Source: Psammoneis japonica | Taxonomy: Eukaryota | Direction: 5' to 3' | NCBI GenBank assembly: GCA_008632985.1 | Contig: QPGO01000028.1 | Location: forward strand, 429,598 to 493,597 | Length of the DNA: 64,000 bases | In this document: one piece after another, positions 1 through 64,000 of the stretch | How the letters are laid out: each line of letters begins with the position of its first letter | Numbering within the stretch: the stretch's first letter is position 1 | Notes under the pieces: model-generated | What the model was told of the DNA's origin: nothing | The model's database searches: none | Seen by the model: only the letters and a program-made list of their open reading frames with translations | Program-made: the position numbers and the translations under genes

Positions 1-28
1 AGCTGCGGGGTGGAAGCGCAGCAGCACT

Positions 29-2230
29 TTAAAGACAGAATTTTGGTTTTGTTTTGCATCGTGGCGTGGTGCGAAAGGAGCGCAACTTGGCTTGGTTGGC
101 CATGCGGAACAGCTTCTTCTGATGAAGTGCCATCTTGCAAAAACATCTCCATCCTTCGGTTTCTAGAAGGCCGTGCTCACATGCGCAGATGGCGCAGGTG
201 ACGGGATCATCCTTGGCAATGATGGCAAGGGGTTTGGACGTGATCTCCCCATTCTCCCATTCAAGCATGACATTGTAGCTTGAGCCTTTCCAAGAGGGAT
301 CATGGGGTCGCAATGGTCCTTCATGAGATGCGATGCATCGGAACTTCCTGAGAGTTGAGTCCTCGTCTTCTTGCTCAATGTGGTGCATGATGTCATTGCA
401 GGCCAGGACTTCCTCGTGTTCATCATTGTTGACGGAGCAAATGAACTTGACCAGTTCAGGATTGCCTCCGATTTTCCAGTCGTGGTCCTCAACGGCTTTG
501 ACGATGCGGGCTCTGTGGCATTGTCCATCCTCTTGTGGCTTCATGAGGAAGGTGCGTCCCACGACATCCTCAGGGTCAAAGACCAGCATTTTGGGCATCC
601 TGATCGCCTCCCCATCTGGCGAATCTGGCGAATTCTTGGAGTTGTGGTGGGATTTAATGACAGGGTCAGCAGATTCCTCATCAGGAGGATCAAGACGCAG
701 GTTTGGAGCAGACGGATCACGGGTGGAGTGCACATTGGAATGGCAGAGAATCTTCTGAGTGTCATCAGAAAGAATCTTAAATGTCATTTGGTGACCAATG
801 TGTTCGGCGATGCCAATGAAGCGACCACATAATTCACGGGATTCGGACGGCCAGTCAGAATCATCCAGGTGGCAGTGCACGGGTTCCCACCATTGAAAGT
901 GGAGGAGCGGGCTGATGTCGGGAGCAGAGCCGGACAGCACCTCGGTGGGGGTGCGCCAGTGGAGCTTGGCGGACGCCGTGTGGTTGAGCACAAAACACAC
1001 GCACATCAGGGCAAGCAGCCAGGTGCAAGCCGGGGACCCGAAGCAATCCATGATGGTGTTGGCCGTGGTCTTCACAGGTTGGTGGTGGCGTTCAGCAAAA
1101 TTCTGGTGCTGGTGATGGGGCTCGCTTTGCCAACTAGAGATGAAGAGGGTGCAAAGGATGCCAAGAACCTTGTTGCTGATCTCAACCTGAGCATGGTCGC
1201 TGATGAGCTTGGACGGGGCACCACGGTCACGAATGTTGTCTTCGAGGGTGTTGACAAATTCTTTGTCAGTTTTGGTGCCACACACGTCAGCGACGAGAGA
1301 TTCCGTGCCAACAAAGAGCTGGGCGCTGGTGCAGCCAGAGTCAATGGCAGGGGTGTTGGAGCAGACCGTCTTGGTGGCAACGGGTTCATTACGTCAGTGG
1401 ACATTGAGAGCTGGGTTGGGCGATTTGTGCGGCCTTTTTCAGGTGCGTGCTGGCTGGCATGCGGGCGCACTGCGTCGTGCAATCGAAAGTGCGGCGGACA
1501 GTGTCCTTTGGGAGAAAGCCAAAGCAGGGGCAGAGGGACTCAAAGTCGGGATCCTTGGGATTGAGTTCGCGCTCATGGCATTCATAGAAGAAATCAGACG
1601 TCGGGAGCAGATGATCATCAAGGACGGAGTCGGCAAGCATGGCATTGTTGACGACATGGCGGTGACGACAGTTGCCGAACTCATCGAAGAGGTTGGCAGT
1701 CGGGTCATCTTGGAGGTCAGACACGGCATCATGCCACGTCTCATCTTCCGTGAACTGGTGGTCAAGGACAGATGGATCCCATGTGTCATCACCAGTGAGA
1801 ATGACATGCGGCAGAGTGTCCCATTCGGCGTCGGTGTGTGGGCGCATGGCGATGTGCGGGAGGCCGGCTTTAATGTCAATGGGAATGATGCATCCATCAA
1901 TGGTGGTGATGTGCTGCAGACCATTGGGGACCTTGATGGACCGATCATTGACATCGTGTTTGCACCACTCGAGTTGGCCGCAAGAGTGTGTCGTCTTCCC
2001 CTTTCCAGTGCAGGTGCACTGGTGAAGGATGGCAATGGCAGGGCCACGTTGCGTGTGGATGACACCACCGGCAGTGACAATGGGGATGTCAACTGGTTGA
2101 TGATCGTCGATGCCTTGGACGTCAACCTGGCAACCAGTGCGGGCAATGACATGAACATCATCACCGGCGATGCCACCATTTGCACCACGATCCACGAGAG
2201 CGCCTTTGCGAGTTGACTTGTGGGTCGAGG
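29..2230 (-). pseudogene. CoDi pol fragment: aspartic protease, integrase and chromo-like C-terminal module
   Basis: LVDRGANGG protease motif, integrase core, then WWEPV..., FICSVNND and YNVMLEWENGEITSKPL. Multiple Y->C/H and R->C/H substitutions and frameshifts. Confidence 0.85.
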
Positions 2231-3875
2231 CGAGCAGATGACATTGTGGTTGTTGATGTGACGGCATTTGTGGCCGTTGATCTCAATGTCAGTGTCATGG
2301 GGCTTTGCGTCGGAGCGGACGGAAGGTGCAGAGCCGGGTGGGTTTTTGCCAGAACGGGTGGAAGGAGGCTGTTCAGGTGCCAGGAGACGTTGCAAGTCAC
2401 CGGGTGGCAGAGGCTTGCGCCTGGTGAGATGAGCCAGAATGGGGTTAGCATCGGCTGCATCGGCTGCAGCGTCAGATTGTGCTGAGGCTGATGCAAGATC
2501 ATGAGTGTTGGCGGACAAGTTGACATCGCCATCACTGCCAATGCGGAGGTCATGCAGGTTGACCGCCATCGAGTCATGGCAGTTGCCCGTGTGGGCAGTG
2601 CGCGAGCCAAAAATGATGGCCTCAGTGGACTGGGGCAAGGTGTCCCAAATGCGCTGGTGGTCCGGCGGAATGCGACACCATTGTTCCCTGGTGAGGGAGT
2701 TGCTGCGGGTCTGTGCAGCATGAGCTTGCATGACATCAACATCACTGTCGATGTTGAAGAATGCATCATCATCAGGGTCGTCAGGGACCAGGTCATGCTC
2801 GTAGATGGCACGGCGCGGAGCGCGAGGAGCCGTCTTGGGGGCGAACGTGCTGTTGCACTGTGCTGCAGCAGAAAGCAGGAGTCCACAGTGCTGTTCGTAA
2901 GAGAGTCCCTTTCCATTCTGCGTGCGAGAACTGATTGGCCTGATTCTTCCCCGAACGGAGTTCCTCGATGGGGTGTGCGGCGTTCTCAAGCATGACACGT
3001 TTCTGCCCAGCAGAAAAATGGTCCGCACCCGGGACAAGAGCTTCACACTTGCGGAGCTGGTCCTGCCAGTGGAGCATGAAGGCATGAGTGGAACCTTTCC
3101 AGGTGCCATCACCAAAGCAAGCAGTGGCGAGGTACATGAGAAGGGTCGAGGACTCCAGGGATGCGCAAGTGGAAGCAAGGGCACACTTGGAAAGGTCATG
3201 ACACACCACTTGAGCATCAGAGGAGCTGACATGTTGATGAACAAGAACCTTGCCTTTGTCATTCTGCAAGATCCGTTCGAATGCGGTGAACATGTGCTTC
3301 TGTTGTTCAGCAAACAGGGCCTTGTCCTCAGCTGCAGAGGGCTTGTACGTCGGGTCAAGAATGCGTGCGACATCTTGGGAGTGGGCCTGTGCGATGATGG
3401 AGGTGTGCCACGTGTGCCACTGTTTGTCACACTTGAGAAGCGCGAATGCAAGTGGGTCACGTTTGATGCCTCGTTTAAAGTCACGCATGGGATCATGTGG
3501 AGTGGGAGCAGATGGTGCTGCACCCATGGAGAGGGATGCCACACACTCAGGACTAAGACGACAGTTGGTGAACTCCTCTTGTGTGAACAATTGAGGGTCA
3601 TTGCTGACATCCGCGCTGCCACGTGCTTTTGCCGCATGCAGGCTAATCAACACAGCCATCTGTGCTTTGTGACCATGTGGCAAAGGCATTTGATTGGTTC
3701 CGTCGTTGCACACAAGGGCATCCAATTGCATCGGAGTAAAAGTGAAAAGGTCCTGATGCGAATCGGTTCCATCAATGTTGAGAGCGGAGCGCAATGGACT
3801 GTCGGCAGCTTGATTCAGAACAGTGCCTAGGATGTGCTCGAGGCCATTGATTTGTTGTTGCCTGGTGAGAACCAT
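2230..3875 (-). pseudogene. CoDi gag (frameshifted)
   Basis: MVLTRQQQINGLEHILG...FKRGIKRDPLAFALLK...WHTSIIAQAHSQDVARILDP, continuing after a frameshift near 2910 as LSYEQHCGLLLSAAAQ. Confidence 0.75.
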
Positions 3876-4019
3876 GTTGCAACTGGGTGGATGTCGGAAC
3901 CAACTGGAGTCGGAGGGTGAGCTTGAAATAACTTGAAACTTGACTTGAATCTTGACTTGATGACTTGGACTGTCTTGAGAGTCAGAAGCCGCCGGGCTGC
4001 GATGTCCCATTCGCAGTTA

Positions 4020-4911
4020 AGTGCTGAGCTTCCCATCCGGTCCGTAGAGTTGTGCTGGCACGTCCAAACCCGCAGCTGGTGACACTTTGGGTTGCTTGAG
4101 AGCGGAGTGACGGGTTAAAAACCCCTGCTGACAAGCTGGCTGGAGGTGGACAAGACCTCCGAACCGTTCTTATTTTATGTCGGTTGGATGACCCGATCAG
4201 GCCGGCCAAATTTGGTGCTGTGGAGGGACGAACAAACGTGGGAAATGCACCCTCGCCCCAACGCAGGCTGTGGTCACGAATTGCTTCCTCTCACAGTTGT
4301 CCTCATGGACCCTGTGGGACTGTGGAAGACCAGCAATCCGGCGCAGATGCGAGGCGGCAGACTTGGCGTGCGCAGAGCAGAGTCCCCGCCAGAGTCGGGG
4401 ATTTACATCGTGTGCGCGTGAATTCGTGCAGATGCATTGGCAGGATCCGCTGCAAGGAATCCGGAATCTCGGATGTCTGAGAATTCAGGAATTCCTGGCC
4501 AAACAAATGTCCGTTGAACAAACACATCCAACAATGGGAGGCATCGGATAAATCCAAATGTGTGGATTTAATCCAGTGTTCAGCAGTGAAGAAGGTAGAC
4601 ATGTGCTTCCGCCGCCAACGGTGCGCGTTGTCGAAAATTTCTCGATGACGATGATGAACGCTCAATGGATGACAAAGAGCAAGACTGTCAATCTGACAGA
4701 AAATGAAGATGACTGGGTGGAAGAAAACAACAACTCCTTGCTGCTGTCTAAATGGCAGATGAGTCTCCATGCAGAGACCGATGCAGGAGCCGAAAGACTG
4801 GTGTCGTGATGTCGGTGCTGCTGTTGTCATTCTTGTGAGCTCTGTGGCTCGAAAGCAAACTACATCGCGCGACGTGCGCGGAACTGAGAGCACACACAAT
4901 CATGTGTGACA
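4020..4911 (-). repeat. Probable 5' LTR of the CoDi element (inner boundary approximate)
   Basis: Non-coding segment upstream of gag that starts TG on the minus strand at 4911. The partner LTR is outside the window, so the inner end is not confirmed. Confidence 0.5.
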
Positions 4912-7900
4912 AACTAAAATCTTGTTCAAATCCTGTCAGCTCCGGTCGCCCACCTGATTTCCTCTTGGATTGGACTGGGTCTGGACGGCCTCCCGATGGT
5001 GCGCTCTGGTGTCATCCCGGCAGACCTCCTGGTTTGCTGTCCTGCTCATGCTCAGAGCAATCTCCCAGTCTGTCAATTGTTGGCAATTCAATGGATTGGT
5101 TTAACGAGTGGACAATTGCATGGTGTCGGGTGCAGCAACGGATGTGTTGTTTCCATTTTGCTGTCTGTCTGTCTGGCAGTCATGACTCTCACCACTTCTC
5201 TTTTGCACTGGCAGATCTTCAATCCTGTTTTTACCAGGCTTTTGATTCTCCCAGTGTGGGGGGGTGTCAGTGGAGAGGGTCATTCCTGCACAGATGGTGG
5301 GTCACTCTCAAATTCACCCTTCCCACGGAAAAACAGGGCAAAAGGTGGCAATCCTGGGGAATTTTGAGAAATTGCACAGCAAAACCAAACTAAGATCTGG
5401 AGGCAGGCCACCACGAACACCATCAGAATTGTGAGCACATTCAAATGTTTCTTGAAAACTGGTGGTCAACTCCACCGCAGCAGCAGCAGCAAGAAAGCAA
5501 ATGGCAAAAATCCAAACGATGTCCCAACTGGCAAAGGTTCCGGGAAAGATTGTGATCCACACCGCACCTTGACTGAGCTCAGCCTTGTGCTGACAGATTT
5601 GGTTCATTCCCACATCTCAGACTTTCCCACCTGCATGTGTTCCTTGAAACCAACTGATCCACCATGAAATCCCTTGTTGTGACCCACAAAGACATCCTCC
5701 AAGAGATTGACACCTTTTGAGGTCTTGCTGATGCCACCATGAGAAATGAAAAAAGATTGTCAGACAGATTGGGGTGTCCATGGTGCAAGTGGGTGCAGAG
5801 AGGTCTTGTCAAAACCTTTTGTCCCAGCATGACAAAAGAAAAATCTGACAATGCCACAAAGTTTGACAGAGAACTCAAAATCCCCATGTGTGTGCTCCAC
5901 AAACACCATGGCTTGTGTCATCAACATGTTCAACAAAGTAAAACATCAGGCAATTTTGTGGGGAAGAATCTGCTTGTGGACCAAGAAACAAGCAGAACAA
6001 GTGCCGGACCACCAACGTCTGTTGGAAACACAACAAACACATGCCACGATGTCCAGAGCTCATCTCAAACACTCCAGAGATGCCCCACACATCAACCCCT
6101 TTTATCCACATTTATTGTGGAATGATTGAGGCACAGGTCAAGAGGGATGAGAGGAGGGAAACAACAACAAACTTGACGAAACACACCAGAATGATGACAA
6201 TGGCAGCAGACTCACACACCAAAGGAAACAAAATTGATGTTCTTTTGTGGAACGGCACTTGTCAAAATTGCACCAACATGTGACGGCACTGCAGACAAAT
6301 GCCAACAACATCCCAAGTGACTCGCCTTGTGAAAAATGGTGACAAGAATGGCAGACGCGATGCGCAGATTTGCCACAGTGGCTGCACAAATTCTGTGTGG
6401 AATTTTTTGTTTTTGCACCAGGGACCAAAAAAATCACACCGTGTGATTTTTTTAAGCTTTGCCAGTTAGCCTGGCACAGCGATGTGCTGCAATCCATGGG
6501 AGGTCTTCTCTTTCCCTCTTCTGTGCCACTTACAGACCTCTCAGTTGGGAGTGGGATGGACTCCCCCAGTCACCTCATCATTTGGGCTTGGCATGCGCAA
6601 AACCCGGGCGCCACACACGGATTTCTTTTTGCAGCTGCTTGTGCCAAACACTCTTTCGATGTGACATGACACCACGCTGTTGTTCCATGTCAAGTTCTGA
6701 AGAGGTCACAATGAGAAACCAATGGCAAAGTTTTTGGTCTGCAAGAGATGCAGCTGCTGTCACAAGCACCCCAGTGTGGCACCTGGGTTTTTCATTTCAG
6801 AGCATTTCAAAGTGTGTGTTTTTGACTTCTTGTTGTCACAGCAAGAGCATGCAGATGAGGACCAAAATGATGCAAAGAATCATGCTTTGACATCATTGTC
6901 AATTCCACGGGGGTGCTTGTGTCATTTGTCAACAGCCATGTGTTCCGCATGAAAAAGCAATTTCTTGGTCGAATGCACAATTTCCTTGTTCAAAAAAAAA
7001 GCACCAAGACTGAACACCAAACAATTCTGAGAGAACATGGACAGATGGTGTGTTCCGGTGCCCTCTGCTGTGTTTTGTGCAAAAGTCTGCAAATGACATT
7101 TTGTGTGTGTGTGTGTGGGAACATGCCATGTCTGCCAGAGCACCACAACACACTGTCTCCATGTCACCCTGGTGCATCATCTGTGTCTCCATTCTCTGAG
7201 AGTCTGTGAGGTGACCCATGGGTGTGTGAAGCGTGCGTGCATTGGTCCACACATGGACTCACAATGGAAAATGCCAGTGGCTGACCCATCTTGAAGGCCG
7301 GAGGCATCAGAGATGGCTGGCTGGCACCGAGATGATGTGGTGGTGCATGGCACACACAGTCAATGGTCGTGTCAACAAGTCAGTGTGTGTTGCACTTTTG
7401 CCAGGTGGTTGGCTGGTTGGATGACATGGTCCAGGTCCAGTGGGACCTCGCACTGCAGAACTGTGACATTGACAGTTTTTTGAATCATGTCTCATGTTGA
7501 GCGCACACATTTCTGCATGATTTTGGCAAAAATTTTGTGGTGCAATTGTCAGGGTCAATCCACATTCAACAAATTGTAACATTTTTTTCTCCTGCACCAT
7601 TCTCAAATGTCTTGAGAATGGCGCAGGGCAGGCAGATCACCCAAAACTTTGAGCACAAACAGAGGGGTGCTGCATGTGCCACAAACTTGGTTGTTTGTTT
7701 AACATCAAAGACAAGTGTGTTCATTGTTGACCAGATCACAAGCTGCAGAGCTTGCATGCAGAATTCTGTGGGGCAAATGTCACAAAAAGTCCCACCTCAG
7801 GCTGGAACATGTCAGCTGCAGCAAAATCACCTGATTTTGGCAAATTAAGAATGCACACATTGTCCAGGTTCCTTTGAGAAGTTTTGACTGCCATGCGCAT

Positions 7901-10900
7901 CAAGTGTCATTGCCAAACATGTCAAAAGCTGGGCGTTTTCATGCCACATGATGTTGCAACTTGAACTTGCAGCACAAAACCAAACAAAAAACAACAACAA
8001 AACCACATCTCCCACCACAGGGCTTGTTCTTTGTTCACATGTTGATGGCCACATTGTCTGTCAAGGTGAGAGCATCATCACACAGCAATCAGACAGTGAT
8101 TGATTTGATGGTGCTGTGTCAAATGTGTTGTTGATTCTTGCTGTCACGCTGCATTTAGACATGCCAACAAGCAGAGTGCTTGCTGATTTTTCTGTTGTTC
8201 TTGTGACCACAGCACACACAAGTTCACAAGCACTGAGTTTATTTCCAATTTAGATGGCCCAATGTGCATCTAGTGAATGTGTCCACATGATTGCTGTCAT
8301 TGTCTTTTTCTCATGACAGGCACAGAAAATGACATTTTGGTTTCCAAGTGAGGCAACAGTTTTGTTGACAACACACCATCTGCAACTTTCAGCAAGGACA
8401 GATGACATGTCCCATTTAACACATGTTGGAGATGGCAACAACATTGCATCTGTCACATTAAACTGGTCTGTCACATCATTGCTCATTGCTCATCACTTCA
8501 GAAGCCTTGTGCGCTTGTTGCTTTTTCAACCAACACCAAAGCTGAATTTTTTGTTCCTCTGTTGATTGCATGGCATGGCAAATGCAGTGCACTTTGTGCT
8601 TCATCATGGGACAATGCAGGAAACCAAACTGTGAAATGGACAGGAGCTCCAAACCATTGGCAACCAGATCTGTGATCAGCTCATCAAGCTCATTCCAAAT
8701 CCATGCTCAAATGGTTCAGAGCAGCTGTCCTTCCTTGCATCTGTGCATCATCCAAAATGGAGCTAAATTTGCCACCTGTGGACACTCTAGTGACGAGCCA
8801 ACCATCATGCCCAAAATGCAAAAAGATTTCTTTTTGTCACTGTGGGCTTGCAGCAAATCCAGGGGGGACATTCAACTTGGCACCCTGCATGCTGAAGCAC
8901 CAAGAAAATTTTGTGTTAAAAACAATGGGAGAGAAACATTTGGGAGCACAGCTTTTCTGGGTTTTTGAGTTTTCTCTGCTGGTGGGTTCTTGACATTGAT
9001 TTTGAACATCAGTTTGAATGTTTTGTCATGTGGCAAAGCACAGCAATTGTGTGGTGCAGCAGCTGATGTTTGCAGCACTGCAGCTGAGGCCTGGGTGTGC
9101 CAACCTTGCAACAACACCCAAAATTTGTCGTGGTTCAAAAGACTGCTGTCGCATCACATGAACAAAGATGAGCCAAAGAACAAGCCATTGAAGAGCAGGT
9201 TTTAAATTTGCCCAACACCTGCAGCCAAGAATGAGGGTGGTGGGGCAAAATTGCAGAAGAAGCCTGAGGAAAGCATGCCCAGAATGACAAAAATGACAAC
9301 AATCAGGAAAACATGGCAGACAAGGCACAGAGGTCATTGCAGAAAAGCCAATTTTGGCACTGGAATGTCAAGTGCAGTTGTGCATGTGACATTTTTTGTG
9401 CATGGCACATTGCGTTTCTGCAATGCACAGTCGACTGCCACAGAGCTGTGAACAAAAATGGGTGGAGACAACCCTCCTGGAACATGCTGTGATCACACAG
9501 AAACATGACACATCATGGACAGAAGCTTGACATCAATGTGCAGCAGGTCTGTAAATGTTCACAAAGCACAAATGTCACAACATCACAGAGGTCCAAGTGG
9601 AGTGAGGAAAGCTGTTGCCAAGAGTTCTGTTCACTTTCTTGCACACTTTTGACAGCAGCAGGCAAGCAGATGCTCAGCACACCCCCAGAGGGGGTGATCG
9701 CATGCTGCGTGCATGCTGGCTGAGGACTGCCATTGCAGCCTCTTCCTGGTGCAATGCCCTCATCACTTCAAGTGCTTTTCACATCAGACATCTCATTGAC
9801 AAACTTGTGAAACTTGGTTTTGTGTCAGCATGCACCAAAAGTTTCATTGTTTGCAATGGTCACTTTGCAAGTTTCTTCCCTGCTCACCTCGCCTTGGTTG
9901 ATTGCACAAAGGGCTGTCATGCAGTGGGAGCACTCAAGCCTTTCAAAAGTTTTGTGCAACCAATTGGGCGCACCTGCCAAAACATTTTGTGCTCCATCAA
10001 TTTTCTGAGCTCTTGGTTGGTTGGCTTTGATCCTCCAGGAAAATGGTCTGTGAGGCGTGCTGCAAAAGAACCTTGATTTCTCTCCCTGGAAGGTCAGCTG
10101 CTTCACATCATTCAGGTGCTGGCCTTGCCTGGTGCCTTCATCTTTTTTGTTGAGTGCTGCCAGAGCATGTCTGCTCACATCCAGGGCATCTAACTTGGTG
10201 CACCACACACATTTTCTGCCCTCGTCACTGCAGGCACAGCTGCAATCAACCCCAGAGGCAAGTCTCAAACAGAGTCTGATGCCAGCCAAACAAAGCAGAC
10301 ATTTTGCTGACTCATCTTAAGACATTCACCAGCTCATCTTAAAAAATTGCCCGTCTTCCATGTCATGAAAGTCAGTTTCTCCATTCACCAACACAACGAA
10401 TTGAAAATGCATGCAGAAGAAAAAAAATCCAATGTTTTTCACCTTGCACCACCTCAAGTTGACTTGCAATTTTCTTGAGATGGTTTGGCGAATGTCTTGA
10501 GGATGGATCTGTGTGCTGCAGTCTAATTTAAAAAAGGCTCGCATTTTGCACACTTCACTGTGTCATTTTGAACTCTGCCTCAGAGCACCCCAAACACTCA
10601 TGTGTTCATCAAGCCTTGTCAGGGCCATTGGACCACCACAAGAGCTGCACATTTGATGCTTCAAATGCCACTTGTTGCCTCATGCCAGAGGGGTCAGGCA
10701 GATGAAATTGCCAACATTGGCCTTCTCATGGGAAATGAGCCACAACTTTCTGGGGTCATCCAATGAGTGGTGTTTGACTGGCTGTTTGCATGTCTGCTTT
10801 CACTGAGCTAAAAGATTTGCATGGTCACAATCATCATTGGTGCATTCTTTTGCATCTTGCAAAAGGACAAAGTGCAAAACATCGCTGAAATTTAATTTTG

Positions 10901-12920
10901 GCAAATGCACGCATTCAGAGCGATTCACCCTTTCTTTTTTTCAAAAAATGCAAGCTCTAAAACAAAAAGACAGCAGCACGCAGATCCATCCCAAACTGAT
11001 TTAAAACCTTGTGTCCAGGAGTGTCCAAAATGTGTCCACATCCGGGTTTTTGGATGTGGAATTTGCACTGGGAACTGTGCAGGAGAACGATTTTCGTGTT
11101 GGCTTTGACTGGACTCAAGGTTAAAATGGCTTGCATTTTGCACAACTCACCATGCCATTTTGGCCTGCTTCAGAGCACTCCCAAACACTTGCACGCTCAT
11201 CAAGCCCTTGTCAGGTGCTGTGGCTGTCAGAAGGCTGCTGCAAGAGCTGCATGTTTGATGCTTCAAATGCCACTTGTTCACCTTCCAGCAGAGTTGTCAG
11301 ACAGATGAAACTGCCAGTTTTTTCTGAAGTCAGCCTTCTCATGGGGAGCGAGCCACAACTTTCTGGGGGGGTCATCCCATGAGTGGCATTTGGATGGCCA
11401 TTTCCATGGCTGCATTTGCCAAGCAAAACATGCACATGTTTGCAATTGTTGTTGGTGCATTCTGTGATGTCTTGCAAATGGACAAAGTTTGGCCCATTGC
11501 TGAAATTTTGTTTTGGCAAACATGGTGTGCATTTGGTTGGTGTGCGACCCACCCATTTTCATTTTTAAATTCCAAGCTCCCAAAAACAGACTGCACAGCA
11601 CATGGCTGGATCCACCCTCAAGACAAATCAGTGAAACCACAAAAGTCTTTGTTGCACATGGACATTCAGAATTGTGCACACATTGTCACTCATTGACACA
11701 TTCAGTTGCATGCAGGATGTCTGTCCTGTCACATGAACGCATGGTCATTGTCAGCTGACCCTGCACAAGGTCAGATTGTGTGCAGATGACAGTCAGATGC
11801 TTTTTGGACAGACGAGATGATCTCACTGAAATCTTCAACTCACTCTTTCTTGCTGGCACACCTGTTGTCTGCTGTCACCAGTTCGCAGGGAGCTCTTCAG
11901 CTCATTGCTCTTGCCGTTGGCATTCTGACAGGTTGCAGCCTCACCAGGTCATCATTCTACAGCACTGCAATTTCCACTGTGGTTCACTTGGTTTGTGAGC
12001 CAACAAGCCTGCTGCCATTTTTGTGATCCTGGAAGTGCCTTTTTTCATCAGCGCACTGGCCCCACAGGCCAGCGCCAGGTTTCCACATGTGCATGGTCAA
12101 AAACTTTGTGCACCTCATCAACCATGGCAAGTCCAAGAGCCAAGAAGCCCATTTGTGACACCATCAAGGAAATTTCTGTTGTCTTCACACAACATGCCTT
12201 TAAAACCATGAGGTCACAAAGCACTTCAACAGTCTTTGCGGTGGCATCATCATCAACCTGGATCATTTTTCTGAAGGTTTCATTGTCCCACTCCAGGATT
12301 GTGCTCTTCAAGAGCTCATTCTCCCATGGAGACCCTCAACCCTGCTGTCACACTGCTGGTTGTATCACTCTTCGAGAAAGCAACCCTCAAGGTTGCCAGT
12401 CTTTCATCTTCTAACCAAGCATCTCATTTGTCCTCACAGATGATGGACCACAAGATTGAAGAAGCTTTTCAGGCTTGTCACAGAAAGGTGGTCATCACTG
12501 TTGGCATCTCCTGTCTCTGCTTCTTCCCTGCTGTTGTGCAACATGCCCTCAGGGACTGGAACGAGCTTTCACATGCCACATGCCCTCCAGTTTGCGCTCC
12601 CAAGACTCCAGCAACATTTTGTCCCCACTGCTTCAGGTTCTCTGAACAACTCCAGCCAGTTTGATGGACACACTGAACAACAACTGTGCGGCAGCAAAAA
12701 CACCTGCATCTGAAGCTCCTGGTGGACATGAGACCCCCATCATGATGCTGTCATCAAAATTCTCATTCAATCCAGATGCTCTGCCCAAGGATGTCCACGA
12801 GTGTCACAACCACAAGGCCTCAGACAATCACTGCATGTTCCTGTGCGGTGCACGATTGGGAGTCACACATCATCATGCACTCACATCTCGACCAGAAAAG
12901 CACACGAACCCTCCTTCGAA
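4912..12920. other. Heavily decayed, TpA/CpG-depleted repeat block with unidentifiable TE remnants
   Basis: TA is nearly absent and CG is low, TG/CA is abundant, and spurious Cys/His-rich ORFs occur in all six frames. Confidence 0.7.
10531..11524 (+). repeat. Diverged direct repeat, about 380-400 bp units at ~10531-10908 and ~11121-11524
   Basis: Collinear shared blocks: GCATTTTGCAC, CAAGAGCTGCA, TTTGATGCTTCAAATGCCACTTGTT, CAGATGAAA, GCCTTCTCATGGG, GAGCCACAACTTTCTGGGG, GCTGAAATTT..TTTTGGCAAA. Confidence 0.85.
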
Positions 12921-14316
12921 TGCAAAATGAACCCCTCCGATCCCTTCCTTTGGACTTCACCCTTTCAAGATTCCCTTCTCACCATCACTCACCACTTTCT
13001 TTGCTGTGCTGCCTCCCACACTGCTCCTTTTCCTGATCACTCTTTGGCCACAGCCTTTCTCCTGGCATTGCTTGGCAGCCTTGGCCTTCGAGACCCAACA
13101 GCCACTGCCATCCCATCGCTTGTGGTGTCCTTGCTCCGCTCATTTTGCTTCGCATCTCACGGCATCAAGCTGCCGTCAGGTGCCACAGTTGCTCTTCCAT
13201 GCTGCTTTTGGCTTTCTCTCTCCTCTTGGCACAACCCCTGTTCTGTCCTGTGGCTCCACTCCATTTTCCGTTGCTGTGCTCCAATTCTCAACTCTGCCTC
13301 TGCCCTTTCTCCCGCCTCCCTGGCCACACTTGTCAAGTCTGCTGCTCTTCCTGGCTTGGCCCACCATCGGCTGCACCATGATCATCAGCAACAGCTCGTT
13401 GCCTCCATTCTTGCTGACACTTCCTCTAAAGCACAAGTCTCCCTGCCTTTGCTGCTGTCTCCGCTTGCCTGTCTGCCTCTCCACTCCTTCTCCCGCCACT
13501 CTCAAAGCTCCCGGCGCCTCTCTTCCGATGTCTGCATCATTGCCATCCAATGCAAACTTCACCTTCCCATCCTTCCCCACCCTCCCTTGTTGACACACCC
13601 TGTTCTTGTGGTCACACCATCCTGGATGCTTGTGGCAACCACGCCTTCTCTTGCCGTGGTGCACACAAATCAAAGCTCTCCAATGGTCTTCGCGACACCC
13701 TCTTCATCCCAGCCCAAACTTTAGCCCCTCTTGCTCAACTCTGCCGCTCCTCTGCGGACGTCCACCTTGAACCCCTTCATTTGCTCCCCTCTCGGCCCCT
13801 CCTTTGCCCTGCTGATGTTGGCACATCTGTCCCTCCTCCCGCCTTGCTCTCGGCCCCTTCCCGCCATCACTGCATCACGATCGACACGTCAACGCACCCC
13901 AAGCTCCTTCTCCCCCCCCCCCCCCTGAATTAACTGAGGCACACCATGCAAGCACGAGACTGAAGTTTCTTGGCCCTTCCACCTCCTCTGCTGATGGCTC
14001 CCTTGTTGTTTCTTTGCTCAACAAATGACGGAGTCTTCCTTCTCCCTTTCGCCGTTGATCACCTCTTGGTGGTCTTGGCTTCTTCGCTCATCGCCTCCTC
14101 TTTGGCTCTACATTCACATCCGTCCGGTCTCAACCCAAGCCCCCTTGGTCCTCTCCCTCTGACTTTCGGCACTCTGATCCTTCCCACTCCGCCTTTCTCT
14201 ATCTACGCCTTGTCCTCTCCATCTGCTCTCCTTCCATCGGCTGATTCTGCATGGCGTCACCTGTCCTCCGACCGCTTCAGCAGCACCTTCCGCACGCTGT
14301 GCCTCTCCATCCGAAT
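12920..14316 (+). mobile_element. CRE/R2-like non-LTR retrotransposon 3' fragment (CCHC knuckle and restriction-like endonuclease), left part
   Basis: C/T-rich coding strand. CSCGHTILDACGNHAFSC (CCHC), then EP..LLPSRPLLCPADV (RPAD), ITIDTS and FLLPFAVDH, which are RLE-domain motifs. Confidence 0.7.
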
Positions 14317-17300
14317 GGACTTTGTGCCTTTCAAAATCTTGGTTGCTTTTGCGCGCAGCACACAAACGCAGCGGAACTGAAAAAAATTCTCTGCCGAAGA
14401 CTCACTCCGACATGACAGAGTGAACAGCAACAGGCACCGGCAATCCATGCGGACCATCCGAAGCTCACTGTCGCTACATGGTCTTTATAAGATGGGTGTG
14501 CAACTAGGCTCTAAGCTCCTGCATGCGCTGGGAGGCCTGACGTTTTCGCAAATTGTCTCGTTGTGCTGTAAGAGGGCGGAAGATGCATGCTGCGTGGGTT
14601 CGCCGGCTGTTGCTGCGGACATGTCGTGGCTTTGTCACAAACTCCGCAAAACCACCATTGCCAATACAAGAACTTACACATCAGAATTTGCATTGAAGTT
14701 TGTTGGTGAAGGTTTCGTCTTCTACACGGCGTTTGATCCAGATTGTCGCCATCATGCGAAAAAGGCCTCCATGCGGCGTGAATTCGATCGTCAGCATGGT
14801 GTGGCCGACTGCATCGGTGCGAAGACTAAACTGCTTCAGATCTCTCGCATTCTTCGTGAAGAAACATGTCAAAATGAAGGGGAGAAGCACATCTTGAAGA
14901 GTCAGCTTGAAGATTTGGAAAAAAGGGTCAAGAAAGCAGAAAAGGCCAGTGCAGAAGCTCAGCGGCACCCAGAAATTATTGACAGTGCGCGAAGAGCCAT
15001 GGAGGATCTGGCAGTGTTACACCCTGGAAAGGTTGTGATTGTCACAGGGAAGTTTCATGCTGACAGTTGTGTTCAACATCTGTTGACAGCCAAGACCACA
15101 GATCTGGCTGTTGGGAATGACACCGACTTCTCAATCATTTCTGGAGAGGCATGTTTGCAACTGTCAAGCTTTGGCATTGCTGTCAAACAAAACAGACGCC
15201 GCAATGAAGCAGAAATTAAAGAAGGAACAGTTGCAACTGGGTCGAGTCACACAATCCAAAACGTCCGTGGGCATCTTGGCAACACCGTTGGGAATTACAG
15301 GGCCACGGACCTCCCTTCACTTGATGGCACCACTGATCTCCGAACTCGTTGTTTGATTGCGGCATTGTTTGGAAACGACACTTTCCCAAAAGAACCAAAG
15401 AGTCTGACATTCTTTAAAAACATGGGGCCGGCTGCAGTGCGTGACATGATCCATCGCATTGGTCGAGACGCTGATGGCAATGTTCCTTTTGAGGAACTGC
15501 TGTCGGAAGCCTTGGATGCGGCAACCTGTAAGAAAGATGCTTTGAATGCAGCGGCACAGAAAGAAGGTGCATCAGATGCTGCAGTGCTCAAACAGCAGCA
15601 GCACGCAAGACTGGTCGAACTGACACGACCAGTCTTGAAAGCTCTTGTGGAAGCGATGGCACATGAACCAGCGACAGTCGCTCAGTCTGGAGAAATGCTG
15701 CACTCTGTTTGTCCACCAATCGGGCCAGCAGATCACTGCATTGAAGACTTTGTCAGTGGAGATGACATTGGACCAGTCACACGTGAATGTGAGCTTGGAA
15801 CTTGTCCTGGCCCCTGTCCCTCTCACGGCCACATTTACATGACGGGAGAGGGCAACCGAGAGTGTGGAAAATGCGGAAAGACGTTTTGCCCAATGTGCGC
15901 AGTTACAAACGAAGACGAATCTGGAAGCACCGACGTGGTGTGCATCCCTTGTCTTGGAGCCACAACAGATTCTGTAGATCCTGCATCCAAGTTGTCAGAG
16001 AATGTGTTGCGGGAGGCGCCAAGCGACAAAATTGAAGTGCCGGCTGACACGCCGATGGCGGATCTCCAGGAACTGTGCGTCAGCATTGTGGAGGGCGACT
16101 CAATGGACTCTTTGGATTCAAAAATGTTGGAGCAAGTGCGGCATCCATTGCACCACCCAAGAGCACTAGATTCGAATGAGAAAGTGTTGGATTTTGTGGC
16201 TGATTTTGACTTTCGAGATGGCGCTCACTTTCTTCGTGATTGTGATCTCACCTGCATGCAGCGTTGTGGTGTCATGAACCTGTTGGCAGACCTTGTCACA
16301 TTTGGGAAGAACGAAAGCTTGCCAAAGCATGCAGAGGTGCTGCCATCGCTTGTCTCAAAATTCGCAAGCGAAGCAAGAGTCGACAGTGGAGAGCGTTTGA
16401 TGAAGCGCTGCATGCGGCACGCTCTCGACCCGAAATCGCCATCAATGCTCCATGCACATGGTGGCACAATAGAGCACAATGGAGAAATGGGCCTCACAAC
16501 ACATGACAAAATGTCACCATCATTCAAGGATGGCATGCATGCCGCATCATCGGCGTTTGCTGCACCCGATTTGTTGGCCAACAGATGCAAGTGTAAAGCT
16601 GGAGCGGAAAATCAGTCAGTGGTGGCAGAGGTTGGCGGGACCAGCACCGACGATGCGGGAAAGCACGTGTGCGTACACTGCCTTCCGGTGCCGCACAAGG
16701 TCACAATTCTTTTGATGGACGGTCTGGCAGAACACGCTCTTGTTGAGTTCTCGTCGTGTTTTGGCTGTCACGAGGAAAACAGCCTAGATGTTTCAGATGA
16801 AGAAAAATTGAGAATGTCTGTTCTAACGCTGATGGATGCCGCCAGTTTTAAGAGTGCCGATTCTCTCCAATCGAAGTCGCCACATGAGCTGCTGCAAGCA
16901 TTCGCGGTTGGCACAGAGAGGGGCAAGAACAAGCTGCCCGACCCACCTGACCCTGAAAAGTTGGGGCCAGTGCGGAACTTCAAAAGAGTTTCACCAGAGG
17001 AAAAGGCAAAAATGGCATTGAAGATGAAAGAAGAAAAGACGGCAGCATCAACCACGAATGTGGCAAATGAATCGGACACCTTGCCCGAACCAGATTGTCC
17101 AACAATGTCGCAGCTGTGCCGCACCTTCGCCAAAGTTCTCGCTGACAACAAAAGCTTGGATGAGACAATGATTGTCGGGCATCATTTGCTTGACCTGCAT
17201 GCAAAGAAAGTTGGTGCAACTGATGCTGCTGTTTCTTTGGTGGATGCTGGGCTAAGGCCGAGGGTCAAACAACTGTTCCAAGCAGCAAGAACCCGTGTGG

Positions 17301-19240
17301 ATCCACGAACAAAAGCAGCAGAGGCAAAAAGGAAACTCGCAGCAGAACATTCGGAGGAATCAGAGTTGCAACTGGAGGCACAACCAAATGATGCAACGGA
17401 ATCATCAAATAAAACAAAGCGTCGGGTGTCGAAACGCCCGGCATCAAAAAGCACCCGTCGCTGCTGCTGCCAAAACTGCAACAACAACATTGCCACTGGT
17501 TCCAAGATTGTGCCGCCTGTTCCCACCAAACCACCGGTGGGAGCCAGTCGCAATAGATGGATGACGTGCTTCAAGAAATGGTTTGATCGACGTGAATTTC
17601 TGCGACGAATCGGCACAGATGAAAACGACTCACGCAAAGATCTCAGGATCTGCCTCTGCCACCCAGTAGAAACAACCACAAAATCTTTCGCCGTGACGAC
17701 ACCAGCATTGATGCCAGTTTCGTCACCACAAGGCAGAGAAGACGAGTCGGACCATGAAAATGGCGAGTTAGAAAAAGGAGACGGTGCAGATGGGGAGAAA
17801 AAACCGACAGCATTTTCCAAACGCGCTGCATTTAAAGGCCTGTCTGTTCCTTTGGGCGCCAAAAGCAACCAATCCGAGGCATCCCCTGCCACAACTTCTA
17901 AAGGGGCAGGAGAAGTGCAACAAATGGTGCGCTTTGCTACTTTGGATCATAAAGTTGGAGAAGAGGCTGTGCGAAATGAGTGTCTTGCTGTGCAGCAACG
18001 CACGGAAATTGAGCCGGGTGAACAAACCAAAATGACAGAAGAGGTCCATCCATGTCTCCAGCAGTCTGCAGGACTAGACCAGCACATCAAGTCGCCACCA
18101 AAGAAGAAGAGAGCCACCGAAATGACCAAACCTTCAAAGGGCAAACCGTCGACTGCCACTGTTCCGCCTGCAGTTGATCCTCATTCTATTTCGACTGCTG
18201 ACGTTCAAACTCGCTGTGGGTTTGGATCCTTGTTGTTGCTGCTTTGTTTCATTGCGGTTGTTTGCAATGGTGACATTTCTGCAATGATGAAAACAACAAC
18301 AAGATTGAGTTGGTTTGAAGAATGGTTTTTTTTCTTTGAATTGCTTTGGGGGCGGTCTCTGCATCGCTGGGTAGATGCAGAGCGTACGTGCAAAATACAC
18401 CACAAATGTCTTCAGAGAACATTCGAACAAAAGCTTGCTCTTGTTAAGTCGGCAGCAAATCGGTGGCCGCGACACGTTTGTCACGAGGAGGACGTGTCCC
18501 TGCACTCTGAGAAATGGAAGGAACGGTACAGAAACAAGCGTGTTGTAATGTGGGACAATGCAAATGTTGATCTGATGGGGAAGCCTGCAGACGCAGATTT
18601 GCAGCGACTCACGTGCTCACTTTGTTGCGGCGGGAACGTTGTCAAAGGCGGCATCTTTCTGCAACTTTGTGGGTGGCTTGGCGGCTGGGAGCTTTGGCTG
18701 GGAGCGATGTCAGACTCAGACTATTTAGAGAAAAGTGGGCTGATGCAGTGCCAAGAACAATTTCAAAAGATGGACCCAACCTCCACGCTTTCTTTCACAA
18801 ACATCTTGGACAAGGGACACCGGTGTGTTTTGGCCGCATGGCGAGCAGGGGGGCAGCTGCTACTTCAGCCATTCTTTGCTAAAAGTGATCGAAAGTTTAC
18901 CAGCCGCGAGGTCCTTTTATCAGGTGCAGACAGGTCGGGGAATGAGCGAGCGGTCAAGCGGATGAAAATGAGCAACTTGATTGCTGGCGGCATTCATCAA
19001 AAACAAGATCTGAACAATTTTGCTGATGTCTGGATTGCCTGGGGTTTCCAATGCAATTTCATGTATGAGCCAGTGCTTTAAAATAACTGCAGTATTTTTA
19101 CTTTACCTTGTAGAAGCTAGATGTTTTGTTTCGTCTTGTTGTTCTAGACTCTACTGTGTCGTTTCTGTTGTTTCGTGCGGGGCATGCTGACAGCCAAGTA
19201 ACCCGGAAAGCAACCGAGAAATTCGAAAGGCACAAAGTCC
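14317..19240 (+). mobile_element. ISL2EU/PIF-Harbinger-type DNA transposon, 4924 bp, ~33-bp TIRs, AT target-site duplication
   Basis: Left end GGACTTTGTGCCTTTCAAAATCTTGGTTGCTTT starts at 14317. The right end reverse-complements to GGACTTTGTGCCTTTCGAATTTCTCGGTTGCTTT and ends at 19240. AT flanks both ends (14315-16, 19241-42). Confidence 0.92.
14492..19081 (+). CDS. Multidomain transposase: FEN1/XPG-like nuclease, Cys-rich Zn finger, SWIM, THAP-like region and Harbinger/ISL2EU DDE domain (open frame but hypermutated)
   Basis: N-terminal MGV, AFDPD..HHAKKAS, FHADS, GNDTDF, LFGNDTF, NMGPAAV (XPG N/I and H3TH). CxxC clusters, then CKCKAG..CVH (SWIM). C-terminal MWDNANV..QRLTCSLCCGGNVVKG..GAMSDSDYL..DKGHR..RSGNERAV (DDE_Tnp_4-like). 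Confidence 0.85.
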   Translation: MGVQLGSKLLHALGGLTFSQIVSLCCKRAEDACCVGSPAVAADMSWLCHKLRKTTIANTRTYTSEFALKFVGEGFVFYTAFDPDCRHHAKKASMRREFDRQHGVADCIGAKTKLLQISRILREETCQNEGEKHILKSQLEDLEKRVKKAEKASAEAQRHPEIIDSARRAMEDLAVLHPGKVVIVTGKFHADSCVQHLLTAKTTDLAVGNDTDFSIISGEACLQLSSFGIAVKQNRRRNEAEIKEGTVATGSSHTIQNVRGHLGNTVGNYRATDLPSLDGTTDLRTRCLIAALFGNDTFPKEPKSLTFFKNMGPAAVRDMIHRIGRDADGNVPFEELLSEALDAATCKKDALNAAAQKEGASDAAVLKQQQHARLVELTRPVLKALVEAMAHEPATVAQSGEMLHSVCPPIGPADHCIEDFVSGDDIGPVTRECELGTCPGPCPSHGHIYMTGEGNRECGKCGKTFCPMCAVTNEDESGSTDVVCIPCLGATTDSVDPASKLSENVLREAPSDKIEVPADTPMADLQELCVSIVEGDSMDSLDSKMLEQVRHPLHHPRALDSNEKVLDFVADFDFRDGAHFLRDCDLTCMQRCGVMNLLADLVTFGKNESLPKHAEVLPSLVSKFASEARVDSGERLMKRCMRHALDPKSPSMLHAHGGTIEHNGEMGLTTHDKMSPSFKDGMHAASSAFAAPDLLANRCKCKAGAENQSVVAEVGGTSTDDAGKHVCVHCLPVPHKVTILLMDGLAEHALVEFSSCFGCHEENSLDVSDEEKLRMSVLTLMDAASFKSADSLQSKSPHELLQAFAVGTERGKNKLPDPPDPEKLGPVRNFKRVSPEEKAKMALKMKEEKTAASTTNVANESDTLPEPDCPTMSQLCRTFAKVLADNKSLDETMIVGHHLLDLHAKKVGATDAAVSLVDAGLRPRVKQLFQAARTRVDPRTKAAEAKRKLAAEHSEESELQLEAQPNDATESSNKTKRRVSKRPASKSTRRCCCQNCNNNIATGSKIVPPVPTKPPVGASRNRWMTCFKKWFDRREFLRRIGTDENDSRKDLRICLCHPVETTTKSFAVTTPALMPVSSPQGREDESDHENGELEKGDGADGEKKPTAFSKRAAFKGLSVPLGAKSNQSEASPATTSKGAGEVQQMVRFATLDHKVGEEAVRNECLAVQQRTEIEPGEQTKMTEEVHPCLQQSAGLDQHIKSPPKKKRATEMTKPSKGKPSTATVPPAVDPHSISTADVQTRCGFGSLLLLLCFIAVVCNGDISAMMKTTTRLSWFEEWFFFFELLWGRSLHRWVDAERTCKIHHKCLQRTFEQKLALVKSAANRWPRHVCHEEDVSLHSEKWKERYRNKRVVMWDNANVDLMGKPADADLQRLTCSLCCGGNVVKGGIFLQLCGWLGGWELWLGAMSDSDYLEKSGLMQCQEQFQKMDPTSTLSFTNILDKGHRCVLAAWRAGGQLLLQPFFAKSDRKFTSREVLLSGADRSGNERAVKRMKMSNLIAGGIHQKQDLNNFADVWIAWGFQCNFMYEPVL

Positions 19241-19242
19241 AT

Positions 19243-19460
19243 GGGCTCTCCATCTCCAGGCTCAGCTACCGGTACAATGTGGTCCTCCATCTTTCTACCG
19301 GTATGCATGCCCTCCGATTTACCTCTACTCTTCCCGCTCCTGCGTACCCTGTCCCTTCGACTAAGCGCCTTACGTCCACTGTATTCACTCGTTCTATTCC
19401 ACCGTCACTACAGCTACTACCGTGCCTCCTTCTGCTGTTCCCTTCCATTCTTTATAGGCT
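19243..19460 (+). mobile_element. Right-hand continuation of the CRE-like element after the transposon insertion
   Basis: Removing 14317-19242 joins GCCTCTCCATCCGAAT|GGGCTCTCCATCTCCAG (ASPSEWALHLQ). The same pyrimidine-rich composition continues. Confidence 0.6.
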
Positions 19461-19470
19461 CTTCATAACT

Positions 19471-21117
19471 ATGTACTTAAAAACAACAAACAACAGCACA
19501 GCAGACAGGAGTAGTCTACGACCAACAAAGAGAATGTCTTCTGCCAGAAGCAATCAGCCGCCGCCATCCCGGACCACAAAGAAGGCCAAGAAGGAAGAGG
19601 ATGCGAATACTGGTAATCTGGGTGATGACATCGTTGCGTCCGATGAAGGCATAACTTCCAAGTTGCAAAAGTTGAAACAACAAATTGATGCGAAAGAAAA
19701 GCAGGTTGCGGCAACAAGGCAGAAAGCATATCAGGCCAAGAAATCGGGGGAGGACAAACAAGAGCTTGCGGCTTTGCGAGAATTAGAAAACTTCCAAACC
19801 GAAGAAAACACCTTCCAAAAAGAATTTCAAACCTTACTAGGAGATTTTCGTGATGGACGTTATTTTGCTGCGACATCCGACTATTGGAAAGTGAATTCGG
19901 TCAATGTTGGCGGACACGCAATCTACAGCAAAATTACGTGGCAGGACTTCCATCGAAGCGCGACGGTGGCTGATTCTATCAACGCTCGCCATTACGCATC
20001 GGGACGTTACGAGGTCACGATACCGTATAAGGACACAAGGGAGGGTGCCGAAGACGACAGTAAACCCGCTGCTCAGTCGGGTACAGCCAGAACGAGCTCC
20101 AGTCAACAAAAGAAAAAAGAGACACGCGACAATGTGTGGCCTGCCGACATTTTTGGCAATCCAGTGGACCAGCAGAACATTGTTCACCTTTTACCAGCTG
20201 GGCGAAACGATCACAAGGAATGGGTCTTCGTCGCGGCGGCTGTTGTAGGATGGGAGGTAGGGTCATCGACTAATCCAATTGAACAGCTGAAAAAAGTGAC
20301 ACGTGGGTTTCGCCAGAATGCTGCAAGCTCATCAAAAGTGCCAGGCACGGGAGTTGTTGATTTTGTTCCGAATAAACTAATGATGTATCAAACGGAAATC
20401 TGGGATGCCGACAAGTGCAATGCGTTGTTGATCCCCATCATGAAGCTTGAAGACGCCCGGGCTTGGGTTGGACAGTCCTATCGAGCTCTGTTCATCGTTG
20501 GAAAGGCTTTTAATGGTTCTACTGATCCAGAGAGGAGCTCTGACGAAGTCCGAAAAGACTACTGACATGTTAATTTGAACACACGTGAAATCATGGACCG
20601 CGATTGCGTCAAAGATGCTTCGGAGCTGCAGATCGAGAGGGCCAGGGAAACGCTTATTCAAGCTGTACTAGCTATCAGACATATGATCGCTCATTTGTCC
20701 GATGCTGAAATTGATATGCTTGGCCTCCCTCATGAAGGCAGAACTCTTAAGGACGCGAAGGGATTTGCGAAAAGTCCAGATTGTCTTCTGCCTGGGAAAG
20801 TTGACAGCATTTCTACGCGGTCGAATCCTCGTCCCGTATGCGTCGTAGAGTTTGCTAGCAACAGCGGCGACAACGGCAGACACCCATCTCCCGATCCTTT
20901 GATTCTAGCATATAAGGCGGCCGCTGTGTGGGCGAAGATGACGGGAAAACGGTTGCTCGCTAACGGGACTCCCCCAGACCTGTACCCCGATATGACGGAG
21001 GAAGACCATGTTGCGGAACTGGCGTATTGTGAGGCAATTTATCCCTCGCAAAAGATGCCAGAAACGGTGCAAGAGTTGGCTGTGGGTTTGGGTCAGCCCA
21101 ACGGGTATGAAAGCTAA
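19471..21117 (+). pseudogene. Coiled-coil plus possible HNH-like nuclease family protein, interrupted by one in-frame TGA (20563-20565)
   Basis: ORFs 19126-20565 and 20575-21117 share a frame and are separated by TAC TGA CAT. Motifs WPADIFGN..IVHLLP..EW and HPSPDPLILAYKAA. Family assignment is tentative. Confidence 0.55.
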
Positions 21118-21535
21118 TATTGGGATGGAAGACACAGTTCATGTTTTCCGAATCAGAATTCCGCATTTGATGGGGAAGGATTTGTAGTCGCACTTTATTT
21201 TATGTATAACCTTGGTTCCAGGTGGACTGATCCACACCAGACCGGGCTGGTCAGGAGCCATGGACTGGTTAACACTAAGAACCCTTCTAAATGCACGTGA
21301 TGGAATTCACGTTTGCGAACCGGCAACCCAAGCCATTCTCTTTGGCATTCTTAGGGTCTCAATTTCGACTCTGCCGGAATCCTGTAGCGTCCCTGGGCAC
21401 ATGGGGCTGGAGTAAACTCCACATTTGACCTACATGTACATGTGATTATAAAGGAGTTGAAAGATGCCGACAGCATGATTTTCGACCTCGCTTTAAAAGT
21501 AATTAGAGTCGTATTTCACAACAATATGGATATTC

Positions 21536-22468
21536 CTAAAATTCTAGAGGGTGAATAATCGATTCGTTCTCTCCTTTGAAATCATGCCGTTCACCAGGAT
21601 CTACTCTCCAAGCAGCTCCTCCTTTCGGATCCTGAATATACTTTTTGTTGCCATTGGAAAACTCCGGAACAAAAGAGCTCTGTATTCCCAACTGCTTGTA
21701 CAGCCCAAAGAGAACCGGCGTTTGTAAGGACATGAGTGTTTCATATGAGACGAGTGCGATTTCAGAAGGAGAGAGCCGAGCGAACGCCTCCACAAACAAT
21801 TCCTTTGCAATCAGATCTTCCTTGAGAGCCAAATCTTCATCATTTTGGTGAATGTGTATCTTGTTTTGAAAGTGAGCATAATCATCTCTTACAATAATAA
21901 CAGCTGTGGCATCTACTCCTCGGTTCTTATACCACAAAATATGGGACGTAACGTTCAGCAGCAAACGTTGAGGCATGCGGACTCTGTCAACGAGACCGGT
22001 TTCGTTTGCACAGTAGGGACTTGGTGGTCCCATGTCTTCAGCATGGGGCCATTTGGTACACTCTATAGGAGGTATGAAATCCGTAATGTTGGGTAAGCTC
22101 TTTTGCGAACTTCTCCAAAACCCAAACGGCTGGGACACGTGAAGAACCACCGTAGAGTTGTTGCTATGAAGGAATCCTGGAATAATATCGCTTGGTGCCG
22201 CTCCAACAGCTTGTGCCAAAGTGTTGGCTAGAAACCTCGTTCCTGACGATTCCAAACCCAGGACCGTAATCAGACGCTTTGGTAGCACGTGAAAATCACG
22301 GTCAACAGAGTCATGCGACGAAGAAGTGCCATGCTCCGTTTGGGCTAAATCTCTGCCGAAAGGAATAGGCAACTCACTGAAATAACCATACAGGTTCAAA
22401 CTTGTGAATAGAAGTAGGGTAGAAATGACTACGCAAGCTCGTGCAGTTCTTGAAACCGCCATCGTCAC
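21536..22468 (-). CDS. Membrane-anchored sulfotransferase-like P-loop protein
   Basis: N-terminal TM segment, ITVLGLESSGTRFL (PAPS-binding-like loop), AVIIVRD and LVSYETL. The start is probably the ATG at 22462. Confidence 0.65.
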   Translation of the reverse strand: MTMAVSRTARACVVISTLLLFTSLNLYGYFSELPIPFGRDLAQTEHGTSSSHDSVDRDFHVLPKRLITVLGLESSGTRFLANTLAQAVGAAPSDIIPGFLHSNNSTVVLHVSQPFGFWRSSQKSLPNITDFIPPIECTKWPHAEDMGPPSPYCANETGLVDRVRMPQRLLLNVTSHILWYKNRGVDATAVIIVRDDYAHFQNKIHIHQNDEDLALKEDLIAKELFVEAFARLSPSEIALVSYETLMSLQTPVLFGLYKQLGIQSSFVPEFSNGNKKYIQDPKGGAAWRVDPGERHDFKGENESIIHPLEF

Positions 22469-22769
22469 GACAGTGTTCGGGAGCCCTGGAGAATTAGAAT
22501 GGTGTGACCGTTAAAAGTTCAAATTCGAAAATTATAACGGCTAGTAGTAGAGCTCTACCGGTATGTATGTACTACGGTCTGGTTTCGTACCGGTTCTTAG
22601 CCCTACATGCCGGTACTTCATACGGTACAGTACCTCATGCCGGCACAGTGGTTGACGGACGGCGGGGCGGAAATAAAAACTCGACTCAAGACTCAAAACA
22701 CTGCAGGTACAGTGGGGCCCTAGACATGCACCAGACGATGACAGTGACGTCACCTCGATGTTAGCTAAA

Positions 22770-23340
22770 GCAAGTCGCTCTCTGCTGAGAGTGATCCACT
22801 GTCTCCACGTGGGAATGACCCACTCCTCATCACCAACGAGGAAGCGCTCACAACTCGCTTTGGTCAACAGAGACGAGAAAAAAAAACAGGATGTTGGTTG
22901 ATGGTTCAGTGCAAAAAGGCCGCAGAGTTTTGCGTGGAGCTGGTCTTTTCCTGGCGTGGCAGAAGAAAAAAATTGGCCATGACAACATGCTGTCGGCAAT
23001 TTCATCACAACGCAAACATGGGGCCGTCAAGCACTGACACCTGAAATGTGTGACGCAATGCCAACTTGATGAGATTCCCATGGTCGGCACTCAACAGCAC
23101 CACTTGCACTGCAGTGCATTTTGACCATCATTGTCGTTGTGCTTTGCCGTGGTGAAACTCCCAAAATCGGCACCCAAAACAGAAAGGAACCCGGCAAAGA
23201 CTGGAAAAAACCCGGAAGCACATTTGTGAAAATCAAGTCATTTGCTGAAAATGTGAAAGTTTCTAAATTAATGCAAATGTTCATTTTCTGCCATTCTGCC
23301 CAGCAGCACATCTGAGCCTGTGGTCACCACTGCCTGGTGC
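22770..23340. repeat. Small intergenic TpA-free island, probable repeat/MITE remnant
   Basis: No TA dinucleotide seen from ~22770 to ~23262, flanked by TA-rich intergenic DNA. Confidence 0.5.
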
Positions 23341-24006
23341 ATGTGGAAAATAACTAACACTGAGTCGTTGATCTTAAGATGAATTGGCAACGACGAGAAG
23401 ATATCAGGCAGTGACAATGACAAGAACGGAGTGACTGACGAAATCGATGCCACGGCTGTAGCACCGCACTAAAGTGTATTTTTCCGCGAACTTTTTCTGG
23501 TGATTCCATTGATCCTTTGGCACACTTTGGTGCAGTAACAAAAACACTTTTTATAGTTCAAAGCCTCTGAGAAGGCAATCTACAACTTCATGAAGCCTTT
23601 CGAAAGACTCATGCCACCAATCAAGCCAAGCCGAGAATTGAGGATATCATCCATCATGATCCGCTGCCATGTCGATGCAAAACTGTCAAACGGAATAGCA
23701 TGTATCATTAGGATCAACAAAACAACGGTGAGTCGAAAATTTGCAAAGTTTTCATTACATTTCGCTGTTTTGCAATATGATAATGACAAGAGGCCTGCAA
23801 CTATCGCCTTGTCGGCGACAATTCACTCCTCTCTTGGGTAATTCTTCCCCCGGCATAACGTTTGCCAATGTCATTTTGCGAATCTTGGTAATGGTAGATA
23901 TCGCTTGGTAACATTGTGGACCAGGGGGTCGCAGCGTCGACTTTTGATACGTTACAGCTGTACTACCTTCCAGAATTGTCGTACCTTTTGTGGCGGATCA
24001 CCCAGC

Positions 24007-24999
24007 CTAAACATCAAATTTTACTCCGGTTGCTTCCTCACTCGCCTTCCAGAGCATCTCCATCGCCTCTGGATCATTCTCGTACTGTTCAGGTGGATTC
24101 ACAATGGCTGGTCCACTCACTTTCATCTTGCCAGGCCCGGGACCGTACAAGACTCCACTTTCGGCACTTTCATCCATCATGCCCTTGAGTATTCCCATGG
24201 TTCCATCTTCACCACTCTGCACCATGAATGGTCCGACAATATACTTTACTACAAAGTTTCCAACGAATCCATAGTTTAAGTGATTGTCCAAGTTCGTATC
24301 GGACCCACCGGGATGGGCAGCAATGGCCTTGATTTTAGACTGTTTGGCCTTTAGTTTTTCGTCAAGCGCATACGTAAAGACCGAATTGGCCAACTTGGTT
24401 TGGAAGTAGCGATGAAAACAGGCTCCCTTCATTAATCCAACACTGTCTCCACCCAAGTTTCCTCCATTCTTTTCCAAATACTTGAGCTCGAGCTTGCTGT
24501 TGGGAGTGAAGTGTCGTCCTCCACTGCTGTGGTTCACAATACGGGCATCTCCATTTGTGTTAGCGTATTCCTGAAGGAGAGGAAAGAGCTCTGCCGTCAA
24601 CAAAAAATGTGACAAGTGATTGGTTTGCATCTGCGTGTCATATCCGTCCACGGTAGCCTTGTCGGGAGTCGCCATGATTCCAGCGTTGTTGCAAAGACAG
24701 TAAATAGAATCGTATTTCGCCTTGATTTCGCCCGCTGCATTTTTCACACTTTCAAAGCTTTGCAAGTCGCACTCAATGACTGTAAAGCTTCCATCTGGAA
24801 CCGCTTCTTTCAGTTTCTGCAAGGACTCGTCGACACGGGTAGACTTGCGATTCAACAGAACGACCTCTCCGCCCTTTTCCGCAACCGTGCGAGCCGCGAT
24901 AAAGCCTGTTCCAGATGTGGTTCCTGTGATGCAAAAGACCTTGCCTGTAACATCCGGTAGCGCCTCCTTAAAGGCAGGGAAGAGCTTGCTAGCAACCAT
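24007..24999 (-). CDS. Short-chain dehydrogenase/reductase (retinol dehydrogenase/WWOX-like)
   Basis: CITGTTSGTG, CDLQSFESV, LCNNAGIM, QTNHLSHFLL, YFQTKLAN (YxxxK) and AAHPG. Confidence 0.92.
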   Translation of the reverse strand: MVASKLFPAFKEALPDVTGKVFCITGTTSGTGFIAARTVAEKGGEVVLLNRKSTRVDESLQKLKEAVPDGSFTVIECDLQSFESVKNAAGEIKAKYDSIYCLCNNAGIMATPDKATVDGYDTQMQTNHLSHFLLTAELFPLLQEYANTNGDARIVNHSSGGRHFTPNSKLELKYLEKNGGNLGGDSVGLMKGACFHRYFQTKLANSVFTYALDEKLKAKQSKIKAIAAHPGGSDTNLDNHLNYGFVGNFVVKYIVGPFMVQSGEDGTMGILKGMMDESAESGVLYGPGPGKMKVSGPAIVNPPEQYENDPEAMEMLWKASEEATGVKFDV

Positions 25000-25382
25000 G
25001 GTACTATTATTAGATTGGCCTATTTTTACCGGTGTCGGTATTTGCCCGGCCATACGTTGGGTGGAGCTGGCAGATGGGCCAAATTCTGTCCGTTGTTCTA
25101 CATGTCGTGAGCGCTCCTTTTAATTCAATTCAATCCTAACAATTACCCGACCCTCGTCAGAGCCGGTGCCTATACTAAGCTTTAGTCACGCCTGAGGCCG
25201 CTACTCTAGAGAGGATACAACGACTCTCTGGCCCAACTAATCGGCCAATTATTAGGGTTTCGTTGCCAGCTATCCTCAATCTACTACAATGAAAGAATTG
25301 TCCTACAACGGTTGCGACCACGTGTTGCGAGTTGCTAAAGCTCAAAAGTGATCACAAACTCTATTGTAGTAAAAAGTGAATA

Positions 25383-26726
25383 TTACCTCCACGATTTCTC
25401 TTCAGGTCTGTGTATTGTGGAAGTTGTGTGTGTCACATTATCCTTCAGTGGCTTGTCTCCTTGGTTCAATTTCGCCATTTCCTCAAAGGCAGCAGCTCTT
25501 AGAACCTCGGTCAGTCCCAAAGCCTTCTCCTTGCCAACCCGCCTGACGAACGACTCTAGCCATCCTCGAATGTCATCATTAGTCCCTCCAATTTCTCCAA
25601 CCATGGATTCACGGAATTTAAAGTCCTGGTTGGGTTTAGCACTAACATATAGTTCCTCGGGGCCAATGTAGTGATGAACTCGAAACACGGCTTCAGCATA
25701 GGGCACAAAAGCAACACCAGGAACACAGAGATCACTATTGAGAAAGTGCGGAGACATCACTCTACTTCCGTCGTATCGGGAAGCATCCACTATAAATTTT
25801 CCTGGAAAAGTGCTTTGATGTGGCTGGTGATGGCGGAACCGGAGAGTGAAAAATGCATTCGGATCAAATCCGTTTGGAACTTGAGCGTGTGTTTCATTCG
25901 CCAGGCTGTCCTTATTTGAGAAAAAGACACGGGGGAGGACCATGCATGGCTTGTCGAAATGATAGTACCTATCGGTACGGGTCATCTCACGCGTCATATA
26001 TCGGGCCAAGCTAGTTTCTCCGATTGCTGGTAATCTTGATCGCGGGTGAACTCCATTCTCAATGTCGTCACGAAACTCTTCTTCGCACTCTGCCTGTGCA
26101 GTCTTATTCGGGTCGACACAACACCATGGCTCAGCCAATTCGCCTTTGACATAGTTGTTGAAGGTCAAGAATTCGTCTGAATCTAAGATTGCGGTCCATC
26201 TTCTGTTTTTCTCTTTCAGTGACTTGATGCACGCTTTCGTAAATGCCAATTGCCTCCTTCGGTGAAAAATATGTCGCATTGTCTTGTTTGCTCCAGCGTC
26301 ATAATATAACTGCCAGTTTGGCAAAAAGTCTTCGTCATGCCACAATTCAATAATCAAGTTTGGTAACGTACGAAACTTGTCAAGAATCCATTCTGGCGAA
26401 GTTTGGCTATACGGATCGACCGCAACAATCAAGTGGCGGAGAGGTAGGGCTTCATAGTGATAAGCTATCCATTCCGGTAAAACGCGATTGACGTCCTTGA
26501 TGATAAGGCAAGCCGAAAAGTCGAATGGATCATCGATTCGCGGCTGAAAACGTGCTTGATATTTGTCGTCTGTATACGAAAATTGAAGCTCGATGTAAAA
26601 GGTGCAGGCAAAGAAGAAAACCAACCCTAAAGCAAAGAGGGTCCATCGCGGCGGCTCTTTCCTCTTTCTAGACTTGTTCTTCTGCTTTTGCGTCCCTCTT
26701 GTGTTGTCCCTTGCTAATTTTATCAT
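25383..26726 (-). CDS. Type II membrane glycosyltransferase (GT92/GT2-like)
   Basis: TM helix followed by FSACLIIKD..LPEWIAYHY, WTAILDSDEF (DxD) and RVHHY. Confidence 0.8.
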   Translation of the reverse strand: MIKLARDNTRGTQKQKNKSRKRKEPPRWTLFALGLVFFFACTFYIELQFSYTDDKYQARFQPRIDDPFDFSACLIIKDVNRVLPEWIAYHYEALPLRHLIVAVDPYSQTSPEWILDKFRTLPNLIIELWHDEDFLPNWQLYYDAGANKTMRHIFHRRRQLAFTKACIKSLKEKNRRWTAILDSDEFLTFNNYVKGELAEPWCCVDPNKTAQAECEEEFRDDIENGVHPRSRLPAIGETSLARYMTREMTRTDRYYHFDKPCMVLPRVFFSNKDSLANETHAQVPNGFDPNAFFTLRFRHHQPHQSTFPGKFIVDASRYDGSRVMSPHFLNSDLCVPGVAFVPYAEAVFRVHHYIGPEELYVSAKPNQDFKFRESMVGEIGGTNDDIRGWLESFVRRVGKEKALGLTEVLRAAAFEEMAKLNQGDKPLKDNVTHTTSTIHRPEEKSWR

Positions 26727-27771
26727 CAGTCGCTTTCTTCGCTTTGAAGGTTATTATCCTGCTTTGATTTGTTGGTGGTTTGTGTTGTTTTGGCTTTGGT
26801 TATGGTTGTGATCAGTTCATGTTGGCATTTGTTTTGTCGTGGAATGGTCCGGTCCAGGATTTGATTTATTTTTTGTGGCGCAGGCCCTACAGTATAGTAC
26901 AGTACAGTACAGTATTACAAATGCTGTACAAGTGCATCCTTCTTTTCGGGATATGATCATAAGAGAAAGTAGTTCATATGATTTTTCAAGGCTAAGAATA
27001 TAAATCTATTTATCGTCTACCAAGCCGTATTTGGTATATTATCCGTTGATCAGGAAAACTATGGCCTCAACTGTCGTAAAAATTAGGGCCTAGCAATATA
27101 AAATGTGCTAATGCGATTGACTGACTCGATCGACTTGAAAAGCAGAGATCTTGATTTGACGACCATGACAAAATCAGTTCCCGCTTCCCTTTCTTCAAGT
27201 ACCGGTAGCCATAACTACTGTAACTATGTGCATTGTGCCTCGAACAATAATTGCTCAGGAATGCCAAACACGACGTGTTCAGTGTGAATTGATCGCGCCA
27301 AATTGTGTCCCTGGCTGGTGAGAGGTGCGCGTTGATGACACTATCCGGACGCAGGCAGGACGGGCACTTTTGGCGGGAAAAATGCGTGAGCCACGAAGAT
27401 TGTTCCCATGGAAACGTGGCGCCTCTAGTTCTCCTTTGTTCTCACTTTTGCTTCTGATGTTCTTCTTTTTTGGTTGACACCCCATCATCTCTGAAACAAC
27501 CCGAGCATCGTGGTGTGGTGTTGGCACCGACATAGATCCCTAAAAATCTGGCATCAACCTCATATTTGCTTTTTGAAACTCCAACCCAAGCACATTCTCG
27601 ATCCTCACCAATCCTGCAACAATCCGAATTGTTCTCTCGACACACGGACAAAGCCCGAGCACTTTCCTAAGAATTTCTTTGTGTCAAGACACAACCGAAT
27701 CTCAATTCAGTCTTCCTTTACCTTTCTTTTAAAAAAAAGTGACAACAAGCGCATTTGATACCAAAAGCACC

Positions 27772-30425
27772 ATGATATCTCTATCTCCGATAATTCGCCA
27801 GCTTGATCTGTACTCCTGGGGAACGCGTTCCCTGTGCCGCACAATGTTGTTTGCTTACTTGCTGGTTTTATGTGTTGCCAGCGAGGAGGGCGAAGAAGAG
27901 GTAGAGCCCGCAGTTACCGTACTGTTTCCCTGGTTTATTGAAATTCTCGGTGTCATCATCTTTTTTTTCACGGCAAGGTTGTTCAACATCTTTCCGTACA
28001 CGGCAATCATGTTTTTGCTGGGGACAATCATCGGAATCGGCGTTGCCAGACGCGACGGTACAAACGAGCTTGCAGAATCCGTGGAGCAGTGGCTTAAAAT
28101 TGATAGTGAAGTGCTGTTGCTGGTGTTTTTACCGGGTTTGATATTCAAGGATGCTTTTGGATTGAACGTTCATTTGTTCTCGTTGAGCTTTCTTCAATTG
28201 CTGGAGTTTGCTTTTCCAATGGTTCTGGCGGGTACAACCTTGACGGCGCTTGTTGCTTACTACATCTTTCCTTATGACTGGAGTTTTAACTTGTCCATGA
28301 CACTCGGAGCCATTCTTTCAGCAACTGATGTGAGTTTTGAATTGGAAATTGTTTCTTTTTTGGTGATAAATCTTACTCATTTCATGTCTTGTCACCTAAC
28401 CTAGCCGGTCGCCGTTAGCTCTCTGCTGGCTGAAGTCGGAGCACCCCCACGCTTAAAAATGCATATTTCGGGTGAGAGTCTCCTGAATGATGGTTCTGCC
28501 TTGGTGTTCTTCAATATTTTCAGCGGATTATACTTGACAGAGCTAGGTGTTAAGGGAGTTGGTGAAGATCTTACCGTGGGAGAAGGATTTGCCCTATTCT
28601 TTAGAGGGGCTCTTGGTGGATCGGGTATTGGAATTGGCTTTGGCATTGGTCTTGTCATTGTTCTGTACCTTTTGAGCAAAAGGCTGATTATGGAGGAGAA
28701 CGTCGTTCAAGTCGTGGCCACGATAACGTTTGCATATCTTACATACTACGTCGCGGATGTTATAGCATCAACTAGTGGTGTGCTTGCTGTTGTCTTTTGC
28801 GGCGTAACCGCAAAAGCACTTGGATCGTCTATGATCAATGACCAAGAACTCATGGATAGCTTCTGGACTCTTGTGGAGCATCTTCTCAACACTTTGTTGT
28901 TCGCGTTAGGAGGAGTCGTGTGGGGAGAAATCATCTCGAATTCTGACCGCCGTGACGAAAAGTTTACCGGCACAGACTGGGGCTACTTGTTCTTGCTATA
29001 CGTCTTTCTCCATCTGATTCGGTTCTTCAACATGTTCAGTGCTTATCCTCTGACGAAAAGGATCGGTCTTGGCACAAAGTGAGTGGAAAATTGGTACGTC
29101 GTGTTGCATTGGTCAATGTTTTCTGATTACTCACAGATTTGTGCTGGCGACACGTTAGTTTGCGTGAAACGTTTTTCTCGAGCTATGCGGGTCTTCGAGG
29201 AGCTGTAGGCATCGCCCTCGCGATATCACTGGACAACAAAGTATTTGAGTCAACGGAAGATCCGATATATAGAACCCAAACAAGCACTTTGCTTGGTATG
29301 GTGGGAGGCATTGCATTTTTGACACTATTCATAAATGGAACGTTTGCTGGTCGAGTCCTTGTCAAGTTGGGTCTCGCTTCTTCGTCAGAAATTCGTGAAA
29401 GAATCCTCGAGAGCTACCGAGTGCGGCTGTTGAATGTGATGCTTGATGACTTTGTCTACTTGCTTACTGACCTGCGCTTTCGCAGGGTAGACTATTCAGT
29501 GGTTATTGCGCACGTACCCTTTTTTGATGGCATAACCGTTGACGATTTCAACGCTGCGGTTGAGCGAAACAAAGAAGAAGTCGCGCCCAAACTGTACAAG
29601 GAGCCGTATACTGACAATGTCCTTGCTTACTTCAACAAGTTCGGAGAGAAAGGAGAAGACGAGCAAGAAGAGGCTGAGGATCTAGAGCTTTCAGCGTCTG
29701 CACACCTCGAAACCTGGAACTTTGTTGAGGAGATATTTCGGAACAGTGGGTCAGGCGGTATTGCAAAGAACTCTGGAAAAGAGGAAACGAATACACTGGT
29801 CGAATTGCGATTGATCTTTATCGAACTTCTCCGTCATCAATATGCTTTACAACTGAAGAACGGGGAACTTGACAACCGTCGTGGGTTTATAGCTTATGTT
29901 TTAACAGAAAGTCTGGATTTCGCCACAGATGCCGTGAACAAAGGAAAGCCCATTAGTGATTGGGAAGAATCTGAAATCCTGAGTGGCTCATGGTATGAAC
30001 GAGGCGATCTCACGTTGCGTAAATATTCACGGATTGCTGCCCAGGAAGGATTGAAGACCGAGTTTCAACAGCTTCGAGTTGACGTCCATCGCGCTCTTGC
30101 CTTTGTCGATGCTCACTGGAAGGCACAAGAGCGCTTTCGAAAGGAGTTTGTCGGAGGCGAATTCTCAGTTCTGGAACAACAAATCGTTGAAGAGAGCAGC
30201 GCACAGGTGTGCCATGCTTTGCACGTGCTTAAGAGCAACGATGCAAAAGATGTGGAGAACGTCGTTTCTCATCTCCTGTGCACGATTTTGCTCAACAAGC
30301 ACGCCAGATTCATTGAGCAAATGTCGACGTCTGGGCTTCTTACGATGAAAGAAGCAACAGAGCAGATCGAGCGCATTGAAGAAGTGCTAGATGAAATCCA
30401 CAGCTGCTCCATGGACAAACACTAG
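27772..30425 (+). CDS. SOS1/NHX7-like (SLC9C-type) Na+/H+ antiporter; introns 28330-28404 and 29079-29158
   Basis: LLVFLPGLIF, ILSATD|PVAV across a GT-AG intron, ISGESLLNDG, SGVLAVV and AGLRGAVGIALA. Splicing keeps the frame. Confidence 0.92.
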
Positions 30426-30845
30426 AGAGCAGTAGAGAGTACAGTACAAGTACGAGTACTGGTATGATAGAGTTTCACCGCGCATTGCCAAGTGATCTCG
30501 ATCGACCTAATTTTTGATTTTGGCGCTCCCACTCCCAGCATAGATTTCTGGATAAAAAGCGTGCGAAAATGTATAATTCACAAACATCATTAAAGGACCT
30601 TTTCATTTTTCAATGCATGGCACAACATTACATACAACAAGAGCTTTTTTTCTCGAACAACACTGCTCTTTTTCTAGATGGAGCTTGAGCAGTCTGCAAC
30701 TCTTTTCATGGCGATAGTTAGTTGCTAATTGCTCTCGCCGGTTTGCTTTTAACCAAATTGAATAAACAAGGAAACTTCTTAAGAAGCTCGAAAACATGCA
30801 AAATATATAGAATGGTTGAGAAGAACGGCATACGGATTGCCTTCA

Positions 30846-32312
30846 TTATGCGTTGTGCGTGTAAAGATTGTATTCTTCCGGTCTTCCATGCATGGGCGCC
30901 AAGAGCGGCTCTCCTCGGACCCATTCCCACGCTCTCAATCCGACACAGGTCCCTGCCGACAAGAAGGTCCGAAACACGAGGGGCAAAATCAGAATGCGCC
31001 TCAGCGCCAATTCTCTCAACACGACATACATGGTGGAACTCGCTCCGGTACAAAAGGCATAGGACTGCCCACCAATGGCCAAATCCCGTCCACAGAGCAA
31101 ATCTCGAAAAATACCCCCAAAGCAAACGGTTACTCCAGACGTGGCGGCCACAACAGGATGAAGGCCAACACGAATTGCCATAATGACGGCTGCAATCGAC
31201 AAGGAACTGAGGCCCATGGTGTCTAACCAGTAGGTTTCCCAACCATTGTAAAAGCGGTGTTGAACCAAGCGCTGTAGTTCGTGTGTGTCAATATCACCGG
31301 AATCGTCATCGTCAATGTGACCAAAGTAGAGAGCCCCGTCTTTGCGTTCTTCTTCATCAATCATGGCCAAAACTTCGGGATTCACAACTTTGGCATCGCT
31401 ATGATTGGCCAACTTCCATTGTGACAAGAGATCCGACGAGTGTGATTTGACGTGAGGCAGAGCCTCTCGAATGGTGGCACGAAAGGCTGCATCACGTTGC
31501 CACGCCTCGAGAAAGGCGGGCATTCCAATGTGCCCCGTCTCGGGTTCTAAATTTTCCTTGCCAATCACGTGTTCAATGTAATGATTGGCTTGGGACGTGC
31601 AATAATAGTGCCAACCAAAAAAGGTAACCAACGAAGATCCCACAGCCACGAGCAAATAACTGGGATTGGCCACCCACCGGACACCCGGTTTGCCTAGTAA
31701 CGGCGAGGCACCGCCATACAAGACGGCATTGAGAGATCCACCCCCTAGAGCTGCAACACACCCCACCAGGGTACATCCTACAATGTTCATGCCAGCGTCA
31801 CCCGCCACTTGAGTACCCACAACGGCAAAGAGTGCCGTACCGGCATAATCAAAAAAGTTAATGACTCGTACGCCCCACTTGTCGAGGGGGTTTTCGGGAT
31901 TGGCAATGGCATTTAAACACAACTCGCGTGTCGTCTTTTCGGTGAGAGCTTTTTGACCGACTTGTTCCAACTGAGCATGTGTCGTCATTTTGGAATCCTG
32001 TTTCAGAAGATTCTTGCGCAAGAGGTGCAATTCGTTGCGTGTCAAACGAACACCGACAGACTTTGCAATCTCGTCAATGGTGTTTGTGGTGGTGGTAGTA
32101 CACGAATTAGAAGTAGTAGGCAATACCGTTGCTGTTGTTGTTGTTGTTGTTGGCGTGGAAGCACCGTTTGGTGGTGGTGGAGGAGGAGCAGTCCATACGG
32201 TGGATGTGCTTCCGGAATCAGAAAACTGCTTTGTTGGGAAACTTCGTGCTCGACGCGGCTTACACGACGATAGTAAGCGCTTGCTTCGCAAAAGACGACT
32301 TGATCGTGTCAT
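30846..32312 (-). CDS. TRIC/UPF0126 (YadS-like) membrane protein with an internal EF-hand
   Basis: Two UPF0126 repeats (FFDYAGTALFAVVG..AALGGGSL; LDTMGLSSL..VCFGGIFRDLL) separated by IDDDDSGDIDTHEL (EF-hand). Confidence 0.85.
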   Translation of the reverse strand: MTRSSRLLRSKRLLSSCKPRRARSFPTKQFSDSGSTSTVWTAPPPPPPNGASTPTTTTTTATVLPTTSNSCTTTTTNTIDEIAKSVGVRLTRNELHLLRKNLLKQDSKMTTHAQLEQVGQKALTEKTTRELCLNAIANPENPLDKWGVRVINFFDYAGTALFAVVGTQVAGDAGMNIVGCTLVGCVAALGGGSLNAVLYGGASPLLGKPGVRWVANPSYLLVAVGSSLVTFFGWHYYCTSQANHYIEHVIGKENLEPETGHIGMPAFLEAWQRDAAFRATIREALPHVKSHSSDLLSQWKLANHSDAKVVNPEVLAMIDEEERKDGALYFGHIDDDDSGDIDTHELQRLVQHRFYNGWETYWLDTMGLSSLSIAAVIMAIRVGLHPVVAATSGVTVCFGGIFRDLLCGRDLAIGGQSYAFCTGASSTMYVVLRELALRRILILPLVFRTFLSAGTCVGLRAWEWVRGEPLLAPMHGRPEEYNLYTHNA

Positions 32313-32749
32313 TCTGATGTTGATCGGGATGGGTGGTCTACCATGTGAACATTAACAAAAGCAGTTCAACCATAGTACCAGAACAGGTAACAAAACTCCA
32401 AACTTCTGGAACACGCTGCTGCAGACGCAGGGGAAAGATCCGTTGGCGATTGGCGATTGGCGATTGGCGCCGTCTTGCGTCACTCTCGTACTGTACGAAA
32501 CAGCCGCTGTTTCAAATTCGCTGATTGGTGCGTGTCTTTCTGCGATGAGGAAAGTCAGCTGCTTTACTTAAAAACTTATAAATATATACGAGAGGGAAGA
32601 AGAATCAAAAGGTTATCGACATGCATGCCAACCGTTCAACGGAAAGCATGTCGCATGTTTCTTCACGTTGGGGCAATGAAATTATTGCCACTCATTGAGG
32701 CGAGCCTGCCTTGAAGAGATGATTTGGTTGGGTTGTGTCACCGAGAACT

Positions 32750-34370
32750 AACTGACGTGCAAAACAGTTTCAGCCATCGAGTTGCTCTCTGTCAATGTGC
32801 TCATGATGGCTGCTGCTTGTCAGGGCTGGAAAGATTGCACTGACAGTTCTGTCTGAGGCTTGCACAGTGTGTCAACCAGTCGTGCAGCAGAAAATGCTCA
32901 GGTGCCTGCCCAACAGCGTGCAAGGTGCGGGTGGATCCCTTGGAGATGCACGCTCACACAGGGTCTGTGTCAGGGTCATGGAGTTGGCAAGCTTCTTCAG
33001 TGCACCACTTGCTGCAAGCCATTGTTGTGCTGTTTTGGATGCTGACAAGCCCAGTTGCAAAAATGATCATGACACAACTTGGATGATGACACCGAGGAGA
33101 CAGATGAGATGGGCAGCCCAGCACAAAAAGCGAACATGGCTGTGGTCATCAACTGCTCTTTTTTGACATTGTGTTGGTTGGCACTCATGACTCAAAGCTA
33201 AAAAATGATGTTCCACATGCACAGCTGCTCTCTTCAACACCTGGTTCTCTTCAATGCCTGATCTGCACAACAAAACAGCAGCTGAAGTGAAAAAAAGGAG
33301 GAAGGGCACTGAAGAAGACAAAAATGAAGGTGCCAGGACCACGACAACATGGGAGAGCATGGTGTTGAAGGTCAGAGGCATCAATTGAATGGCAAGAAAA
33401 CTGCTGCAGCAGCAGAGGCAGCAGCAAATGCACAGCCTGCCAAATGAGGCTGGCTTGCTTTTGTTCTAAACTGACAAGATCCCTTTGTTTTGCTGAATGC
33501 AACATGTGACATGGGTTGAGCTCACCTGGTTGACAGGTGTTCTCTTGTGACCCACAGTTGATTGCCAGCTTCATTGTGCCCTGGTTAACTTGAAGACACA
33601 GCTTCTGTGTTGTCCAACTCCCATCCATGTGAAATTTGATTTGCTGTGTTCTTCTTCATGCCAACTGATTCTTTGTCTTCAATGATCAAAGTTGACTGGC
33701 TTGTAGCCATTGCCAGTTGCAAAGCACTGGAGGCACTGCCATTTCCCATGTGACAGCATTGCTGCAGGGAGAGCAGAGCAGAGCACATTCCCTTCATCTC
33801 ACTCTCTCAGCCTGGTGGCTGCATTGGGTTCAGGGCATTTTCTTGCACATGATGAGTTGTTTGATGGTGGAAAGGGGCAATCAAAAAGTGCCACAAAGCA
33901 CTCCTGTCGGCACTGGGAAAGTTTGCACAAAATGGTCATGATTGCAAACTGACATGGCTCAGTCTCTGAATTGTGCAGATGATGATGCAATGACTTGTGA
34001 TCAGGGCAGCAGAGTGTAGCATCACACTCATTTTCTCACTTGCAACAGAGCATCAGGAAAGTCTGCACAAAATGGTCATTGCAAACTGACATGGTGGTTC
34101 AATTTCTCAATCGTGTGGATGACGATGCAATGACTTGTGATCAGGGCAGCAAGTGTTGCATCACCCTCATGTTCTCAATTGCAACAGGTTTGCTTTGGAC
34201 TTTTTTCCAAACAGAATGGTGGGAACCCGTCAATCTGGAAGTGAGTGACGTGGTGTTAAAAGACCAGCTGCAATCCTCATTGCAGAAAACCCCGTGTTCT
34301 TGTGATGGGTCAGGCCAAACAAGTTGTCTTTTGCTGATAACTCATTGAACCAGCCTTGCGACCATGAGAG
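32750..34370. repeat. TpA/CpG-depleted repeat remnant containing a ~135-bp tandem duplication (33916-34048, 34056-34187)
   Basis: The two units share GCACAAAATGGTCA, GCAAACTGACATGG, GATGCAATGACTTGTGATCAGGGCAGCA and TTGCAACAG. Confidence 0.7.
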
Positions 34371-34550
34371 CCAAGCCTAGAATGATTTTCAAAAACTTTC
34401 AAACTAACGTCAAACCATTATTTACTTTTGGCAACCCAATCCCACAAGCACTGCAGTTGAACTGAGTGATGTTCTATTTTGGCCCACACATTTGGACAAC
34501 CTGTTCTTCCTTCTGTGATGACAGCTCATCTTGTGCCGGTTCCGATGACC

Positions 34551-37428
34551 TCATGCTGTGCACTGGTTCAGTGATACTTCCTGACTTTCCGCGGGGGCGG
34601 GCGAAGTCCGAGCAAGAGCAGGTTGCCTGTATGCTCTCGACCATTCGTCCGCGTGAAGCTTGTTGGCAAGGCCGTCATCATTGACAAGAGATTCGGAAGG
34701 AACAAAGTTCGTCAAACCAATCAAAGTGTACATTGGAAATGCAAAGATGATGGAAAATAATGTCAGGGGAATCAAAAGTCCAGCTGCAATACTGCCTTCC
34801 TTCAAACCCAACACCGATGACAAAAGCATCTCGGAGAGAATGAGGCAGATAATTATTGCCTTTGTTCCGGCCACCCAGTATTCCCCGGTGGTATCGACGC
34901 GACGCTGTGATTCCGGTGGGTAGATGTAGATACACTGGTGTCGATAGGCAATGTTCAGAAACAAGAATAGAAAGACTTGAATGCAAGGAACAATGGGGCT
35001 GATCGAGGAGAAGGCTGACAGACACATAATCTGCAGGACAAGGTAGGAGGTGCGTAACGACAACGCAGGATCAGGCGGTGACGACAGCGGAAATATACCA
35101 ATCCGAGGAGTATACTGTCCAGTTTCCAAGTAAGGCAAAGTGAAACGTTCAATCCACGAAATAAGGATCGGGCCCAATCGAAGCAATTCAAATCCTATAC
35201 TGAGAAAGACCTGTGTCGCAATTAATTGCTACATTATGCAATCGACAAAAAAGACAATATACAATACAGGTAAGACAAACGAAGGAGGGAAGCAGTCATG
35301 AGATCCATCAAATGCCACCTTACCATAAATGTCGATGATGACGCTGGTCGGTCAAGCATGTGTGCGAGTCAATTTAGCATTGAAATATACCGCAAGACGG
35401 GTTCCGTGCAACGAAAACATTTTCTTGAGTACTCACCAGGAATCGACACGGAGAGGAGCTTTCCATAACTATCTGGGTTATCTTTTGCCACTTCATAGAT
35501 CGCAAAAACAGCATTGGCAAGAAGCAAAATTATAAAGTGCTGGATCACCTGGAAGACACAAAAGCGCGTCCGATGTAATGCCAGGTTGATATAGCACGTC
35601 GATAGAATCGTTGACGCTGGTTAGACTTTCTATTCTCCATTCAAGTTTTTTTGCGCACTCCTGTACATCAATTTCAATGAAACACGTCTTACCTGGAATG
35701 TGATTAGCTTCCAACAAAGCGACGACCGTAACATGGCCTGACCAACGTGTCCCTCCAACCTGACGAGCAATTCCATAGCCCCCCACAATAGATAACATAG
35801 ACAGATAAGAAGGAGCGGGGCAATCTGAGCCAGAAACATTTCTGCCTGAGACGAAGCTTCAATCCACCGACCAAACGAAGGTATAGTATCCGCCAGTGCG
35901 CCCGCTTGGAAAAACGTTGTGATGAAAAAGACAGGAACCGTGTAGAGTGCCAGACTGAAAGAAGTACCAAATCTGCTGCAGACTTGGCCGAGCAGGAGCC
36001 GCTTCTTGTTTCTTGGTCCACGGACGTCCTTCCAAACAACATCTCGAGGCTTTGGTGCCGCAATGGGCTTCATTACCGACGGATCAGTATTGTGCTTGAG
36101 TTGCAGCGAAATCATGGCGGATCGTATGCTTGCAAATGTGACAAAGGCGGCGCTCTTCATAGTCCCGTCCTCGCTTAGTGACACAAAAGGGATCGCCTCC
36201 GCTGCAATGTCGATTGGGTTGTTCTCCGCAATCACGTCCGCCACGTCCGATTTCGTCACCTTTGGTGCAACGTCATTCATTTGTAGAGATCCCGGCAAAA
36301 AGTCGCCACCCGAGGTCGCCTTGGTGTTGGACTCTTCATCACCTTTGCGTGACTCCTCATCCTGTTCAGCTCTTTGATTGCCCTCTTCCAGGTCAAAGCA
36401 CTTTTCGTTAGCCGACTGCTCGGCACGAACGGCTTCAATCTTGGAAATCGCGATATCAATCTCTGCATTGAGTTTGTCAAGCTTGCTTTTCATGTCATCC
36501 ACTTTGGCATCATCGACAGTTTCAAAGGACATGCAACAGCGGTTTTTCGGAGGGTCGTCTCCATTCTTGATGGCGTCCAGCACCTTGACGTGACCATTCA
36601 ACGTTTTCTTCAACTCGTCACGCTTGGCCACCAAATTTTCAAGATTGGGAATATCAAGAGGAAATGTAGCATCTACCACTTGGTCCTCGCCAAGCAAGCT
36701 CCGAAAAAACTCTCCGAGCTTTTCGTTTGACCTCAATTCCTCTGGTATGTCCGGAATGTATATCGAATGGTTCTGAGGTTGTGGTCGCGACAAAAGTCGT
36801 GTCCGGTGAGTTGTGAACCACTTGACCTGATGGGATTGACACACGAAGAATGAGATGCGGGAAAACAGCAATTCTTTAAAACCCGAAAAAAAGAACTCAC
36901 CTCTCGTGCAATAAAGATCATGGCAAAAGTAAAGAAAATGTAGGCAGCAACAAGTGTCGCATAAACCCTATCTGATCCTAACGGCAAATTGCTAAACGAT
37001 ATGGAATCCCAACCATCCGTGACATTCAGATCGCCGTCGTCAGCTGTCTTGTAGATTGGAATTAAATAAATCGCGTTGAAGATACCCACGAGCGACATTC
37101 TCACGCCCAGCGTCATCATCCGAACAAATCCCGCAGAATCGAGTCCACATTGCTCCACCAGCGCATCGTCTGATACAAATAGAACCTTGCGTATCCATCC
37201 AAAATAACCATGACTTTCAGAGGCGAGCTGGCAGTTGAAGGCTGGTACGGTGTTGCGCACGTTGTACACCGAAGGGAAGCGCCGCCGGACAAGGATGAAA
37301 ATGCAAAAGAGGATGGCAGCGATGGAACCATAGAGCTTGAAGGCGTACTTGACCTTGTCTGCATTGCTGAGCACGCCGCCTTCATCCTGCAAGATTCGTT
37401 GCAAATACTCCATCTCCCGACTCTCCAT
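34551..37428 (-). CDS. CSC1/OSCA/TMEM63 mechanosensitive Ca2+-permeable channel, multi-exon
   Basis: RRRFPSVYNVR, CGLDSAGFVR, HSIYIPDIP, AAFVTF, AAPKPRDVVW and AYRHQCIYIY. Intron 36827-36900 and a donor at 35692; exon structure between 35200 and 35690 is unresolved. Confidence 0.88.
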
Positions 37429-37867
37429 TGAATGGCAGGAAAAACGACGATGATGTCGATGTCTTGTTTTTATGAACGGATGAGCGTTACCGGCATGCTG
37501 CAGGGTTTTTACACCATGCTACTGGAGCGCATTTTAGAGCGGGAGGGAAGAGAGGAGGAGAAAAAAGGAAAGAAAAAGAAAGAAGAGAAAAGAAAAGAGA
37601 GAAAAGGAGAGAAGAGACTCTGTTTTTTCGCCTTGCAACAACATCGTTCGAAAAGCGTTGTGTTTTTGTGGATGTCGGCGTTACATTTCCAACCTCCATT
37701 TTAGAAGCTCTTTTGCTCGGGAGCTCGAGACCATTTTAGATGTTTTTAGAAGCGGCTTTGGAGCTCGAAGTTCTGCACGTGTGTGGGCCTACCAGAAAAG
37801 CGCATGTACAATTTATACTGAGCCATACGTATCAGAATTGAGTAATAAAGGCTTTCGTCACTTCCTT

Positions 37868-37923
37868 TCAGCCAATCAGAACCGAACAAAAGTAAAAGAT
37901 GTTTCCCCTCAGCCAATCAGAAG
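37868..37923 (+). promoter_or_regulatory. Paired CCAAT boxes (TCAGCCAATCAGAA twice)
   Basis: Two exact AGCCAATCAGAA copies 41 bp apart, upstream of the CSC1 gene and of a possible divergent transcript. Confidence 0.5.
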
Positions 37924-38689
37924 CCAGCACGTCTGTCATACGTCAGTTCTATTGTGAGATTGACCTTGCTTACTCGTACTAGTCGTTCAAATTTTATATA
38001 AATTTATTCGTATCTATAGAGGAAGGTTAAACTGAGCGTCGCTCCCATTTCTCTTTCAAAAAGCAAACACATCAAACAGCAAACCATCACCGTCGTCACC
38101 TTCATTGTTTGGGTGTTGCTACAAGCCAGAATGTCTCCATTACCATAGGACTGAAGCGGAGGTATGATGTATCATTGTAAAAATGATTCAACAATGACAA
38201 TGGAATTGGCACCACGATCGAATCATTGTGCAAGGCAAGATGCTGAAAAGATGGCATCTGTTGGTTAATGTTCATGACATGCCTGATTTCTGTTTCGACA
38301 ACTACTCACAGTCTAGCTCTCTGCCTTTTTGTTTCACACATTTCAGTTCAGTTGCTTCTGAGTCGCTCCTATCTCGTCCAAGGTGGAGGCTTCTCTTGGT
38401 TTCTGAAGGCCTTCGGATCTGCAGATGAGGGCCAGAACGACTTGTACCTTGTCAATCTAGGGTTGTCGTTAGCAAGTCCCTAATTTATGTGACGAAGTGT
38501 CAGCAAGTTACAACAATTGAATGCCCATCCCACGACGAGTGGAGCAGATCAAGAGGCACTTCAAGACTCACCAACTGGAGTGCAACAATGCCTCAAGTCA
38601 CACGGCACCTCAAGACACACTTTGCATCAAGCACTCGACCCACGGGTGGTCGACGTGACTAATGAATGACATTATTTTGGAATCTACTT

Positions 38690-41600
38690 GTCACCAGAGA
38701 ATGGTGAGATAGTTCAAGCATGGTTCCATGTGTTTTTCCTCATTCCCTGAAACAGTCATGCCATGCTCTCACCCTGCACTCTTGGTTCTCATTTTGTTGC
38801 ATCTGCGGCCCGCGCCATCCGCACGGTGCCAATGGATGAAGACGGATTTGGCACTGGCATTGTGCTTGTGCACATGTTCAAAGCAATTGACCAAATGAGG
38901 CAAGTCTTCTTCTACGAGTGAGTGACAGGATCCCCATTGTCCCTGAAATGTTCACATTTCTCTCGTCCGTGCGAGGGATGTCGGCCTTTGCATTCATGTG
39001 CGTTCCCGCCCTCAAATTCGATGCAGCGCATGCAACGACATTTATTTCTTTTCTTGTTGTCACCACTGCGCTCACCTCTCTTTCTTGTTCTTGGGCCTCT
39101 TTCATTTGCAGGTTCACCTTCCGCCAACACAGGGTGCACGGGGCACATTTGCGTGCCGCCCACTGCAATGATTCTGTCGTCGTTGCGACGAGCATTCTCG
39201 GATGGAACTTCAAGAGCACGTGGTGCAAGTGGGATGGGCCAGTGCACAGAGCGAGTTGGGGGCTGTTGCTGTTGAGTGTTACCTTCGTTGGAGTTGCCGC
39301 CGTCTTCCAAGACTTCTGTTTCGACTTCGCTGGAGGTCTCGTCAGTTGCAGCATCGGGTGGCAGGGTTTGATTCAGGTGCGTCAGCGCTTCAAAGACATT
39401 CCTCGCGCCCTGAATTGCATCCTTTGATCTTTGATTTCGTTTCCACTTTTCATGGTGCAGATTCAGATGTGCCTCTAGCTTGGGAAAGACCGTCACGCCA
39501 TTGCAGTGCTTGGTCCAATCGAGACAGAACTGCGCGGCATTGAAAGGAGACTCCAGGCAAAACCGCGAGAAAAGTTGACACTCGGTCACGCCGTGCACAG
39601 GTAAGAAAGGCAGCTTAGCTCCCATTGCTGCAGCATGACATGCCTGGTCTCTAGTGAGTTTCACTTTCTTCTCCTCACCTGGTTTGCCCGCGTCACTCTT
39701 GCTCCAGGTCTCAAACTGTGTGGCTTCGACTGCGTTTGCCAACTCCTGATTTTGTAGCAGGATTGTGTCGAAGCTCTCTGCCGCATCTTTGTAGTCGCTG
39801 GAATTTGTCCATTCAGGGTACAACAGGACGCCGTGATTCTCTTCAACGAGGAGTTGCAGCCTGTCAATTAACCACGTGTCGAAGTGGCCGATCTTTGGGA
39901 AGCCCTGTCGTCGACGCTCCGAGCATCGATGATTGTGACGATGCCGACGTTCACTTAAAAGGCAGTCGGACATTTCTACCCCGGTGCACCACGTTCCAAA
40001 TGTTGTCACCATTTGTTTGTGAATCGACTCAACATCGCTTGTTCCTCTGTTGCAATCCAGCAGATGAAATCCGTGTTTGTTCTTTGCGGGTTCCCCTGAA
40101 CTGTCAAGACGCAGAGTGTAAAAAGACACACCAGGAGGGTCCGACAAATACCCCGCAAGAATGTCTTTGAGTGCCCCATTGGCTTTCTTCCATGATGCCT
40201 TGTTGAAAAGGGATTTCCCGGTGTCATCATCAATTTTGGAACCCAACAACACATGCACGGCGCGGACTCGCCAATGCAGCTGCCGAGGGGGGAGCTTCCG
40301 TCGATCAACGCACTCTCGAAAGAATTTTACTCGGCAGTACATTTCAAGCTCAATTTCAGCTTCAGTGCAACCATCTGCAATCATTGCCTGCTTCACCTCG
40401 TCCAGCTTTTGTGGATTCCAAGCGCACTCGGCTTCGCGGAGGGCTGCTTTCATTGCCTTTTTGAAGATGTGCCGAACCGGCATTTTCGGTCTGTCGATGC
40501 TGTGAAATCCATCACCGTTCACAGCAGAGAATGCCTTCGGCATGTTGTTGGGGTGGATCATCCAAACAAGGGTGTGGCAGCGATGTTCGTCCGGCCTCAG
40601 CATCGGAAGCAAGAGCCTTGCATTGTCGCATAAATTCAATGTCTTCCATTGCAAGTGTCGATGCATCTGCATCCTCCTCCTCATCATCATCAACACCAGT
40701 GTCCTCAAATTCCTCATTGTCGTTTGCTGTTTTGTCATCTGGCTCCATGTCAACTGGTGCGGGTGCTGGCTCAGTGGTCGTGACGTCGTCGTTCAGACCG
40801 GGCTGGGGTGCAACGGCATCTCGGATGTTGTCGTTTGGCACGTGGTGCTTCAGCATGGTTAGCGGCAACAGCACAGAGAATGGAGGGGCACCGAAGTCTC
40901 CAAGGCAAACTTTTTCACCTGTGCGTCGCGCACTGTCATCTGTGCTGGGCAGCAATTGTGCGGACTCACAACATCTTTATCGTCAGTGATGATTCCCCAT
41001 CCAGCTCTTGTTGCCATGGCAGAAACGCCACCACGACTTGGAACAACATCCACCGATGCATTCGGGACAGCATCATTCAAGGGCAATCTCACCGTGAGAT
41101 CGGGCATGTCGTGAAGATGCAAGCAAACTTCGAGTGATTTTGCAGCATCTGTTGAAGCACATCCCATCTGTGCTTCTGCAAGCGGCACCATGGTCCAATC
41201 CGACAGTCTCACATGCATTGGTTTTTCCAGCGTCTCTTGCAGAGTCAATTTAACTGGTGCTTCAAGCCCGACACCGCCATTCTGTACGACATCTCGCTTC
41301 CGAGCGTGCGTGCCAAGATTCTGAACATTTGGCATGTGCTTGGTAAATTCGTCAGCTTTGAAATCTCTGCCGATTTTCTTGAAGTCACCAGCAACTCCAA
41401 CGCCAACAAAAAGAATCTCTGGATCATTCAAGAAAGCTCGCAGACGGTTTGGTGCCTTTTGCAGCGACGTCCATGAGATGATTAGACATTTTGTCGAGCC
41501 ATCGTCTGCGCGACACGCAAGCTGAGCAGTGCCGATTTTGCCACTTGACACAACCATGCCACGTGAGTTCTTGCTTGTCGGCCACTCACAATCTAGCCCC

Positions 41601-44570
41601 ATCACCCGCTCACCTTCTGGTTTCTCCTTTACACGCTCTCGCAGTGCATCAACCACGGTGTTTATTTCGGCATTGCTGCACAGGACACGGACGTCTTGAA
41701 CGTTGATTCTGCAAACTGTTGCATCACTGGCAGCATCAGAAGTGGGTTCTTCGCACACCTTGTTGCACAACTCTTCAAAGTGCCGCAACGATGGAATCGT
41801 TTGGAGAAGGAACGGCTTGTCGGCACCAGGTTTGTCAGTGAAGACCATTTCTGCCGGATCCTGGCCGCACGCTTCAACTGTCTTTCAAAAGGCAAGTGTT
41901 GCATTGCGCATCTGGTCGTGACCATCCGACACAACGTGGTGCTGCATTCTAATCTCACCAAACTCATTTGTGCAGGTGACAAGGCCTTTGAAAATGGGGT
42001 TGCCGTGGCATTGACAGAGGTGCTTGGCCTCTTTGAATGATGCGTCAATGTGAAGGTGCCGTGCGCCCCTCTTCTTCACTTCCTTGTCCAAATGCCGCCG
42101 CATGGATTTGTGGTGCTCCTTGTGAATGTGAGCAAGGTGCTTCCCAGTGGGGACCAGTCCATCACACCCAGCTTTGTCGGAAAAGGTAGAGCACATGCTT
42201 CGTTGCAATGCTGGATTCAATGCCTTGTCACGCTTGCACCTGTTCTCACGTTTGATGCACTCGCGGTAGCACTTCTTGGAATGCAACTCAAGGAGCAGGC
42301 TGGAAAGGGCTTCTGGGTGCATTCCTTTGTCATGTGCTGGGCGCATGAGGTCTAGCACTGTTTCTTTGTCGACGCCGGCCCTGTGGGAAAGGTGGGCAGG
42401 AAACTCATCGCCATGTCCACAAGGCATGAGTTCAGTGGACAATGGATCACAGCCCATGAATGTGCACTGCCTCACATTGTTGCCATTGTCTTGCCTGTGT
42501 TGTTCCTTGCAGTGGTGACACATGCACTGAGCTGTCATGGCGCAGCAGCATGAATTGAGCGAGATGATGCGTCGTGCGTGGTGATTTGTTTGACACCCGT
42601 GTAGCCCAACCCGATTTTTCCGCCTGCAACAAGGACAGTGCGGAGTGCCATCTGGACCCCACCTGATGTGCGGCAACCACACAACAACCTCTCGACAGCA
42701 TGAGGGTTCTTCACAAACGATGCCAAGCTCATGACAAATCATTCTTGCATTCTCCACCAACAATTTCCAACCACTTTCTCGCAGATGCTCCAGGAGCCAA
42801 CGTCTGTTCAGAGCACCGCCGAGGTTCCCAGCAGTCTCTTGCCTCAGTCGAGCACGAACCACCCTGAGGCATCTGAGCATGGTCCCATCGGGTCCACCCA
42901 CAGCTTCATCTAGACTGTCGTCACATTCACCAAAGTCGTCTAGCTCTGCCGTCACTGGAGGCAAATCCACAGGTTTGGGAGGAGGCTCGCGACCCATTGG
43001 CCCAGAATGCGCAGCACAGAATCCACATGCGTGGGCTTGAGCTCTCGAGCAAAAGATCCAGTGACATCAACCAAGAGCCTGCTGCAGCACCCCTCACAAA
43101 GATTTTGCTTTCAACCAATGCGCTGGCATCAAAACTTCCCACCGACCTGCTGACGGCGGCAGCGCGCGCAAAAAATCCTCAAGACACCCGGATTTTTGTC
43201 TTGCTGCCACCTCAGCACTCAGCAGACTCTCTGCTAGAGTGGGCACTTCTAGCAGATGGCCACATCCCGTTTCGGGTTAGGTTGTGGTTGGTTGTTCTCA
43301 TCACAAAACGAAGACAATGTCATGTGCATGTTGGGTCATTGACAAAAAGCAGTGCCAAATGAACAAACAAGAAGGCAAAAAAAGAAAACAACACTGCCAC
43401 AGAGTTGCAGTGTCTTCTCTGTGAAAATCGTGTCATGAGCTGCAGCCAGTTTTTCAGCCTTGGTTCAGGGGTGAAAGAGGAGATGCGATGTGCTGGTGCC
43501 AATGCAGAGGTGAGAGATCTCAAAAGATGCAAATGGCTGTTGGAGTGGCAACGGGAGCTTTGGCAGTGAGTTTTTTTCTTCATGTGCAGTGGCGGCATCA
43601 CAAGAAAATGGAGCTCCTCTCATCAAGAGCTGCTGGCACCACACCTGCCTTTCTTGGGAAAAGCTTTTCACTCCAGAGCTGCACAAGAGAGCCACCCACA
43701 TCTTTTCTGCTGCACTCAATTGGAAAGCAAACAAGGTGTCCAGCTCTGCTGCCCTGCATCAGCCTGGAGGCATCTCGGTGTTGCCCCAGCCACAGCAGCA
43801 AACAGAGATGGGCATTGCACAGAGTCGCACAAGACATGCTTTGCAAACAAAAAAGCCTTGCAGCACATCGAACAAAGGGCAGTTGGCTTCAGCTGGGACA
43901 GTGTTGACAGAAATGAGAATGTCAAGTTCAGCCCAAACATCCTCACTCCTTGTGTGAAAACAAACCCAAAGAAAGCCAAAACCCATCACACAAAAAAATG
44001 CACTTTGTCTTTGACAGAAGGCCAACAAGCAAGGATGGCAACAGCCAAGTTAAGGTCAACCCTGATGATCCACTTGCCTGCAAGAAAGTTTGAGTGTCAG
44101 AGTTGAAGGCTTGACATCTGGCCACCCTCAACCAACAAGCAAAGTGGTTGAGCAGCCACTGCAGCAGAGGCAGAAGCTCAAAAAGCTGACACCCAAAATT
44201 CCCAAGCAAATTGTGGAATGACCAACAAATGCTGCAATGTTCCAACTGGATGTGGGTGCAATTCTGGCATCTTTGACAATCACTAAAATGTCAAGAGCTC
44301 CATGCCTGGACACTCCGGACAATTCACAAAAGCCTTCAGTGACCTGCATTGGCTTGAGCTCACCTGGAAGGGCATCAGCAGAGTTGGTCCTTCAGAAGAC
44401 TTCTGTTCCCAATGAATTGTCTGATGAGCTCTGGTCAAGACAACCTGCTGTGCAGCAAGCCAGTGTAGGGATGAAAGGGAAAACAATCAAAAGAACTGTG
44501 TAGACCACCTGGCAAGTGGCATGACAACATTGGCGCCTAGAAACATGAGTGCACCAATCTTTGTCCCGAC
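38690..44570 (-). mobile_element. TpA-depleted transposon block containing the exonuclease-transposase; termini not resolved
   Basis: Compositional boundaries and the internal transposase remnant. No TIR or TSD was found by eye. Confidence 0.5.
38912..43260 (-). pseudogene. Decayed DNA-transposon ORF: DUF6729-like Zn region and DDE transposase with an inserted WRN-like DEDDy 3'-5' exonuclease
   Basis: Frameshifted pieces 42997-41885, 41848-40859 and 40753-38912. Motifs CPCC..CHHC, EFPAHLSHRAGVDK, IDASFK (D1), VFTDKP (D2), LDCEW/GVAGDF/SDW..CASTDA (ExoI-III), GDGFH (DxxH) and RGTSDVESIH (E). Confidence 0.75.
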
Positions 44571-44917
44571 ACCACCATAGCACGAAAAGCCAGATAACTA
44601 TTTTCGTGCTTGTATGGCCTTGTGAATCTGGGAGACGGTATCAACTGGTGCCGGTATGAGAGAGACGAATAGAAATAAAATCATTCTTCCGCTTGATCGG
44701 AAACTGCTGAGAGGCGTATGCACCCCACACCTGTGCATCGCTCATGACTGAGGAGAGATTATCAGTTATAGAAATTAGCATTATGAACGTTTTGGCGGGT
44801 TCAAGAGAAAAAAGTAACGCAAGATAAACCCTTCTTGAACTGGACATAAAGTGGTTGCGCTTTGTTCTTGGACAGATATATAGCCATCAACTTTCATTGC
44901 GTCTCTCGTGTCTTGAT

Positions 44918-46232
44918 CTAAATCATTCGTATAGATTCGATTTCCACTAGCTTGATTTTTGCGGCACCACTGGCGTCAATCAGGAGACTATCGAGTACGT
45001 CACGCCCCGACGTTACAATACCAAAACATGATTCACCCTCGTCAACTTCATGGTTTTCATCTTGTGGGCCATGAGATACAGAATTATCAATAGTGTTGAC
45101 GTAAAAGTCTGGGCCTCCAGGACGCCCTGCAAATCCCACTGTGTACGGCTTGTGGGGGAACTCGGGTGAGTACTCGGAGAATGATAGCTTTCCCAGATTA
45201 GCACTGTAGAAACGACTGTCAACTCGCTCCGCATTTTGAATGTCTAAGGGTGTGGCTTGTAGGACGTGGGAATGTAAATCGCGATGAACAAAGGACAAAC
45301 CATCCCAAAGTTTCTTTGCTACCATTTTCAAGAAATGATTCACTGCGTGTGGCATAATATCTATCGGCGCCAACTCAATGATGAATTTACTTCCGGCAGG
45401 AAGAGTGTCCTTTTGGCCGCCACGAAGAGTTACTTCCACACGGTGTGGTCCTTTTCCAAACCTTGCGATAGGAAAAAATGTGAGTACTTCAGCGAACATA
45501 TGCCAATACTCTGGGATAGTCTGATACTGAGACTTACTTTGCTAAAGCTTCACGTTTGCTTCGTTGCTGGATTCCCTGTTGAAGACTGTCAATACGTTGA
45601 AGGAGGCTTTCTTCGACCAGTTCCATTTCTCGGTAGCTCGAGTCTTGAGGTTGAAAGACGTCTCCCCTGGCGTGCAAGTCTGCCAGCAATCGATGATTTT
45701 CTATCTTGAGATCCTTGAGGTCCGTTTCAAGCTTACGCGCCTTATCTGTCTTCCTTTCGATTTCCTTGATAATCCTTTTGTGCCCCGCACTCAGATCGTC
45801 CAAGGCCGATGACTGCCTCCTGAAGCGCAGATGCATCATCTGATGACCGGCCCATGGTAGAAGGAACAAAGCAGCGGTTATCAGGATATGAAGGGTTGAG
45901 TAATGGTAGTTTTTGGATCCTCGTTTTTTGTACGGATTTGACTCATGCCTCCCAGTGACGTCGCCGAGGAAGCTACCAACGGAAGACACACGCTGTGAAA
46001 CATGCGAAACTTGCGGTGATGGTGGGGGCGTCCACATGTTCGGCGTGACGGTACGGGGAGTGTTGTATTCATAAATGGACGGATGTGACGTAGAAACGCT
46101 CATTGTTCGATGAGATAGAGCCTGAGGCTTTTTAGCCATTAACCCGTCCGATGATCGCCGGATATTCTGGCCGCCACACATTGGCAGCTCCGGAACACCA
46201 TTTCCGTTGTTCAACCGATTTGTCAGCCCCAT
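44918..46232 (-). CDS. Membrane-anchored coiled-coil cyclophilin-like (PPIase-fold) protein; intron 45462-45537
   Basis: TM and coiled coil, spliced ..EALAK|FGKGPHRV, IELAPIDIMPHAVNHF, FSEYSPEFPH and GRPGGPDFYVN. Confidence 0.85.
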
Positions 46233-46892
46233 CAGCTACGATAATAGCACTGTGGCTCGTAATGGTATCAGGTTCAGTTGCCCTCCAAAAAATGGCAGGA
46301 GGAAAACAAAATGTGAGTTAGTTGTTTCAGCGAGAGATTTCGCTAAAGCAGCTGGTTTGCTCGGATTTTGTGACAAAATCGAGGTCACACCTAAATGTTC
46401 TTATACGGTTTTTAATAAATTACCCATATCTATGTCATAGTTTTTCTAATATCAAAAACGTTTGATTTTGTGATACTACGTATATAAAATTTTTAATGAT
46501 ATATTCAGACATGAAAGATTTAGCGAGACACACATGAATCTGACCGTTGGGGGTTTCGGTTTTTGTTTTGTGATGATGTCATCACTCCATCATGCCCGCC
46601 CCAGCAAGAAAGTGATGCCAGCAGACAGCTATTTGTAGCTACAGTAGAGAGAGAGGAACCTACTCGTACTGTACGACTATGCTGTTGTTTGTGGGCAAAT
46701 ACATTTCAAAGAGCCACCGCAGGAAACGAGACAAAGGCCCTACCGGTAGGCTTGTACCGATTCATGTGTCCTCTCTGGAGAATGAAATCGATTTCAAGTG
46801 ACGATTTTGCGAAGACAACAACCAACTCCAGACCAACACTATGTAAAACTACCTCTGTACGAACTTTAGCAACTTCACTCACTCTATATTGC

Positions 46893-48023
46893 TCACTCTA
46901 ATGGGATATCTTTTTCTTCGCATTCCTCGTGATTCATTAGCATTCCATCCATAAGATCATAGCCTGTCGAAATAGCAACACCAATCCCGGTGCCTGAGCT
47001 TGCATAGTAATATCCAGCTTCGTTAACAAAAACAACATAGACTTCATCGCCGTGCGATCCATCGTAGTGCACAATTGACTTATCGAGGGCAACAAACAAA
47101 GGATCGCCTGTTTTCAAGATTTGAAAGTCACGGTCTTGGATCGATTCATGAACCATGAGGGCCGGAAAGTTGGGATTGTCTGGATCCGACGGCCAAGTGA
47201 TCTTCCCAGAGATCTCCCCTTTTCTCTTTGCTGGAGCGGTACGAAAGCAAGGAACAAATCCAGATGGATAAGCCTCTTTTAATTCTTTCATAATGGCATC
47301 CTCTTGACCCTCGTTTCGTTTCTGTAAAAACTCCAAAAGGGCGTTCAGCGCACGTTCCGTCTTGATTACTGCGTCGTGTCGTAAGACACCTTGTGGTACG
47401 GGACCAACTTCAATAGTGAATCCATGTTTGGCTGCCGAAGAAAGATTCGGTCGTTGCTGGCGTTCCGGAATGGCGTGCATGAGAATACGTGTCTCGGAAT
47501 GGTCTTTGCACTTTAGCTTGACATAAGCCGCACCCTGCGCCATGAGTTCATCGCCCTCTGGGACAATCACAGTGATCCCCATGTTGCTCGTGGTGGAGTG
47601 TAAGTCAATCGCAACATCGAACTGAGCAAGATCGGCGCCGCTGCATTTGGAACCTAACATCTCATCGAGTTCACGGGCACGAGCCCCTTCGCTCGTCGTA
47701 GCAGCTGTTTCTGCCGCATCATCGGCATGATCTATATCACACAATTTATCATAACTGAACTCGCGATTCAAATCTGTATCCACAAATCGTTTATTTTCTA
47801 AAACAGCCTTGGGATTTGCCAAGAGCGTGGATATTTCCAACGACGAGTAGTCTGCACGTAATTGTTCTTGTTGTTGGTCGAGCGACTTGATGCACCAAAC
47901 GCCCGTGTATTCATTGCCATGAGTGCCTCCAACGACAACTACTCGTTTAACAACTGGAGGCGACAATGAGATAACCTTATAGAAACAGAACAAGACGAGA
48001 ATGAGTAGAAGATAGAGCGCCAT
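46893..48023 (-). CDS. Aspartoacylase / succinylglutamate desuccinylase family (M14-like)
   Basis: GGTHGNEYTG, RFVDTDLNR, IDLHSTT, IEVGP and FVNEAGYY; N-terminal hydrophobic signal. Confidence 0.92.
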   Translation of the reverse strand: MALYLLLILVLFCFYKVISLSPPVVKRVVVVGGTHGNEYTGVWCIKSLDQQQEQLRADYSSLEISTLLANPKAVLENKRFVDTDLNREFSYDKLCDIDHADDAAETAATTSEGARARELDEMLGSKCSGADLAQFDVAIDLHSTTSNMGITVIVPEGDELMAQGAAYVKLKCKDHSETRILMHAIPERQQRPNLSSAAKHGFTIEVGPVPQGVLRHDAVIKTERALNALLEFLQKRNEGQEDAIMKELKEAYPSGFVPCFRTAPAKRKGEISGKITWPSDPDNPNFPALMVHESIQDRDFQILKTGDPLFVALDKSIVHYDGSHGDEVYVVFVNEAGYYYASSGTGIGVAISTGYDLMDGMLMNHEECEEKDIPLE

Positions 48024-48069
48024 TGTTTCTGAACTTGAAAACAGAAAATAAATCCAAAAAAAAAATGAA

Positions 48070-50205
48070 AGTTCAGAAAATCAATCAACCACAATCGCTG
48101 ACGCATGATCTCGAGTGCTTGTCTCCAGTGCAGAAGGCGACATATGTGACAATGCACGTCATGGTCATTTAACGAAAAATGGAAAGACACGTCATCGTGG
48201 CAGATGGTGCGGGGAGCGGGGACACGGTTTTTTGTCACCAACCGCGAGTTGGAGGTGCTGCTCATCAAGATCCAATCATGGTCAATGTAGAAGTTCCTGA
48301 GACCAAGAAGGACAAAGATCTCAAGAAGTGTGCTGCAGACATCAAGGCTTGCTGCTTTCTTGAGCTTTGCCACAAGGTGGCTGCAAGAGCTGATGCGGCT
48401 GCTCCCAGCCAGCTCAAGCCTGCTTCTTCTGATGCTCTCAAAGAGTCGAGCAAGACAGAGCAAGCTCGCAGCACCAACAAGATTGTTTCCTCTGCTTTCA
48501 ATGGCATTGAGGCTGTGAATTTTTCAACCAAGTTGTCACTTTGTGCTCTGCGTGTGCAGACAAGAAGGCATCATTTGCTGATGCCATTTGTTCCTTCAAG
48601 TTTGTGGACCACCCGCTTTTTGTCATGTTTGTGATGACCTGTTTGTCCAACGCATCAATGTTTTGAACTTCCTCACTCCCTGTGCAGACAATTCTGAGCA
48701 CAATCAGATCATTGTAGAGGGGCCTGAGATCTCCGAGCATTTTGCAAACATGGGTTCCAAGATGACTCTGCAGCTGAGTCGATCAAAAACGGTCTGCCTT
48801 GTGCACTCATGGCCGTGCCTGGGATTTTTCAGATGCCATCACTGCTCTGAGCAATTTTGGGCTTGCATTTGATGCCTTTGTGGAGAATTTCAATGAGAGT
48901 GCTGCTGTTTGGCAGCTGCTTCTCCACTGCTGCAAAATGTGGCTTTCATTGAGGTTGGCAAGACTTGGATCACAGGTGATGGCAGCTCTCATGAGATTGC
49001 CATGAACATTCTGAATGATGCTCAAACTGCCATCAGCACATTTTTCCAGCTTGGAAGCTTCCCTTGCTGTCATGAGGTGATTCACAACTCCCAACAAGGT
49101 TCAGGCTGTTGCTTGATTTCACTGTGAACACTGAAAATGGACCAACTGCTGGCTTGCTGGCAACCCTCCTGTTGAGAGTCCACTCACCAAGGAAGTTGGG
49201 AGATGCAAAGATCAAAGCCTGCACTGAAGAGACAGAGCCACCAGATGGACTCAACTTTGACCCAGTGGCAGCTGCTGCTGGTGGTCAGTGCCCCACCTCT
49301 CTTTCTGCAGTTCAAGAAGGCCAAGAAGACGTGGAAGACAAATGAAGGAAATGGAGGAATTGCAAGCAATTTCTGAACCATGTGCTTCACAAAAAGAGGA
49401 AAACACATGAAACCAAAATGAGAAGCAAGAATGTGGAGAGCCACATGGGAAAATGTGCACAGTCACAAACACCCTGAAAACCCATGTCATCATTTGTCAC
49501 TCACTTTTGGGAAGGTGCAAAAACAATCACATGATTGCAGGTGCAAGAAATTCAGTGCAGTCTGCAGAAAAAGAGGAGGTCTGTGTGGTGCCAAAGAAAA
49601 ACATTTCCCACAGCACAGGCCCATCTCTGGCTGCTGCACTTGCCATGGCTTCTGATTTCTTTTGTCTCAAACAGCAAACCTGGTTGCCAAACCCCCCTCT
49701 CCTGCATGAGCTCTGGACCTGGTGCACCGACATTGTTGCTGGATCAAAGTCTGCCTGGAAGGAAGCTTGGGGAGGATTGGCAGCAATCATGTCCATTGGC
49801 AAATTGCCAATGTGGAAAGGCCAAGCATCCGATGTGGAGCATCATCTGCCAGAGCACAAAAAAGAAGCCCCCGCACAACATGCAACAACTGAGGCACCCA
49901 AAGTGCATCGTGTCACCATCAGCACAAGTGAGATGAGCCACCCCAGTTGTCGACCACTCAGTGGATGGTGATTGCAGACTTTTTCATGTCTGTTGTGCAG
50001 TCTGTCATGCAGCCCATCATCATGCAGTCCATCGGCCACACTGTTTGAATTCGTGTCCCTCGGATTTTGGAATGGCATGGGTTGTTTAGACCAAATGAAT
50101 TGTTCAAGTTTGAAAAATGATCATTGAGGGTGTGTTGGAGTTTACAGTGTGGACTTTCAAAAAAAAAGAACCAAGTTCCCTCTGTGTTGGAGCTTGCAAT
50201 GTGGA
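48070..50205. other. Decayed TpA-depleted repeat, host of the copia insertion; continues at 57540
   Basis: Abrupt loss of TA directly upstream of the aspartoacylase start; Cys/His-rich pseudo-ORFs. Confidence 0.55.
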
Positions 50206-50210
50206 CTTTC

Positions 50211-50379
50211 TTATGGACCAGCGGCATTGGGACAATGCAACGGATGTCTGGGACAGATGACAATCGTGCACTGGATGAGAAAGAAAGTGAGCAAAGGAGA
50301 GATCATCGGATCTCTCCGTGCTGTCTGTGCTGGTCTGTCCGACACAAGGGAGTGTGCTCCCCGTCTCGGATGTCTGTCA
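50211..50379 (-). repeat. 3' LTR (169 bp)
   Basis: Ungapped alignment to 57366-57534 with 22 mismatches. Preceded on the minus strand by the PPT at 50380-50388. Confidence 0.95.
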
Positions 50380-50521
50380 CCCTCCCCTGATGAGCAATGC
50401 AATGCTCAACAAGAAAGAAAGAGACAATCCGAATAAAAAGAGAGGGCCAGAATGGCAAAGAACAAAACAAATAAAACAGAGGCACACCCAAGACTCAATC
50501 CACAACAAAACCCGACAACAA

Positions 50522-53500
50522 TCAACGGCAGTGTCCCATCAAGCGGCGGGCATGGCGGGAATGGAGTGTCCAACCCACGGCCTTGGTCAGTGCATCAGCA
50601 GGGTCAATGACACCCGGGATGTGTCGAGTGACAATCTTGCCTGCGTCATGCCAGTCTTGGACAGCAAAATGTTGAACATCAATGTGGTGGGATCGCTCCG
50701 CAGGCACCTTGTCATTGACCATCTGGATGGCAGAGGAGTTGTCAAGGTGCAAGGGAGCTGGATCACGTTGGGGAAAACCCAATTCTTCCAGAGCCATGCG
50801 GAGGTGCAGGGTTTGTTTTGCACCAGTGACAGCTGCGAGGAACTCAGCTTCCATGGAACCAGTGGTGGCAATCGTTTGCGTGCGGCATCGACAGTCAATC
50901 GCAGCACCAGCAAGGACATGGGCATGTGCCGCATCAATGAATCCAAGAAGTTGGAAAAGGTCAACAGCACGAGGAAAATCCGGGAGAGATGGGTCATCCT
51001 CAAGCCATTCAAAATCGCGAGGAGGGAGGCCGGGATCGCGTTCAGACTTCTTGCAGGTCAGTCCCCAATGTTTGGTGCGCCGCAAACACTTGGCCACGCG
51101 CTTGAGTGAACTGCAATGGAGCTCAGCCGGTGCCTTGGAAAACTTGGACAAGGTGACAACAGGACAGCCAATGTCCAAATGACAACAGGAGCAGGCAAAG
51201 ACCAACCCACCCAAGACAGAACAGCGCAAGAATCCTTGGGACTCAGCAAGAGCATCATGCTTGGGTGCGCCCTCTTCAGGACCTTCGGCAGCACACAGAT
51301 CAGGAATGCAATCAACCGGAACAGGTGTGGCCTTGAAATCAGAATCAGACTCATGCGCAGTGGGAGCATCCCAACCATGGGTCTTGAAAACACGGTCAAG
51401 GTGGCTGGCAACGTTGACAGTGATTGAGTCGTCATTTTGAATGACATCAACACTGTTGAATTCAGCAACCAATCCCAAATGCTTGAAGGGAGGAGTGTCC
51501 TCATTCTCCATCTGGAGAGCCCTGCCAACATGGTCGTAGATCTCTTTCGCAATCTTTTCAGATGGACAAGCAAGAGCAAAATCATCAACCTGGCGAAGGA
51601 GGAGGACCTTGACACCATCATGTTCACCGGAATGGATGCACTTGTCATGAGTGGCATCACGGAAAAGAAGTTTCGCACCCGTGAGAATCGAGTTGACATG
51701 CTTCTCCCAGAGGACACCAGCTTCAGGATGGCCTTGAAGAGCATGCTTGAGCGGGAGAGACGCGTTCCAGCCCTAGGTGGGAGCTCGTAGCACTGACGTG
51801 TGACAACAATAATTTTTATCATCCGTCGTATGTTTCGTACGTAGATTTCTACGTGTGTTATTTAAAAAAAATTGTCCAGACTCGCTGTTTTGCGAAGCCC
51901 CAGACGTTTTATATAACAAATTTATAGAAACAATAATGCGCCAGTTACATTCTTCAATGTCTGAAGAATGTAGCTGTCTAAGTAACAAATGATGTACTTC
52001 AATCATGTGCGAGTTTGTGCGTTCGCAAAATTGCCTCATTTTCTGTTGGCGATCATTGACATTTTAATTACCGTATAATTTTACTACGGAGCTCGCACGT
52101 AGAAGTCTGCGGGCCCAATGTCACACGGATTCCCACCTACGTCTGGAACGCGTCGAGAACACAATGGCGGGGCACTTTCTTGCCAAATCTCTTTTCACAC
52201 CAGGCAGCATGTGCATCATCAACAGCAACAAAAACCGGTTGTGATGGGCCAGGAGAATGAGCGCAGGCATCCCGAGCATCGCCTCCGAAGACACAATGCG
52301 ACACAGCCGCACTGAGAGCGAAAAACATCTTTTCGACAGAATGTTCCACACACGACGAACAGGTGGAAGTCAACTTGTGCAAGGCTGGCATTGCGACTTG
52401 GAACCATCGCCACATTGTCGAGAGCGACGTTGTCCATCCGGCTTTGCCATGTGATCCCAATGCGGACGCATGATGTTCGCGCCAGGGGGACATGGTTGCG
52501 GAGGACCACACATGCCCAGGGCATCAAATTGGTCCAGTTGACGCTGTTCGCCTTCTTCCCATTCAGGCCATGTGTCAAGTTTACGAAGTTTGGCGCGGGT
52601 GAGACGGTCAAGAGCAGCTTCCTCCGGAGTGAGTGAGCGAGAGCCAATCGCACTGAGATGTGCACAAAATGCATCCGCAGGAATGGCCTCATCCGAAAAA
52701 TCATCATTGGGACAGAGAAGAGCCACAACAGATCGCACATCTTCCAAAGCAAGTTTGGGAACATGAGAGTCGTCCTCCATGGTGTCAGGTTCAAATGACC
52801 CCGCTTCCTCAAATGCCTTGTCAAGGGTGCGACGTCGTTCCGGCGCAAAAGCAATCTCGAAAGTCGAAATTTTATCATGGAAGACCTGAGACAAGGCCTC
52901 TTCAGCATCCAAAGGAGTAAAGACCTCATGCTTGTTGACAGAGACAATGCATGCACCCACAATCTTGTTGCGAGCAGCACGGAGGGAAGAAAACAATGAA
53001 GCCGCAGGACTGCGCTGCTTGATTTCCGACACATGGACACGGTCCATCAGCGCACACTGAGAAAATCCAAAACCACAAGTGGGGTCCTTTGGAGGACGTT
53101 TCATGGCACATGCAACAGTCGCAGCAAACGGATTTGACGAAGATGTGAACACAGGAACGGTGGTGTCCTGTGTTTCAGCTGGAAAAGGCTGACCATTTTC
53201 CACACACTGTAAATGGACAGCATTGGGAGGGAGTTGATCCAAAAATGGGTCATTCACACCCTCATCGCAGTGCACATGCTTGGCTGTCTTGACTTTGTCG
53301 GTCTCAGGATCCCACCACATGACATTCTTGAGGGTGTTGGGAAGGTGACCAAGGAAGACACCCTTCTTGGAATTGGTCTGGAAGGTGGCAGAACGAGCAG
53401 TGGACCGTTTGGACCATGCTCGACATCCGAAAGTCTTCAGAGCAGTAAAATCTTTGACCTTTCCGGCAGCAAGAGTGATGGGTGCCGCATCTTGAGCTTT

Positions 53501-54800
53501 TGCAGGAGCAGCATTCTTGATGCGGAGGCAGTGGTAAAATGCATGGGGCCAGAATCGGATCGGAAGGTTGGCACCAATTAAAATCACACGAATCGCGTTT
53601 TCAACAGTCAAGTGTGAGCGTTCAATGGGCCCACATTGGTTGGATGCACCAGCGCCAGAAGGACAGATGTTGCACTGGAATTCTTGTTCAAAGAGGTCAC
53701 GAACTTTGGGGTTTTTGCACAATTCCCCACCTTGGTCCATGAACGCATGTTCATCACGACAATTTGGTGAATGTCGATCCGAGAATCGGCGAAGCCACTT
53801 GAGAGGACTGGCCTTTGAAACCCTCGCCACTCCATGGAGCATCCGCGTGTGATGATCATAGACAGCAATCCAACATGTTTCACCATTGCATCCAAGACAA
53901 TCAACCTTGCGAGCCTCATTCTTGGAAGTCTGGCCAGCAAAAGCAAAGTCTACAGTGAGACCTTGGTGTGGTTGGGTCGCCTTCCGAGTCGTGTTCGGTC
54001 CAGCAGGAGTCTTGACTTGCTTGGCTTGGATGCACACAGGGCAACTTGGGGACGCCCTCAATGTGCTTGTGAGCATTGTACAAGCAGTGATCACTGGGGT
54101 GTCCAAGGCATTGATGCCATGGAAGACGTTCAGTCTCAACCTTGAGAGAGCGGACAGGAGCAGGGGCAGACAACGGAGCTGAGTCACACTGCATCGAAAA
54201 CAGCTCAGCATCCATCAGCAAGGGATCAGATGGACCTTGTTGGACGTTGACAAAAAAGACTGCACGTCGACATGCATCATCAACATCATCAACCAAGGAC
54301 ATGTCAGGGGTCGTCGATGTCGAAGGGACACTGGACGGAGACGGAGGAACCAGGGGTTGTGTGAACACCTTGCCATGTCGAAGAATGCCATGGACAACTG
54401 CCGCTTGTGCATCAGCAGAGGCAGTGCAAGTGCAAGTGCCGTCGGCACATGTCTTCTCAAGGAGCTCGGAGCAAATGGACTGAGATTTGAAACCAGAAGC
54501 CCGCGCAAAATCACGCTCATCAATCAAAGTGGAACGCAGACTGGGATGGTAAAAAGCACATACGAGAAGAAAGCCTTCAGGATTTGTTGCAGGCACCTGC
54601 AGGTGACCAAAGCCATGGGGAACCGCATCAGAGCCTTAAGGAGTGTGGGCGTGGAGGAGGTTCTTGTCCCCTGTGCAGGACACCCAAGCACCAGTGTGAA
54701 TCTGTGCACGACACATCGTTGAATCACGAAGTGCATGATTGATGGGAACGACTGGGGTTGCCAAGGATGCAAAGGTCACAGGTGACTCCGGGGGAGAAAA
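50522..54800 (-). pseudogene. Copia pol (protease, integrase, RT, RNase H), frameshifted and interrupted by a MITE
   Basis: WHQCLGHP..CPVC (HHCC), MDQGGE, GPIER, FWPHAF, LKTFGC, HALQGHPEAG and RNase H EAEF..LDNSSAI..HIDVQHF..ADALTK. Confidence 0.9.
51759..52154. mobile_element. 396-bp non-autonomous TIR element (MITE), 24-bp TIRs, 4-bp TSD GAGA
   Basis: Left end GACGCGTTCCAGCCCTAGGTGGGA against right-end reverse complement GACGCGTTCCAGACGTAGGTGGGA (2 mismatches). GAGA at 51755-58 and 52155-58. Excision restores RT HCVLPLKHALQGHPEAG. Confidence 0.92.
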
Positions 54801-55084
54801 AATCGGGGAGATGCGCGCGGCACTGAGAGGCAACAAATGCTGGGTGCCAGTCATGTCAAGATGCTCAAATGCTTGGTCTTGGTCAGTGGACAATGGAGCA
54901 TCAGCATCCAATGCAGGAGGATCCAATTCCCTCCCCTGATTGTGATTGCCAGGGTCATCATCAGGAATCATCTTGGGATCAGGAGCACCAGCCTTCGTCG
55001 AGCTCGAAAGAAGGGCAGCAAATGAGACAGGTGAAAGAGGAGGATCAGCGGAAGGCAACGAGTCGTTTGGACCCTCTTTCACAG

Positions 55085-57163
55085 TTACCCCGCTTGCAGG
55101 AGTTTTTGGATTGGAGGAGGATGGGCGGCATTGTTTGTCCGAACGCAACAATGGCCCTGGGAAAAATCCTTCTTGGCCGTGCCAGACTCAAGTGCATCAT
55201 GAGCATGCTGGTCACGTTGAAGGAACTGGGAGAACCGAGCAAGATGGGTGCACAGGTGCTCAGCATTGTTCAACACAGGACACTCATGGAACAAGTGGTT
55301 GTTGCCACAAACAACACATGGACGGTTCTGTGCAATGGCAGGCAAGGACTTGATCCTGTGGATGCAGGCCTTGTAGACACCATGGAGGGCTTGTGCATCA
55401 TCATCTGTGGGAACATCCACAGCAGCAAGTTCATTCACAAAACACTCCACAGTTTCCGCAGGTTCTTCCGCAGGAGGAGAGTCAGGTTCCTTGGGAGGCT
55501 CTTCAATCGCTGGAGGCGGAGTAGAAACTTCATCTTGGGGAAGCAAGTCAAGACCGTGGACAGGAGCTGCGAGAGGAGGAGGAGGCGAAGTGTGAAGACG
55601 ACGTGGAGGACATTTGGGAGGTTCCTTGACACGCAGAGCTGGACCATCCGGTTCCTTGAGAATCGCACTGACAGTTTCAACAATCTTCTTCTGGGTGAAC
55701 TTGTGTTGTTTGGTCTTGTCTTCCCCGGCGTCCGCTGTTTTACGGTGAAGGTGCTCGCCATGGCGGGTGTTGCTGAGAAAGACATCAAGCTCACCAGGGT
55801 CATCAAGAGGTGCATCAACATTGGAGATGATGGCGCGTAGCTGGAGGTAGTCTCTGAATAGAGCACAACAGCCAAGGACCGTAAGATTGTTTTGGTGCGG
55901 GCAGCTCTTGATCAACTCGTGCGGACGCTTTGTCCAAATCGGCAGGACATCAAAGAGAATCATCTTGACAGCCGCATGTCCATCACCATGACATTGGCGA
56001 ACGATGTCAGGGCACTTGGAGTCTGCCGGAAAAATTCCAACTTTCTGAATGCACTGGAAGACAGTCAGTTTCATTCGGTCAAGTGCTGCTGTCATCCGGA
56101 GAGGCAGATCATCAGTGGGATCATTGCCACAGGTGAAACCCCAATTTCCACCATCCTTGATAAAACACCACAGAGGGTGCATGTGCACACCACAAGCCAA
56201 GGCTTGTTGGGTTGCAGCACGAATTCCTTGAGGAGAGACATCATCACAAGTGAGAGGATCGCGAAGGAAAGACTTTGCATCCCAGTCAGTGCGATGAACA
56301 AAGAGTGAACCATCAGCAAGGATCAGACGCTCAGCACCATCCTCGTGACAAAGGTTTCCAGACTTGCAGGGCACCAGAGATTTTCCGAGTGCGACTTTCC
56401 CGGCTTCCTTGCACTGACAGCGGGCCAGTGCATCCTTTGGAAGTCCTTTCGGATTAAAGGCATGTAAAGCACTGGCAGTCGTCGAGGAAGAAGGCGTGCC
56501 AGTGGCAGTCACAATGGAGGGTGCAGGAGACGATGCCTTGGGAGCAGAGTTCTTCAATGCGGTTGTCACAGCTTGCTCAAATTGTTTTGGACCAGGTGGA
56601 TGAGCAGCCAAGGCCCCAGCAAAATCTTCAGGAGTTGGACCTGCAGCAGTGGTCGATTGAGATGTAGATCCTGGAGGAGACGCTGACGGTGGGTGTGGAG
56701 CATCAGAGATGTCATCCCAACACAAATGATTCTCGAAATTGGGGCAAAAGAAGAGACTGACAGTCCCAACATACATGGTTGTGGCATCTTGAGCGTCTGA
56801 GATGGCTTTGATCATGGCTTTCTGAAGATTGGTGAGGTTCAGACGGTTTGGGGCATCTTGAGGAGCTGCCACGAAGAGGGGAGCTTTGTCAATGAGCGGT
56901 CCAATCCGTTTGAGATCCTTGGTCAAGGTGGCCTGAGGTGTGATTAAATCATGAACGATCTTGTGATGGATGGTTGCAATTGCGTCGGGCTTGAGGCCTG
57001 GAGGAGCAAATCCATCCAGAAGATCTTCAGGAGCAGGTGTGGCATCTGAATGAAGGTCATTCAGGTGAGAATGGGCATCAGGTGAGCAATTCTGCTGTTT
57101 GAATTCGACCTGTGTTGACTTGATCTTGGTCAAATCGACGGAAGTTTGCTTGGTCGGCGCCAT
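55085..57163 (-). pseudogene. Copia gag
   Basis: 692-aa frame with a C-terminal knuckle CVVCGNNHLFHECP, located after the PBS. Confidence 0.8.
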
Positions 57164-57355
57164 GGTTGCGCGGGAAAAAAATCAAAATCCCACGTAGAAC
57201 ACTGGCATGTGGTCTACAGTGGTTGTTTGATCACAGACAGAGAGGTGAAAAAACAGCTGTGACAATGATGATGATTTCAACGAAGAAAAGGTCGCCAAAT
57301 CACACAACAGGCGTTGCAATGGATGAGCACAGAGGAAGAGGAACAGCGCACTGCT

Positions 57356-57365
57356 GCTCATGACC
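57356..57365 (-). other. Primer-binding site GGTCATGAGC (copia-type half-tRNAiMet GGTTATGRGC with one T->C change)
   Basis: Directly adjacent to the 5' LTR. The plus strand GCTCATGACC matches the tRNAiMet anticodon arm GCTCATAACC with TA->TG. Confidence 0.7.
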
Positions 57366-57534
57366 TCACGGACTGGCGGTGTCGGGACAATCTAACGGAT
57401 GTCCAGGACAGATGACAATCGTGTGCTAGATGAGAAAGAAAGTGAGCAAAGGAGAGATCATCAGATCTCTCCATGCTGTCCATGCCAGTCTGTCCGACAC
57501 AAGGGAGTGCACTCCCCGTCTCGGATGTCTGTCA
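57366..57534 (-). repeat. 5' LTR (169 bp)
   Basis: Ungapped alignment to 50211-50379. Followed on the minus strand by the PBS. Confidence 0.95.
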
Positions 57535-58359
57535 CTTTCAAAAAACAAATTCTCTCTGTGGCAGGTGCACAGAGCTGTTTTTCAGCGGAGCTTGAAATTC
57601 ATGCAAGATTGGAGTTGCCGGCATGGTGTGTTGGGAGAAACATTCAGTTTTTGCTGGTTTTTGACAACACGTGGAATGTCTGTGGGGTCAAGAAATTGTG
57701 CCAGACATTGGCCGGGATGTGTGTCGTGTGGTTGTGTTGGCAAACAAGAAGAAAAAGAGTGTTTGTGTCATTCTTTGGTGGCACTGCAGTCATTGTGAAT
57801 CATCAAATGTGATGGCAGATGTTGACTCGTGAGTGGGATGAAAAGTTGGGCTGCTTGGTTTTGTCAAGTGCACATCCACGAGATTTGTCTGATGTCGCCA
57901 ACAAGTGTGTTTTTGCACTCACCCATGCCTGAATGTTTTCAGTGGGTGTGGTGATTGTGCAAGGTTGAAAGACTTTGCAATCATGCCCAAACTTGACATG
58001 AACTGTCTGGCATGACGGCAATCATTCGCGGCACCATCTGGAACAACTGTCATCACATCAAAGCACCATCTGGCCATCCACCGGAACAACAAACATGCAC
58101 GCACACACCACACATTCAATGGCACACACCCACACGCCCGCAGCACCAAGACACAGCAGAAGGACAAGTGGCCAATGCTCCCCCCCCCCCCCCCCGCAGG
58201 ACTTTTTTTTTGTGTGTGGCCAATGCTGGCATGCAGGCCTGTTCCTTTGGCTCGCTGCCGGCCACTGAGTCCACGTGCAAGTGTTCGGGAGTTTTCCGAC
58301 TGTCAGTCTTGTTTTCCAGATGGACTTTGGACAGGCTTTGTGTTGTTGTTTAACCAATT

Positions 58360-58700
58360 TAGCAGCAAATGTGTGTGGGCTGCAGTCGGCACGAGACTGG
58401 TTCTTTGTGAAGAATTCATGCACCAATGGTTCAAGAGAAAAGACACGCAGCTTGTCGAAGACTGGGTGCAAAAAAGTGATGGTCATGCCGCAGAAGGAAT
58501 CAAGGAACTCAATCGCAAAAAAATGTGCTGGGTGCCTGCCACATCTAATTTTGCCAACATCGATGCCGCCTTTGCTTGTCAGAATGTCTTGGTGTGCATT
58601 CAGCACACAGTCAGACAGCAGCATGGTTTTGACAAGGATGCTTTTTGGCAGGATTTCACTGACAGAGTTCACACGGTTGTCGTTTCACCTGCGGGCACTG
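58360..58700 (+). pseudogene. Crinkler/RHS-type PD-(D/E)xK nuclease-like remnant
   Basis: LCEEFMHQWF...CWVPATSNFANIDAAF..NVLVCIQHTVRQQH resembles the YWxP...NFPxIDA....xxQxTVxxxH pattern after Y->C/H reversion. Confidence 0.5.
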
Positions 58701-61700
58701 GCTTTCAAAACACCCATGCAGGCTGCAGTCAACCTTGTGCTTCTGTCACTGGCAAAACTCTGTGAAGCCAGGGCTCAACTCCTCTTGTTCCCATTTCATT
58801 TCAAACTGTGGAAGTTGCTTGCACTGGCGCGGACATGACAAACATGACGGTGATGAAGATGGCCTTTCTCAATGAAGAAATCCATGCAGATGCACAAGAG
58901 GGATGGTCATTGCGAAAATTCCACCCCATGACTTGAGCAGCATTGACATGTCATGAGGGAAAGTGGACACTGCCACTGCTGCTGCTGTGCTGCCCACCAT
59001 TGTCATCTCTCTCTCTCTGTGATGCACTGTGGATTGTTGATGCTCACAGCACTGACAATCACAGTGTCATGTCACACCATTGTTGTTGCATGACCTTCCA
59101 CTTCAAGAGTCTTCCACAAACAGACAGTTGGTTGGTGCCAGCATCAGAAGGACCAGCCATTGCAAGTTGCAACATTGATTGAGAGGCGCACAGCCACACA
59201 CACACGTCTCCTTCCACCTTCTCGCAGCGACATTGGCATCATTGTCATTCACACAAACACCAACAACAGCAGCCAACATCATCCATGTTGCTGATGAAAA
59301 AGAAATTCAAGGACACGATGAAAGCAATGCAACAGTTGAGCCTGGAATGCGTTCTTTGGTGCCACGGCAGCCAGACAAAAAAAGCCAAAGCAACAGCAGG
59401 CGTCGTCTTCAACGACAATGACAACAACACAGCAGCGCGTGCTGCAGATGTCACCATCCAATGAACCACAACAAACAGGAGAAGGGGGCAAACAACAATG
59501 ACGTGAGCAAACCAAGGAACCAGCAGTCACACATTTTGGCATCGGTCAGACAATGGCCAGTTGCTTGGAGCCAGTTTGTCAATGGTTGAAAGACCTTTCC
59601 AGTGTGGCAAAGGTTGTGTTTTTACCTCAGCAGTTTCTGCACATGATCATCATTGAAGGCACACATCCCACTGGCTAAACGACTTGGACAGTGAAGGAAG
59701 TGAAGGAGAACATGAGTGAAAAGTTGGCACAATGCTTGTGCGATGCATTGCAACAAGACACATGTCTGGCTAATTTGCCATTCATTGAGCCCAACCAAGG
59801 TGTGATCGAGGTCCATCTCTGAGCTTTGCCTTGAGGAGGAAAGCAATGCAAATCACATCCCTTGCACCCAATGTCTTGAAGGTTAGAATGTGGCTGGAAG
59901 AGAACATCCATCATGCCATCTTGAAAGAAGAACAAGCAGATGAGAGCTCAAGCAATGACAATTCAAGCCCAAAAGAAAGGGAGGGGATCATGCCACATGG
60001 GTCCCAGCCAACCCACATTTGCTTCAACATTTGACTGGCAAACCCTTCTGGGCTGAAGCATGACACCTCACTGTTGAAATGTGTTGTGTGCCATTGGGGT
60101 GCGATGTTGAGAGATGTGCCAACAAGTGGGGAGAAATGTTGGGAGACAATGTTGCTGCCAATGCAGAGAGGGGCTGAAGCAAGTCCAAGAAAAGAAGCCT
60201 GCCAATGCAAATCTGATGGCTTTGATGCACACCAGGAGCATGGGGTCACTGTGTTGGGAAAATCAGCAGGGAAGCAGGAGCCAACCTCAAAGCAGATGAG
60301 AGCATGGTGCAGGAGATGCAGCAACTGAAAATTTGAGAATGGGCTTCTCAGTGCAAAAATTTTGACATGTTGAGAGAAGCACCAGCTTGACGAGTTTGAG
60401 AGGTGCGCAGAGCCAAGTGTTAAAACAAGCAAAAATTGTGCACAACTTGGGTTCCACCATTCATGGTGGCTTGTTGCAGCAAAACTTGATCTTTTTTGAA
60501 AACAATGGCCCACATCATCACATTGATTTTGGCACACCAGCCACAAGCAGTCAGAGTGATGATGACTCTGACACATGCTTGCTGCTGTCAAAATGCTTGA
60601 GCCAACAAAAAGATGCAAAAGGCTCACAATGAAAAAACTGCAAAAGGTTTGTGGTTTTTTTGCTCTGTGTGTGAAAAGACAACAACAAAGTTCTTTGACA
60701 CCCCTCTTCAGGCACTTGCAGCCTGAAAAAAAGATCTCCAACAAACAACATGACAAGCCCCCTTGTGCTGCACTTTCCACAGGCTCAGCTTGCAAAAAAC
60801 AATCTCATGAAAGCAGGTGAGATCACAAATGGTGTGGCTTGCCACACACCACCACCAACAACAACAACAGCTCCTTGTCGCTGGCCTCTCTCAAAATGAT
60901 GCCAGACCACAAACAACAAATTGCCAGGAGCCAGCAGCAAGAAGCAAGAGCACTGCTGGATTCAACCACCATGGACTTGCACTCACAAGAAAAATGACAG
61001 CAGCACTGCTCATCGTGGCAAAATGTGGAATTGTGAGTTGATTGGCTGTGGCCTGCTGTTTGAGTGAGACAACAACAGGCTAGCTCAAACCACAAAATTG
61101 CCAAACATCAATCAGAGATGATGCCCACAGCAGGGCTGATGATGTGCTGTCGTTTCAGGTGAGAAATGTTGGCACAAATCATTTAGATTTCTGCTTGTTT
61201 TTGCACAATGCATCTGTGTGTGAGACAAAAATGAGCTCTGCAAAGACATGTGTTTTCATGTCTCAAACCACAAACAACTCTTGGCAAAAATGTGGCACCA
61301 TGCCACCAACACAAACTCACCTGCTCTTGCACCAGCAGCTGTCACAACAAAGAATTGAGAATGTGGGGACACACCAATGAGACCATGCTCTGCATGATCA
61401 TGATGCAGTTGAAATTTTGATTTTTTGCCACTTGCCTTGTTTTGCATCTTGTGGATGGACTTTCAACTCATGGCCATTTTTGCACCTCTTTTTCTCTTCA
61501 TCAGATTGTGAGTCAGCACCCTTTGCAACACTTCACTCTGTTAACTTTTTGACACCTGCTGCCCACACAAACAAAACTCATTTTTGCAATGCATTGGTGT
61601 GCTTTTTGTGATGCATCAAAATGCACCTTGAGTCACTGTGGGTGACAATGATGAGTGAGCATGATCAACAAATCAAATTTAGGCACCTGAAAAAAGGCAT

Positions 61701-63372
61701 GGTTTGAGGGTTTGTGGCAATTGACAAGCCCACAAACAACTCTGACAGGTGTGGCATTGTAGAGCACAGAACAATGACACCAGCAGTCATTTTTGTTTGT
61801 TGCCACTTTGCTCCTTTGTTGAAAGTTGGAAGTTTGTCATGTGAGAGAATGGAAATCTTGTTTGTGCTTGCCATTGTTGCTGCCTCTGCTGTGCAAATCA
61901 CTCAATTTCTCAACAGTCACAAAACCTTGACACAACTCTTTCAGTGCCATCCTGCACAACTCACCCAAGTCTCCCATTGTGAAGGTCAACAAACCAGCAG
62001 CCAATCTTTGAGGCAGCCCACCATGCACAAAACAAGTGTGTGCAGAGCCAGCTTCCCCCAACTCTTCTTGCAAAAAAAAAACAGAGTTGGAATGCCACTT
62101 TTTTCACACAAACTCTTTTGTGCTGCAAGAGTGTTGGCACTGGTTTGAACTTTTGAACAGTCAGGTGCAGCGGAAGAACAGAAAAACATCACAGTGCAGA
62201 CCATCATTTTCTTGCAAATCACCTCCAAAAAAACATGGGAAAGTCCACCAAGATTTGTTTGCACAAGCTGCAGAGTGACAGAAAAAAGGTGGACACAACA
62301 AGCCACACCTTCACACCCACATTTCTCACCTGGCAGGGTGAAAACAACACACCGACTGCCCGGCTGAGCAGGCCAGCTCTCATCACCCTCGTTGAAAGTT
62401 GAGTCTTCAGCCTCCTCTTTTCAACGCATCAAATTTTTGGCAGGCTGCTAAAGTGCACATGGATTTTTTGAGCCCCCCAAGTGAAAAACACTGTTGTTTG
62501 CACAAGCAGGCTGACAGAGAGATTTTTCATCTGGCTGCAGGGAGCAAGCATGGTGGGCTGGCAGCACGCCACCTCCTCCTCAGTTGGCAGCACGTTGTGT
62601 CTTCCTTTTGTGACTTTGTTGGCACATGCAAGACACTGTGGTGCATGTGCCAACAAACCAGACAGCTGCAAACTGCTGGAGATGGCGTCACATTTTTGCA
62701 GCAGCTTGGAAGCTCTCTCCAAATGGACATGCATGCAGCGGCGCCAAAAAATGGTCGGTCACATGTCCGTCTGTGTCTGCCTCCTGCCCTGACCCCAAAT
62801 GGACCGGAGACAGATGGGTGGGACGAAGTTGGGGTTTGGGGCTGACCACTTTCAGAATGACCAAATTTGCAAGTGGTCTTTGCACATGAAATGGAATGAA
62901 ATGACTTTTGCATGGTTCGGGGTTTCACAAAAATTGCCATGTTCACTCATGTGAAACATTCGCAATTTTGCATTGCCTTGGTCATTTTTGGGTTGGGATG
63001 CCATTGACTCCTGGCCAATCAATTGGCTGTTTTTCTGTTTTGAGGTCATTTGCATTGAATGTTTGAGTGCCATTTACTTTTGTCTCTTTTTTGTGCCCTT
63101 GATCTGCTGTGTGGACATGATGTGTCACTTTTTCCGTTGAGATGATGGATTTTTGGATTTTGTGCTTTTTGCGCACGCTCGCTTTCAAACCGGAGATCGT
63201 GAGCACAAACAACTTGCTCAACCGCCTTGTTTCTGTGCCTGACAAGGACAATCACATGATGCAAGCCCAGATTGTTGCTGCATTGTTAAAAATCATTGTC
63301 CAGTGATTGCAGTCTTTGGCTGTGATGCCTTGCATGGTCATGTTTGCAGCTGGAGCCTGACAGCCTTCTTCT

Positions 63373-63630
63373 TTATGAGCCCTCCTCTTGTGTGCTCCTG
63401 AAGCAACCAAGGAGCTCCCTCAATGCCAATGATGTGTCCTTTGTTTTCCTGCCATCAAGCTTCTTCCCAAGATGAAGCCCCTTTCTTGTTGTCACTCTGG
63501 ACAGAGCCACATGAGCCCAGTTGTTTCTGCATTCAAAGTTGTTGACAACCAGGCTCTCTGAGGCAAAGTGGCCTCCATGTTGAACAAAAAGAAGCCTCTC
63601 TTTGCATTCGAATGACTGGCACTTTAGCAA
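63373..63630 (-). pseudogene. PIF1-like (Helitron-type) helicase C-terminal remnant
   Basis: SLVVNNF..NNWAHVALSRVTTRKGLHL corresponds to the helicase motif VI region YVALSRV with Y->H. Confidence 0.65.
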
Positions 63631-64000
63631 ACAACATTGTTCAGCTTGTGGTTGTGGACAGGGAGAACAAGGTCCAATTCTCTGGGCACCTGAACAAGGA
63701 CATGGGGAACAGACATTGCTGGCAGATCAAAAGGTTCTAGACTTTCAGATGTTGCCATGAGAGTCAGTCACAAAAATGACAAAGATCCAGAGGAGAATGG
63801 CTGGCCTGTCAGGACTTGTCTGATCACAAAAAATGAAAACACCACCAAATCACGTCTTCAGTTTTGTCAATCAAGAATTGGGCGACAACGCACAAAGACA
63901 ACAAGCACAAGACAGAGCATGTTGCCGATGATGTGATGCATTGTGCTGTGTTGTGCACCATCCACCTGCTACACCCAACCATTTGTGGGCTGCCAGCACC

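Follow-up and report, generated by a model that had tools for sequence, protein, structure and literature searches.

Transposon-derived DNA in the pennate diatom Psammoneis japonica is depleted of the dinucleotide TpA, and this very probably reflects a DNA-level, locus-targeted hypermutation of TA to TG or CA, most likely the process seen in the chlorarachniophyte Bigelowiella natans. Transposon defence by cytosine hypermutation is established for RIP and APOBEC. A process in the opposite direction, A:T>G:C at TpA, has previously been reported once, in a 2026 preprint on B. natans (bioRxiv 10.64898/2026.01.13.699255, Mettrop et al.); new here are another lineage and a saturating, transposon-wide footprint in a diatom. 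The window, that is, the whole stretch of 64,000 nt that was analysed, covers positions 429,598-493,597 of contig QPGO01000028.1. A first-pass annotation of the same sequence had proposed a repeat-restricted TA hypermutation, an interpretation that our analysis supports in part.

The TpA depletion itself is confirmed. Over the whole window, observed/expected (o/e) ratios were 0.27 for TA, 0.63 for CG, 1.47 for TG and 1.50 for CA, in agreement with the TG/CA enrichment described on first pass. The window holds 1,150 TA, with 265 in 42,733 bp of transposon-derived blocks (6.2 per kb) versus 855 in 20,370 bp of host-gene stretches (42.0 per kb), as expected from the claim that transposon blocks are TA-poor and host genes ordinary. 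In 1-kb windows, TpA o/e was 0.00-0.24 over 1-19k, 0.06 at 33-34k, 0.05-0.22 over 39-44k and 0.00-0.34 over 48-64k, and about 0.33-0.79 in the stretches separating these blocks. The longest TA-free gap spans 1,372 bp (48715-50087), followed by gaps of 1,077, 1,065, 1,046 and 1,015 bp. The block edges are as sharp as had been described, the change in TA being resolved within ~100 bp, and hypermutation ends at element boundaries. The elements and blocks are listed in Table 1.

Table 1. Transposon-derived blocks, elements and reading frames in the window.
Feature	Position	Strand	Basis
Composite TA-depleted transposon-derived block	1..19080	.	TpA o/e 0.03-0.24 per kb; edge ~19.06-19.12k
Weak integrase-like ORF	32-1393	-	PDB integrase cores, E 0.025-0.066
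Harbinger/PIF-like transposase ORF, 1,566 aa, hypermutated, still open	14381..19078	+	homologues
TA-free island, 498 bp, between host genes	22767..23263	.	no TA 22766-23264; dense TA either side
Small block poor in TA and CpG	32750..34400	.	33-34k: TpA o/e 0.06, CpG 0.07
TA-depleted element	38700..44300	-	TpA o/e 0.05-0.22
3'-5' exonuclease ORF in 38700..44300 element	40862-41884	-	PF01612, E 1.1e-5
DUF6729 ORF in 38700..44300 element	41888-43066	-	PF20499, E 1.6e-4
Composite TA-depleted block around copia element	48100..64000	.	TpA o/e 0.00-0.34; TA-free gaps 1,372, 1,077, 1,065 bp
copia-type LTR retrotransposon	50215..57535	-	PF25597 E 1.8e-10; PF07727 E 5e-4
copia long upstream ORF, no Pfam match	57181-55088	-	gag by position
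copia integrase	54214-52373	-	between upstream ORF and reverse transcriptase
copia reverse transcriptase	51772-50525	-	after integrase
copia LTRs	~50215-50380 and ~57370-57535	-	pair 88% identical
MITE-like 400-bp insertion inside copia element, TA-normal	51755..52154	.	24-nt terminal inverted repeats

Within the window, three lines of evidence give the polarity of change: protein comparisons, mass balance and the LTR pair. Tyr accounts for 0.0-0.8% of residues in 10 transposon reading frames versus 1.3-3.5% in 8 host frames, the difference seen on first pass, and Cys for 3.1-7.9% versus 0.4-3.1%. The motifs that had been cited as Tyr losses (WEPVHCH, LTCSLCCGG, DKGH and HVALSR) were all located at the places given for them, and for LTCSLCCGG and DKGH the homologue consensus reads TYSAYYGG and DKGY. 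For the Harbinger-like ORF, seven homologues share 27-39% identity with it, and PF13359 is present in three; its Tyr content is 0.5% versus 2.1-3.8% in the homologues, and at 11 conserved Tyr columns it retains 2 and reads His at 5 and Cys at 4. Changes of Arg to Cys or His, also claimed, are present but modest, with 2 Cys and 1 His, besides 2 Gln, at the 28 conserved Arg columns of this ORF. The copia integrase, compared with 150 homologues (median Tyr 3.2%; 14 of the 150 below 1%), retains none of 6 conserved Tyr columns (3 His, 2 Cys, 1 Trp), and keeps the other conserved columns: Gly 19/19, Cys 5/5, His 5/5 and Trp 4/4.

Conversion of TA to TG or CA amounts to an A:T>G:C transition, which can be assigned to the A or, with the same result, to the T of the opposite strand. 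No sense codon can become a stop in this way: Tyr codons then specify Cys or His, T|ATN changes to T|GTN across codons, and TAA and TAG are removed. All Ile>Val (4/4) and Met>Val (1/1) changes follow a codon that ends in T, and 26 of the 40 stop-to-stop ORFs of at least 200 aa lie inside transposon blocks, many overlapping on opposite strands, in keeping with the long spurious ORFs attributed to stop loss. The sum of TA, CG, TG and CA per kb is 237.5 in host DNA, 242.9 in transposon DNA with CpG kept and 243.4 in that with CpG lost, and GC content rises from 0.465 to 0.521 where TA alone is lost. Between the two copia LTRs, 21 of the 24 differing positions belong to the TA/CG/TG/CA interconversion class; the LTRs also show 7 TG<->CA double differences, whose ancestor may be either TA or CG.

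The nucleotide spectrum was obtained from a related copia family of 54 metagenome loci, from several projects and from organisms other than Psammoneis japonica, with changes polarised by the consensus. The consensus bears TA, and TpA o/e grades from 0.72 to 0.01 among the loci. In the most mutated copy, L076, 1 of 188 consensus TA sites is kept, 103 read TG, 69 CA, 3 CG and 12 other, giving conversion to TG or CA at 172 of the 188. CpG sites and transversions are near background level in this copy (139 of 196 consensus CG sites kept; A>C/T after T 8/183; 2.3% transversions overall). A>G changes affect 56.3% of adenines preceded by T, versus 9.8%, 7.0% and 2.4% of those preceded by C, A and G; in 15 TA-normal copies the values are 3.2% (T), 2.0% (C), 3.6% (A) and 1.2% (G). 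The excess of TpA>TpG/CpA and the TA-bearing consensus correspond to two checks suggested on first pass, here made in a related family. A weaker A>G excess is seen at CpA in L076 (9.8% versus 2.0% in TA-normal copies). The spectrum is symmetric, T>C before A matching A>G after T. Together with the Tyr columns and the mass balance, it bears out the earlier reading, in which TA was lost because TpA on both strands underwent A:T>G:C transitions, and DNA transposons and retrotransposons are affected alike. Contigs with the signature include ones with SPAdes-style NODE names.

Among 50 copies of this family, 2% to 96% of TA sites are converted. The link with transversion age is weak (rho 0.44), and copies with ~1% transversion divergence have between 5% and 71% of their TA sites converted. 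For most copy pairs, sites converted in both copies carry the same outcome, TG or CA, in only ~50-60% of cases, indicating independent conversion events; the copies were therefore struck independently and to widely differing degrees. Conversion also depends on the base 3' of the A (C 36%, T 33%, G 19%, A 16%) and on site class (RTAY 74%, YTAY 51%, RTAR 49%, YTAR 38%). TAY is thus preferred on the strand with the converted A, so that RTAY sites are converted first and YTAR sites last. The window replicates this preference independently: among TAs surviving in its transposon blocks, YTAR makes up 43.0% versus 17.2% in host DNA, and RTAY 8.3% versus 30.3%.

CpG decay is a second, distinct process in some blocks and does not explain the TA loss, the separation that the first-pass annotation had made. 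CpG o/e among TA-poor blocks ranges from 0.04 to 0.9, independent of TA loss, with values of 0.04-0.3 at 5-13k, 33-34k, 48-50k and 58-64k, and CpG falls from 51.6 to 12.2 per kb in the CpG-lost part of the transposon blocks. In block 1..19080, CpG is mostly kept at 1-4.5k and 14.3-19k and lost at 5-13k; in block 48100..64000 it is also lost at 48.2-50.2k and 58-64k. Blocks with CpG o/e of 0.6-0.9 are already TA-free, and in a 250-bp map all CpG-poor blocks are also TA-poor, the converse being false; near-saturation of TA conversion was reached well ahead of CpG decay. Deamination of 5mC resembles the TA process in giving a TpG/CpA excess, but is unable to remove TA. The strong CpG decay implies cytosine methylation in these blocks, and diatom transposons carry CG methylation via DNMT5a (PMC9998398).

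These data also bear on biased mismatch correction, in which a T:G-specific repair recruited to methylated chromatin would resolve TpA replication mismatches towards G:C. Bacterial very-short-patch (VSP) repair converts CTAG to CCAG or CTGG and depletes CTAG, and the strong CpG decay of the blocks, with every CpG-poor block TA-poor too, would suit such a repair. The account is nevertheless quite improbable: among copies matched for transversion age, conversion ranges from 5% to 71%, TA conversion does not track CpG decay from copy to copy (Spearman rho 0.24, p 0.087), and a copy with 172 of its 188 sites converted but 2.3% transversions would imply a rate far beyond the mismatch supply to be expected. 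Bursts of up to 45 mutations in single lines of B. natans argue against it as well (bioRxiv 10.64898/2026.01.13.699255).

The summed depth of the copia element (1,500-58,000) indicates a multi-copy family, and it is affected. The MITE-like insertion (TpA o/e 0.87, CpG o/e 1.47), which three contigs skip exactly (51754>52155), has a summed depth of 25,000-58,000 versus 62 for single-copy sequence, and is spared; the blocks at 38.7-44k, single-copy now at 80% likeness (depth 62-230), are TA-depleted nonetheless. These values describe present-day copy number. Restriction to repeats, as first claimed, is not demonstrated by these data, and the claim that almost every transposon block is TA-poor holds for the blocks it named but not for the MITE-like element. 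The escape of this very high-copy element is counted against the hypermutation explanation.

The footprint shares with fungal RIP a permanent, element-confined transition hypermutation that proceeds copy by copy, is graded and leaves a dinucleotide skew. RIP depends on homology and length; here, unlike in RIP, a 400-bp very high-copy element is spared and single-copy blocks are affected. RIP changes C to T, mainly CpA>TpA, creating TA and stop codons and lowering GC (RIPCAL), whereas in the diatom TA is destroyed, GC is raised and no stop can be created. With C>T before A at 3.9% in L076 versus 4.5% in TA-normal copies, a RIP signature is ruled out, and the direction is opposite to RIP, as had been argued.

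The use of an editing enzyme as mutagenic restriction would be shared with the APOBEC3, ADAR and ADAT2/TadA systems. APOBEC enzymes make C>T/G>A changes on one strand, APOBEC3 acting on cDNA and ADAR on dsRNA. Here, unlike in those systems, the changes fall on both strands of chromosomal DNA, and same-strand runs are absent in 13 of 14 copies. A rival account is that retroelement transcripts underwent ADAR- or ADAT-like A-to-I editing at the RNA level and that reverse transcription then fixed the changes: copia replicates via RNA, and A-to-I enzymes favour a 5' U according to the Discussion of the B. natans preprint, which states this preference for ADAR and describes ADAR, an RNA-acting enzyme, for metazoan lineages (bioRxiv 10.64898/2026.01.13.699255). 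This reading is already contradicted and hardly credible, since the Harbinger-type DNA transposon is equally affected, Tyr>His (sense T>C; 5 and 3 columns) and Tyr>Cys (sense A>G; 4 and 2 columns) occur at similar frequency, the changes extend to LTRs and to unannotated islands that seem to be non-coding, and CA makes up 69 of the 172 outcomes in L076. ADAR-type RNA hyperediting is thereby ruled out.

It is likewise extremely improbable, and already contradicted, that there was no hypermutation, the lineages being intrinsically poor in TA and Tyr or the assembly carrying base-calling artefacts at modified bases. Homologues have normal Tyr contents, and one family runs continuously from TA-bearing to almost TA-free copies. 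The assembly bases are reproduced by an independently assembled Logan contig from a public run (10,003 bases, depth 62), which matches 39980-49981 with 7 differences and no mixed calls across the TA-free block, though this run is possibly the assembly's own sample. The signature also recurs in metagenome contigs from several projects, and different copies have TG or CA at one site. Taken together, the involvement of both strands and both transposon classes, the independence of copies and the TAY preference rule out RIP, CpG decay and RNA editing as well as an intrinsic composition bias.

The B. natans study recorded 231 de novo mutations in two viral insertions, of which 230 were A>G or T>C and every one of these 230 lay at TpA; the mutations arose in some mutation-accumulation lines only, at a rate ~1000-fold above background, in bursts reaching 45 mutations (bioRxiv 10.64898/2026.01.13.699255). 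According to the same preprint, the live targets are NCLDV and virophage insertions with mild depletion (Rho TpA 0.45), the long-term footprint is TpA depletion with CpA and TpG enrichment, and TpA-poor CDS are enriched in reverse transcriptase and DDE endonuclease domains; in a word search, its text mentions neither diatoms or stramenopiles nor flanking or trinucleotide context. Both cases show near-exclusive A>G/T>C change at TpA, giving TpG or CpA by strand: in the diatom, 9 of 9 Tyr losses in the Harbinger-like ORF and 5 of 6 in copia are to His or Cys, and in L076 A>G is concentrated after T. In both, change is limited to foreign or mobile segments and leaves the neighbouring host DNA unaffected, TpA o/e returning to 0.5-0.7 in the flanks of the metagenome loci, and in both the extent of change varies, among lines in B. 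natans and among copies in the present data. They differ in lineage (Rhizaria versus a stramenopile diatom), in target (mildly depleted viral insertions versus ordinary transposons of several classes, o/e 0.00-0.1) and in the TAY > TAR preference measured in the diatom and metagenome data. Live mutation was shown in B. natans, whereas the diatom case is known from its sequence footprint. By this likeness, the diatom process is most likely that arising live at TpA in the integrated viral DNA of B. natans.

The first-pass annotation knew of no characterised mechanism, which is still so; the preprint proposes an ADAT2-like adenine deaminase for B. natans (bioRxiv 10.64898/2026.01.13.699255). Within the hypermutation explanation, a polynucleotide deaminase with 5'-T preference may deaminate adenine in DNA, yielding hypoxanthine, a serious possibility that falls somewhat short of probable. 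Amphioxus ADAT2, the one ADAT2 shown to act on DNA adenine, deaminates it in vitro and in E. coli, but with a preference for GAA and hairpin ssDNA, not TA (PMC10354150). The diatom enzyme would be aimed at silenced or foreign chromatin, not by repeat homology, and the outcome could work as permanent transposon inactivation, RIP-like but opposite in chemical direction; a defence function is our interpretation.

Since TpA is its own reverse complement, sequence cannot tell adenine from thymine attack, and the symmetric spectrum is accounted for equally by T>C before A and by A>G after T. A TET/JBP-type dioxygenase might oxidise T at TpA in silenced transposons to 5hmU/5fU, with mispairing with G leading to T>C. 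5hmU itself pairs with A, so that this route would require a form that is oxidised further or otherwise mispairs. The 5hmU of dinoflagellates is produced by a TET/JBP homologue, is concentrated in repeats and aids transposon silencing, and older work cited in the same paper found T preferentially replaced in TA and TC dinucleotides; the passages of this paper that a search for mutation covered report no such footprint (PMC11572971). Thymine attack is an unlikely alternative to adenine deamination.

More broadly, and only tentatively, TpA-directed A:T>G:C editing could be an old, widespread genome defence of SAR protists (Rhizaria and diatoms), common in environmental diatoms and carried out by a natural DNA adenine deaminase or thymine-modifying enzyme that is TAY-specific and aimed at silenced foreign DNA. 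If so, the graded copies, combined with a record of which diatom genomes carry the footprint, would suffice to identify the enzyme by phyletic profiling, and a natural DNA adenine deaminase would be of interest to genome-defence biology and base-editing technology. The occurrence of the saturated signature in diatom transposons, and of the signature in metagenome contigs of several projects, indicates that it is not a one-strain oddity; the process acts on ordinary transposons of several classes and has a measurable extended motif, TAY. Hypermutation hides transposons from Pfam, as for the 1,566-aa transposase ORF, which gave no match in a Pfam search. It also raises the GC content of repeats and, through erasure of TAA and TAG, leads gene callers to emit long Tyr-free 'proteins' from dead elements.

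TpA depletion in the window is genuine and pronounced. Over the whole window the TpA observed/expected ratio (o/e) was 0.27; between the transposon blocks delimited in the first-pass annotation it was about 0.33-0.79, and within them most 1-kb windows had 0.00-0.24. The transposon-derived (TE) blocks contained 265 TAs in 42,733 bp (6.2 per kb) versus 855 in 20,370 bp (42.0 per kb) for the host stretches, with the longest TA-free runs spanning 1,372, 1,077, 1,065, 1,046 and 1,015 bp. Transitions in TA content between TE and host sequence were sharp, at most about 100 bp, and a small TA-free island was bordered on both sides by TAs at 5-40 bp spacing. These values confirm the first-pass description of TA-depleted transposon blocks with sharp edges. 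The window outside the host gene stretches was transposon-derived or without annotation.

Coordinates and description of features in the window
Feature	Position	Description
Host gene stretches	19.1-22.7 kb, 23.4-32.7 kb, 34.5-38.5 kb, 44.6-48.1 kb	Products include short-chain dehydrogenase, glycosyltransferase, Na/H exchanger, CSC1/RSN1-type channel, cyclophilin, aspartoacylase
Harbinger-like ORF	14381-19078	1,566 aa
TA-free island	22766-23264	498 bp
Na/H exchanger gene	27733-29082	Two abutting ORFs (27733-28404, 28405-29082) matching consecutive PF00999 parts
Tandem direct repeat	33916-34048 and 34056-34187	85% identity, within TA-depleted block
Direct repeat	10531-10905 and 11123-11520	72% identity, within TA-depleted block
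Multi-copy stretch	38001-38667	Directly outside the 38.7-kb boundary, TA-normal
Aspartoacylase-family gene	46893-48080	
MITE-like insertion	51755-52154	400 bp, 24-nt terminal inverted repeats, inside TA-free copia element
Copia integrase ORF	52373-54214 (-)	

The direction of change was read from protein homologues. For the Harbinger-like ORF there were seven homologues (about 860-1,570 aa), and PF13359, the Harbinger/PIF DDE domain, was present in three; Tyr accounted for 0.5% of the ORF and 2.1-3.8% of the homologues. At its 11 conserved Tyr columns (Tyr in at least 75% of homologues), two residues were kept, five were His, four were Cys and none was anything else, versus conserved columns of other residues, where Trp was kept in 12/13 and Cys in 14/16. 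The copia integrase ORF, compared with 150 library representatives, had lost all six conserved Tyr columns (three to His, two to Cys, one to Trp) and retained those of Gly (19/19), Cys (5/5), His (5/5), Trp (4/4) and Glu (8/8). Each of its Ile>Val (4/4) and Met>Val (1/1) changes followed a codon ending in T, so these are cross-codon T|A>T|G changes, and its Val>Ala and Leu>Pro changes had the codons GCA and CCA. Homologue consensus read TYSAYYGG and DKGY where the window has LTCSLCCGG and DKGH, bearing out the first-pass reading of both as mutated motifs; the helicase reading of a further motif, HVALSR, found no confirmation in a PDB sequence search. RNA editing fixed via reverse transcription was rejected: a DNA transposon is affected, and on the sense strand T>C and A>G are equally common.

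The summed density of TA, CG, TG and CA was 237.5 per kb in host sequence, 242.9 in TE blocks with CpG kept and 243.4 in TE blocks with CpG lost. Relative to host, CpG-kept blocks differed by -34.7 TA, -4.7 CG and +44.8 TG+CA per kb, and CpG-lost blocks by -37.9, -39.4 and +83.2. CpG o/e of 0.6-0.9 was retained in the TA-free blocks at 1-4.5, 14-19, 39-42 and 50-57 kb and fell to 0.04-0.3 in the other TA-free blocks; all CpG-poor blocks were also TA-poor. CpG depletion is thus a layer separate from TA depletion. CpG decay cannot remove TA, and it was rejected as the cause of TA loss; the first-pass annotation was correct both on the direction of change and on its independence from CpG decay. 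RIP was likewise rejected, as the transitions run opposite to those of the fungal process and GC rises, from 0.465 in host sequence to 0.521 in CpG-kept TE blocks. The two LTRs of an element are identical at insertion. Over 175 aligned positions the copia LTR pair had 24 differences, of which 21 fell in the TA/CG/TG/CA class: seven adjacent TG<->CA doubles, three TA<->TG/CA and four CG<->TG/CA differences; the ancestor of the doubles could be either TA or CG.

The comparison of copies with a consensus was run on a related metagenome family. In the aligned part, Tyr was below 1% in 14 of the 150 integrase homologues and absent from ten. Tracing eight of the 14, plus two homologues that retain Tyr, led in all ten cases to ENA, Logan or JGI metagenome assemblies. 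A scan of metagenome contigs yielded 80 loci, of which 54 form one copia family, at about 75-89% nucleotide identity to locus L076 (criterion: alignment over 1,000 bases or more with identity of 74% or higher; the other 26 fall outside it). A single microbial-mat metagenome series supplied most of the 54, whose TpA o/e varied continuously from 0.72 to 0.01. Intrinsically TA-poor composition was rejected on this gradation and on the normal Tyr content of homologues. The named relatives of the window's copia protein, from Nitzschia inconspicua and Cylindrotheca fusiformis, are Tyr-normal. The reference for every copy was a majority consensus (5,114 defined columns) in which TA-normal copies dominate; the near-identical loci L041, L053, L027 and L071 were excluded from the consensus and the copy-by-copy comparison, and L043, L051, L068, L049 and L030 additionally from the site-class and TG:CA analyses.

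In L076, the most mutated copy, 188 consensus TA sites comprised 1 kept, 103 TG, 69 CA, 3 CG and 12 other, while CG sites were kept at 139/196 and transversions stood at 2.3%. Its A>G frequency was 56.3% after T, 9.8% after C, 7.0% after A and 2.4% after G, versus 3.2, 2.0, 3.6 and 1.2%, respectively, in 15 TA-normal copies; six intermediate copies showed 34.6% after T. The excess of TpA>TpG/CpA proposed in the first-pass annotation was seen in the polarised spectrum of this related family. Locus L040 (1-1283), of a different copia family and another metagenome project, had TpA o/e 0.16 and CpG o/e 0.78; its nearest fetched relatives, L006 and L011 (67-70% identity), were TA-normal.

With events oriented to the strand bearing the converted A, conversion depended on the following base (C 36%, T 33%, G 19%, A 16%; ten partly converted copies) and on site class (RTAY 74%, YTAY 51%, RTAR 49%, YTAR 38%; eight partly converted copies). 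The prevailing product was TG at YTAY sites (252 versus 166) and CA at RTAR sites (68 versus 29). The class order in the metagenome copies predicts YTAR survivors in the window's TE blocks, and this was observed: YTAR made up 43.0% of surviving TE-block TAs versus 17.2% of host TAs, and RTAY 8.3% versus 30.3%. Survival relative to host density was 0.60 for TTAA and 0.01 for ATAT. The window is an independent replication of the TAY motif.

Conversion was specific to the copy and did not follow a clock. Among copies with transversions near 1%, TA conversion ranged from 5% (L038) to 71% (L052); across copies, it correlated with transversions at Spearman rho 0.44 and with CpG decay at rho 0.24 (p = 0.087). 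Events were independent between copies: where two copies had both been converted at a site, most pairs agreed on TG or CA at about 50-60% of such sites and three pairs only at 100%; these three are probably the same copy assembled twice. Conversion ended at element ends, with TpA o/e back to 0.5-0.7 in the flanks of the metagenome loci. Same-strand runs of TG or CA were not in excess in 13 of 14 copies (exception L024, p = 0.023); several copies showed excess TG/CA alternation instead, accounted for by per-site context. Converted sites showed no spatial autocorrelation up to 1 kb in eight partly converted copies (maximum |z| 2.1 in 20 bins), and hence neither patches nor a nucleosome-like period. 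Together, these results suggest that sites convert stochastically and one by one across the whole element, not in a processive single-strand sweep. Site-controlled TG:CA heterogeneity among copies was high (chi-square 53.9 versus 23.7 ± 6.5; none of 2,000 permutations as high), with ratios of 45:18 and 29:7 among L029, L034 and L052 versus 17:29 and 11:23 among L023, L064 and L058. Its source could be how an insertion is oriented to replication or transcription; alternatively, common ancestry within sub-families could inflate it.

The MITE-like insertion departed from its surroundings, with TpA o/e 0.87 and CpG o/e 1.47. Its summed depth was 25,000-58,000 versus 62 for single-copy sequence, and three contigs lacked exactly this insertion. 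It may have been spared as too young, too short or without a directing mark. The block at 38.7-44 kb, at or near single-copy depth, was fully TA-depleted. Because a high-copy insertion is spared and a near-single-copy block depleted, targeting is probably not simple repeat homology. The first-pass term "repeat-restricted" is not supported by these data, and this insertion is an exception to its "almost every transposon-derived block". The multi-copy stretch beside the 38.7-kb boundary (summed depth 391, many variant letters, covered also by a second run, X2) is probably another repeat without TA depletion. A repeat search inside the window returned three pairs in all.

Tyr made up 0.0-0.8% of TE frames and 1.3-3.5% of host frames, and Cys 3.1-7.9% and 0.4-3.1%, respectively. 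Under the genetic code, TA>TG/CA never makes a stop from a sense codon: TAY becomes TGY or CAY, NTA becomes NTG or NCA, and TAA or TAG becomes TGA, CAA, TGG or CAG. Because no stops are created, the dead 1,566-aa transposase frame remains open, spurious ORFs abound (26 of 40 stop-to-stop ORFs of at least 200 aa lay in TE blocks, often overlapping across both strands) and gene callers produce Tyr-free proteins. Owing to the same conversion, Pfam misses these elements; a search of 116 TE-block ORFs gave four relevant matches, weak or moderate. ORF 32-1393 had only weak integrase matches in the PDB sequence search (E 0.025-0.066), and a protein atlas search gave no match for 1442-3646 and only a DUF6729 lead (score 0.92) for 38915-40792. 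Twelve copia-like proteins combined 0% Tyr with raised Cys and His (P0170, P0205, P0213, P0219, P0221, P0242, P0259, P0265, P0272, P0276, P0297 and P0305), and those traced came from ENA, JGI and Logan metagenome sets. Such Tyr-free proteins probably represent gene predictions on dead, hypermutated elements.

The contig sequence of one public run (Logan contigs), containing 78% of sampled words from 44001-54000, agreed with the assembly. A 10,003-base contig of depth 62 spanned 39980-49981 with seven differences and one gap; it takes in a TE block, the host genes and the greater part of the longest TA-free stretch. None of the three public runs that matched was listed as RNA, an outcome with no bearing on expression. 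The run with this contig may be the assembly's own sample, and hence not independent support; it does show that these bases are not a polishing accident. The presence of the signature in metagenome contigs of several other projects counts against a platform artefact. Logan contigs aligned to the window gave 1,795 variant places, with 1,414 transitions versus 376 transversions; among the 40 places listed, contexts were mixed, some TA-related and some CpG-related.

A literature search for TpA loss in diatom or other transposons found no report except a 2026 preprint on Bigelowiella natans (Mettrop et al., bioRxiv 10.64898/2026.01.13.699255). As described there, 231 of 302 nuclear point mutations in mutation-accumulation lines fell in one NCLDV and one virophage insertion; 230 of the 231 were A>G or T>C, all 230 at TpA, at about 6e-7 per site per generation and in some lines only. 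TpA-poor, CpA- and TpG-rich coding sequences were enriched in reverse transcriptase and DDE endonuclease domains. In the preprint's main text, words for diatoms, stramenopiles, flanking bases and trinucleotides were searched and had no match; its supplementary tables may contain flanking-base data relevant to the TAY motif. Whereas viral insertions are the targets in B. natans, the diatom window shows saturating depletion of several transposon types. The window is best filed as a new, saturating diatom and environmental-diatom instance of the chlorarachniophyte TpA-specific A:T>G:C hypermutation of foreign DNA.

For the chemistry, the B. natans authors proposed an ADAT2-like DNA adenine deaminase (bioRxiv 10.64898/2026.01.13.699255). 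A single ADAT2 is described as deaminating DNA adenine, with a preference for GAA and hairpin single strands (PMC10354150), so that the sequence context, TA and not GAA, lends this candidate no support. Alternatively, a TET/JBP enzyme could oxidise T at TpA; dinoflagellates offer a partial precedent, as 5hmU is described as marking and silencing repeats, with a TA and TC preference attributed to older work cited in the same source (PMC11572971). RID-related DNMT4 genes of undefined function, reported in some diatoms (PMC9998398), are a lead only.

The window's source is a pennate diatom. The aspartoacylase-family gene had 1,325 relatives; among the best 120, all named relatives were diatoms, the top named match being Cylindrotheca closterium at 65% identity and the top match overall reaching 71%. 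The split of the Na/H exchanger gene suggests that an in-frame stop, a short intron or an error lies near 28402-28404.

Follow-up and report, generated by a model that had tools for sequence, protein, structure and literature searches.

The stretch of DNA analysed here (the window, 64 kb) carries at positions 14317-19240 a transposon of 4,924 nt (~4.9 kb), whose features as read from the sequence are collected in Table 1. As stated in the preliminary description, it is bounded by terminal inverted repeats (TIRs) of about 33 bp that begin with GG. The two repeats are identical over their first 16 nt and differ by three mismatches and one indel over the whole repeat (our count); the repeat search returned a core of 21 nt at 95% that includes the AT. 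Within the 64-kb window the exact 16-mer of the TIR occurs at the two element ends only. Six contigs of a DNA sequencing run (X1) match the element as far as 14349 and diverge beyond this position, and a 314-nt contig of the same run, which shows zero differences, terminates at 19242.

Table 1. Positions of the transposon's features in the window, with the basis of each assignment
Feature	Position	Strand	Basis
AT flank, left, putative 2-bp target-site duplication	14315..14316	.	read directly; AT-GG junction also in 4 other independent elements
Left TIR, 33 nt, GG start	14317..14349	+	repeat search and direct reading
Single ORF, 1529 aa from ATG plus stop	14492..19081	+	open from 14420
XPG/Rad2-family (EXO1/FEN1-like) 5' nuclease domain (predicted), residues 1-400	14492..15691	+	
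Cys/His cluster C438..C487 (C,H,C,C,C,C,C,C)	15803..15952	+	8 ligands invariant in 16/16
Conserved middle domain (MID), residues 600-830	16289..16981	+	own HMM detects the domain in all long relatives
SWIM-like CxC..CxH: C699, C701, C727, H729	16586..16678	+	within middle domain
THAP-like C2CH finger: C991, C996, P1011, C1054, H1057	17462..17662	+	five positions 16/16
DDE_Tnp_4-type transposase core, residues 1235-1529; D1355, D1440, E1485	18194..19078	+	
Right TIR, 34 nt	19207..19240	-	repeat search and direct reading
AT flank, right	19241..19242	.	read directly

The open frame 14420..19081 on the plus strand would encode 1553 aa if counted from a GTG. The ATG at 14492 is most likely the real start because the relatives all begin with MG[VIA] and M1 is kept in 29/29 N-terminal domains. 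The resulting protein of 1529 aa, free of internal stops, agrees with the single uninterrupted ORF of about 1530 aa reported before. When all six frames of the element were compared (~1640 codons each), the coding frame was found to contain five stops, none of them within the ORF, and the other five frames 35-76 each. By our arithmetic the 4590-nt ORF (stop included) occupies 93% of the 4924-nt element and thus leaves no room for a second ORF.

Taken alone, the window protein matched no relevant Pfam family and, in a phmmer search, no PDB sequence; all domain assignments rest on profiles of its relatives and not on single-sequence matches. Within the XPG/Rad2 family the N-terminal nuclease domain is most like EXO1, as judged by a profile of 29 such domains that matched the PDB sequences of EXO1 (E-value 4.4e-10), Rad2 (8.8e-6), FEN1 (1.4e-5), GEN1 (8.5e-4) and archaeal FEN-1 (1.3e-3), the EXO1 match being made up of three collinear segments, i.e. 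the N region, the I region and H3TH. A profile of seven sequences gave marginal matches (GEN1, 0.004). Matches to Fos bZIP, obtained with the N-terminal and other profiles, were discarded as coiled-coil noise from the helical arch. The predicted model of the domain is weak (pLDDT 59.9, TM about 0.3); it had 16 Foldseek matches at E<=1e-3, all of them EXO1 or FEN1 among those listed, which is consistent with a PIN-like FEN fold. Profile and fold matches alike speak for the FEN/XPG reading of the N-terminus in the preliminary description. The domain appears to be a divergent branch of XPG/Rad2 and not a member of the curated models. Neither the 16 relatives nor a further protein (P0037) reached the gathering score of Pfam XPG_N or XPG_I; below it, XPG_I matched two of the 16 (best 0.035) and P0037 (0.0044; 17.8 bits vs a cut-off of 24.9).

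Six of the seven canonical acidic active-site positions are kept in this domain, together with the gateway Lys/Arg. Across the alignment of 29 N-terminal domains D43, D82, D191, D212 and D296 are invariant and D210 is present in 28; the gateway-type basic residues K90 and R86 are found in all 29 and R96 in 25. The column matching E150 of EXO1 (Q189) holds Gln in 25 of the 29 family members, and His in the window copy alone. If the matched columns have the same roles as in EXO1, which we take to be the case, E150 being among the acidic metal ligands, then one of the seven acidic positions is Gln in the family and His here, so that nuclease activity is not assured.

The Cys/His cluster that follows corresponds to the Cys-rich finger noted earlier and is probably a two-zinc finger; its matches were weak and of the FYVE/RING type alone (1y02, E 0.13). 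For the SWIM-like motif, C699, C701 and H729 are conserved in 16/16 relatives and C727 in 14/16, with Asp in the other two; Pfam SWIM weakly matched 1/16 (E 0.1). The THAP-like pattern C-x4-C..P..C-x2-H is kept in 16/16 relatives. Pfam THAP matched 2/16 (best 0.0057) and 1/18 (0.045), all under the cut-off, and the best PDB match of this region was 2jm3 (E 0.31, weak). A protein atlas yielded no usable match for residues 540-900. The SWIM-like and THAP-like assignments are therefore made at the pattern level only: of the SWIM and THAP-like C2CH modules put forward previously, conserved ligand patterns stand, accompanied by weak Pfam matches and nothing further.

The C-terminus is a DDE_Tnp_4 transposase of the PIF/Harbinger-ISL2EU type, as had been proposed. 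PF13359 was matched by 10/16 and 13/18 relatives, the catalytic triad is present in 16/16, and a helical region stands between the THAP-like finger and the DDE core. The predicted model of the C-terminal part has an RNase-H-like transposase/integrase fold, the list of its fold matches being filled by the DDE core; Foldseek with a model of the THAP-like finger plus DDE core gave no match at E<=1e-3, and NCBIfam nothing for the transposase part. All of the FEN1/XPG-like, Cys-rich, SWIM-like, THAP-like and DDE motifs listed in the preliminary description are present, and they lie in columns conserved among the relatives.

Eight relatives have 861-1765 aa, and the full-length ones align over the entire query; the N-terminal profile matched 1426 cluster representatives. 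The full order XPG-Cys-MID-THAPlike-DDE was detected in 15 of 22 proteins of at least 1000 aa, at about 26-31% identity, and in the remaining seven at least one block escaped detection, the others following in the same order. XPG and DDE segments lie on one strand, with XPG upstream, in the 16 loci that have both. Intact single ORFs were read from metagenome DNA at loci L016/L017 (1607 aa) and L027 (1552 aa). As far as can be told from these sequences, the fusion architecture goes back to the ancestor of a large lineage, of which diatoms have yielded members and metagenome assemblies many more. The source names encountered for relatives were 'hypothetical protein' or 'DDE Tnp4 domain-containing protein' only. 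Two of the contig names read marine.

Because 15 of the 22 long relatives are collinear and two intact relatives were read from DNA, we take the nuclease-transposase fusion to be natural and not an artefact of stop-codon erasure. The opposite view, in which a nuclease-SWIM gene and a THAP-DDE gene became joined in the window copy when a stop codon was lost, may point to relative L022, where a single TGA interrupts the linker immediately before the THAP-like finger. The other in-frame stops, however, belong to decayed copies, where they stand at conserved codons for Trp or Arg. A stop between two ORFs in unmutated copies, which the preliminary description had named as evidence against the fusion, was not seen; relatives as distant as those above are uninterrupted. 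Proteins of 700-860 aa with the order XPG-Cys-MID were considered as a split form and rejected: they are truncations, because their end points are scattered inside the domain. The search for standalone XPG-SWIM proteins gave one match only, of unrelated length. Joining by stop-codon loss is thus very improbable, and the fusion may well have occurred once, deep in the lineage and not in the window copy. Even less credible is a domesticated host gene in place of a transposon. A long intact ORF and residues conserved across distant relatives would fit such a gene, but AT followed by GG marks the termini of each independent element for which both ends were located, five of five (window, L016/17, L055, L041 and L009). 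In addition, the sequences of L016 and L017 agree to 99.99% within the element, starting at the TIR, but are unrelated beyond it, i.e. the flanks change exactly at the TIR boundary. Moreover, internal-deletion derivatives and stop-ridden copies occur among the relatives, and run X1 contains diverged copies whose contigs break at the element ends. A GG-starting TIR was also found at the left end of L031, and none within the 5.8-kb contig of L027.

It is a separate matter whether the window copy itself can still move. Of 117 near-invariant sites it differs at 15, a number higher than in 13 of the 15 relatives compared, and it may for this reason be decaying and perhaps no longer active. Among the deviations are six changes of Tyr to Cys or His, of which two are neighbours in the DDE core, and seven of the 12 that a single base change can explain are A>G or T>C. 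Since such changes cannot create stop codons, an open frame could outlast a mutation bias of this kind. The family may accordingly be real and the window copy dead, its frame open by chance or through stop-sparing mutation bias; the His at the Q189 position, unique to this copy, is in line with that, as is the fact that the runs listed as matching the element comprised one DNA run, probably the one from which the window derives, and no RNA run. We consider this a substantial possibility, albeit one somewhat short of probable, given that the copy retains all invariant catalytic and zinc-ligand residues, that its 1529 codons are free of frameshifts and stops in spite of the stop numbers in the other frames, and that two relatives deviate as much (17 sites each). 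As to the AT target-site duplication in the preliminary description, AT is indeed present at both flanks and is putatively a 2-bp duplication, with a Spy-like insertion without duplication as the alternative. The duplication itself is unproven because no empty site was found among the contigs of run X1 and because AT reads the same on both strands, so that one copy cannot tell a duplication from a part of the repeat. A candidate empty-site joint (14277->19274) with 23 nt only on one side, in a CT-rich repeat, was set aside.

An element of the PIF/Harbinger-ISL2EU-Spy (PHIS) type with a nuclease-transposase fusion and tethered 5'-strand processing is, as a whole, the best explanation, and we put its probability at roughly 0.8. 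The transposon ends would be bound by the THAP-like finger together with the helical region, the DDE core would nick the 3' ends and join these, staggered by 2 nt, to an AT target, and the tethered EXO1-like nuclease would deal with the 5' strand. Tentatively, and at less than even odds, we prefer the reading that the nuclease acts at the ends of the transposon, where it cleaves or resects the non-transferred strand and thereby frees the element. In animal ISL2EU, YqaJ holds the partner position taken here by the EXO1-like nuclease, and 5'-strand processing is favoured because these two unrelated enzymes share 5'-to-3' DNA degradation. Alternatively, the nuclease of the same element might take no part in excision and either resect the broken donor, with copy-back by homologous repair and a net gain of copies, or trim 5' flaps or gaps at the new site. 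Such a role would suit the best structural and sequence match, EXO1, which is the cell's break-resection exonuclease, and also the YqaJ partner of animal ISL2EU, whose family resects ends for recombination. Internal deletions, as found among the relatives, are products of interrupted gap repair in other DNA transposons. The strict fusion in every long relative is less well explained in this way: host EXO1 and FEN1 are already available, and if the nuclease served repair alone there would be less reason to fuse it to the transposase. We regard the repair role as quite possible, although less likely than not, and it is by a small margin that we retain processing of the non-transferred strand during excision as the preferred reading.

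The function of the accessory ORFs of PIF/Harbinger-ISL2EU transposons is stated to be unknown in the consulted part of the pertinent survey (PMC4482050). A large lineage in which an EXO1-like nuclease is fused to the transposase argues for 5'-strand processing as an inherent part of this mode of transposition, as does the unrelated 5'-3' exonuclease of the animal relatives; the fusion hints that transposons of this class cannot move without a second, element-encoded nuclease. In its widest form, which we consider unlikely, this idea would mean that in the ISL2EU-like branch of PHIS the DDE core cleaves just one strand, the other being cut or removed by an obligatory 5'-to-3' nuclease subunit. 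On two or more occasions unrelated enzymes would have come to serve that need, YqaJ in animals and, in algae and other protists, an XPG nuclease resembling EXO1; in the present lineage the DDE core and the nuclease would be united in one self-sufficient two-nuclease transposase. In a single polypeptide each active site is open to separate inactivation by experimenters. The family also adds a widespread, unannotated transposon to the annotation of diatoms and metagenomes.

Judged by its sequence, the element is a cut-and-paste DNA transposon of the PHIS group. It is filed near ISL2EU because of its AT flanks, GG-starting TIRs, length of ~4.9 kb and THAP-like zinc finger pattern before a DDE_Tnp_4 core, and is closest to that family by hallmarks, not by phylogeny. 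The hallmarks given for ISL2EU in the part of the survey consulted are AT flanks, GG-starting TIRs, a mean length of ~4840 bp and a C2CH zinc finger before the transposase core (PMC4482050). A 5'-to-3' accessory nuclease, predicted in the window element, would likewise be common to both. In ISL2EU it is a YqaJ (lambda-exonuclease-type) protein encoded by a second ORF, as described in the consulted parts of three sources (PMC4482050, PMC4122938, PMC9179366). In the window element, by contrast, it has an XPG/Rad2 PIN-like fold and is fused to the transposase; Pfam YqaJ had no match in the window protein or in 16 relatives. Profile, fold and collinear relatives thus support the earlier proposal that a nuclease of a different fold stands in place of YqaJ, and this nuclease may, as was also suggested there, process the element's own transposition intermediates. 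The separate SWIM/YqaJ protein attributed to ISL2EU in the preliminary description holds for YqaJ, whereas SWIM goes unmentioned in the parts of the ISL2EU literature examined. Further differences are the extra Cys cluster and SWIM-like module of the window element and the host range, which in the 2015 survey was confined to animals and here extends to diatom and metagenome relatives. The literature search revealed no described family with this architecture, so that the suggestion of an undescribed lineage agrees with the literature searched and may be correct.

The domain resembles cellular EXO1, FEN1, XPG and GEN1 in fold, in the collinear N, I and H3TH regions, and in six of seven acidic positions plus the gateway Lys/Arg. 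It differs from them in scoring below the Pfam cut-offs, in the Gln at one acidic position, in lacking C-terminal partner-binding tails and in residing inside a transposon protein. AcademX, a lineage of Academ transposons, sets a precedent for DNA transposons with an XPG nuclease; its nuclease is said to have been recognized as XPG-type by Kojima in 2020. It, too, is found in eukaryotes and codes for a nuclease besides a DDE transposase, the former enzyme being termed just 'nuclease' in the consulted part of the source (PMC10045372). The transposase there belongs to another superfamily, duplications are 3-4 bp long and, as far as that part goes, a DDE_Tnp_4 core is absent (PMC10045372). The window element, with its DDE_Tnp_4 transposase and AT flanks, does not belong to AcademX. 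The two-nuclease division of transposon ends has a functional analogue, with no homology claimed, in Tn7. There, the DDE transposase TnsB acts on the 3' ends and the unrelated nuclease TnsA on the 5' ends; Tn7 differs in being bacterial, in the restriction-enzyme-like nature of TnsA and in the distribution of the two activities over separate polypeptides.

The window element, a DNA transposon in the Psammoneis japonica contig, is a real and well-delimited transposon. Direct reading of the sequence bore out the coordinates, terminal inverted repeats (TIRs), AT flanks and single ORF of the preliminary description. The first 16 nt of the two TIRs are identical, and by hand count three mismatches and one indel separate them over the whole repeat. 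An AT lies just before the left TIR and just after the right one, and the terminal 16-mer has no other mismatch-free occurrence within the 64-kb window. Since all relatives of the encoded protein start with MG(V/I/A) and Met1 is shared by all 29 N-terminal domains compared, the ATG at 14492 is taken as the start of the ORF, giving a protein of 1529 aa whose residues are numbered here from this methionine. In the element's five alternative frames, 35–76 stops occur per ~1640 codons; thus, the ORF is not open by chance. An open frame starts within the right end, but the host gene there probably begins at a downstream ATG, which would place the element just upstream of it.

Features of the window element and of the remaining window
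Feature	Window position	Strand	Properties
Left TIR, window element	14317-14349		33 nt
ORF, window element	14420-19081	+	1553 codons counted from GTG
Right TIR, window element	19207-19240		34 nt
Sequence around element	12000-14300 and 19384-19617		CT-rich, strongly C-skewed, GC skew -0.34
Open frame starting within right end of element	19126-20565		479 codons, TTG start, no Pfam family
Three consecutive ORFs: one	38912-42997	minus	DUF6729, E 1.5e-4, under cut-off
Three consecutive ORFs: another	38912-42997	minus	DNA_pol_A_exo1-type 3'-5' exonuclease, 1e-5
Three consecutive ORFs: another	38912-42997	minus	613 aa, no family
ORF and adjoining ORF	52370-57163	minus	Retroviral-polymerase SH3-like domain (1.8e-10); adjoining ORF 692 aa, no family

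A Pfam scan of the window protein alone gave no relevant family, and phmmer against PDB sequences gave no match. A homology search returned eight relatives of 861–1765 aa with ~30% identity, the full-length ones aligning over the whole query. When 1.84 billion cluster representatives were searched with a profile built on seven N-terminal domains, 1426 proteins scored E≤1e-3, 708 of them ≤1e-10 and 179 ≤1e-30; a 29-sequence alignment of this domain was assembled from these proteins. The resulting profile matched human EXO1 (E 4.4e-10), yeast Rad2 (8.8e-6), FEN1 (1.4e-5), GEN1 (8.5e-4) and archaeal FEN-1 (1.3e-3) in the PDB, the EXO1 match consisting of three collinear pieces that cover the N region, the I region and the H3TH motif. 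The AlphaFold model of the domain, based on a shallow alignment, is mediocre (pLDDT 59.9); all 16 Foldseek matches listed for it at E≤1e-3 are EXO1 or FEN1. Together, the profile and structure matches support the FEN/XPG-type N-terminus proposed from the sequence. EXO1 positions were transferred from the profile–PDB alignment and read with the catalytic roles of the EXO1 residues. Within the 29 domains D43, D82, R86, K90, D191, D212 and D296 of the putative active site are invariant; 28 domains have D210 and 25 have R96, and the column aligned with EXO1 E150 holds Gln in 25, Glu in three and His in the window copy. None of the Pfam XPG models reached its curated cut-off in the family proteins scanned, which places the domain in a divergent branch of the XPG family, outside the curated models.

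At the other end of the protein, the assignment to a DDE_Tnp_4-type core is upheld by PF13359 matches in 4/9, 10/16 and 13/18 relatives (three Pfam scans), several of them exceeding the 24.8-bit cut-off, and by the triad D1355, D1440 and E1485, which is invariant in 16/16. Foldseek with a model of the transposase part gave weak matches only, to mariner-type and Tn5 transposases. Between nuclease and transposase lies a Cys/His cluster (C438, H447, C458, C461, C466, C469, C484, C487) whose eight ligands are invariant in 16/16 and which matches known domains, of FYVE/RING type, only weakly. Of the two further motifs in the preliminary description, SWIM and a THAP-like C2CH finger, the ligand patterns stood and are conserved in relatives. 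In the SWIM-like CxC..CxH motif C699, C701 and H729 are invariant and the third ligand is Cys in 14/16; Pfam SWIM appeared in 1/16 relatives (E 0.1). The THAP-like pattern C991, C996, P1011, C1054 and H1057 is invariant in 16/16, with Pfam THAP in 2/16 relatives in one scan (best 0.0057) and 1/18 in another (0.045). The best PDB match of this stretch, aligned on an RICxxH motif, is the THAP domain 2jm3 (E 0.31). Both assignments thus hold at the level of sequence pattern only. One relative (P0006, 1765 aa) has two tandem THAP-like fingers, each CCFxGC .. LRYCSLHFS, plus an extra Cys-rich insert.

The single ORF could in principle have arisen by loss of a stop codon between two ORFs in this copy. 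Five block HMMs (XPG, Cys, a middle domain holding the SWIM-like motif, THAP-like and DDE) were made from a 16-sequence alignment and run over all fetched proteins. The complete series was found in this order in 15 of the 22 proteins of at least 1000 aa; in the remaining seven at least one block went undetected and the others keep this order, and no other order occurred among the 22. A scan of metagenome contigs yielded 73 related loci. In all 16 that carry both XPG and DDE segments (~13 of them distinct; L016/17, L031/32 and L006/07 are near-identical pairs), these are on the same strand with XPG upstream. Intact single frames, translated from DNA, encode 1607 aa in L016/L017 and 1552 aa in L027. 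L019/L020 contain three in-frame stops, two of them at conserved Trp codons, and L006/L007 one at a conserved Arg codon, which identifies them as decayed copies. In L022 a single in-frame TGA (2174-2176) interrupts an otherwise open 1275-codon frame in a poorly conserved linker just ahead of the THAP-like finger; it may have arisen by recent nonsense mutation or may serve as a regulated stop. Proteins of 700–860 aa with only the XPG, Cys and middle blocks were considered as a split form of the family and rejected, because their C-terminal ends are scattered inside the middle block, as in truncations. Collinear relatives, intact frames, stops attributable to decay and the truncation pattern rule out stop erasure for the window copy, and the proposed one-ORF fusion of nuclease and transposase is therefore genuine. 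The fusion event, if it happened, is ancient. A sub-lineage (P0091, P0101, P0105, P0112, P0114, P0117, P0122) carries in addition a Ulp1/C48 protease domain between middle domain and transposase (Pfam E-values 1.8e-6 to 3.6e-24); P0122 (1892 aa) combines XPG-like, C48 and DDE_Tnp_4 in one protein.

The window copy retains the invariant catalytic and zinc-ligand residues. At 117 near-invariant columns, where all relatives or all but one agree, it deviates 15 times, compared with 1–11 deviations in 13 of 15 relatives and 17 in the other two. In six of its deviations Cys or His replaces Tyr, and two of these six lie side by side in the DDE core; of the 12 deviations that a single base change explains, seven are A>G or T>C. 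Such changes cannot create stop codons. In view of these deviations and of this lean, the window copy may be decaying with its frame still open. Differences among the copies in run X1, the only sequencing run (DNA) found to contain the element, are mostly transitions (291 vs 62 transversions), and the lean could reflect a mutation bias acting on silenced repeats.

The L016 coding region lies between inverted repeats beginning AT/GGAGTGTGTGGCTT at 2187/2189 and 8254/8256. From 2187 onward L017 matches L016 at 99.99% identity and upstream of this point the two are unrelated, which puts the repeat boundary precisely at the end of the TIR. A hand count finds the window element and L016 identical at 12 of the first 16 TIR positions. 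AT/GG is found at both ends of L055 (a 2.1-kb deletion derivative), L041 and L009, hence in 5/5 elements with both ends identified, window included, and at the left end of L031. Internal-deletion derivatives (L003, L031/L032, L002, L029, L037, L041, L055) have lost the middle but retain the beginning of the nuclease and the end of the DDE part; in L003 nothing separates the XPG segment (HMM positions 1-344) from the full DDE segment behind it. In run X1, 271 contigs match the 7-kb stretch, 78 at 99+%, 51 at 95–99%, 61 at 90–95% and 81 at under 90% identity. In six of them the match breaks off after 14349, in four it begins only at 19195, and one difference-free contig of 314 nt stops at 19242. 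This pattern fits several diverged copies with common termini, contig depths not being copy numbers. No empty site was found among the run X1 contigs, and as AT is palindromic, the AT target-site duplication is putative. The CT-rich sequence around the element is itself repeated in this run, with summed contig depths (again not copy numbers) of up to 1290 vs 58 in unique flank.

The 202 shorter proteins related to the C-terminal part include one MMETSP transcript and, from the diatom Odontella aurita, a UniRef 'DDE Tnp4 domain-containing protein'; the family is thus present in diatoms and transcribed there. Two locus names contain 'marine metagenome'. P0171 (416 aa), which shares 54% identity with the transposase part and is labelled Fusibacter sp. 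MAG at NCBI, probably stems from eukaryotic DNA that was binned with a bacterial genome. Elsewhere in the window, the three consecutive minus-strand ORFs may form a further DNA transposon that encodes an exonuclease of its own, the SH3-like ORF and its neighbour are probably an LTR retroelement remnant, and the other long ORFs are ordinary eukaryotic genes.

We propose that the DDE core would act on the 3' ends, which it would nick and then join, with a stagger of 2 nt, to an AT target, that the THAP-like finger and the helical region ahead of the core would bind the element ends, and that the tethered EXO1-like nuclease would process the 5' strand. In Tn7, TnsA and TnsB divide strand labour. 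By analogy, the nuclease may act on the non-transferred strand and cut or resect it at the element's termini, a tentative reading (probability about 0.4). It might instead resect the donor break for homologous repair, or trim flaps at the new site, which we consider, taken together, slightly less likely. The YqaJ partner of animal ISL2EU elements and the EXO1-like partner here have unrelated folds, yet both degrade DNA 5'-to-3', which favours a task on the 5' strand. The fusion makes second-strand processing in this superfamily directly testable.

The nuclease of AcademX transposons is of the XPG type. AcademX is described in PMC10045372 as a nuclease-encoding DNA transposon lineage. Our literature search, which left Repbase and the main Academ paper aside, found, among the papers listed, none that joins an XPG-type nuclease with a Harbinger or ISL2EU transposase or with a DNA transposon superfamily, or a FEN1/EXO1/Rad2 nuclease with Harbinger, and a PIN-superfamily survey contains no occurrence of 'transposase'; to this extent the architecture is, as first suggested, without a described family. 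According to PMC4482050 (section 5), ISL2EU elements make AT duplications in an A/AT/T target, have TIRs usually starting with GG, average ~4840 bp and occur in 14 animal species only; their transposase combines DDE, HTH and THAP, and a second ORF has a YqaJ exonuclease domain. PMC4122938 and PMC9179366 give the same account of YqaJ and THAP. Judged against this description, the window element resembles ISL2EU in termini, AT flanks, size and, at the pattern level, its finger, and differs in having no YqaJ feature and a host range that is not animal. By these hallmarks it is an ISL2EU-like member of the PIF/Harbinger-ISL2EU-Spy group; new are the fused single-protein form, its wide spread and the sub-lineage with an inserted Ulp1 protease.

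Follow-up and report, generated by a model that had tools for sequence, protein, structure and literature searches.

The window, the 64-kb stretch of DNA analysed here from the diatom Psammoneis japonica, carries in its right-hand part a minus-strand element bounded by long terminal repeats (LTRs). A repeat search found a single direct-repeat family at 50210-50380 and 57365-57535 with 87% identity, and repeat alignment sets the 3' LTR at 50211..50379 and the 5' LTR at 57366..57534, each of 169 bp. Just outside both LTRs stands the identical 5-mer CTTTC (50206..50210 on the left, 57535..57539 on the right) as a target-site duplication, and a polypurine tract read from the sequence (AGGGGAGGG in minus-strand reading, 50380..50388) abuts the left repeat. 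No primer-binding site was recognised on reading the sequence that adjoins the 5' LTR. An upstream open frame on the gag/protease side (55085..57181, minus strand; 0.4% Tyr) gave no family match in the profile search. The next frame (52370..54214, minus strand) holds the integrase region, where SH3_retrovirus, the profile for the C-terminal part of integrase, scores above its cut-off (41 bits, 1.8e-10); its 30 homologues share 39-57% identity, with the named ones coming from Nitzschia and Cylindrotheca and one (P0140) containing PF07727, and its Tyr content is 0.3% compared to 3.0% in these homologues. Downstream of the integrase region, a third frame (50522..51772, minus strand; 0.2% Tyr) retains a reverse transcriptase remnant, with RVT_2 at E 5.3e-4 and 20.1 bits, below the 31.6-bit cut-off.

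Terminal direct repeats and a short target-site duplication are both Ty1/copia-type features, and judged by its sequence features the element is a degenerate, dead Ty1/copia retrotransposon on the minus strand in a pennate diatom. It is like the diatom Ty1/copia elements described in PMC2806351 in its LTR pair, 5-bp target duplication and polypurine tract, in its closest relatives (Nitzschia and Cylindrotheca) and apparently in the order of integrase before reverse transcriptase, but differs from them in being dead, with broken frames, Tyr nearly gone and a sub-threshold RVT_2 match. With 51% identity to its best homologue, it falls into none of the families whose sequences were available for comparison. 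Nested within it lies an unmutated MITE (51759..52154) with 24-nt terminal inverted repeats that are 92% identical, flanked by GAGA at 51755-51758 and 52155-52158; three sequencing-run contigs join 51754 to 52155. The observed/expected ratio (o/e) of TA is 0.87 and that of CG 1.47 in the MITE versus 0.04-0.10 and 0.54-0.60, respectively, in the copia sequence to each side.

The first-pass annotation had aligned the two LTRs manually and proposed that they give a read-out of the mutation spectrum. Computational realignment (ungapped, 50211-50379 against 57366-57534) reproduced its counts exactly, with 22 mismatches comprising 21 transitions and one transversion: seven CA<->TG doublets (14 nt), three TA<->CA/TG differences, four CG<->TG/CA differences and a lone G/C transversion beside one of the TA/CA sites. 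The proposed read-out was borne out as strictly context-bound, in that YpR steps take in 22/22 mismatches while covering only 82/169 positions (hypergeometric p = 2e-8) and 0/87 non-YpR positions differ. Doublets are also more frequent than expected for independent hits among YpR positions (7 observed vs 2.9 expected; P = 0.002, 20,000 random placements), and CA and TG outcomes are both seen in each LTR.

The direction of change was polarised at conserved codons by comparison with distant homologues at the protein level, for three mutually unrelated elements of the window, i.e., the copia element (401 conserved codons; best homologue 51% identical), a DDE_Tnp_4-like frame (463 codons) and a DUF6729 element (407 codons). 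Taking today's neighbour bases as ancestral and the first single-transition solution, the pooled data give 60 losses of TA (39 TA>TG, 21 TA>CA) versus one gain and 27 losses of CG versus three gains. All three elements contribute to this pattern: copia with 14 TA>TG, nine TA>CA and one CA>TA alongside seven CG losses and two gains, the DDE_Tnp_4-like frame with 16 TA losses and no gain alongside 12 CG losses and one gain, and the DUF6729 element with 21 TA losses and eight CG losses without any gain of either. Among 54 conserved Tyr codons of the three elements, nine are kept while 21 now encode Cys and 14 His, compared to 8/8 conserved Tyr codons kept in the host-gene control. The 21:14 ratio of Tyr>Cys to Tyr>His (p = 0.31) means that both strands are hit about equally.

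Composition across the window follows the same divide. Around 41 kb, all of it transposon-rich, form four contiguous depleted domains with borders that are sharp at 100-bp resolution (TA o/e 0.10, CG 0.50, CA 1.67, TG 1.61), while the 23 kb with host genes show TA o/e 0.54, CG 0.89, CA 1.20 and TG 1.23 (TA 0.42-0.79 per kb); the remaining 12 dinucleotides agree within 0.10 between depleted and genic DNA. The copia element sits in the domain at 48100..64000 (TA o/e 0.00-0.34 per kb; sharp border at ~48.1 kb). The domain at 1..19000 (TA o/e 0.03-0.24) contains the DDE_Tnp_4-like frame (14381-19081, plus strand, 1566 aa; PF13359 in 3/7 homologues), and the domain at 38600..44500, delimited by the borders of the composition scan, contains the element with DUF6729 and a 3'-5' exonuclease (38912-43066, minus strand). 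These last two elements look like DNA transposons and are affected in the same way as copia. A small domain between host genes (32800..34300) is depleted of both dinucleotides, with TA 0.06 and CG 0.07 at 33001-34000. Frames in depleted domains have 0-0.8% Tyr versus 2.5-3.5% in five of six host-gene frames, the sixth (PHM7) having 1.3%. In the stretches at 14-19 kb and 39-42 kb, TA o/e has fallen to 0.12-0.24 while CG is still at 0.61-0.90. Two observations go beyond the first-pass annotation: within the window, the process keeps to mobile-DNA domains and leaves host genes untouched, and its faster component is the loss of TA, not CpG decay.

For the LTR pair itself, the class counts fit a loss of ~90% of TA per copy (p(TA) ~0.90) and ~25% of CG, and the former is consistent with the copia body, in which 2/15 conserved Tyr codons are kept. 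At those rates, ~6.7 of the seven doublets would stem from TA and ~0.3 from CG; six CpG that are intact in both copies and four single hits likewise predict ~0.3 CpG doublets. Most LTR doublets are probably former TA. However, seven doublets all derived from TA would imply ~17 TA in the LTR at insertion, versus ~10.6 expected at o/e 1 with equal base use (worked out by hand), so that some doublets may be CpG or rates may vary among sites. The K2P distance of the LTR pair is 0.15, and ~2.3 hits per TA step per LTR stand against 0/87 non-YpR differences and one transversion in 169 positions, an indirect ratio. These values support the earlier suggestion of an element younger than standard dating by its LTRs would indicate; TpA erasure makes affected elements look far older than their real age.

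As a comparison set we used a related copia family from metagenomic contigs, with 22 core copies and 47 TA steps in the majority sequence. Most copies keep 34-44 TA with a range from 0 to 44: in copy L001, none of 44 scorable TA steps is kept (18 became CA and 26 TG), while L002 keeps nine and has lost 33 and L010 keeps 15 and has lost 29. The TA-poor signature, down to TA o/e 0.01, recurs in contigs from several separate metagenome assemblies, and a metagenome search with the LTR pattern gave no match. Family copies with more TA loss also tend to have more transitions of other kinds (Spearman 0.61, p = 0.003) and the copy-to-copy spread is therefore partly a matter of age, yet copies of similar divergence can differ greatly in TA loss, with 44 losses alongside 55 other transitions in L001 and six alongside 58 in L005. 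CG loss and TA loss are not correlated (Spearman 0.18, p = 0.43). The rate at which the A of TA is hit depends on the 3' neighbour (0.26 before T, 0.20 before C, 0.115 before G and 0.09 before A; p = 2.5e-6), and this order of T>C>G>A is mirrored by surviving TA in the window relative to genic TA (A 1.79, G 1.32, C 0.79, T 0.32; p = 2e-24). Polarised with nine outgroup LTRs, the LTR pair of L011 shows eight single TA losses and one doublet from TA besides one CG loss, one CG gain, one TA gain and one transversion; its second doublet is most plausibly an ancestral CG. The coding-region polarity, the LTR class counts and these metagenomic LTRs together support the view of the first-pass annotation that doublets arise where an ancestral TA or CG was hit on opposite strands.

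The closest known case is found in the chlorarachniophyte Bigelowiella natans, where viral DNA that has integrated is hypermutated specifically at TpA (Mettrop et al., bioRxiv 10.64898/2026.01.13.699255). In both cases, A>G / T>C changes at TpA give TpG or CpA depending on the strand, foreign DNA is targeted while the rest of the genome (in the diatom, of the window) is normal, and clustered TpA depletion with CpA and TpG enrichment remains as the long-term signature. The preprint also reports that TpA-poor genes are enriched in reverse-transcriptase and DDE domains and that activity is uneven, with 11/15 mutation-accumulation lines active. The graded copies and the spared MITE may point to uneven activity here as well, but TA loss also goes up with other transitions. 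The two cases differ in host (a rhizarian versus a diatom, i.e., Stramenopila), in targets (a giant virus and a virophage versus a retrotransposon and two DNA-transposon-like elements) and in extent (TA 0.45 in the viral region versus near-saturation with o/e 0.00-0.24 over ~40 kb). Moreover, the rate in B. natans was measured directly in mutation-accumulation lines, while the diatom case is inferred from fixed differences alone. The 3'-neighbour order T>C>G>A and the concurrent CpG decay are particular to the diatom in this comparison, and the main text of the preprint does not contain the words "diatom", "stramenopile", "CpG", "context" or "trinucleotide" (bioRxiv 10.64898/2026.01.13.699255). 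A literature search found no report of TpA hypermutation in diatoms, and the pattern looks like a genome defence hitherto known from a single, unrelated alga.

Repeat-induced point mutation (RIP) of fungi is similar in hitting mobile or repeated DNA through dinucleotide-context transitions on both strands, with sharp borders and dead copies as a result. RIP consists of C>T changes mainly at CpA and creates TpA, requires duplicated sequence and acts before meiosis via a RID-type enzyme. The diatom pattern has the opposite polarity, with TpA destroyed and CpA/TpG made, which sets it apart from fungal-type RIP, as TpA is lowered, not raised (TA o/e 0.10; 60 TA losses versus one CA>TA). Diatom DNMT4 enzymes may be related to RID, and diatom transposons carry CpG methylation; in Phaeodactylum, methylation is depleted when DNMT5a is lost (PMC9998398). 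CpG methylation is also described for the element Blackbeard (PMC2806351). The CG>TG/CA losses in the same domains of the window (CG o/e 0.50 vs 0.89) agree with such methylation and decay, which would, however, explain only the minor, slower component, whose extent among the metagenomic copies does not depend statistically on that of TA loss.

We think it likely that the LTR divergence records context-bound TpA and CpG processes acting on integrated mobile DNA after one copia insertion rather than ordinary ageing. The element would have inserted once, as the intact target duplication indicates, into transposon-rich DNA, and almost all of the 13% LTR divergence would then stem from two context-bound processes on integrated DNA in mobile-DNA domains only. 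The faster would convert self-complementary TpA to TpG or CpA, i.e., A>G on either strand with a preference for 5'-TAY, and would have taken ~90% of TpA out of both LTRs as well as the element body. In the slower, CpG would decay to TpG/CpA with about a quarter to a third of CpG removed; 5-methylcytosine deamination in methylated transposons is the best explanation for this decay. A CA/TG doublet would mark a palindromic step that was altered on one strand in the first LTR and on the other strand in the second. At the level of sequence, we could demonstrate the polarity of the change, hits on both strands, the 3'-neighbour preference and recurrence in environmental copia copies, as well as restriction to mobile DNA as seen in one 64-kb window and short environmental contigs. 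That the LTRs differ, that the target duplication is intact and that DNA-transposon-like elements are also affected supports changes made on DNA after integration.

Very unlikely, in our view, is CpG-methylation decay as the sole cause, with doublets that were all CpG and TA/CA and TA/TG sites that are C>T gains of TA. Diatom transposons are indeed CpG-methylated (PMC9998398), the TA-poor domains are also poor in CG (0.50 vs 0.89) and one L011 doublet is most plausibly an ancestral CG. However, polarity at conserved codons contradicts this scenario, which the first-pass annotation had named as its own refutation, with 60 TA losses versus one gain and 35/54 conserved Tyr codons now encoding His or Cys; TA is also depleted more strongly and earlier than CG (14-19 kb, 39-42 kb), and the CpG counts of the LTRs leave room for the abovementioned ~0.3 doublets. 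Base-calling errors at modified bases do occur, and on either strand they would mimic strand-symmetric transitions at palindromic steps, so that identical LTRs could seem different if modified TA and CG were miscalled as CA/TG in the long-read assembly. At many listed places, moreover, the window's letter is in no contig of sequencing run X1. Nevertheless, 63% of sampled 31-mers of 49000-58500 are in contigs of this run, whose independence from the assembly we infer, and one of its contigs matches 57505-57800, a stretch with no TA, without any substitution. Considering also the unmutated MITE (TA o/e 0.87) within TA-free copia and the like signature in several separate metagenome assemblies, an artefact is hardly credible.

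Editing before integration, either as ADAR-like A>I changes on the transcript or as cDNA deamination, would mean that the two LTRs differed from the start. Vertebrates are known to edit LTR retrotransposons by APOBEC-type enzymes (PMC4866542), and ADAR-type enzymes prefer a 5' U (bioRxiv 10.64898/2026.01.13.699255). Against this highly improbable route, the strands are about equally hit at Tyr codons (Cys 21, His 14; p = 0.31), DNA-transposon-like elements without an RNA step are equally affected, entire multi-element domains including the DNA around copia are depleted, and the LTRs diverged despite an intact target duplication. ADARs prefer a 3' G, and the 3' order T>C>G>A is opposite to their preference; young copies such as the MITE and most metagenomic copies have normal TA. 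Less remote, though still unlikely, is that TpA loss is a side effect rather than a dedicated defence, with a base modification on silenced chromatin leading to T>C or A>G at replication. Candidate marks at TpA would be, for example, a modified adenine or a thymine that is oxidised or modified in another way. Sequence alone cannot separate A>G from opposite-strand T>C, and a chromatin-bound mark fits the sharp-bordered, domain-wide depletion. The rise of TA loss with other transitions among the metagenomic copies (Spearman 0.61) is what a steady side effect would give. However, L001 and L005 have very unequal TA loss at similar divergence, the MITE within depleted copia is untouched, and only 11/15 B. 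natans lines mutated (bioRxiv 10.64898/2026.01.13.699255). The uneven TA loss, the spared MITE and the B. natans lines suggest switching or targeting over a constant by-product, though none of them is decisive.

Within the favoured reading of context-bound processes on integrated mobile DNA, the agent would be an enzyme, and the leading candidate is a DNA adenine deaminase, which has also been proposed for B. natans. It may serve as a RIP-like defence and may act intermittently or on selected copies instead of evenly. Tentatively, and with somewhat more doubt than confidence, we propose a dedicated and switchable diatom defence of the RIP kind with inverse polarity, in which a 5'-TAY enzyme, most simply a DNA adenine deaminase, is directed to mobile DNA that has been silenced and removes TpA from both of its strands. 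If true, this defence would ruin all Tyr codons as well as many codons for Ile, Leu and Val but would never give rise to a stop codon, and its signature in a rhizarian and in diatoms would give the system a long history in the SAR group and a wide distribution among marine algae.

Two finer observations concern individual sites. Among 1,906 variable places between copia and the family contigs (5,166 contigs aligned on the element), 40 are listed, two of them in the LTR. At one of these two, position 50318, the family depth is nearly all A, so that the CG of the left LTR may there be a gain (CA>CG) and not a survivor. At the 40 places, this copy stands against nearly all family contigs with only two TA>TG and with seven cases of CG where the family has CA; we attribute this distribution to the selection of the list, which takes in family-uniform sites only. 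An old direct repeat on the plus strand (10531..11524; copies 10531-10909 and 11123-11524) appears as the end state of the process, with 88 mismatches, 63 of them transitions, 20 CA/TG doublets, and neither a TA step nor a shared CG step remaining.

The two long terminal repeats (LTRs) of the dead minus-strand Ty1/copia element (3' LTR at 50211-50379, 5' LTR at 57366-57534) have diverged in a pattern that is the product of a transposon-confined hypermutation erasing TpA. A repeat search of 49.5-58.5 kb found them to be the only direct-repeat family in this stretch (50210-50380 and 57365-57535, 87% identity), and ungapped comparison of the 169-bp copies gave 22 mismatches, i.e., 21 transitions and one G/C transversion. 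With seven doublets (CA in one LTR and TG in the other), three cases of TA facing CA or TG, and four of CG facing TG or CA, this result matches the tally of the first-pass annotation exactly. All 22 mismatches lie in the YpR steps CA, TG, TA, and CG, which make up 82 of the 169 positions (p = 2e-8), while none of the 87 other positions differs (95% upper bound 3.4%). The doublets also exceed what independent placement among YpR positions would give (7 observed, 2.9 expected; P = 0.002). The same sequence, CTTTC, flanks both LTRs (50206-50210 and 57535-57539), which argues for one insertion rather than a recombinant of two copies. The K2P distance between the LTRs is 0.15, yet there is no change outside the hot YpR steps and only one transversion in 169 positions, so that the element is indeed much younger than standard LTR dating would suggest, as initially proposed. 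The insertion site is itself a short tandem repeat with a unit of ca. 52 bp (50131-50210 and 57535-57570): the unit beginning ca. 55 bp to the left of the element is similar to the sequence on the right, and 50131-50158 equals 50183-50210 after purine/pyrimidine collapse.

Across the 40 aligned YpR steps of the LTR pair, we counted 8 CA/CA, 12 TG/TG, and 7 CA/TG, alongside 6 CG/CG, 2 CG/CA, and 2 CG/TG, with 2 TA/CA, 1 TA/TG, and no TA/TA. Under a model of independent loss for every ancestral palindromic step in each LTR, with both strands equally prone, the CG classes yield a loss probability of ca. 0.25 and predict only ca. 0.3 CG-derived doublets. For TA, the other doublets together with the three single TA differences give a loss probability of ca. 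0.90, consistent with the body of the element, where 2 of 15 conserved Tyr codons are kept and the TA observed/expected ratio (o/e) is 0.04-0.10. The model implies 16-17 TA steps per LTR at insertion compared to ca. 10.6 for an o/e of 1 (a hand estimate), which makes it quite possible that CpG was the source of one or two doublets or that the rate varies from site to site. A degenerate 34-nt LTR pattern had no match in metagenome contigs and matched only these two LTRs in the window.

TA depletion extends far beyond this element. The whole window has a TA o/e of 0.27, with CG at 0.63 and CA/TG at ca. 1.5, and per kilobase the TA values fall to 0.03-0.24 at 1-19 kb, 0.06 at 33-34 kb, 0.05-0.22 at 39-44 kb, and 0.00-0.34 at 48-64 kb compared to 0.31-0.79 elsewhere (0.42-0.79 for kilobases wholly in host-gene regions). 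Changes between the depleted and the genic state occur within ca. 100 bp. When pooled, the 41 kb of transposon-rich depleted domains (1-19000, 32800-34300, 38600-44500, and 48100-64000) show TA 0.10, CG 0.50, CA 1.67, and TG 1.61, whereas the 23 kb of genic DNA show TA 0.54, CG 0.89, CA 1.20, and TG 1.23; the remaining twelve dinucleotides are equal between the two to within 0.10. TA depletion runs ahead of CG loss at 14-19 kb and 39-42 kb (TA 0.12-0.24, CG 0.61-0.90). An older direct repeat (10531-10909 and 11123-11524) has reached the end state of the process: its copies differ at 88 positions, 63 of them transitions and including 20 CA/TG doublets, and no TA steps and no shared CG steps remain. 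A search for transition-saturated repeats in the purine/pyrimidine-recoded window found no further long repeat beyond the LTR pair and two known duplications; the same self-comparison picked up a tandem array with a 6-bp period at 37536-37617.

The direction of change can be read from conserved codons. In the depleted domains, the Tyr content of long frames is 0-0.8%, alongside 3.1-8.1% Cys and 2.3-8.1% His, while five of six host-gene frames contain 2.5-3.5% Tyr (the sixth, PHM7, 1.3%). We aligned distant homologues by tblastn and scored single changes that link a conserved residue to the present codon, with the caveats that the homologues are distant and that the neighbouring base is taken from the present-day sequence. 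For the copia element (30 homologues; at least 8 aligned and at least 60% agreement), 298 of 401 conserved codons are retained, and the changes comprise 14 TA>TG, 9 TA>CA, and 1 CA>TA, 7 CG losses and 2 gains, 12 other transitions, 29 transversions, and 29 multi-step changes. The 1566-aa frame at 14381-19081 (plus strand; 7 homologues) retains 273 of 463 codons with 10 TA>TG, 6 TA>CA, and no CA>TA, 12 CG losses and 1 gain, 17 other transitions, 69 transversions, and 75 multi-step changes. The DUF6729/exonuclease element at 38800-43300 (minus strand; 150 homologues) retains 328 of 407 with 15 TA>TG, 6 TA>CA, and no CA>TA, 8 CG losses and no gain, 9 other transitions, 23 transversions, and 18 multi-step changes. 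Of 54 conserved Tyr codons in these three elements, 9 are kept, 21 now encode Cys, 14 His, and 10 something else, and the 21:14 ratio of Cys to His at these codons, where both outcomes are visible, does not depart from parity (p = 0.31). In the host gene used as a control (120 homologues; 207 codons conserved), 8 of 8 Tyr codons survive, and we counted 2 TA>TG and 1 TG>TA. These tallies establish the polarity as loss of TA on both strands.

Since TA>TG and TA>CA abolish TAA and TAG and can generate no stop codon, the same process explains the many long frames in all six reading frames of the depleted domains, where TAA and TAG occur at 2.4 and 1.7 per kb compared to 9.6 and 8.4 in genic DNA. 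The 1566-aa frame, for example, is open despite the loss of most of its Tyr codons; it has no Pfam match itself, though three of its seven homologues carry DDE_Tnp_4. A domain border separates it from a 483-aa frame (19114-20565, plus strand) that starts 33 bp after its stop and is normal in Tyr (3.1%) and TA content. The DUF6729 and 3'-5' exonuclease frames (38912-43066, minus strand) are contiguous in the same reading frame with one stop between them at 41885-41887, and they probably form one large transposon-type gene that is likewise TA-depleted.

The copia element is a degenerate Ty1/copia whose long frames lie on the minus strand: an integrase frame (52370-54214) with a retroviral-integrase SH3 domain match (1.8e-10) and 30 homologues at 39-57% identity (the named ones from Nitzschia inconspicua and Cylindrotheca fusiformis), downstream of it a reverse transcriptase remnant (50522-51772; RVT_2 at 20.1 bits, below the 31.6 cut-off), and, also on the minus strand, a polypurine tract adjoining the left repeat. 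The public run X1 contains 63% of sampled words of 49000-58500, and the family is very abundant there (5,166 contigs aligned over this stretch), with 1,494 transitions and 412 transversions among its variable places. The X1 majority gives no clear polarity, since its most abundant members could belong to a younger subfamily that is itself derived. One tally runs counter to the TA-loss reading: of the best 40 of 1,906 variable places, where this copy departs from almost the entire family, TA>TG accounts for only 2, and 7 have CA in the family and CG in this copy (50318 in the left LTR, 51287, 52834, 53300, 53781, 55919, and 50363, the last in both LTRs). We think that these numbers reflect how the list was chosen, as it retained only places where the family is uniform; the seven CA/CG places may represent CpG loss in the younger subfamily or CpG gain in this copy.

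Among the copia homologues retrieved by the protein search, P0139 and P0148 contain no Tyr at all, and a search of metagenome contigs with P0139 yielded a related copia family in many copies (80 loci), which, judged by its relatives, is probably diatom-type. TA o/e ranges from 0.01 in L001 through 0.15-0.35 up to ca. 0.6 in most copies. Throughout its 5,501 bp (5.5 kb), L001 holds TA at 0.01 with CG at 0.50-0.94, the most extreme TA loss without CpG loss that we observed. From 34 full-length copies of the integrase region, removal of 8 near-duplicates (26 left) and 4 distant copies gave 22 core copies with 47 TA steps by column majority. Most of them keep 34-44 of these, while L001 keeps none (18 CA and 26 TG), L002 keeps 9 (33 lost), L010 15 (29 lost), L040 22 (23 lost), and L051 20 (20 lost). 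TA loss is uncorrelated with CG loss (6-21 per copy; Spearman 0.18, p = 0.43) but rises with other transitions (Spearman 0.61, p = 0.003), though it spreads seven-fold at similar numbers of them (44 with 55 in L001, 6 with 58 in L005). The locus L011 carries both LTRs (13 mismatches in a 201-bp BLAST match), and nine outgroup LTRs polarise its differences as 8 single TA losses, 1 CG loss, 1 CG gain, 1 TA gain, and 1 transversion. Of its doublets, one has TA in the outgroups and the other, with TG, CG, or CA, is most plausibly a former CpG. With this, the polarisation by family members that the first pass called for was carried out in a sister family, and it bears out both proposed origins of doublets, TA and CG, with TA loss dominant. 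Signs of strand-coherent tracts are weak (runs tests with z < -2 in 2 of 10 copies; Fisher p = 0.048 for the L011 LTRs).

The base 3' of TA matters in both settings. In the metagenomic family, the A of TA is hit at a rate of 0.26 before T, 0.20 before C, 0.115 before G, and 0.09 before A (p = 2.5e-6), and surviving TA in the depleted domains relative to genic TA follows the reverse order (A 1.79, G 1.32, C 0.79, T 0.32; p = 2e-24). This shared preference points to one mechanism.

Our results support and extend the initial interpretation. They show a process that targets TpA on either strand of integrated DNA, prefers a 3' pyrimidine, operates in mobile-DNA domains, and runs independently of CpG decay. 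The simplest candidate agent would be an enzyme deaminating adenine in DNA, as proposed for the alga Bigelowiella natans; a thymine-directed route is possible instead and would have an identical sequence outcome. Hydroxymethyluracil in a dinoflagellate host was dropped as an explanation because the AstE/AspA-family host gene (46893-48080, minus strand; best named match Cylindrotheca closterium, 65% identity) has diatom affinity and identifies the host as a pennate diatom. Fungal RIP is alike in outline but opposite in polarity to the TpA loss seen here. CpG methylation, which is established for diatom transposons (PMC9998398, PMC2806351), accounts for the minor component, and diatom DNMT4 is described as possibly related to RID, with its function not established (PMC9998398).

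The closest known case is TpA hypermutation in B. natans, where 231 of 302 new nuclear mutations are reported within an integrated giant virus and virophage, 230 of these 231 being A>G or T>C and every such GC-biased change falling at TpA (Mettrop et al., bioRxiv 10.64898/2026.01.13.699255). The same preprint gives a rate of ca. 6e-7 compared to 3.5e-10 elsewhere, 11 of 15 lines affected, and further clusters in the genome that are poor in TpA and rich in CpA and TpG (bioRxiv 10.64898/2026.01.13.699255). In its main text, the words "diatom", "stramenopile", "CpG", "context", and "trinucleotide" are all absent, while its supplementary tables might hold trinucleotide contexts. Our literature searches found no report of a TpA-erasing signature in diatoms. 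Such hypermutation is not known to have been described before this 2026 preprint on an unrelated alga, and the diatom case adds a new member to the kind.

Diatoms rank with the most important primary producers, and good tools exist for their genetics. If our observations hold genome-wide, diatoms would possess a transposon-directed mutator of A:T>G:C polarity, and ages obtained by LTR dating of their retrotransposons would be too high by a factor of ten or more. Dead elements would retain long open frames that gene finders call as Tyr-free phantom proteins and that domain searches miss, as with the sub-threshold RVT_2 match of the copia element. TA-free domains would be a simple sequence-only marker of DNA treated as foreign by the cell, and the 5'-TAY preference together with the contrast of hit and untouched copies would offer handles on the enzyme and its targeting signal.

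Inside the copia element lies a MITE of 396 bp (51759-52154; 51755-52158 with its GAGA flanks) with 24-nt terminal inverted repeats that are 92% complementary. Three X1 contigs join across it, at a depth of ca. 100,000 compared to ca. 2,000 for the copia element. Its TA o/e is 0.87 and its CG 1.47, whereas TA in the flanking copia sequence is 0.04-0.10, which implies that the process is inactive there now or spares this insert.
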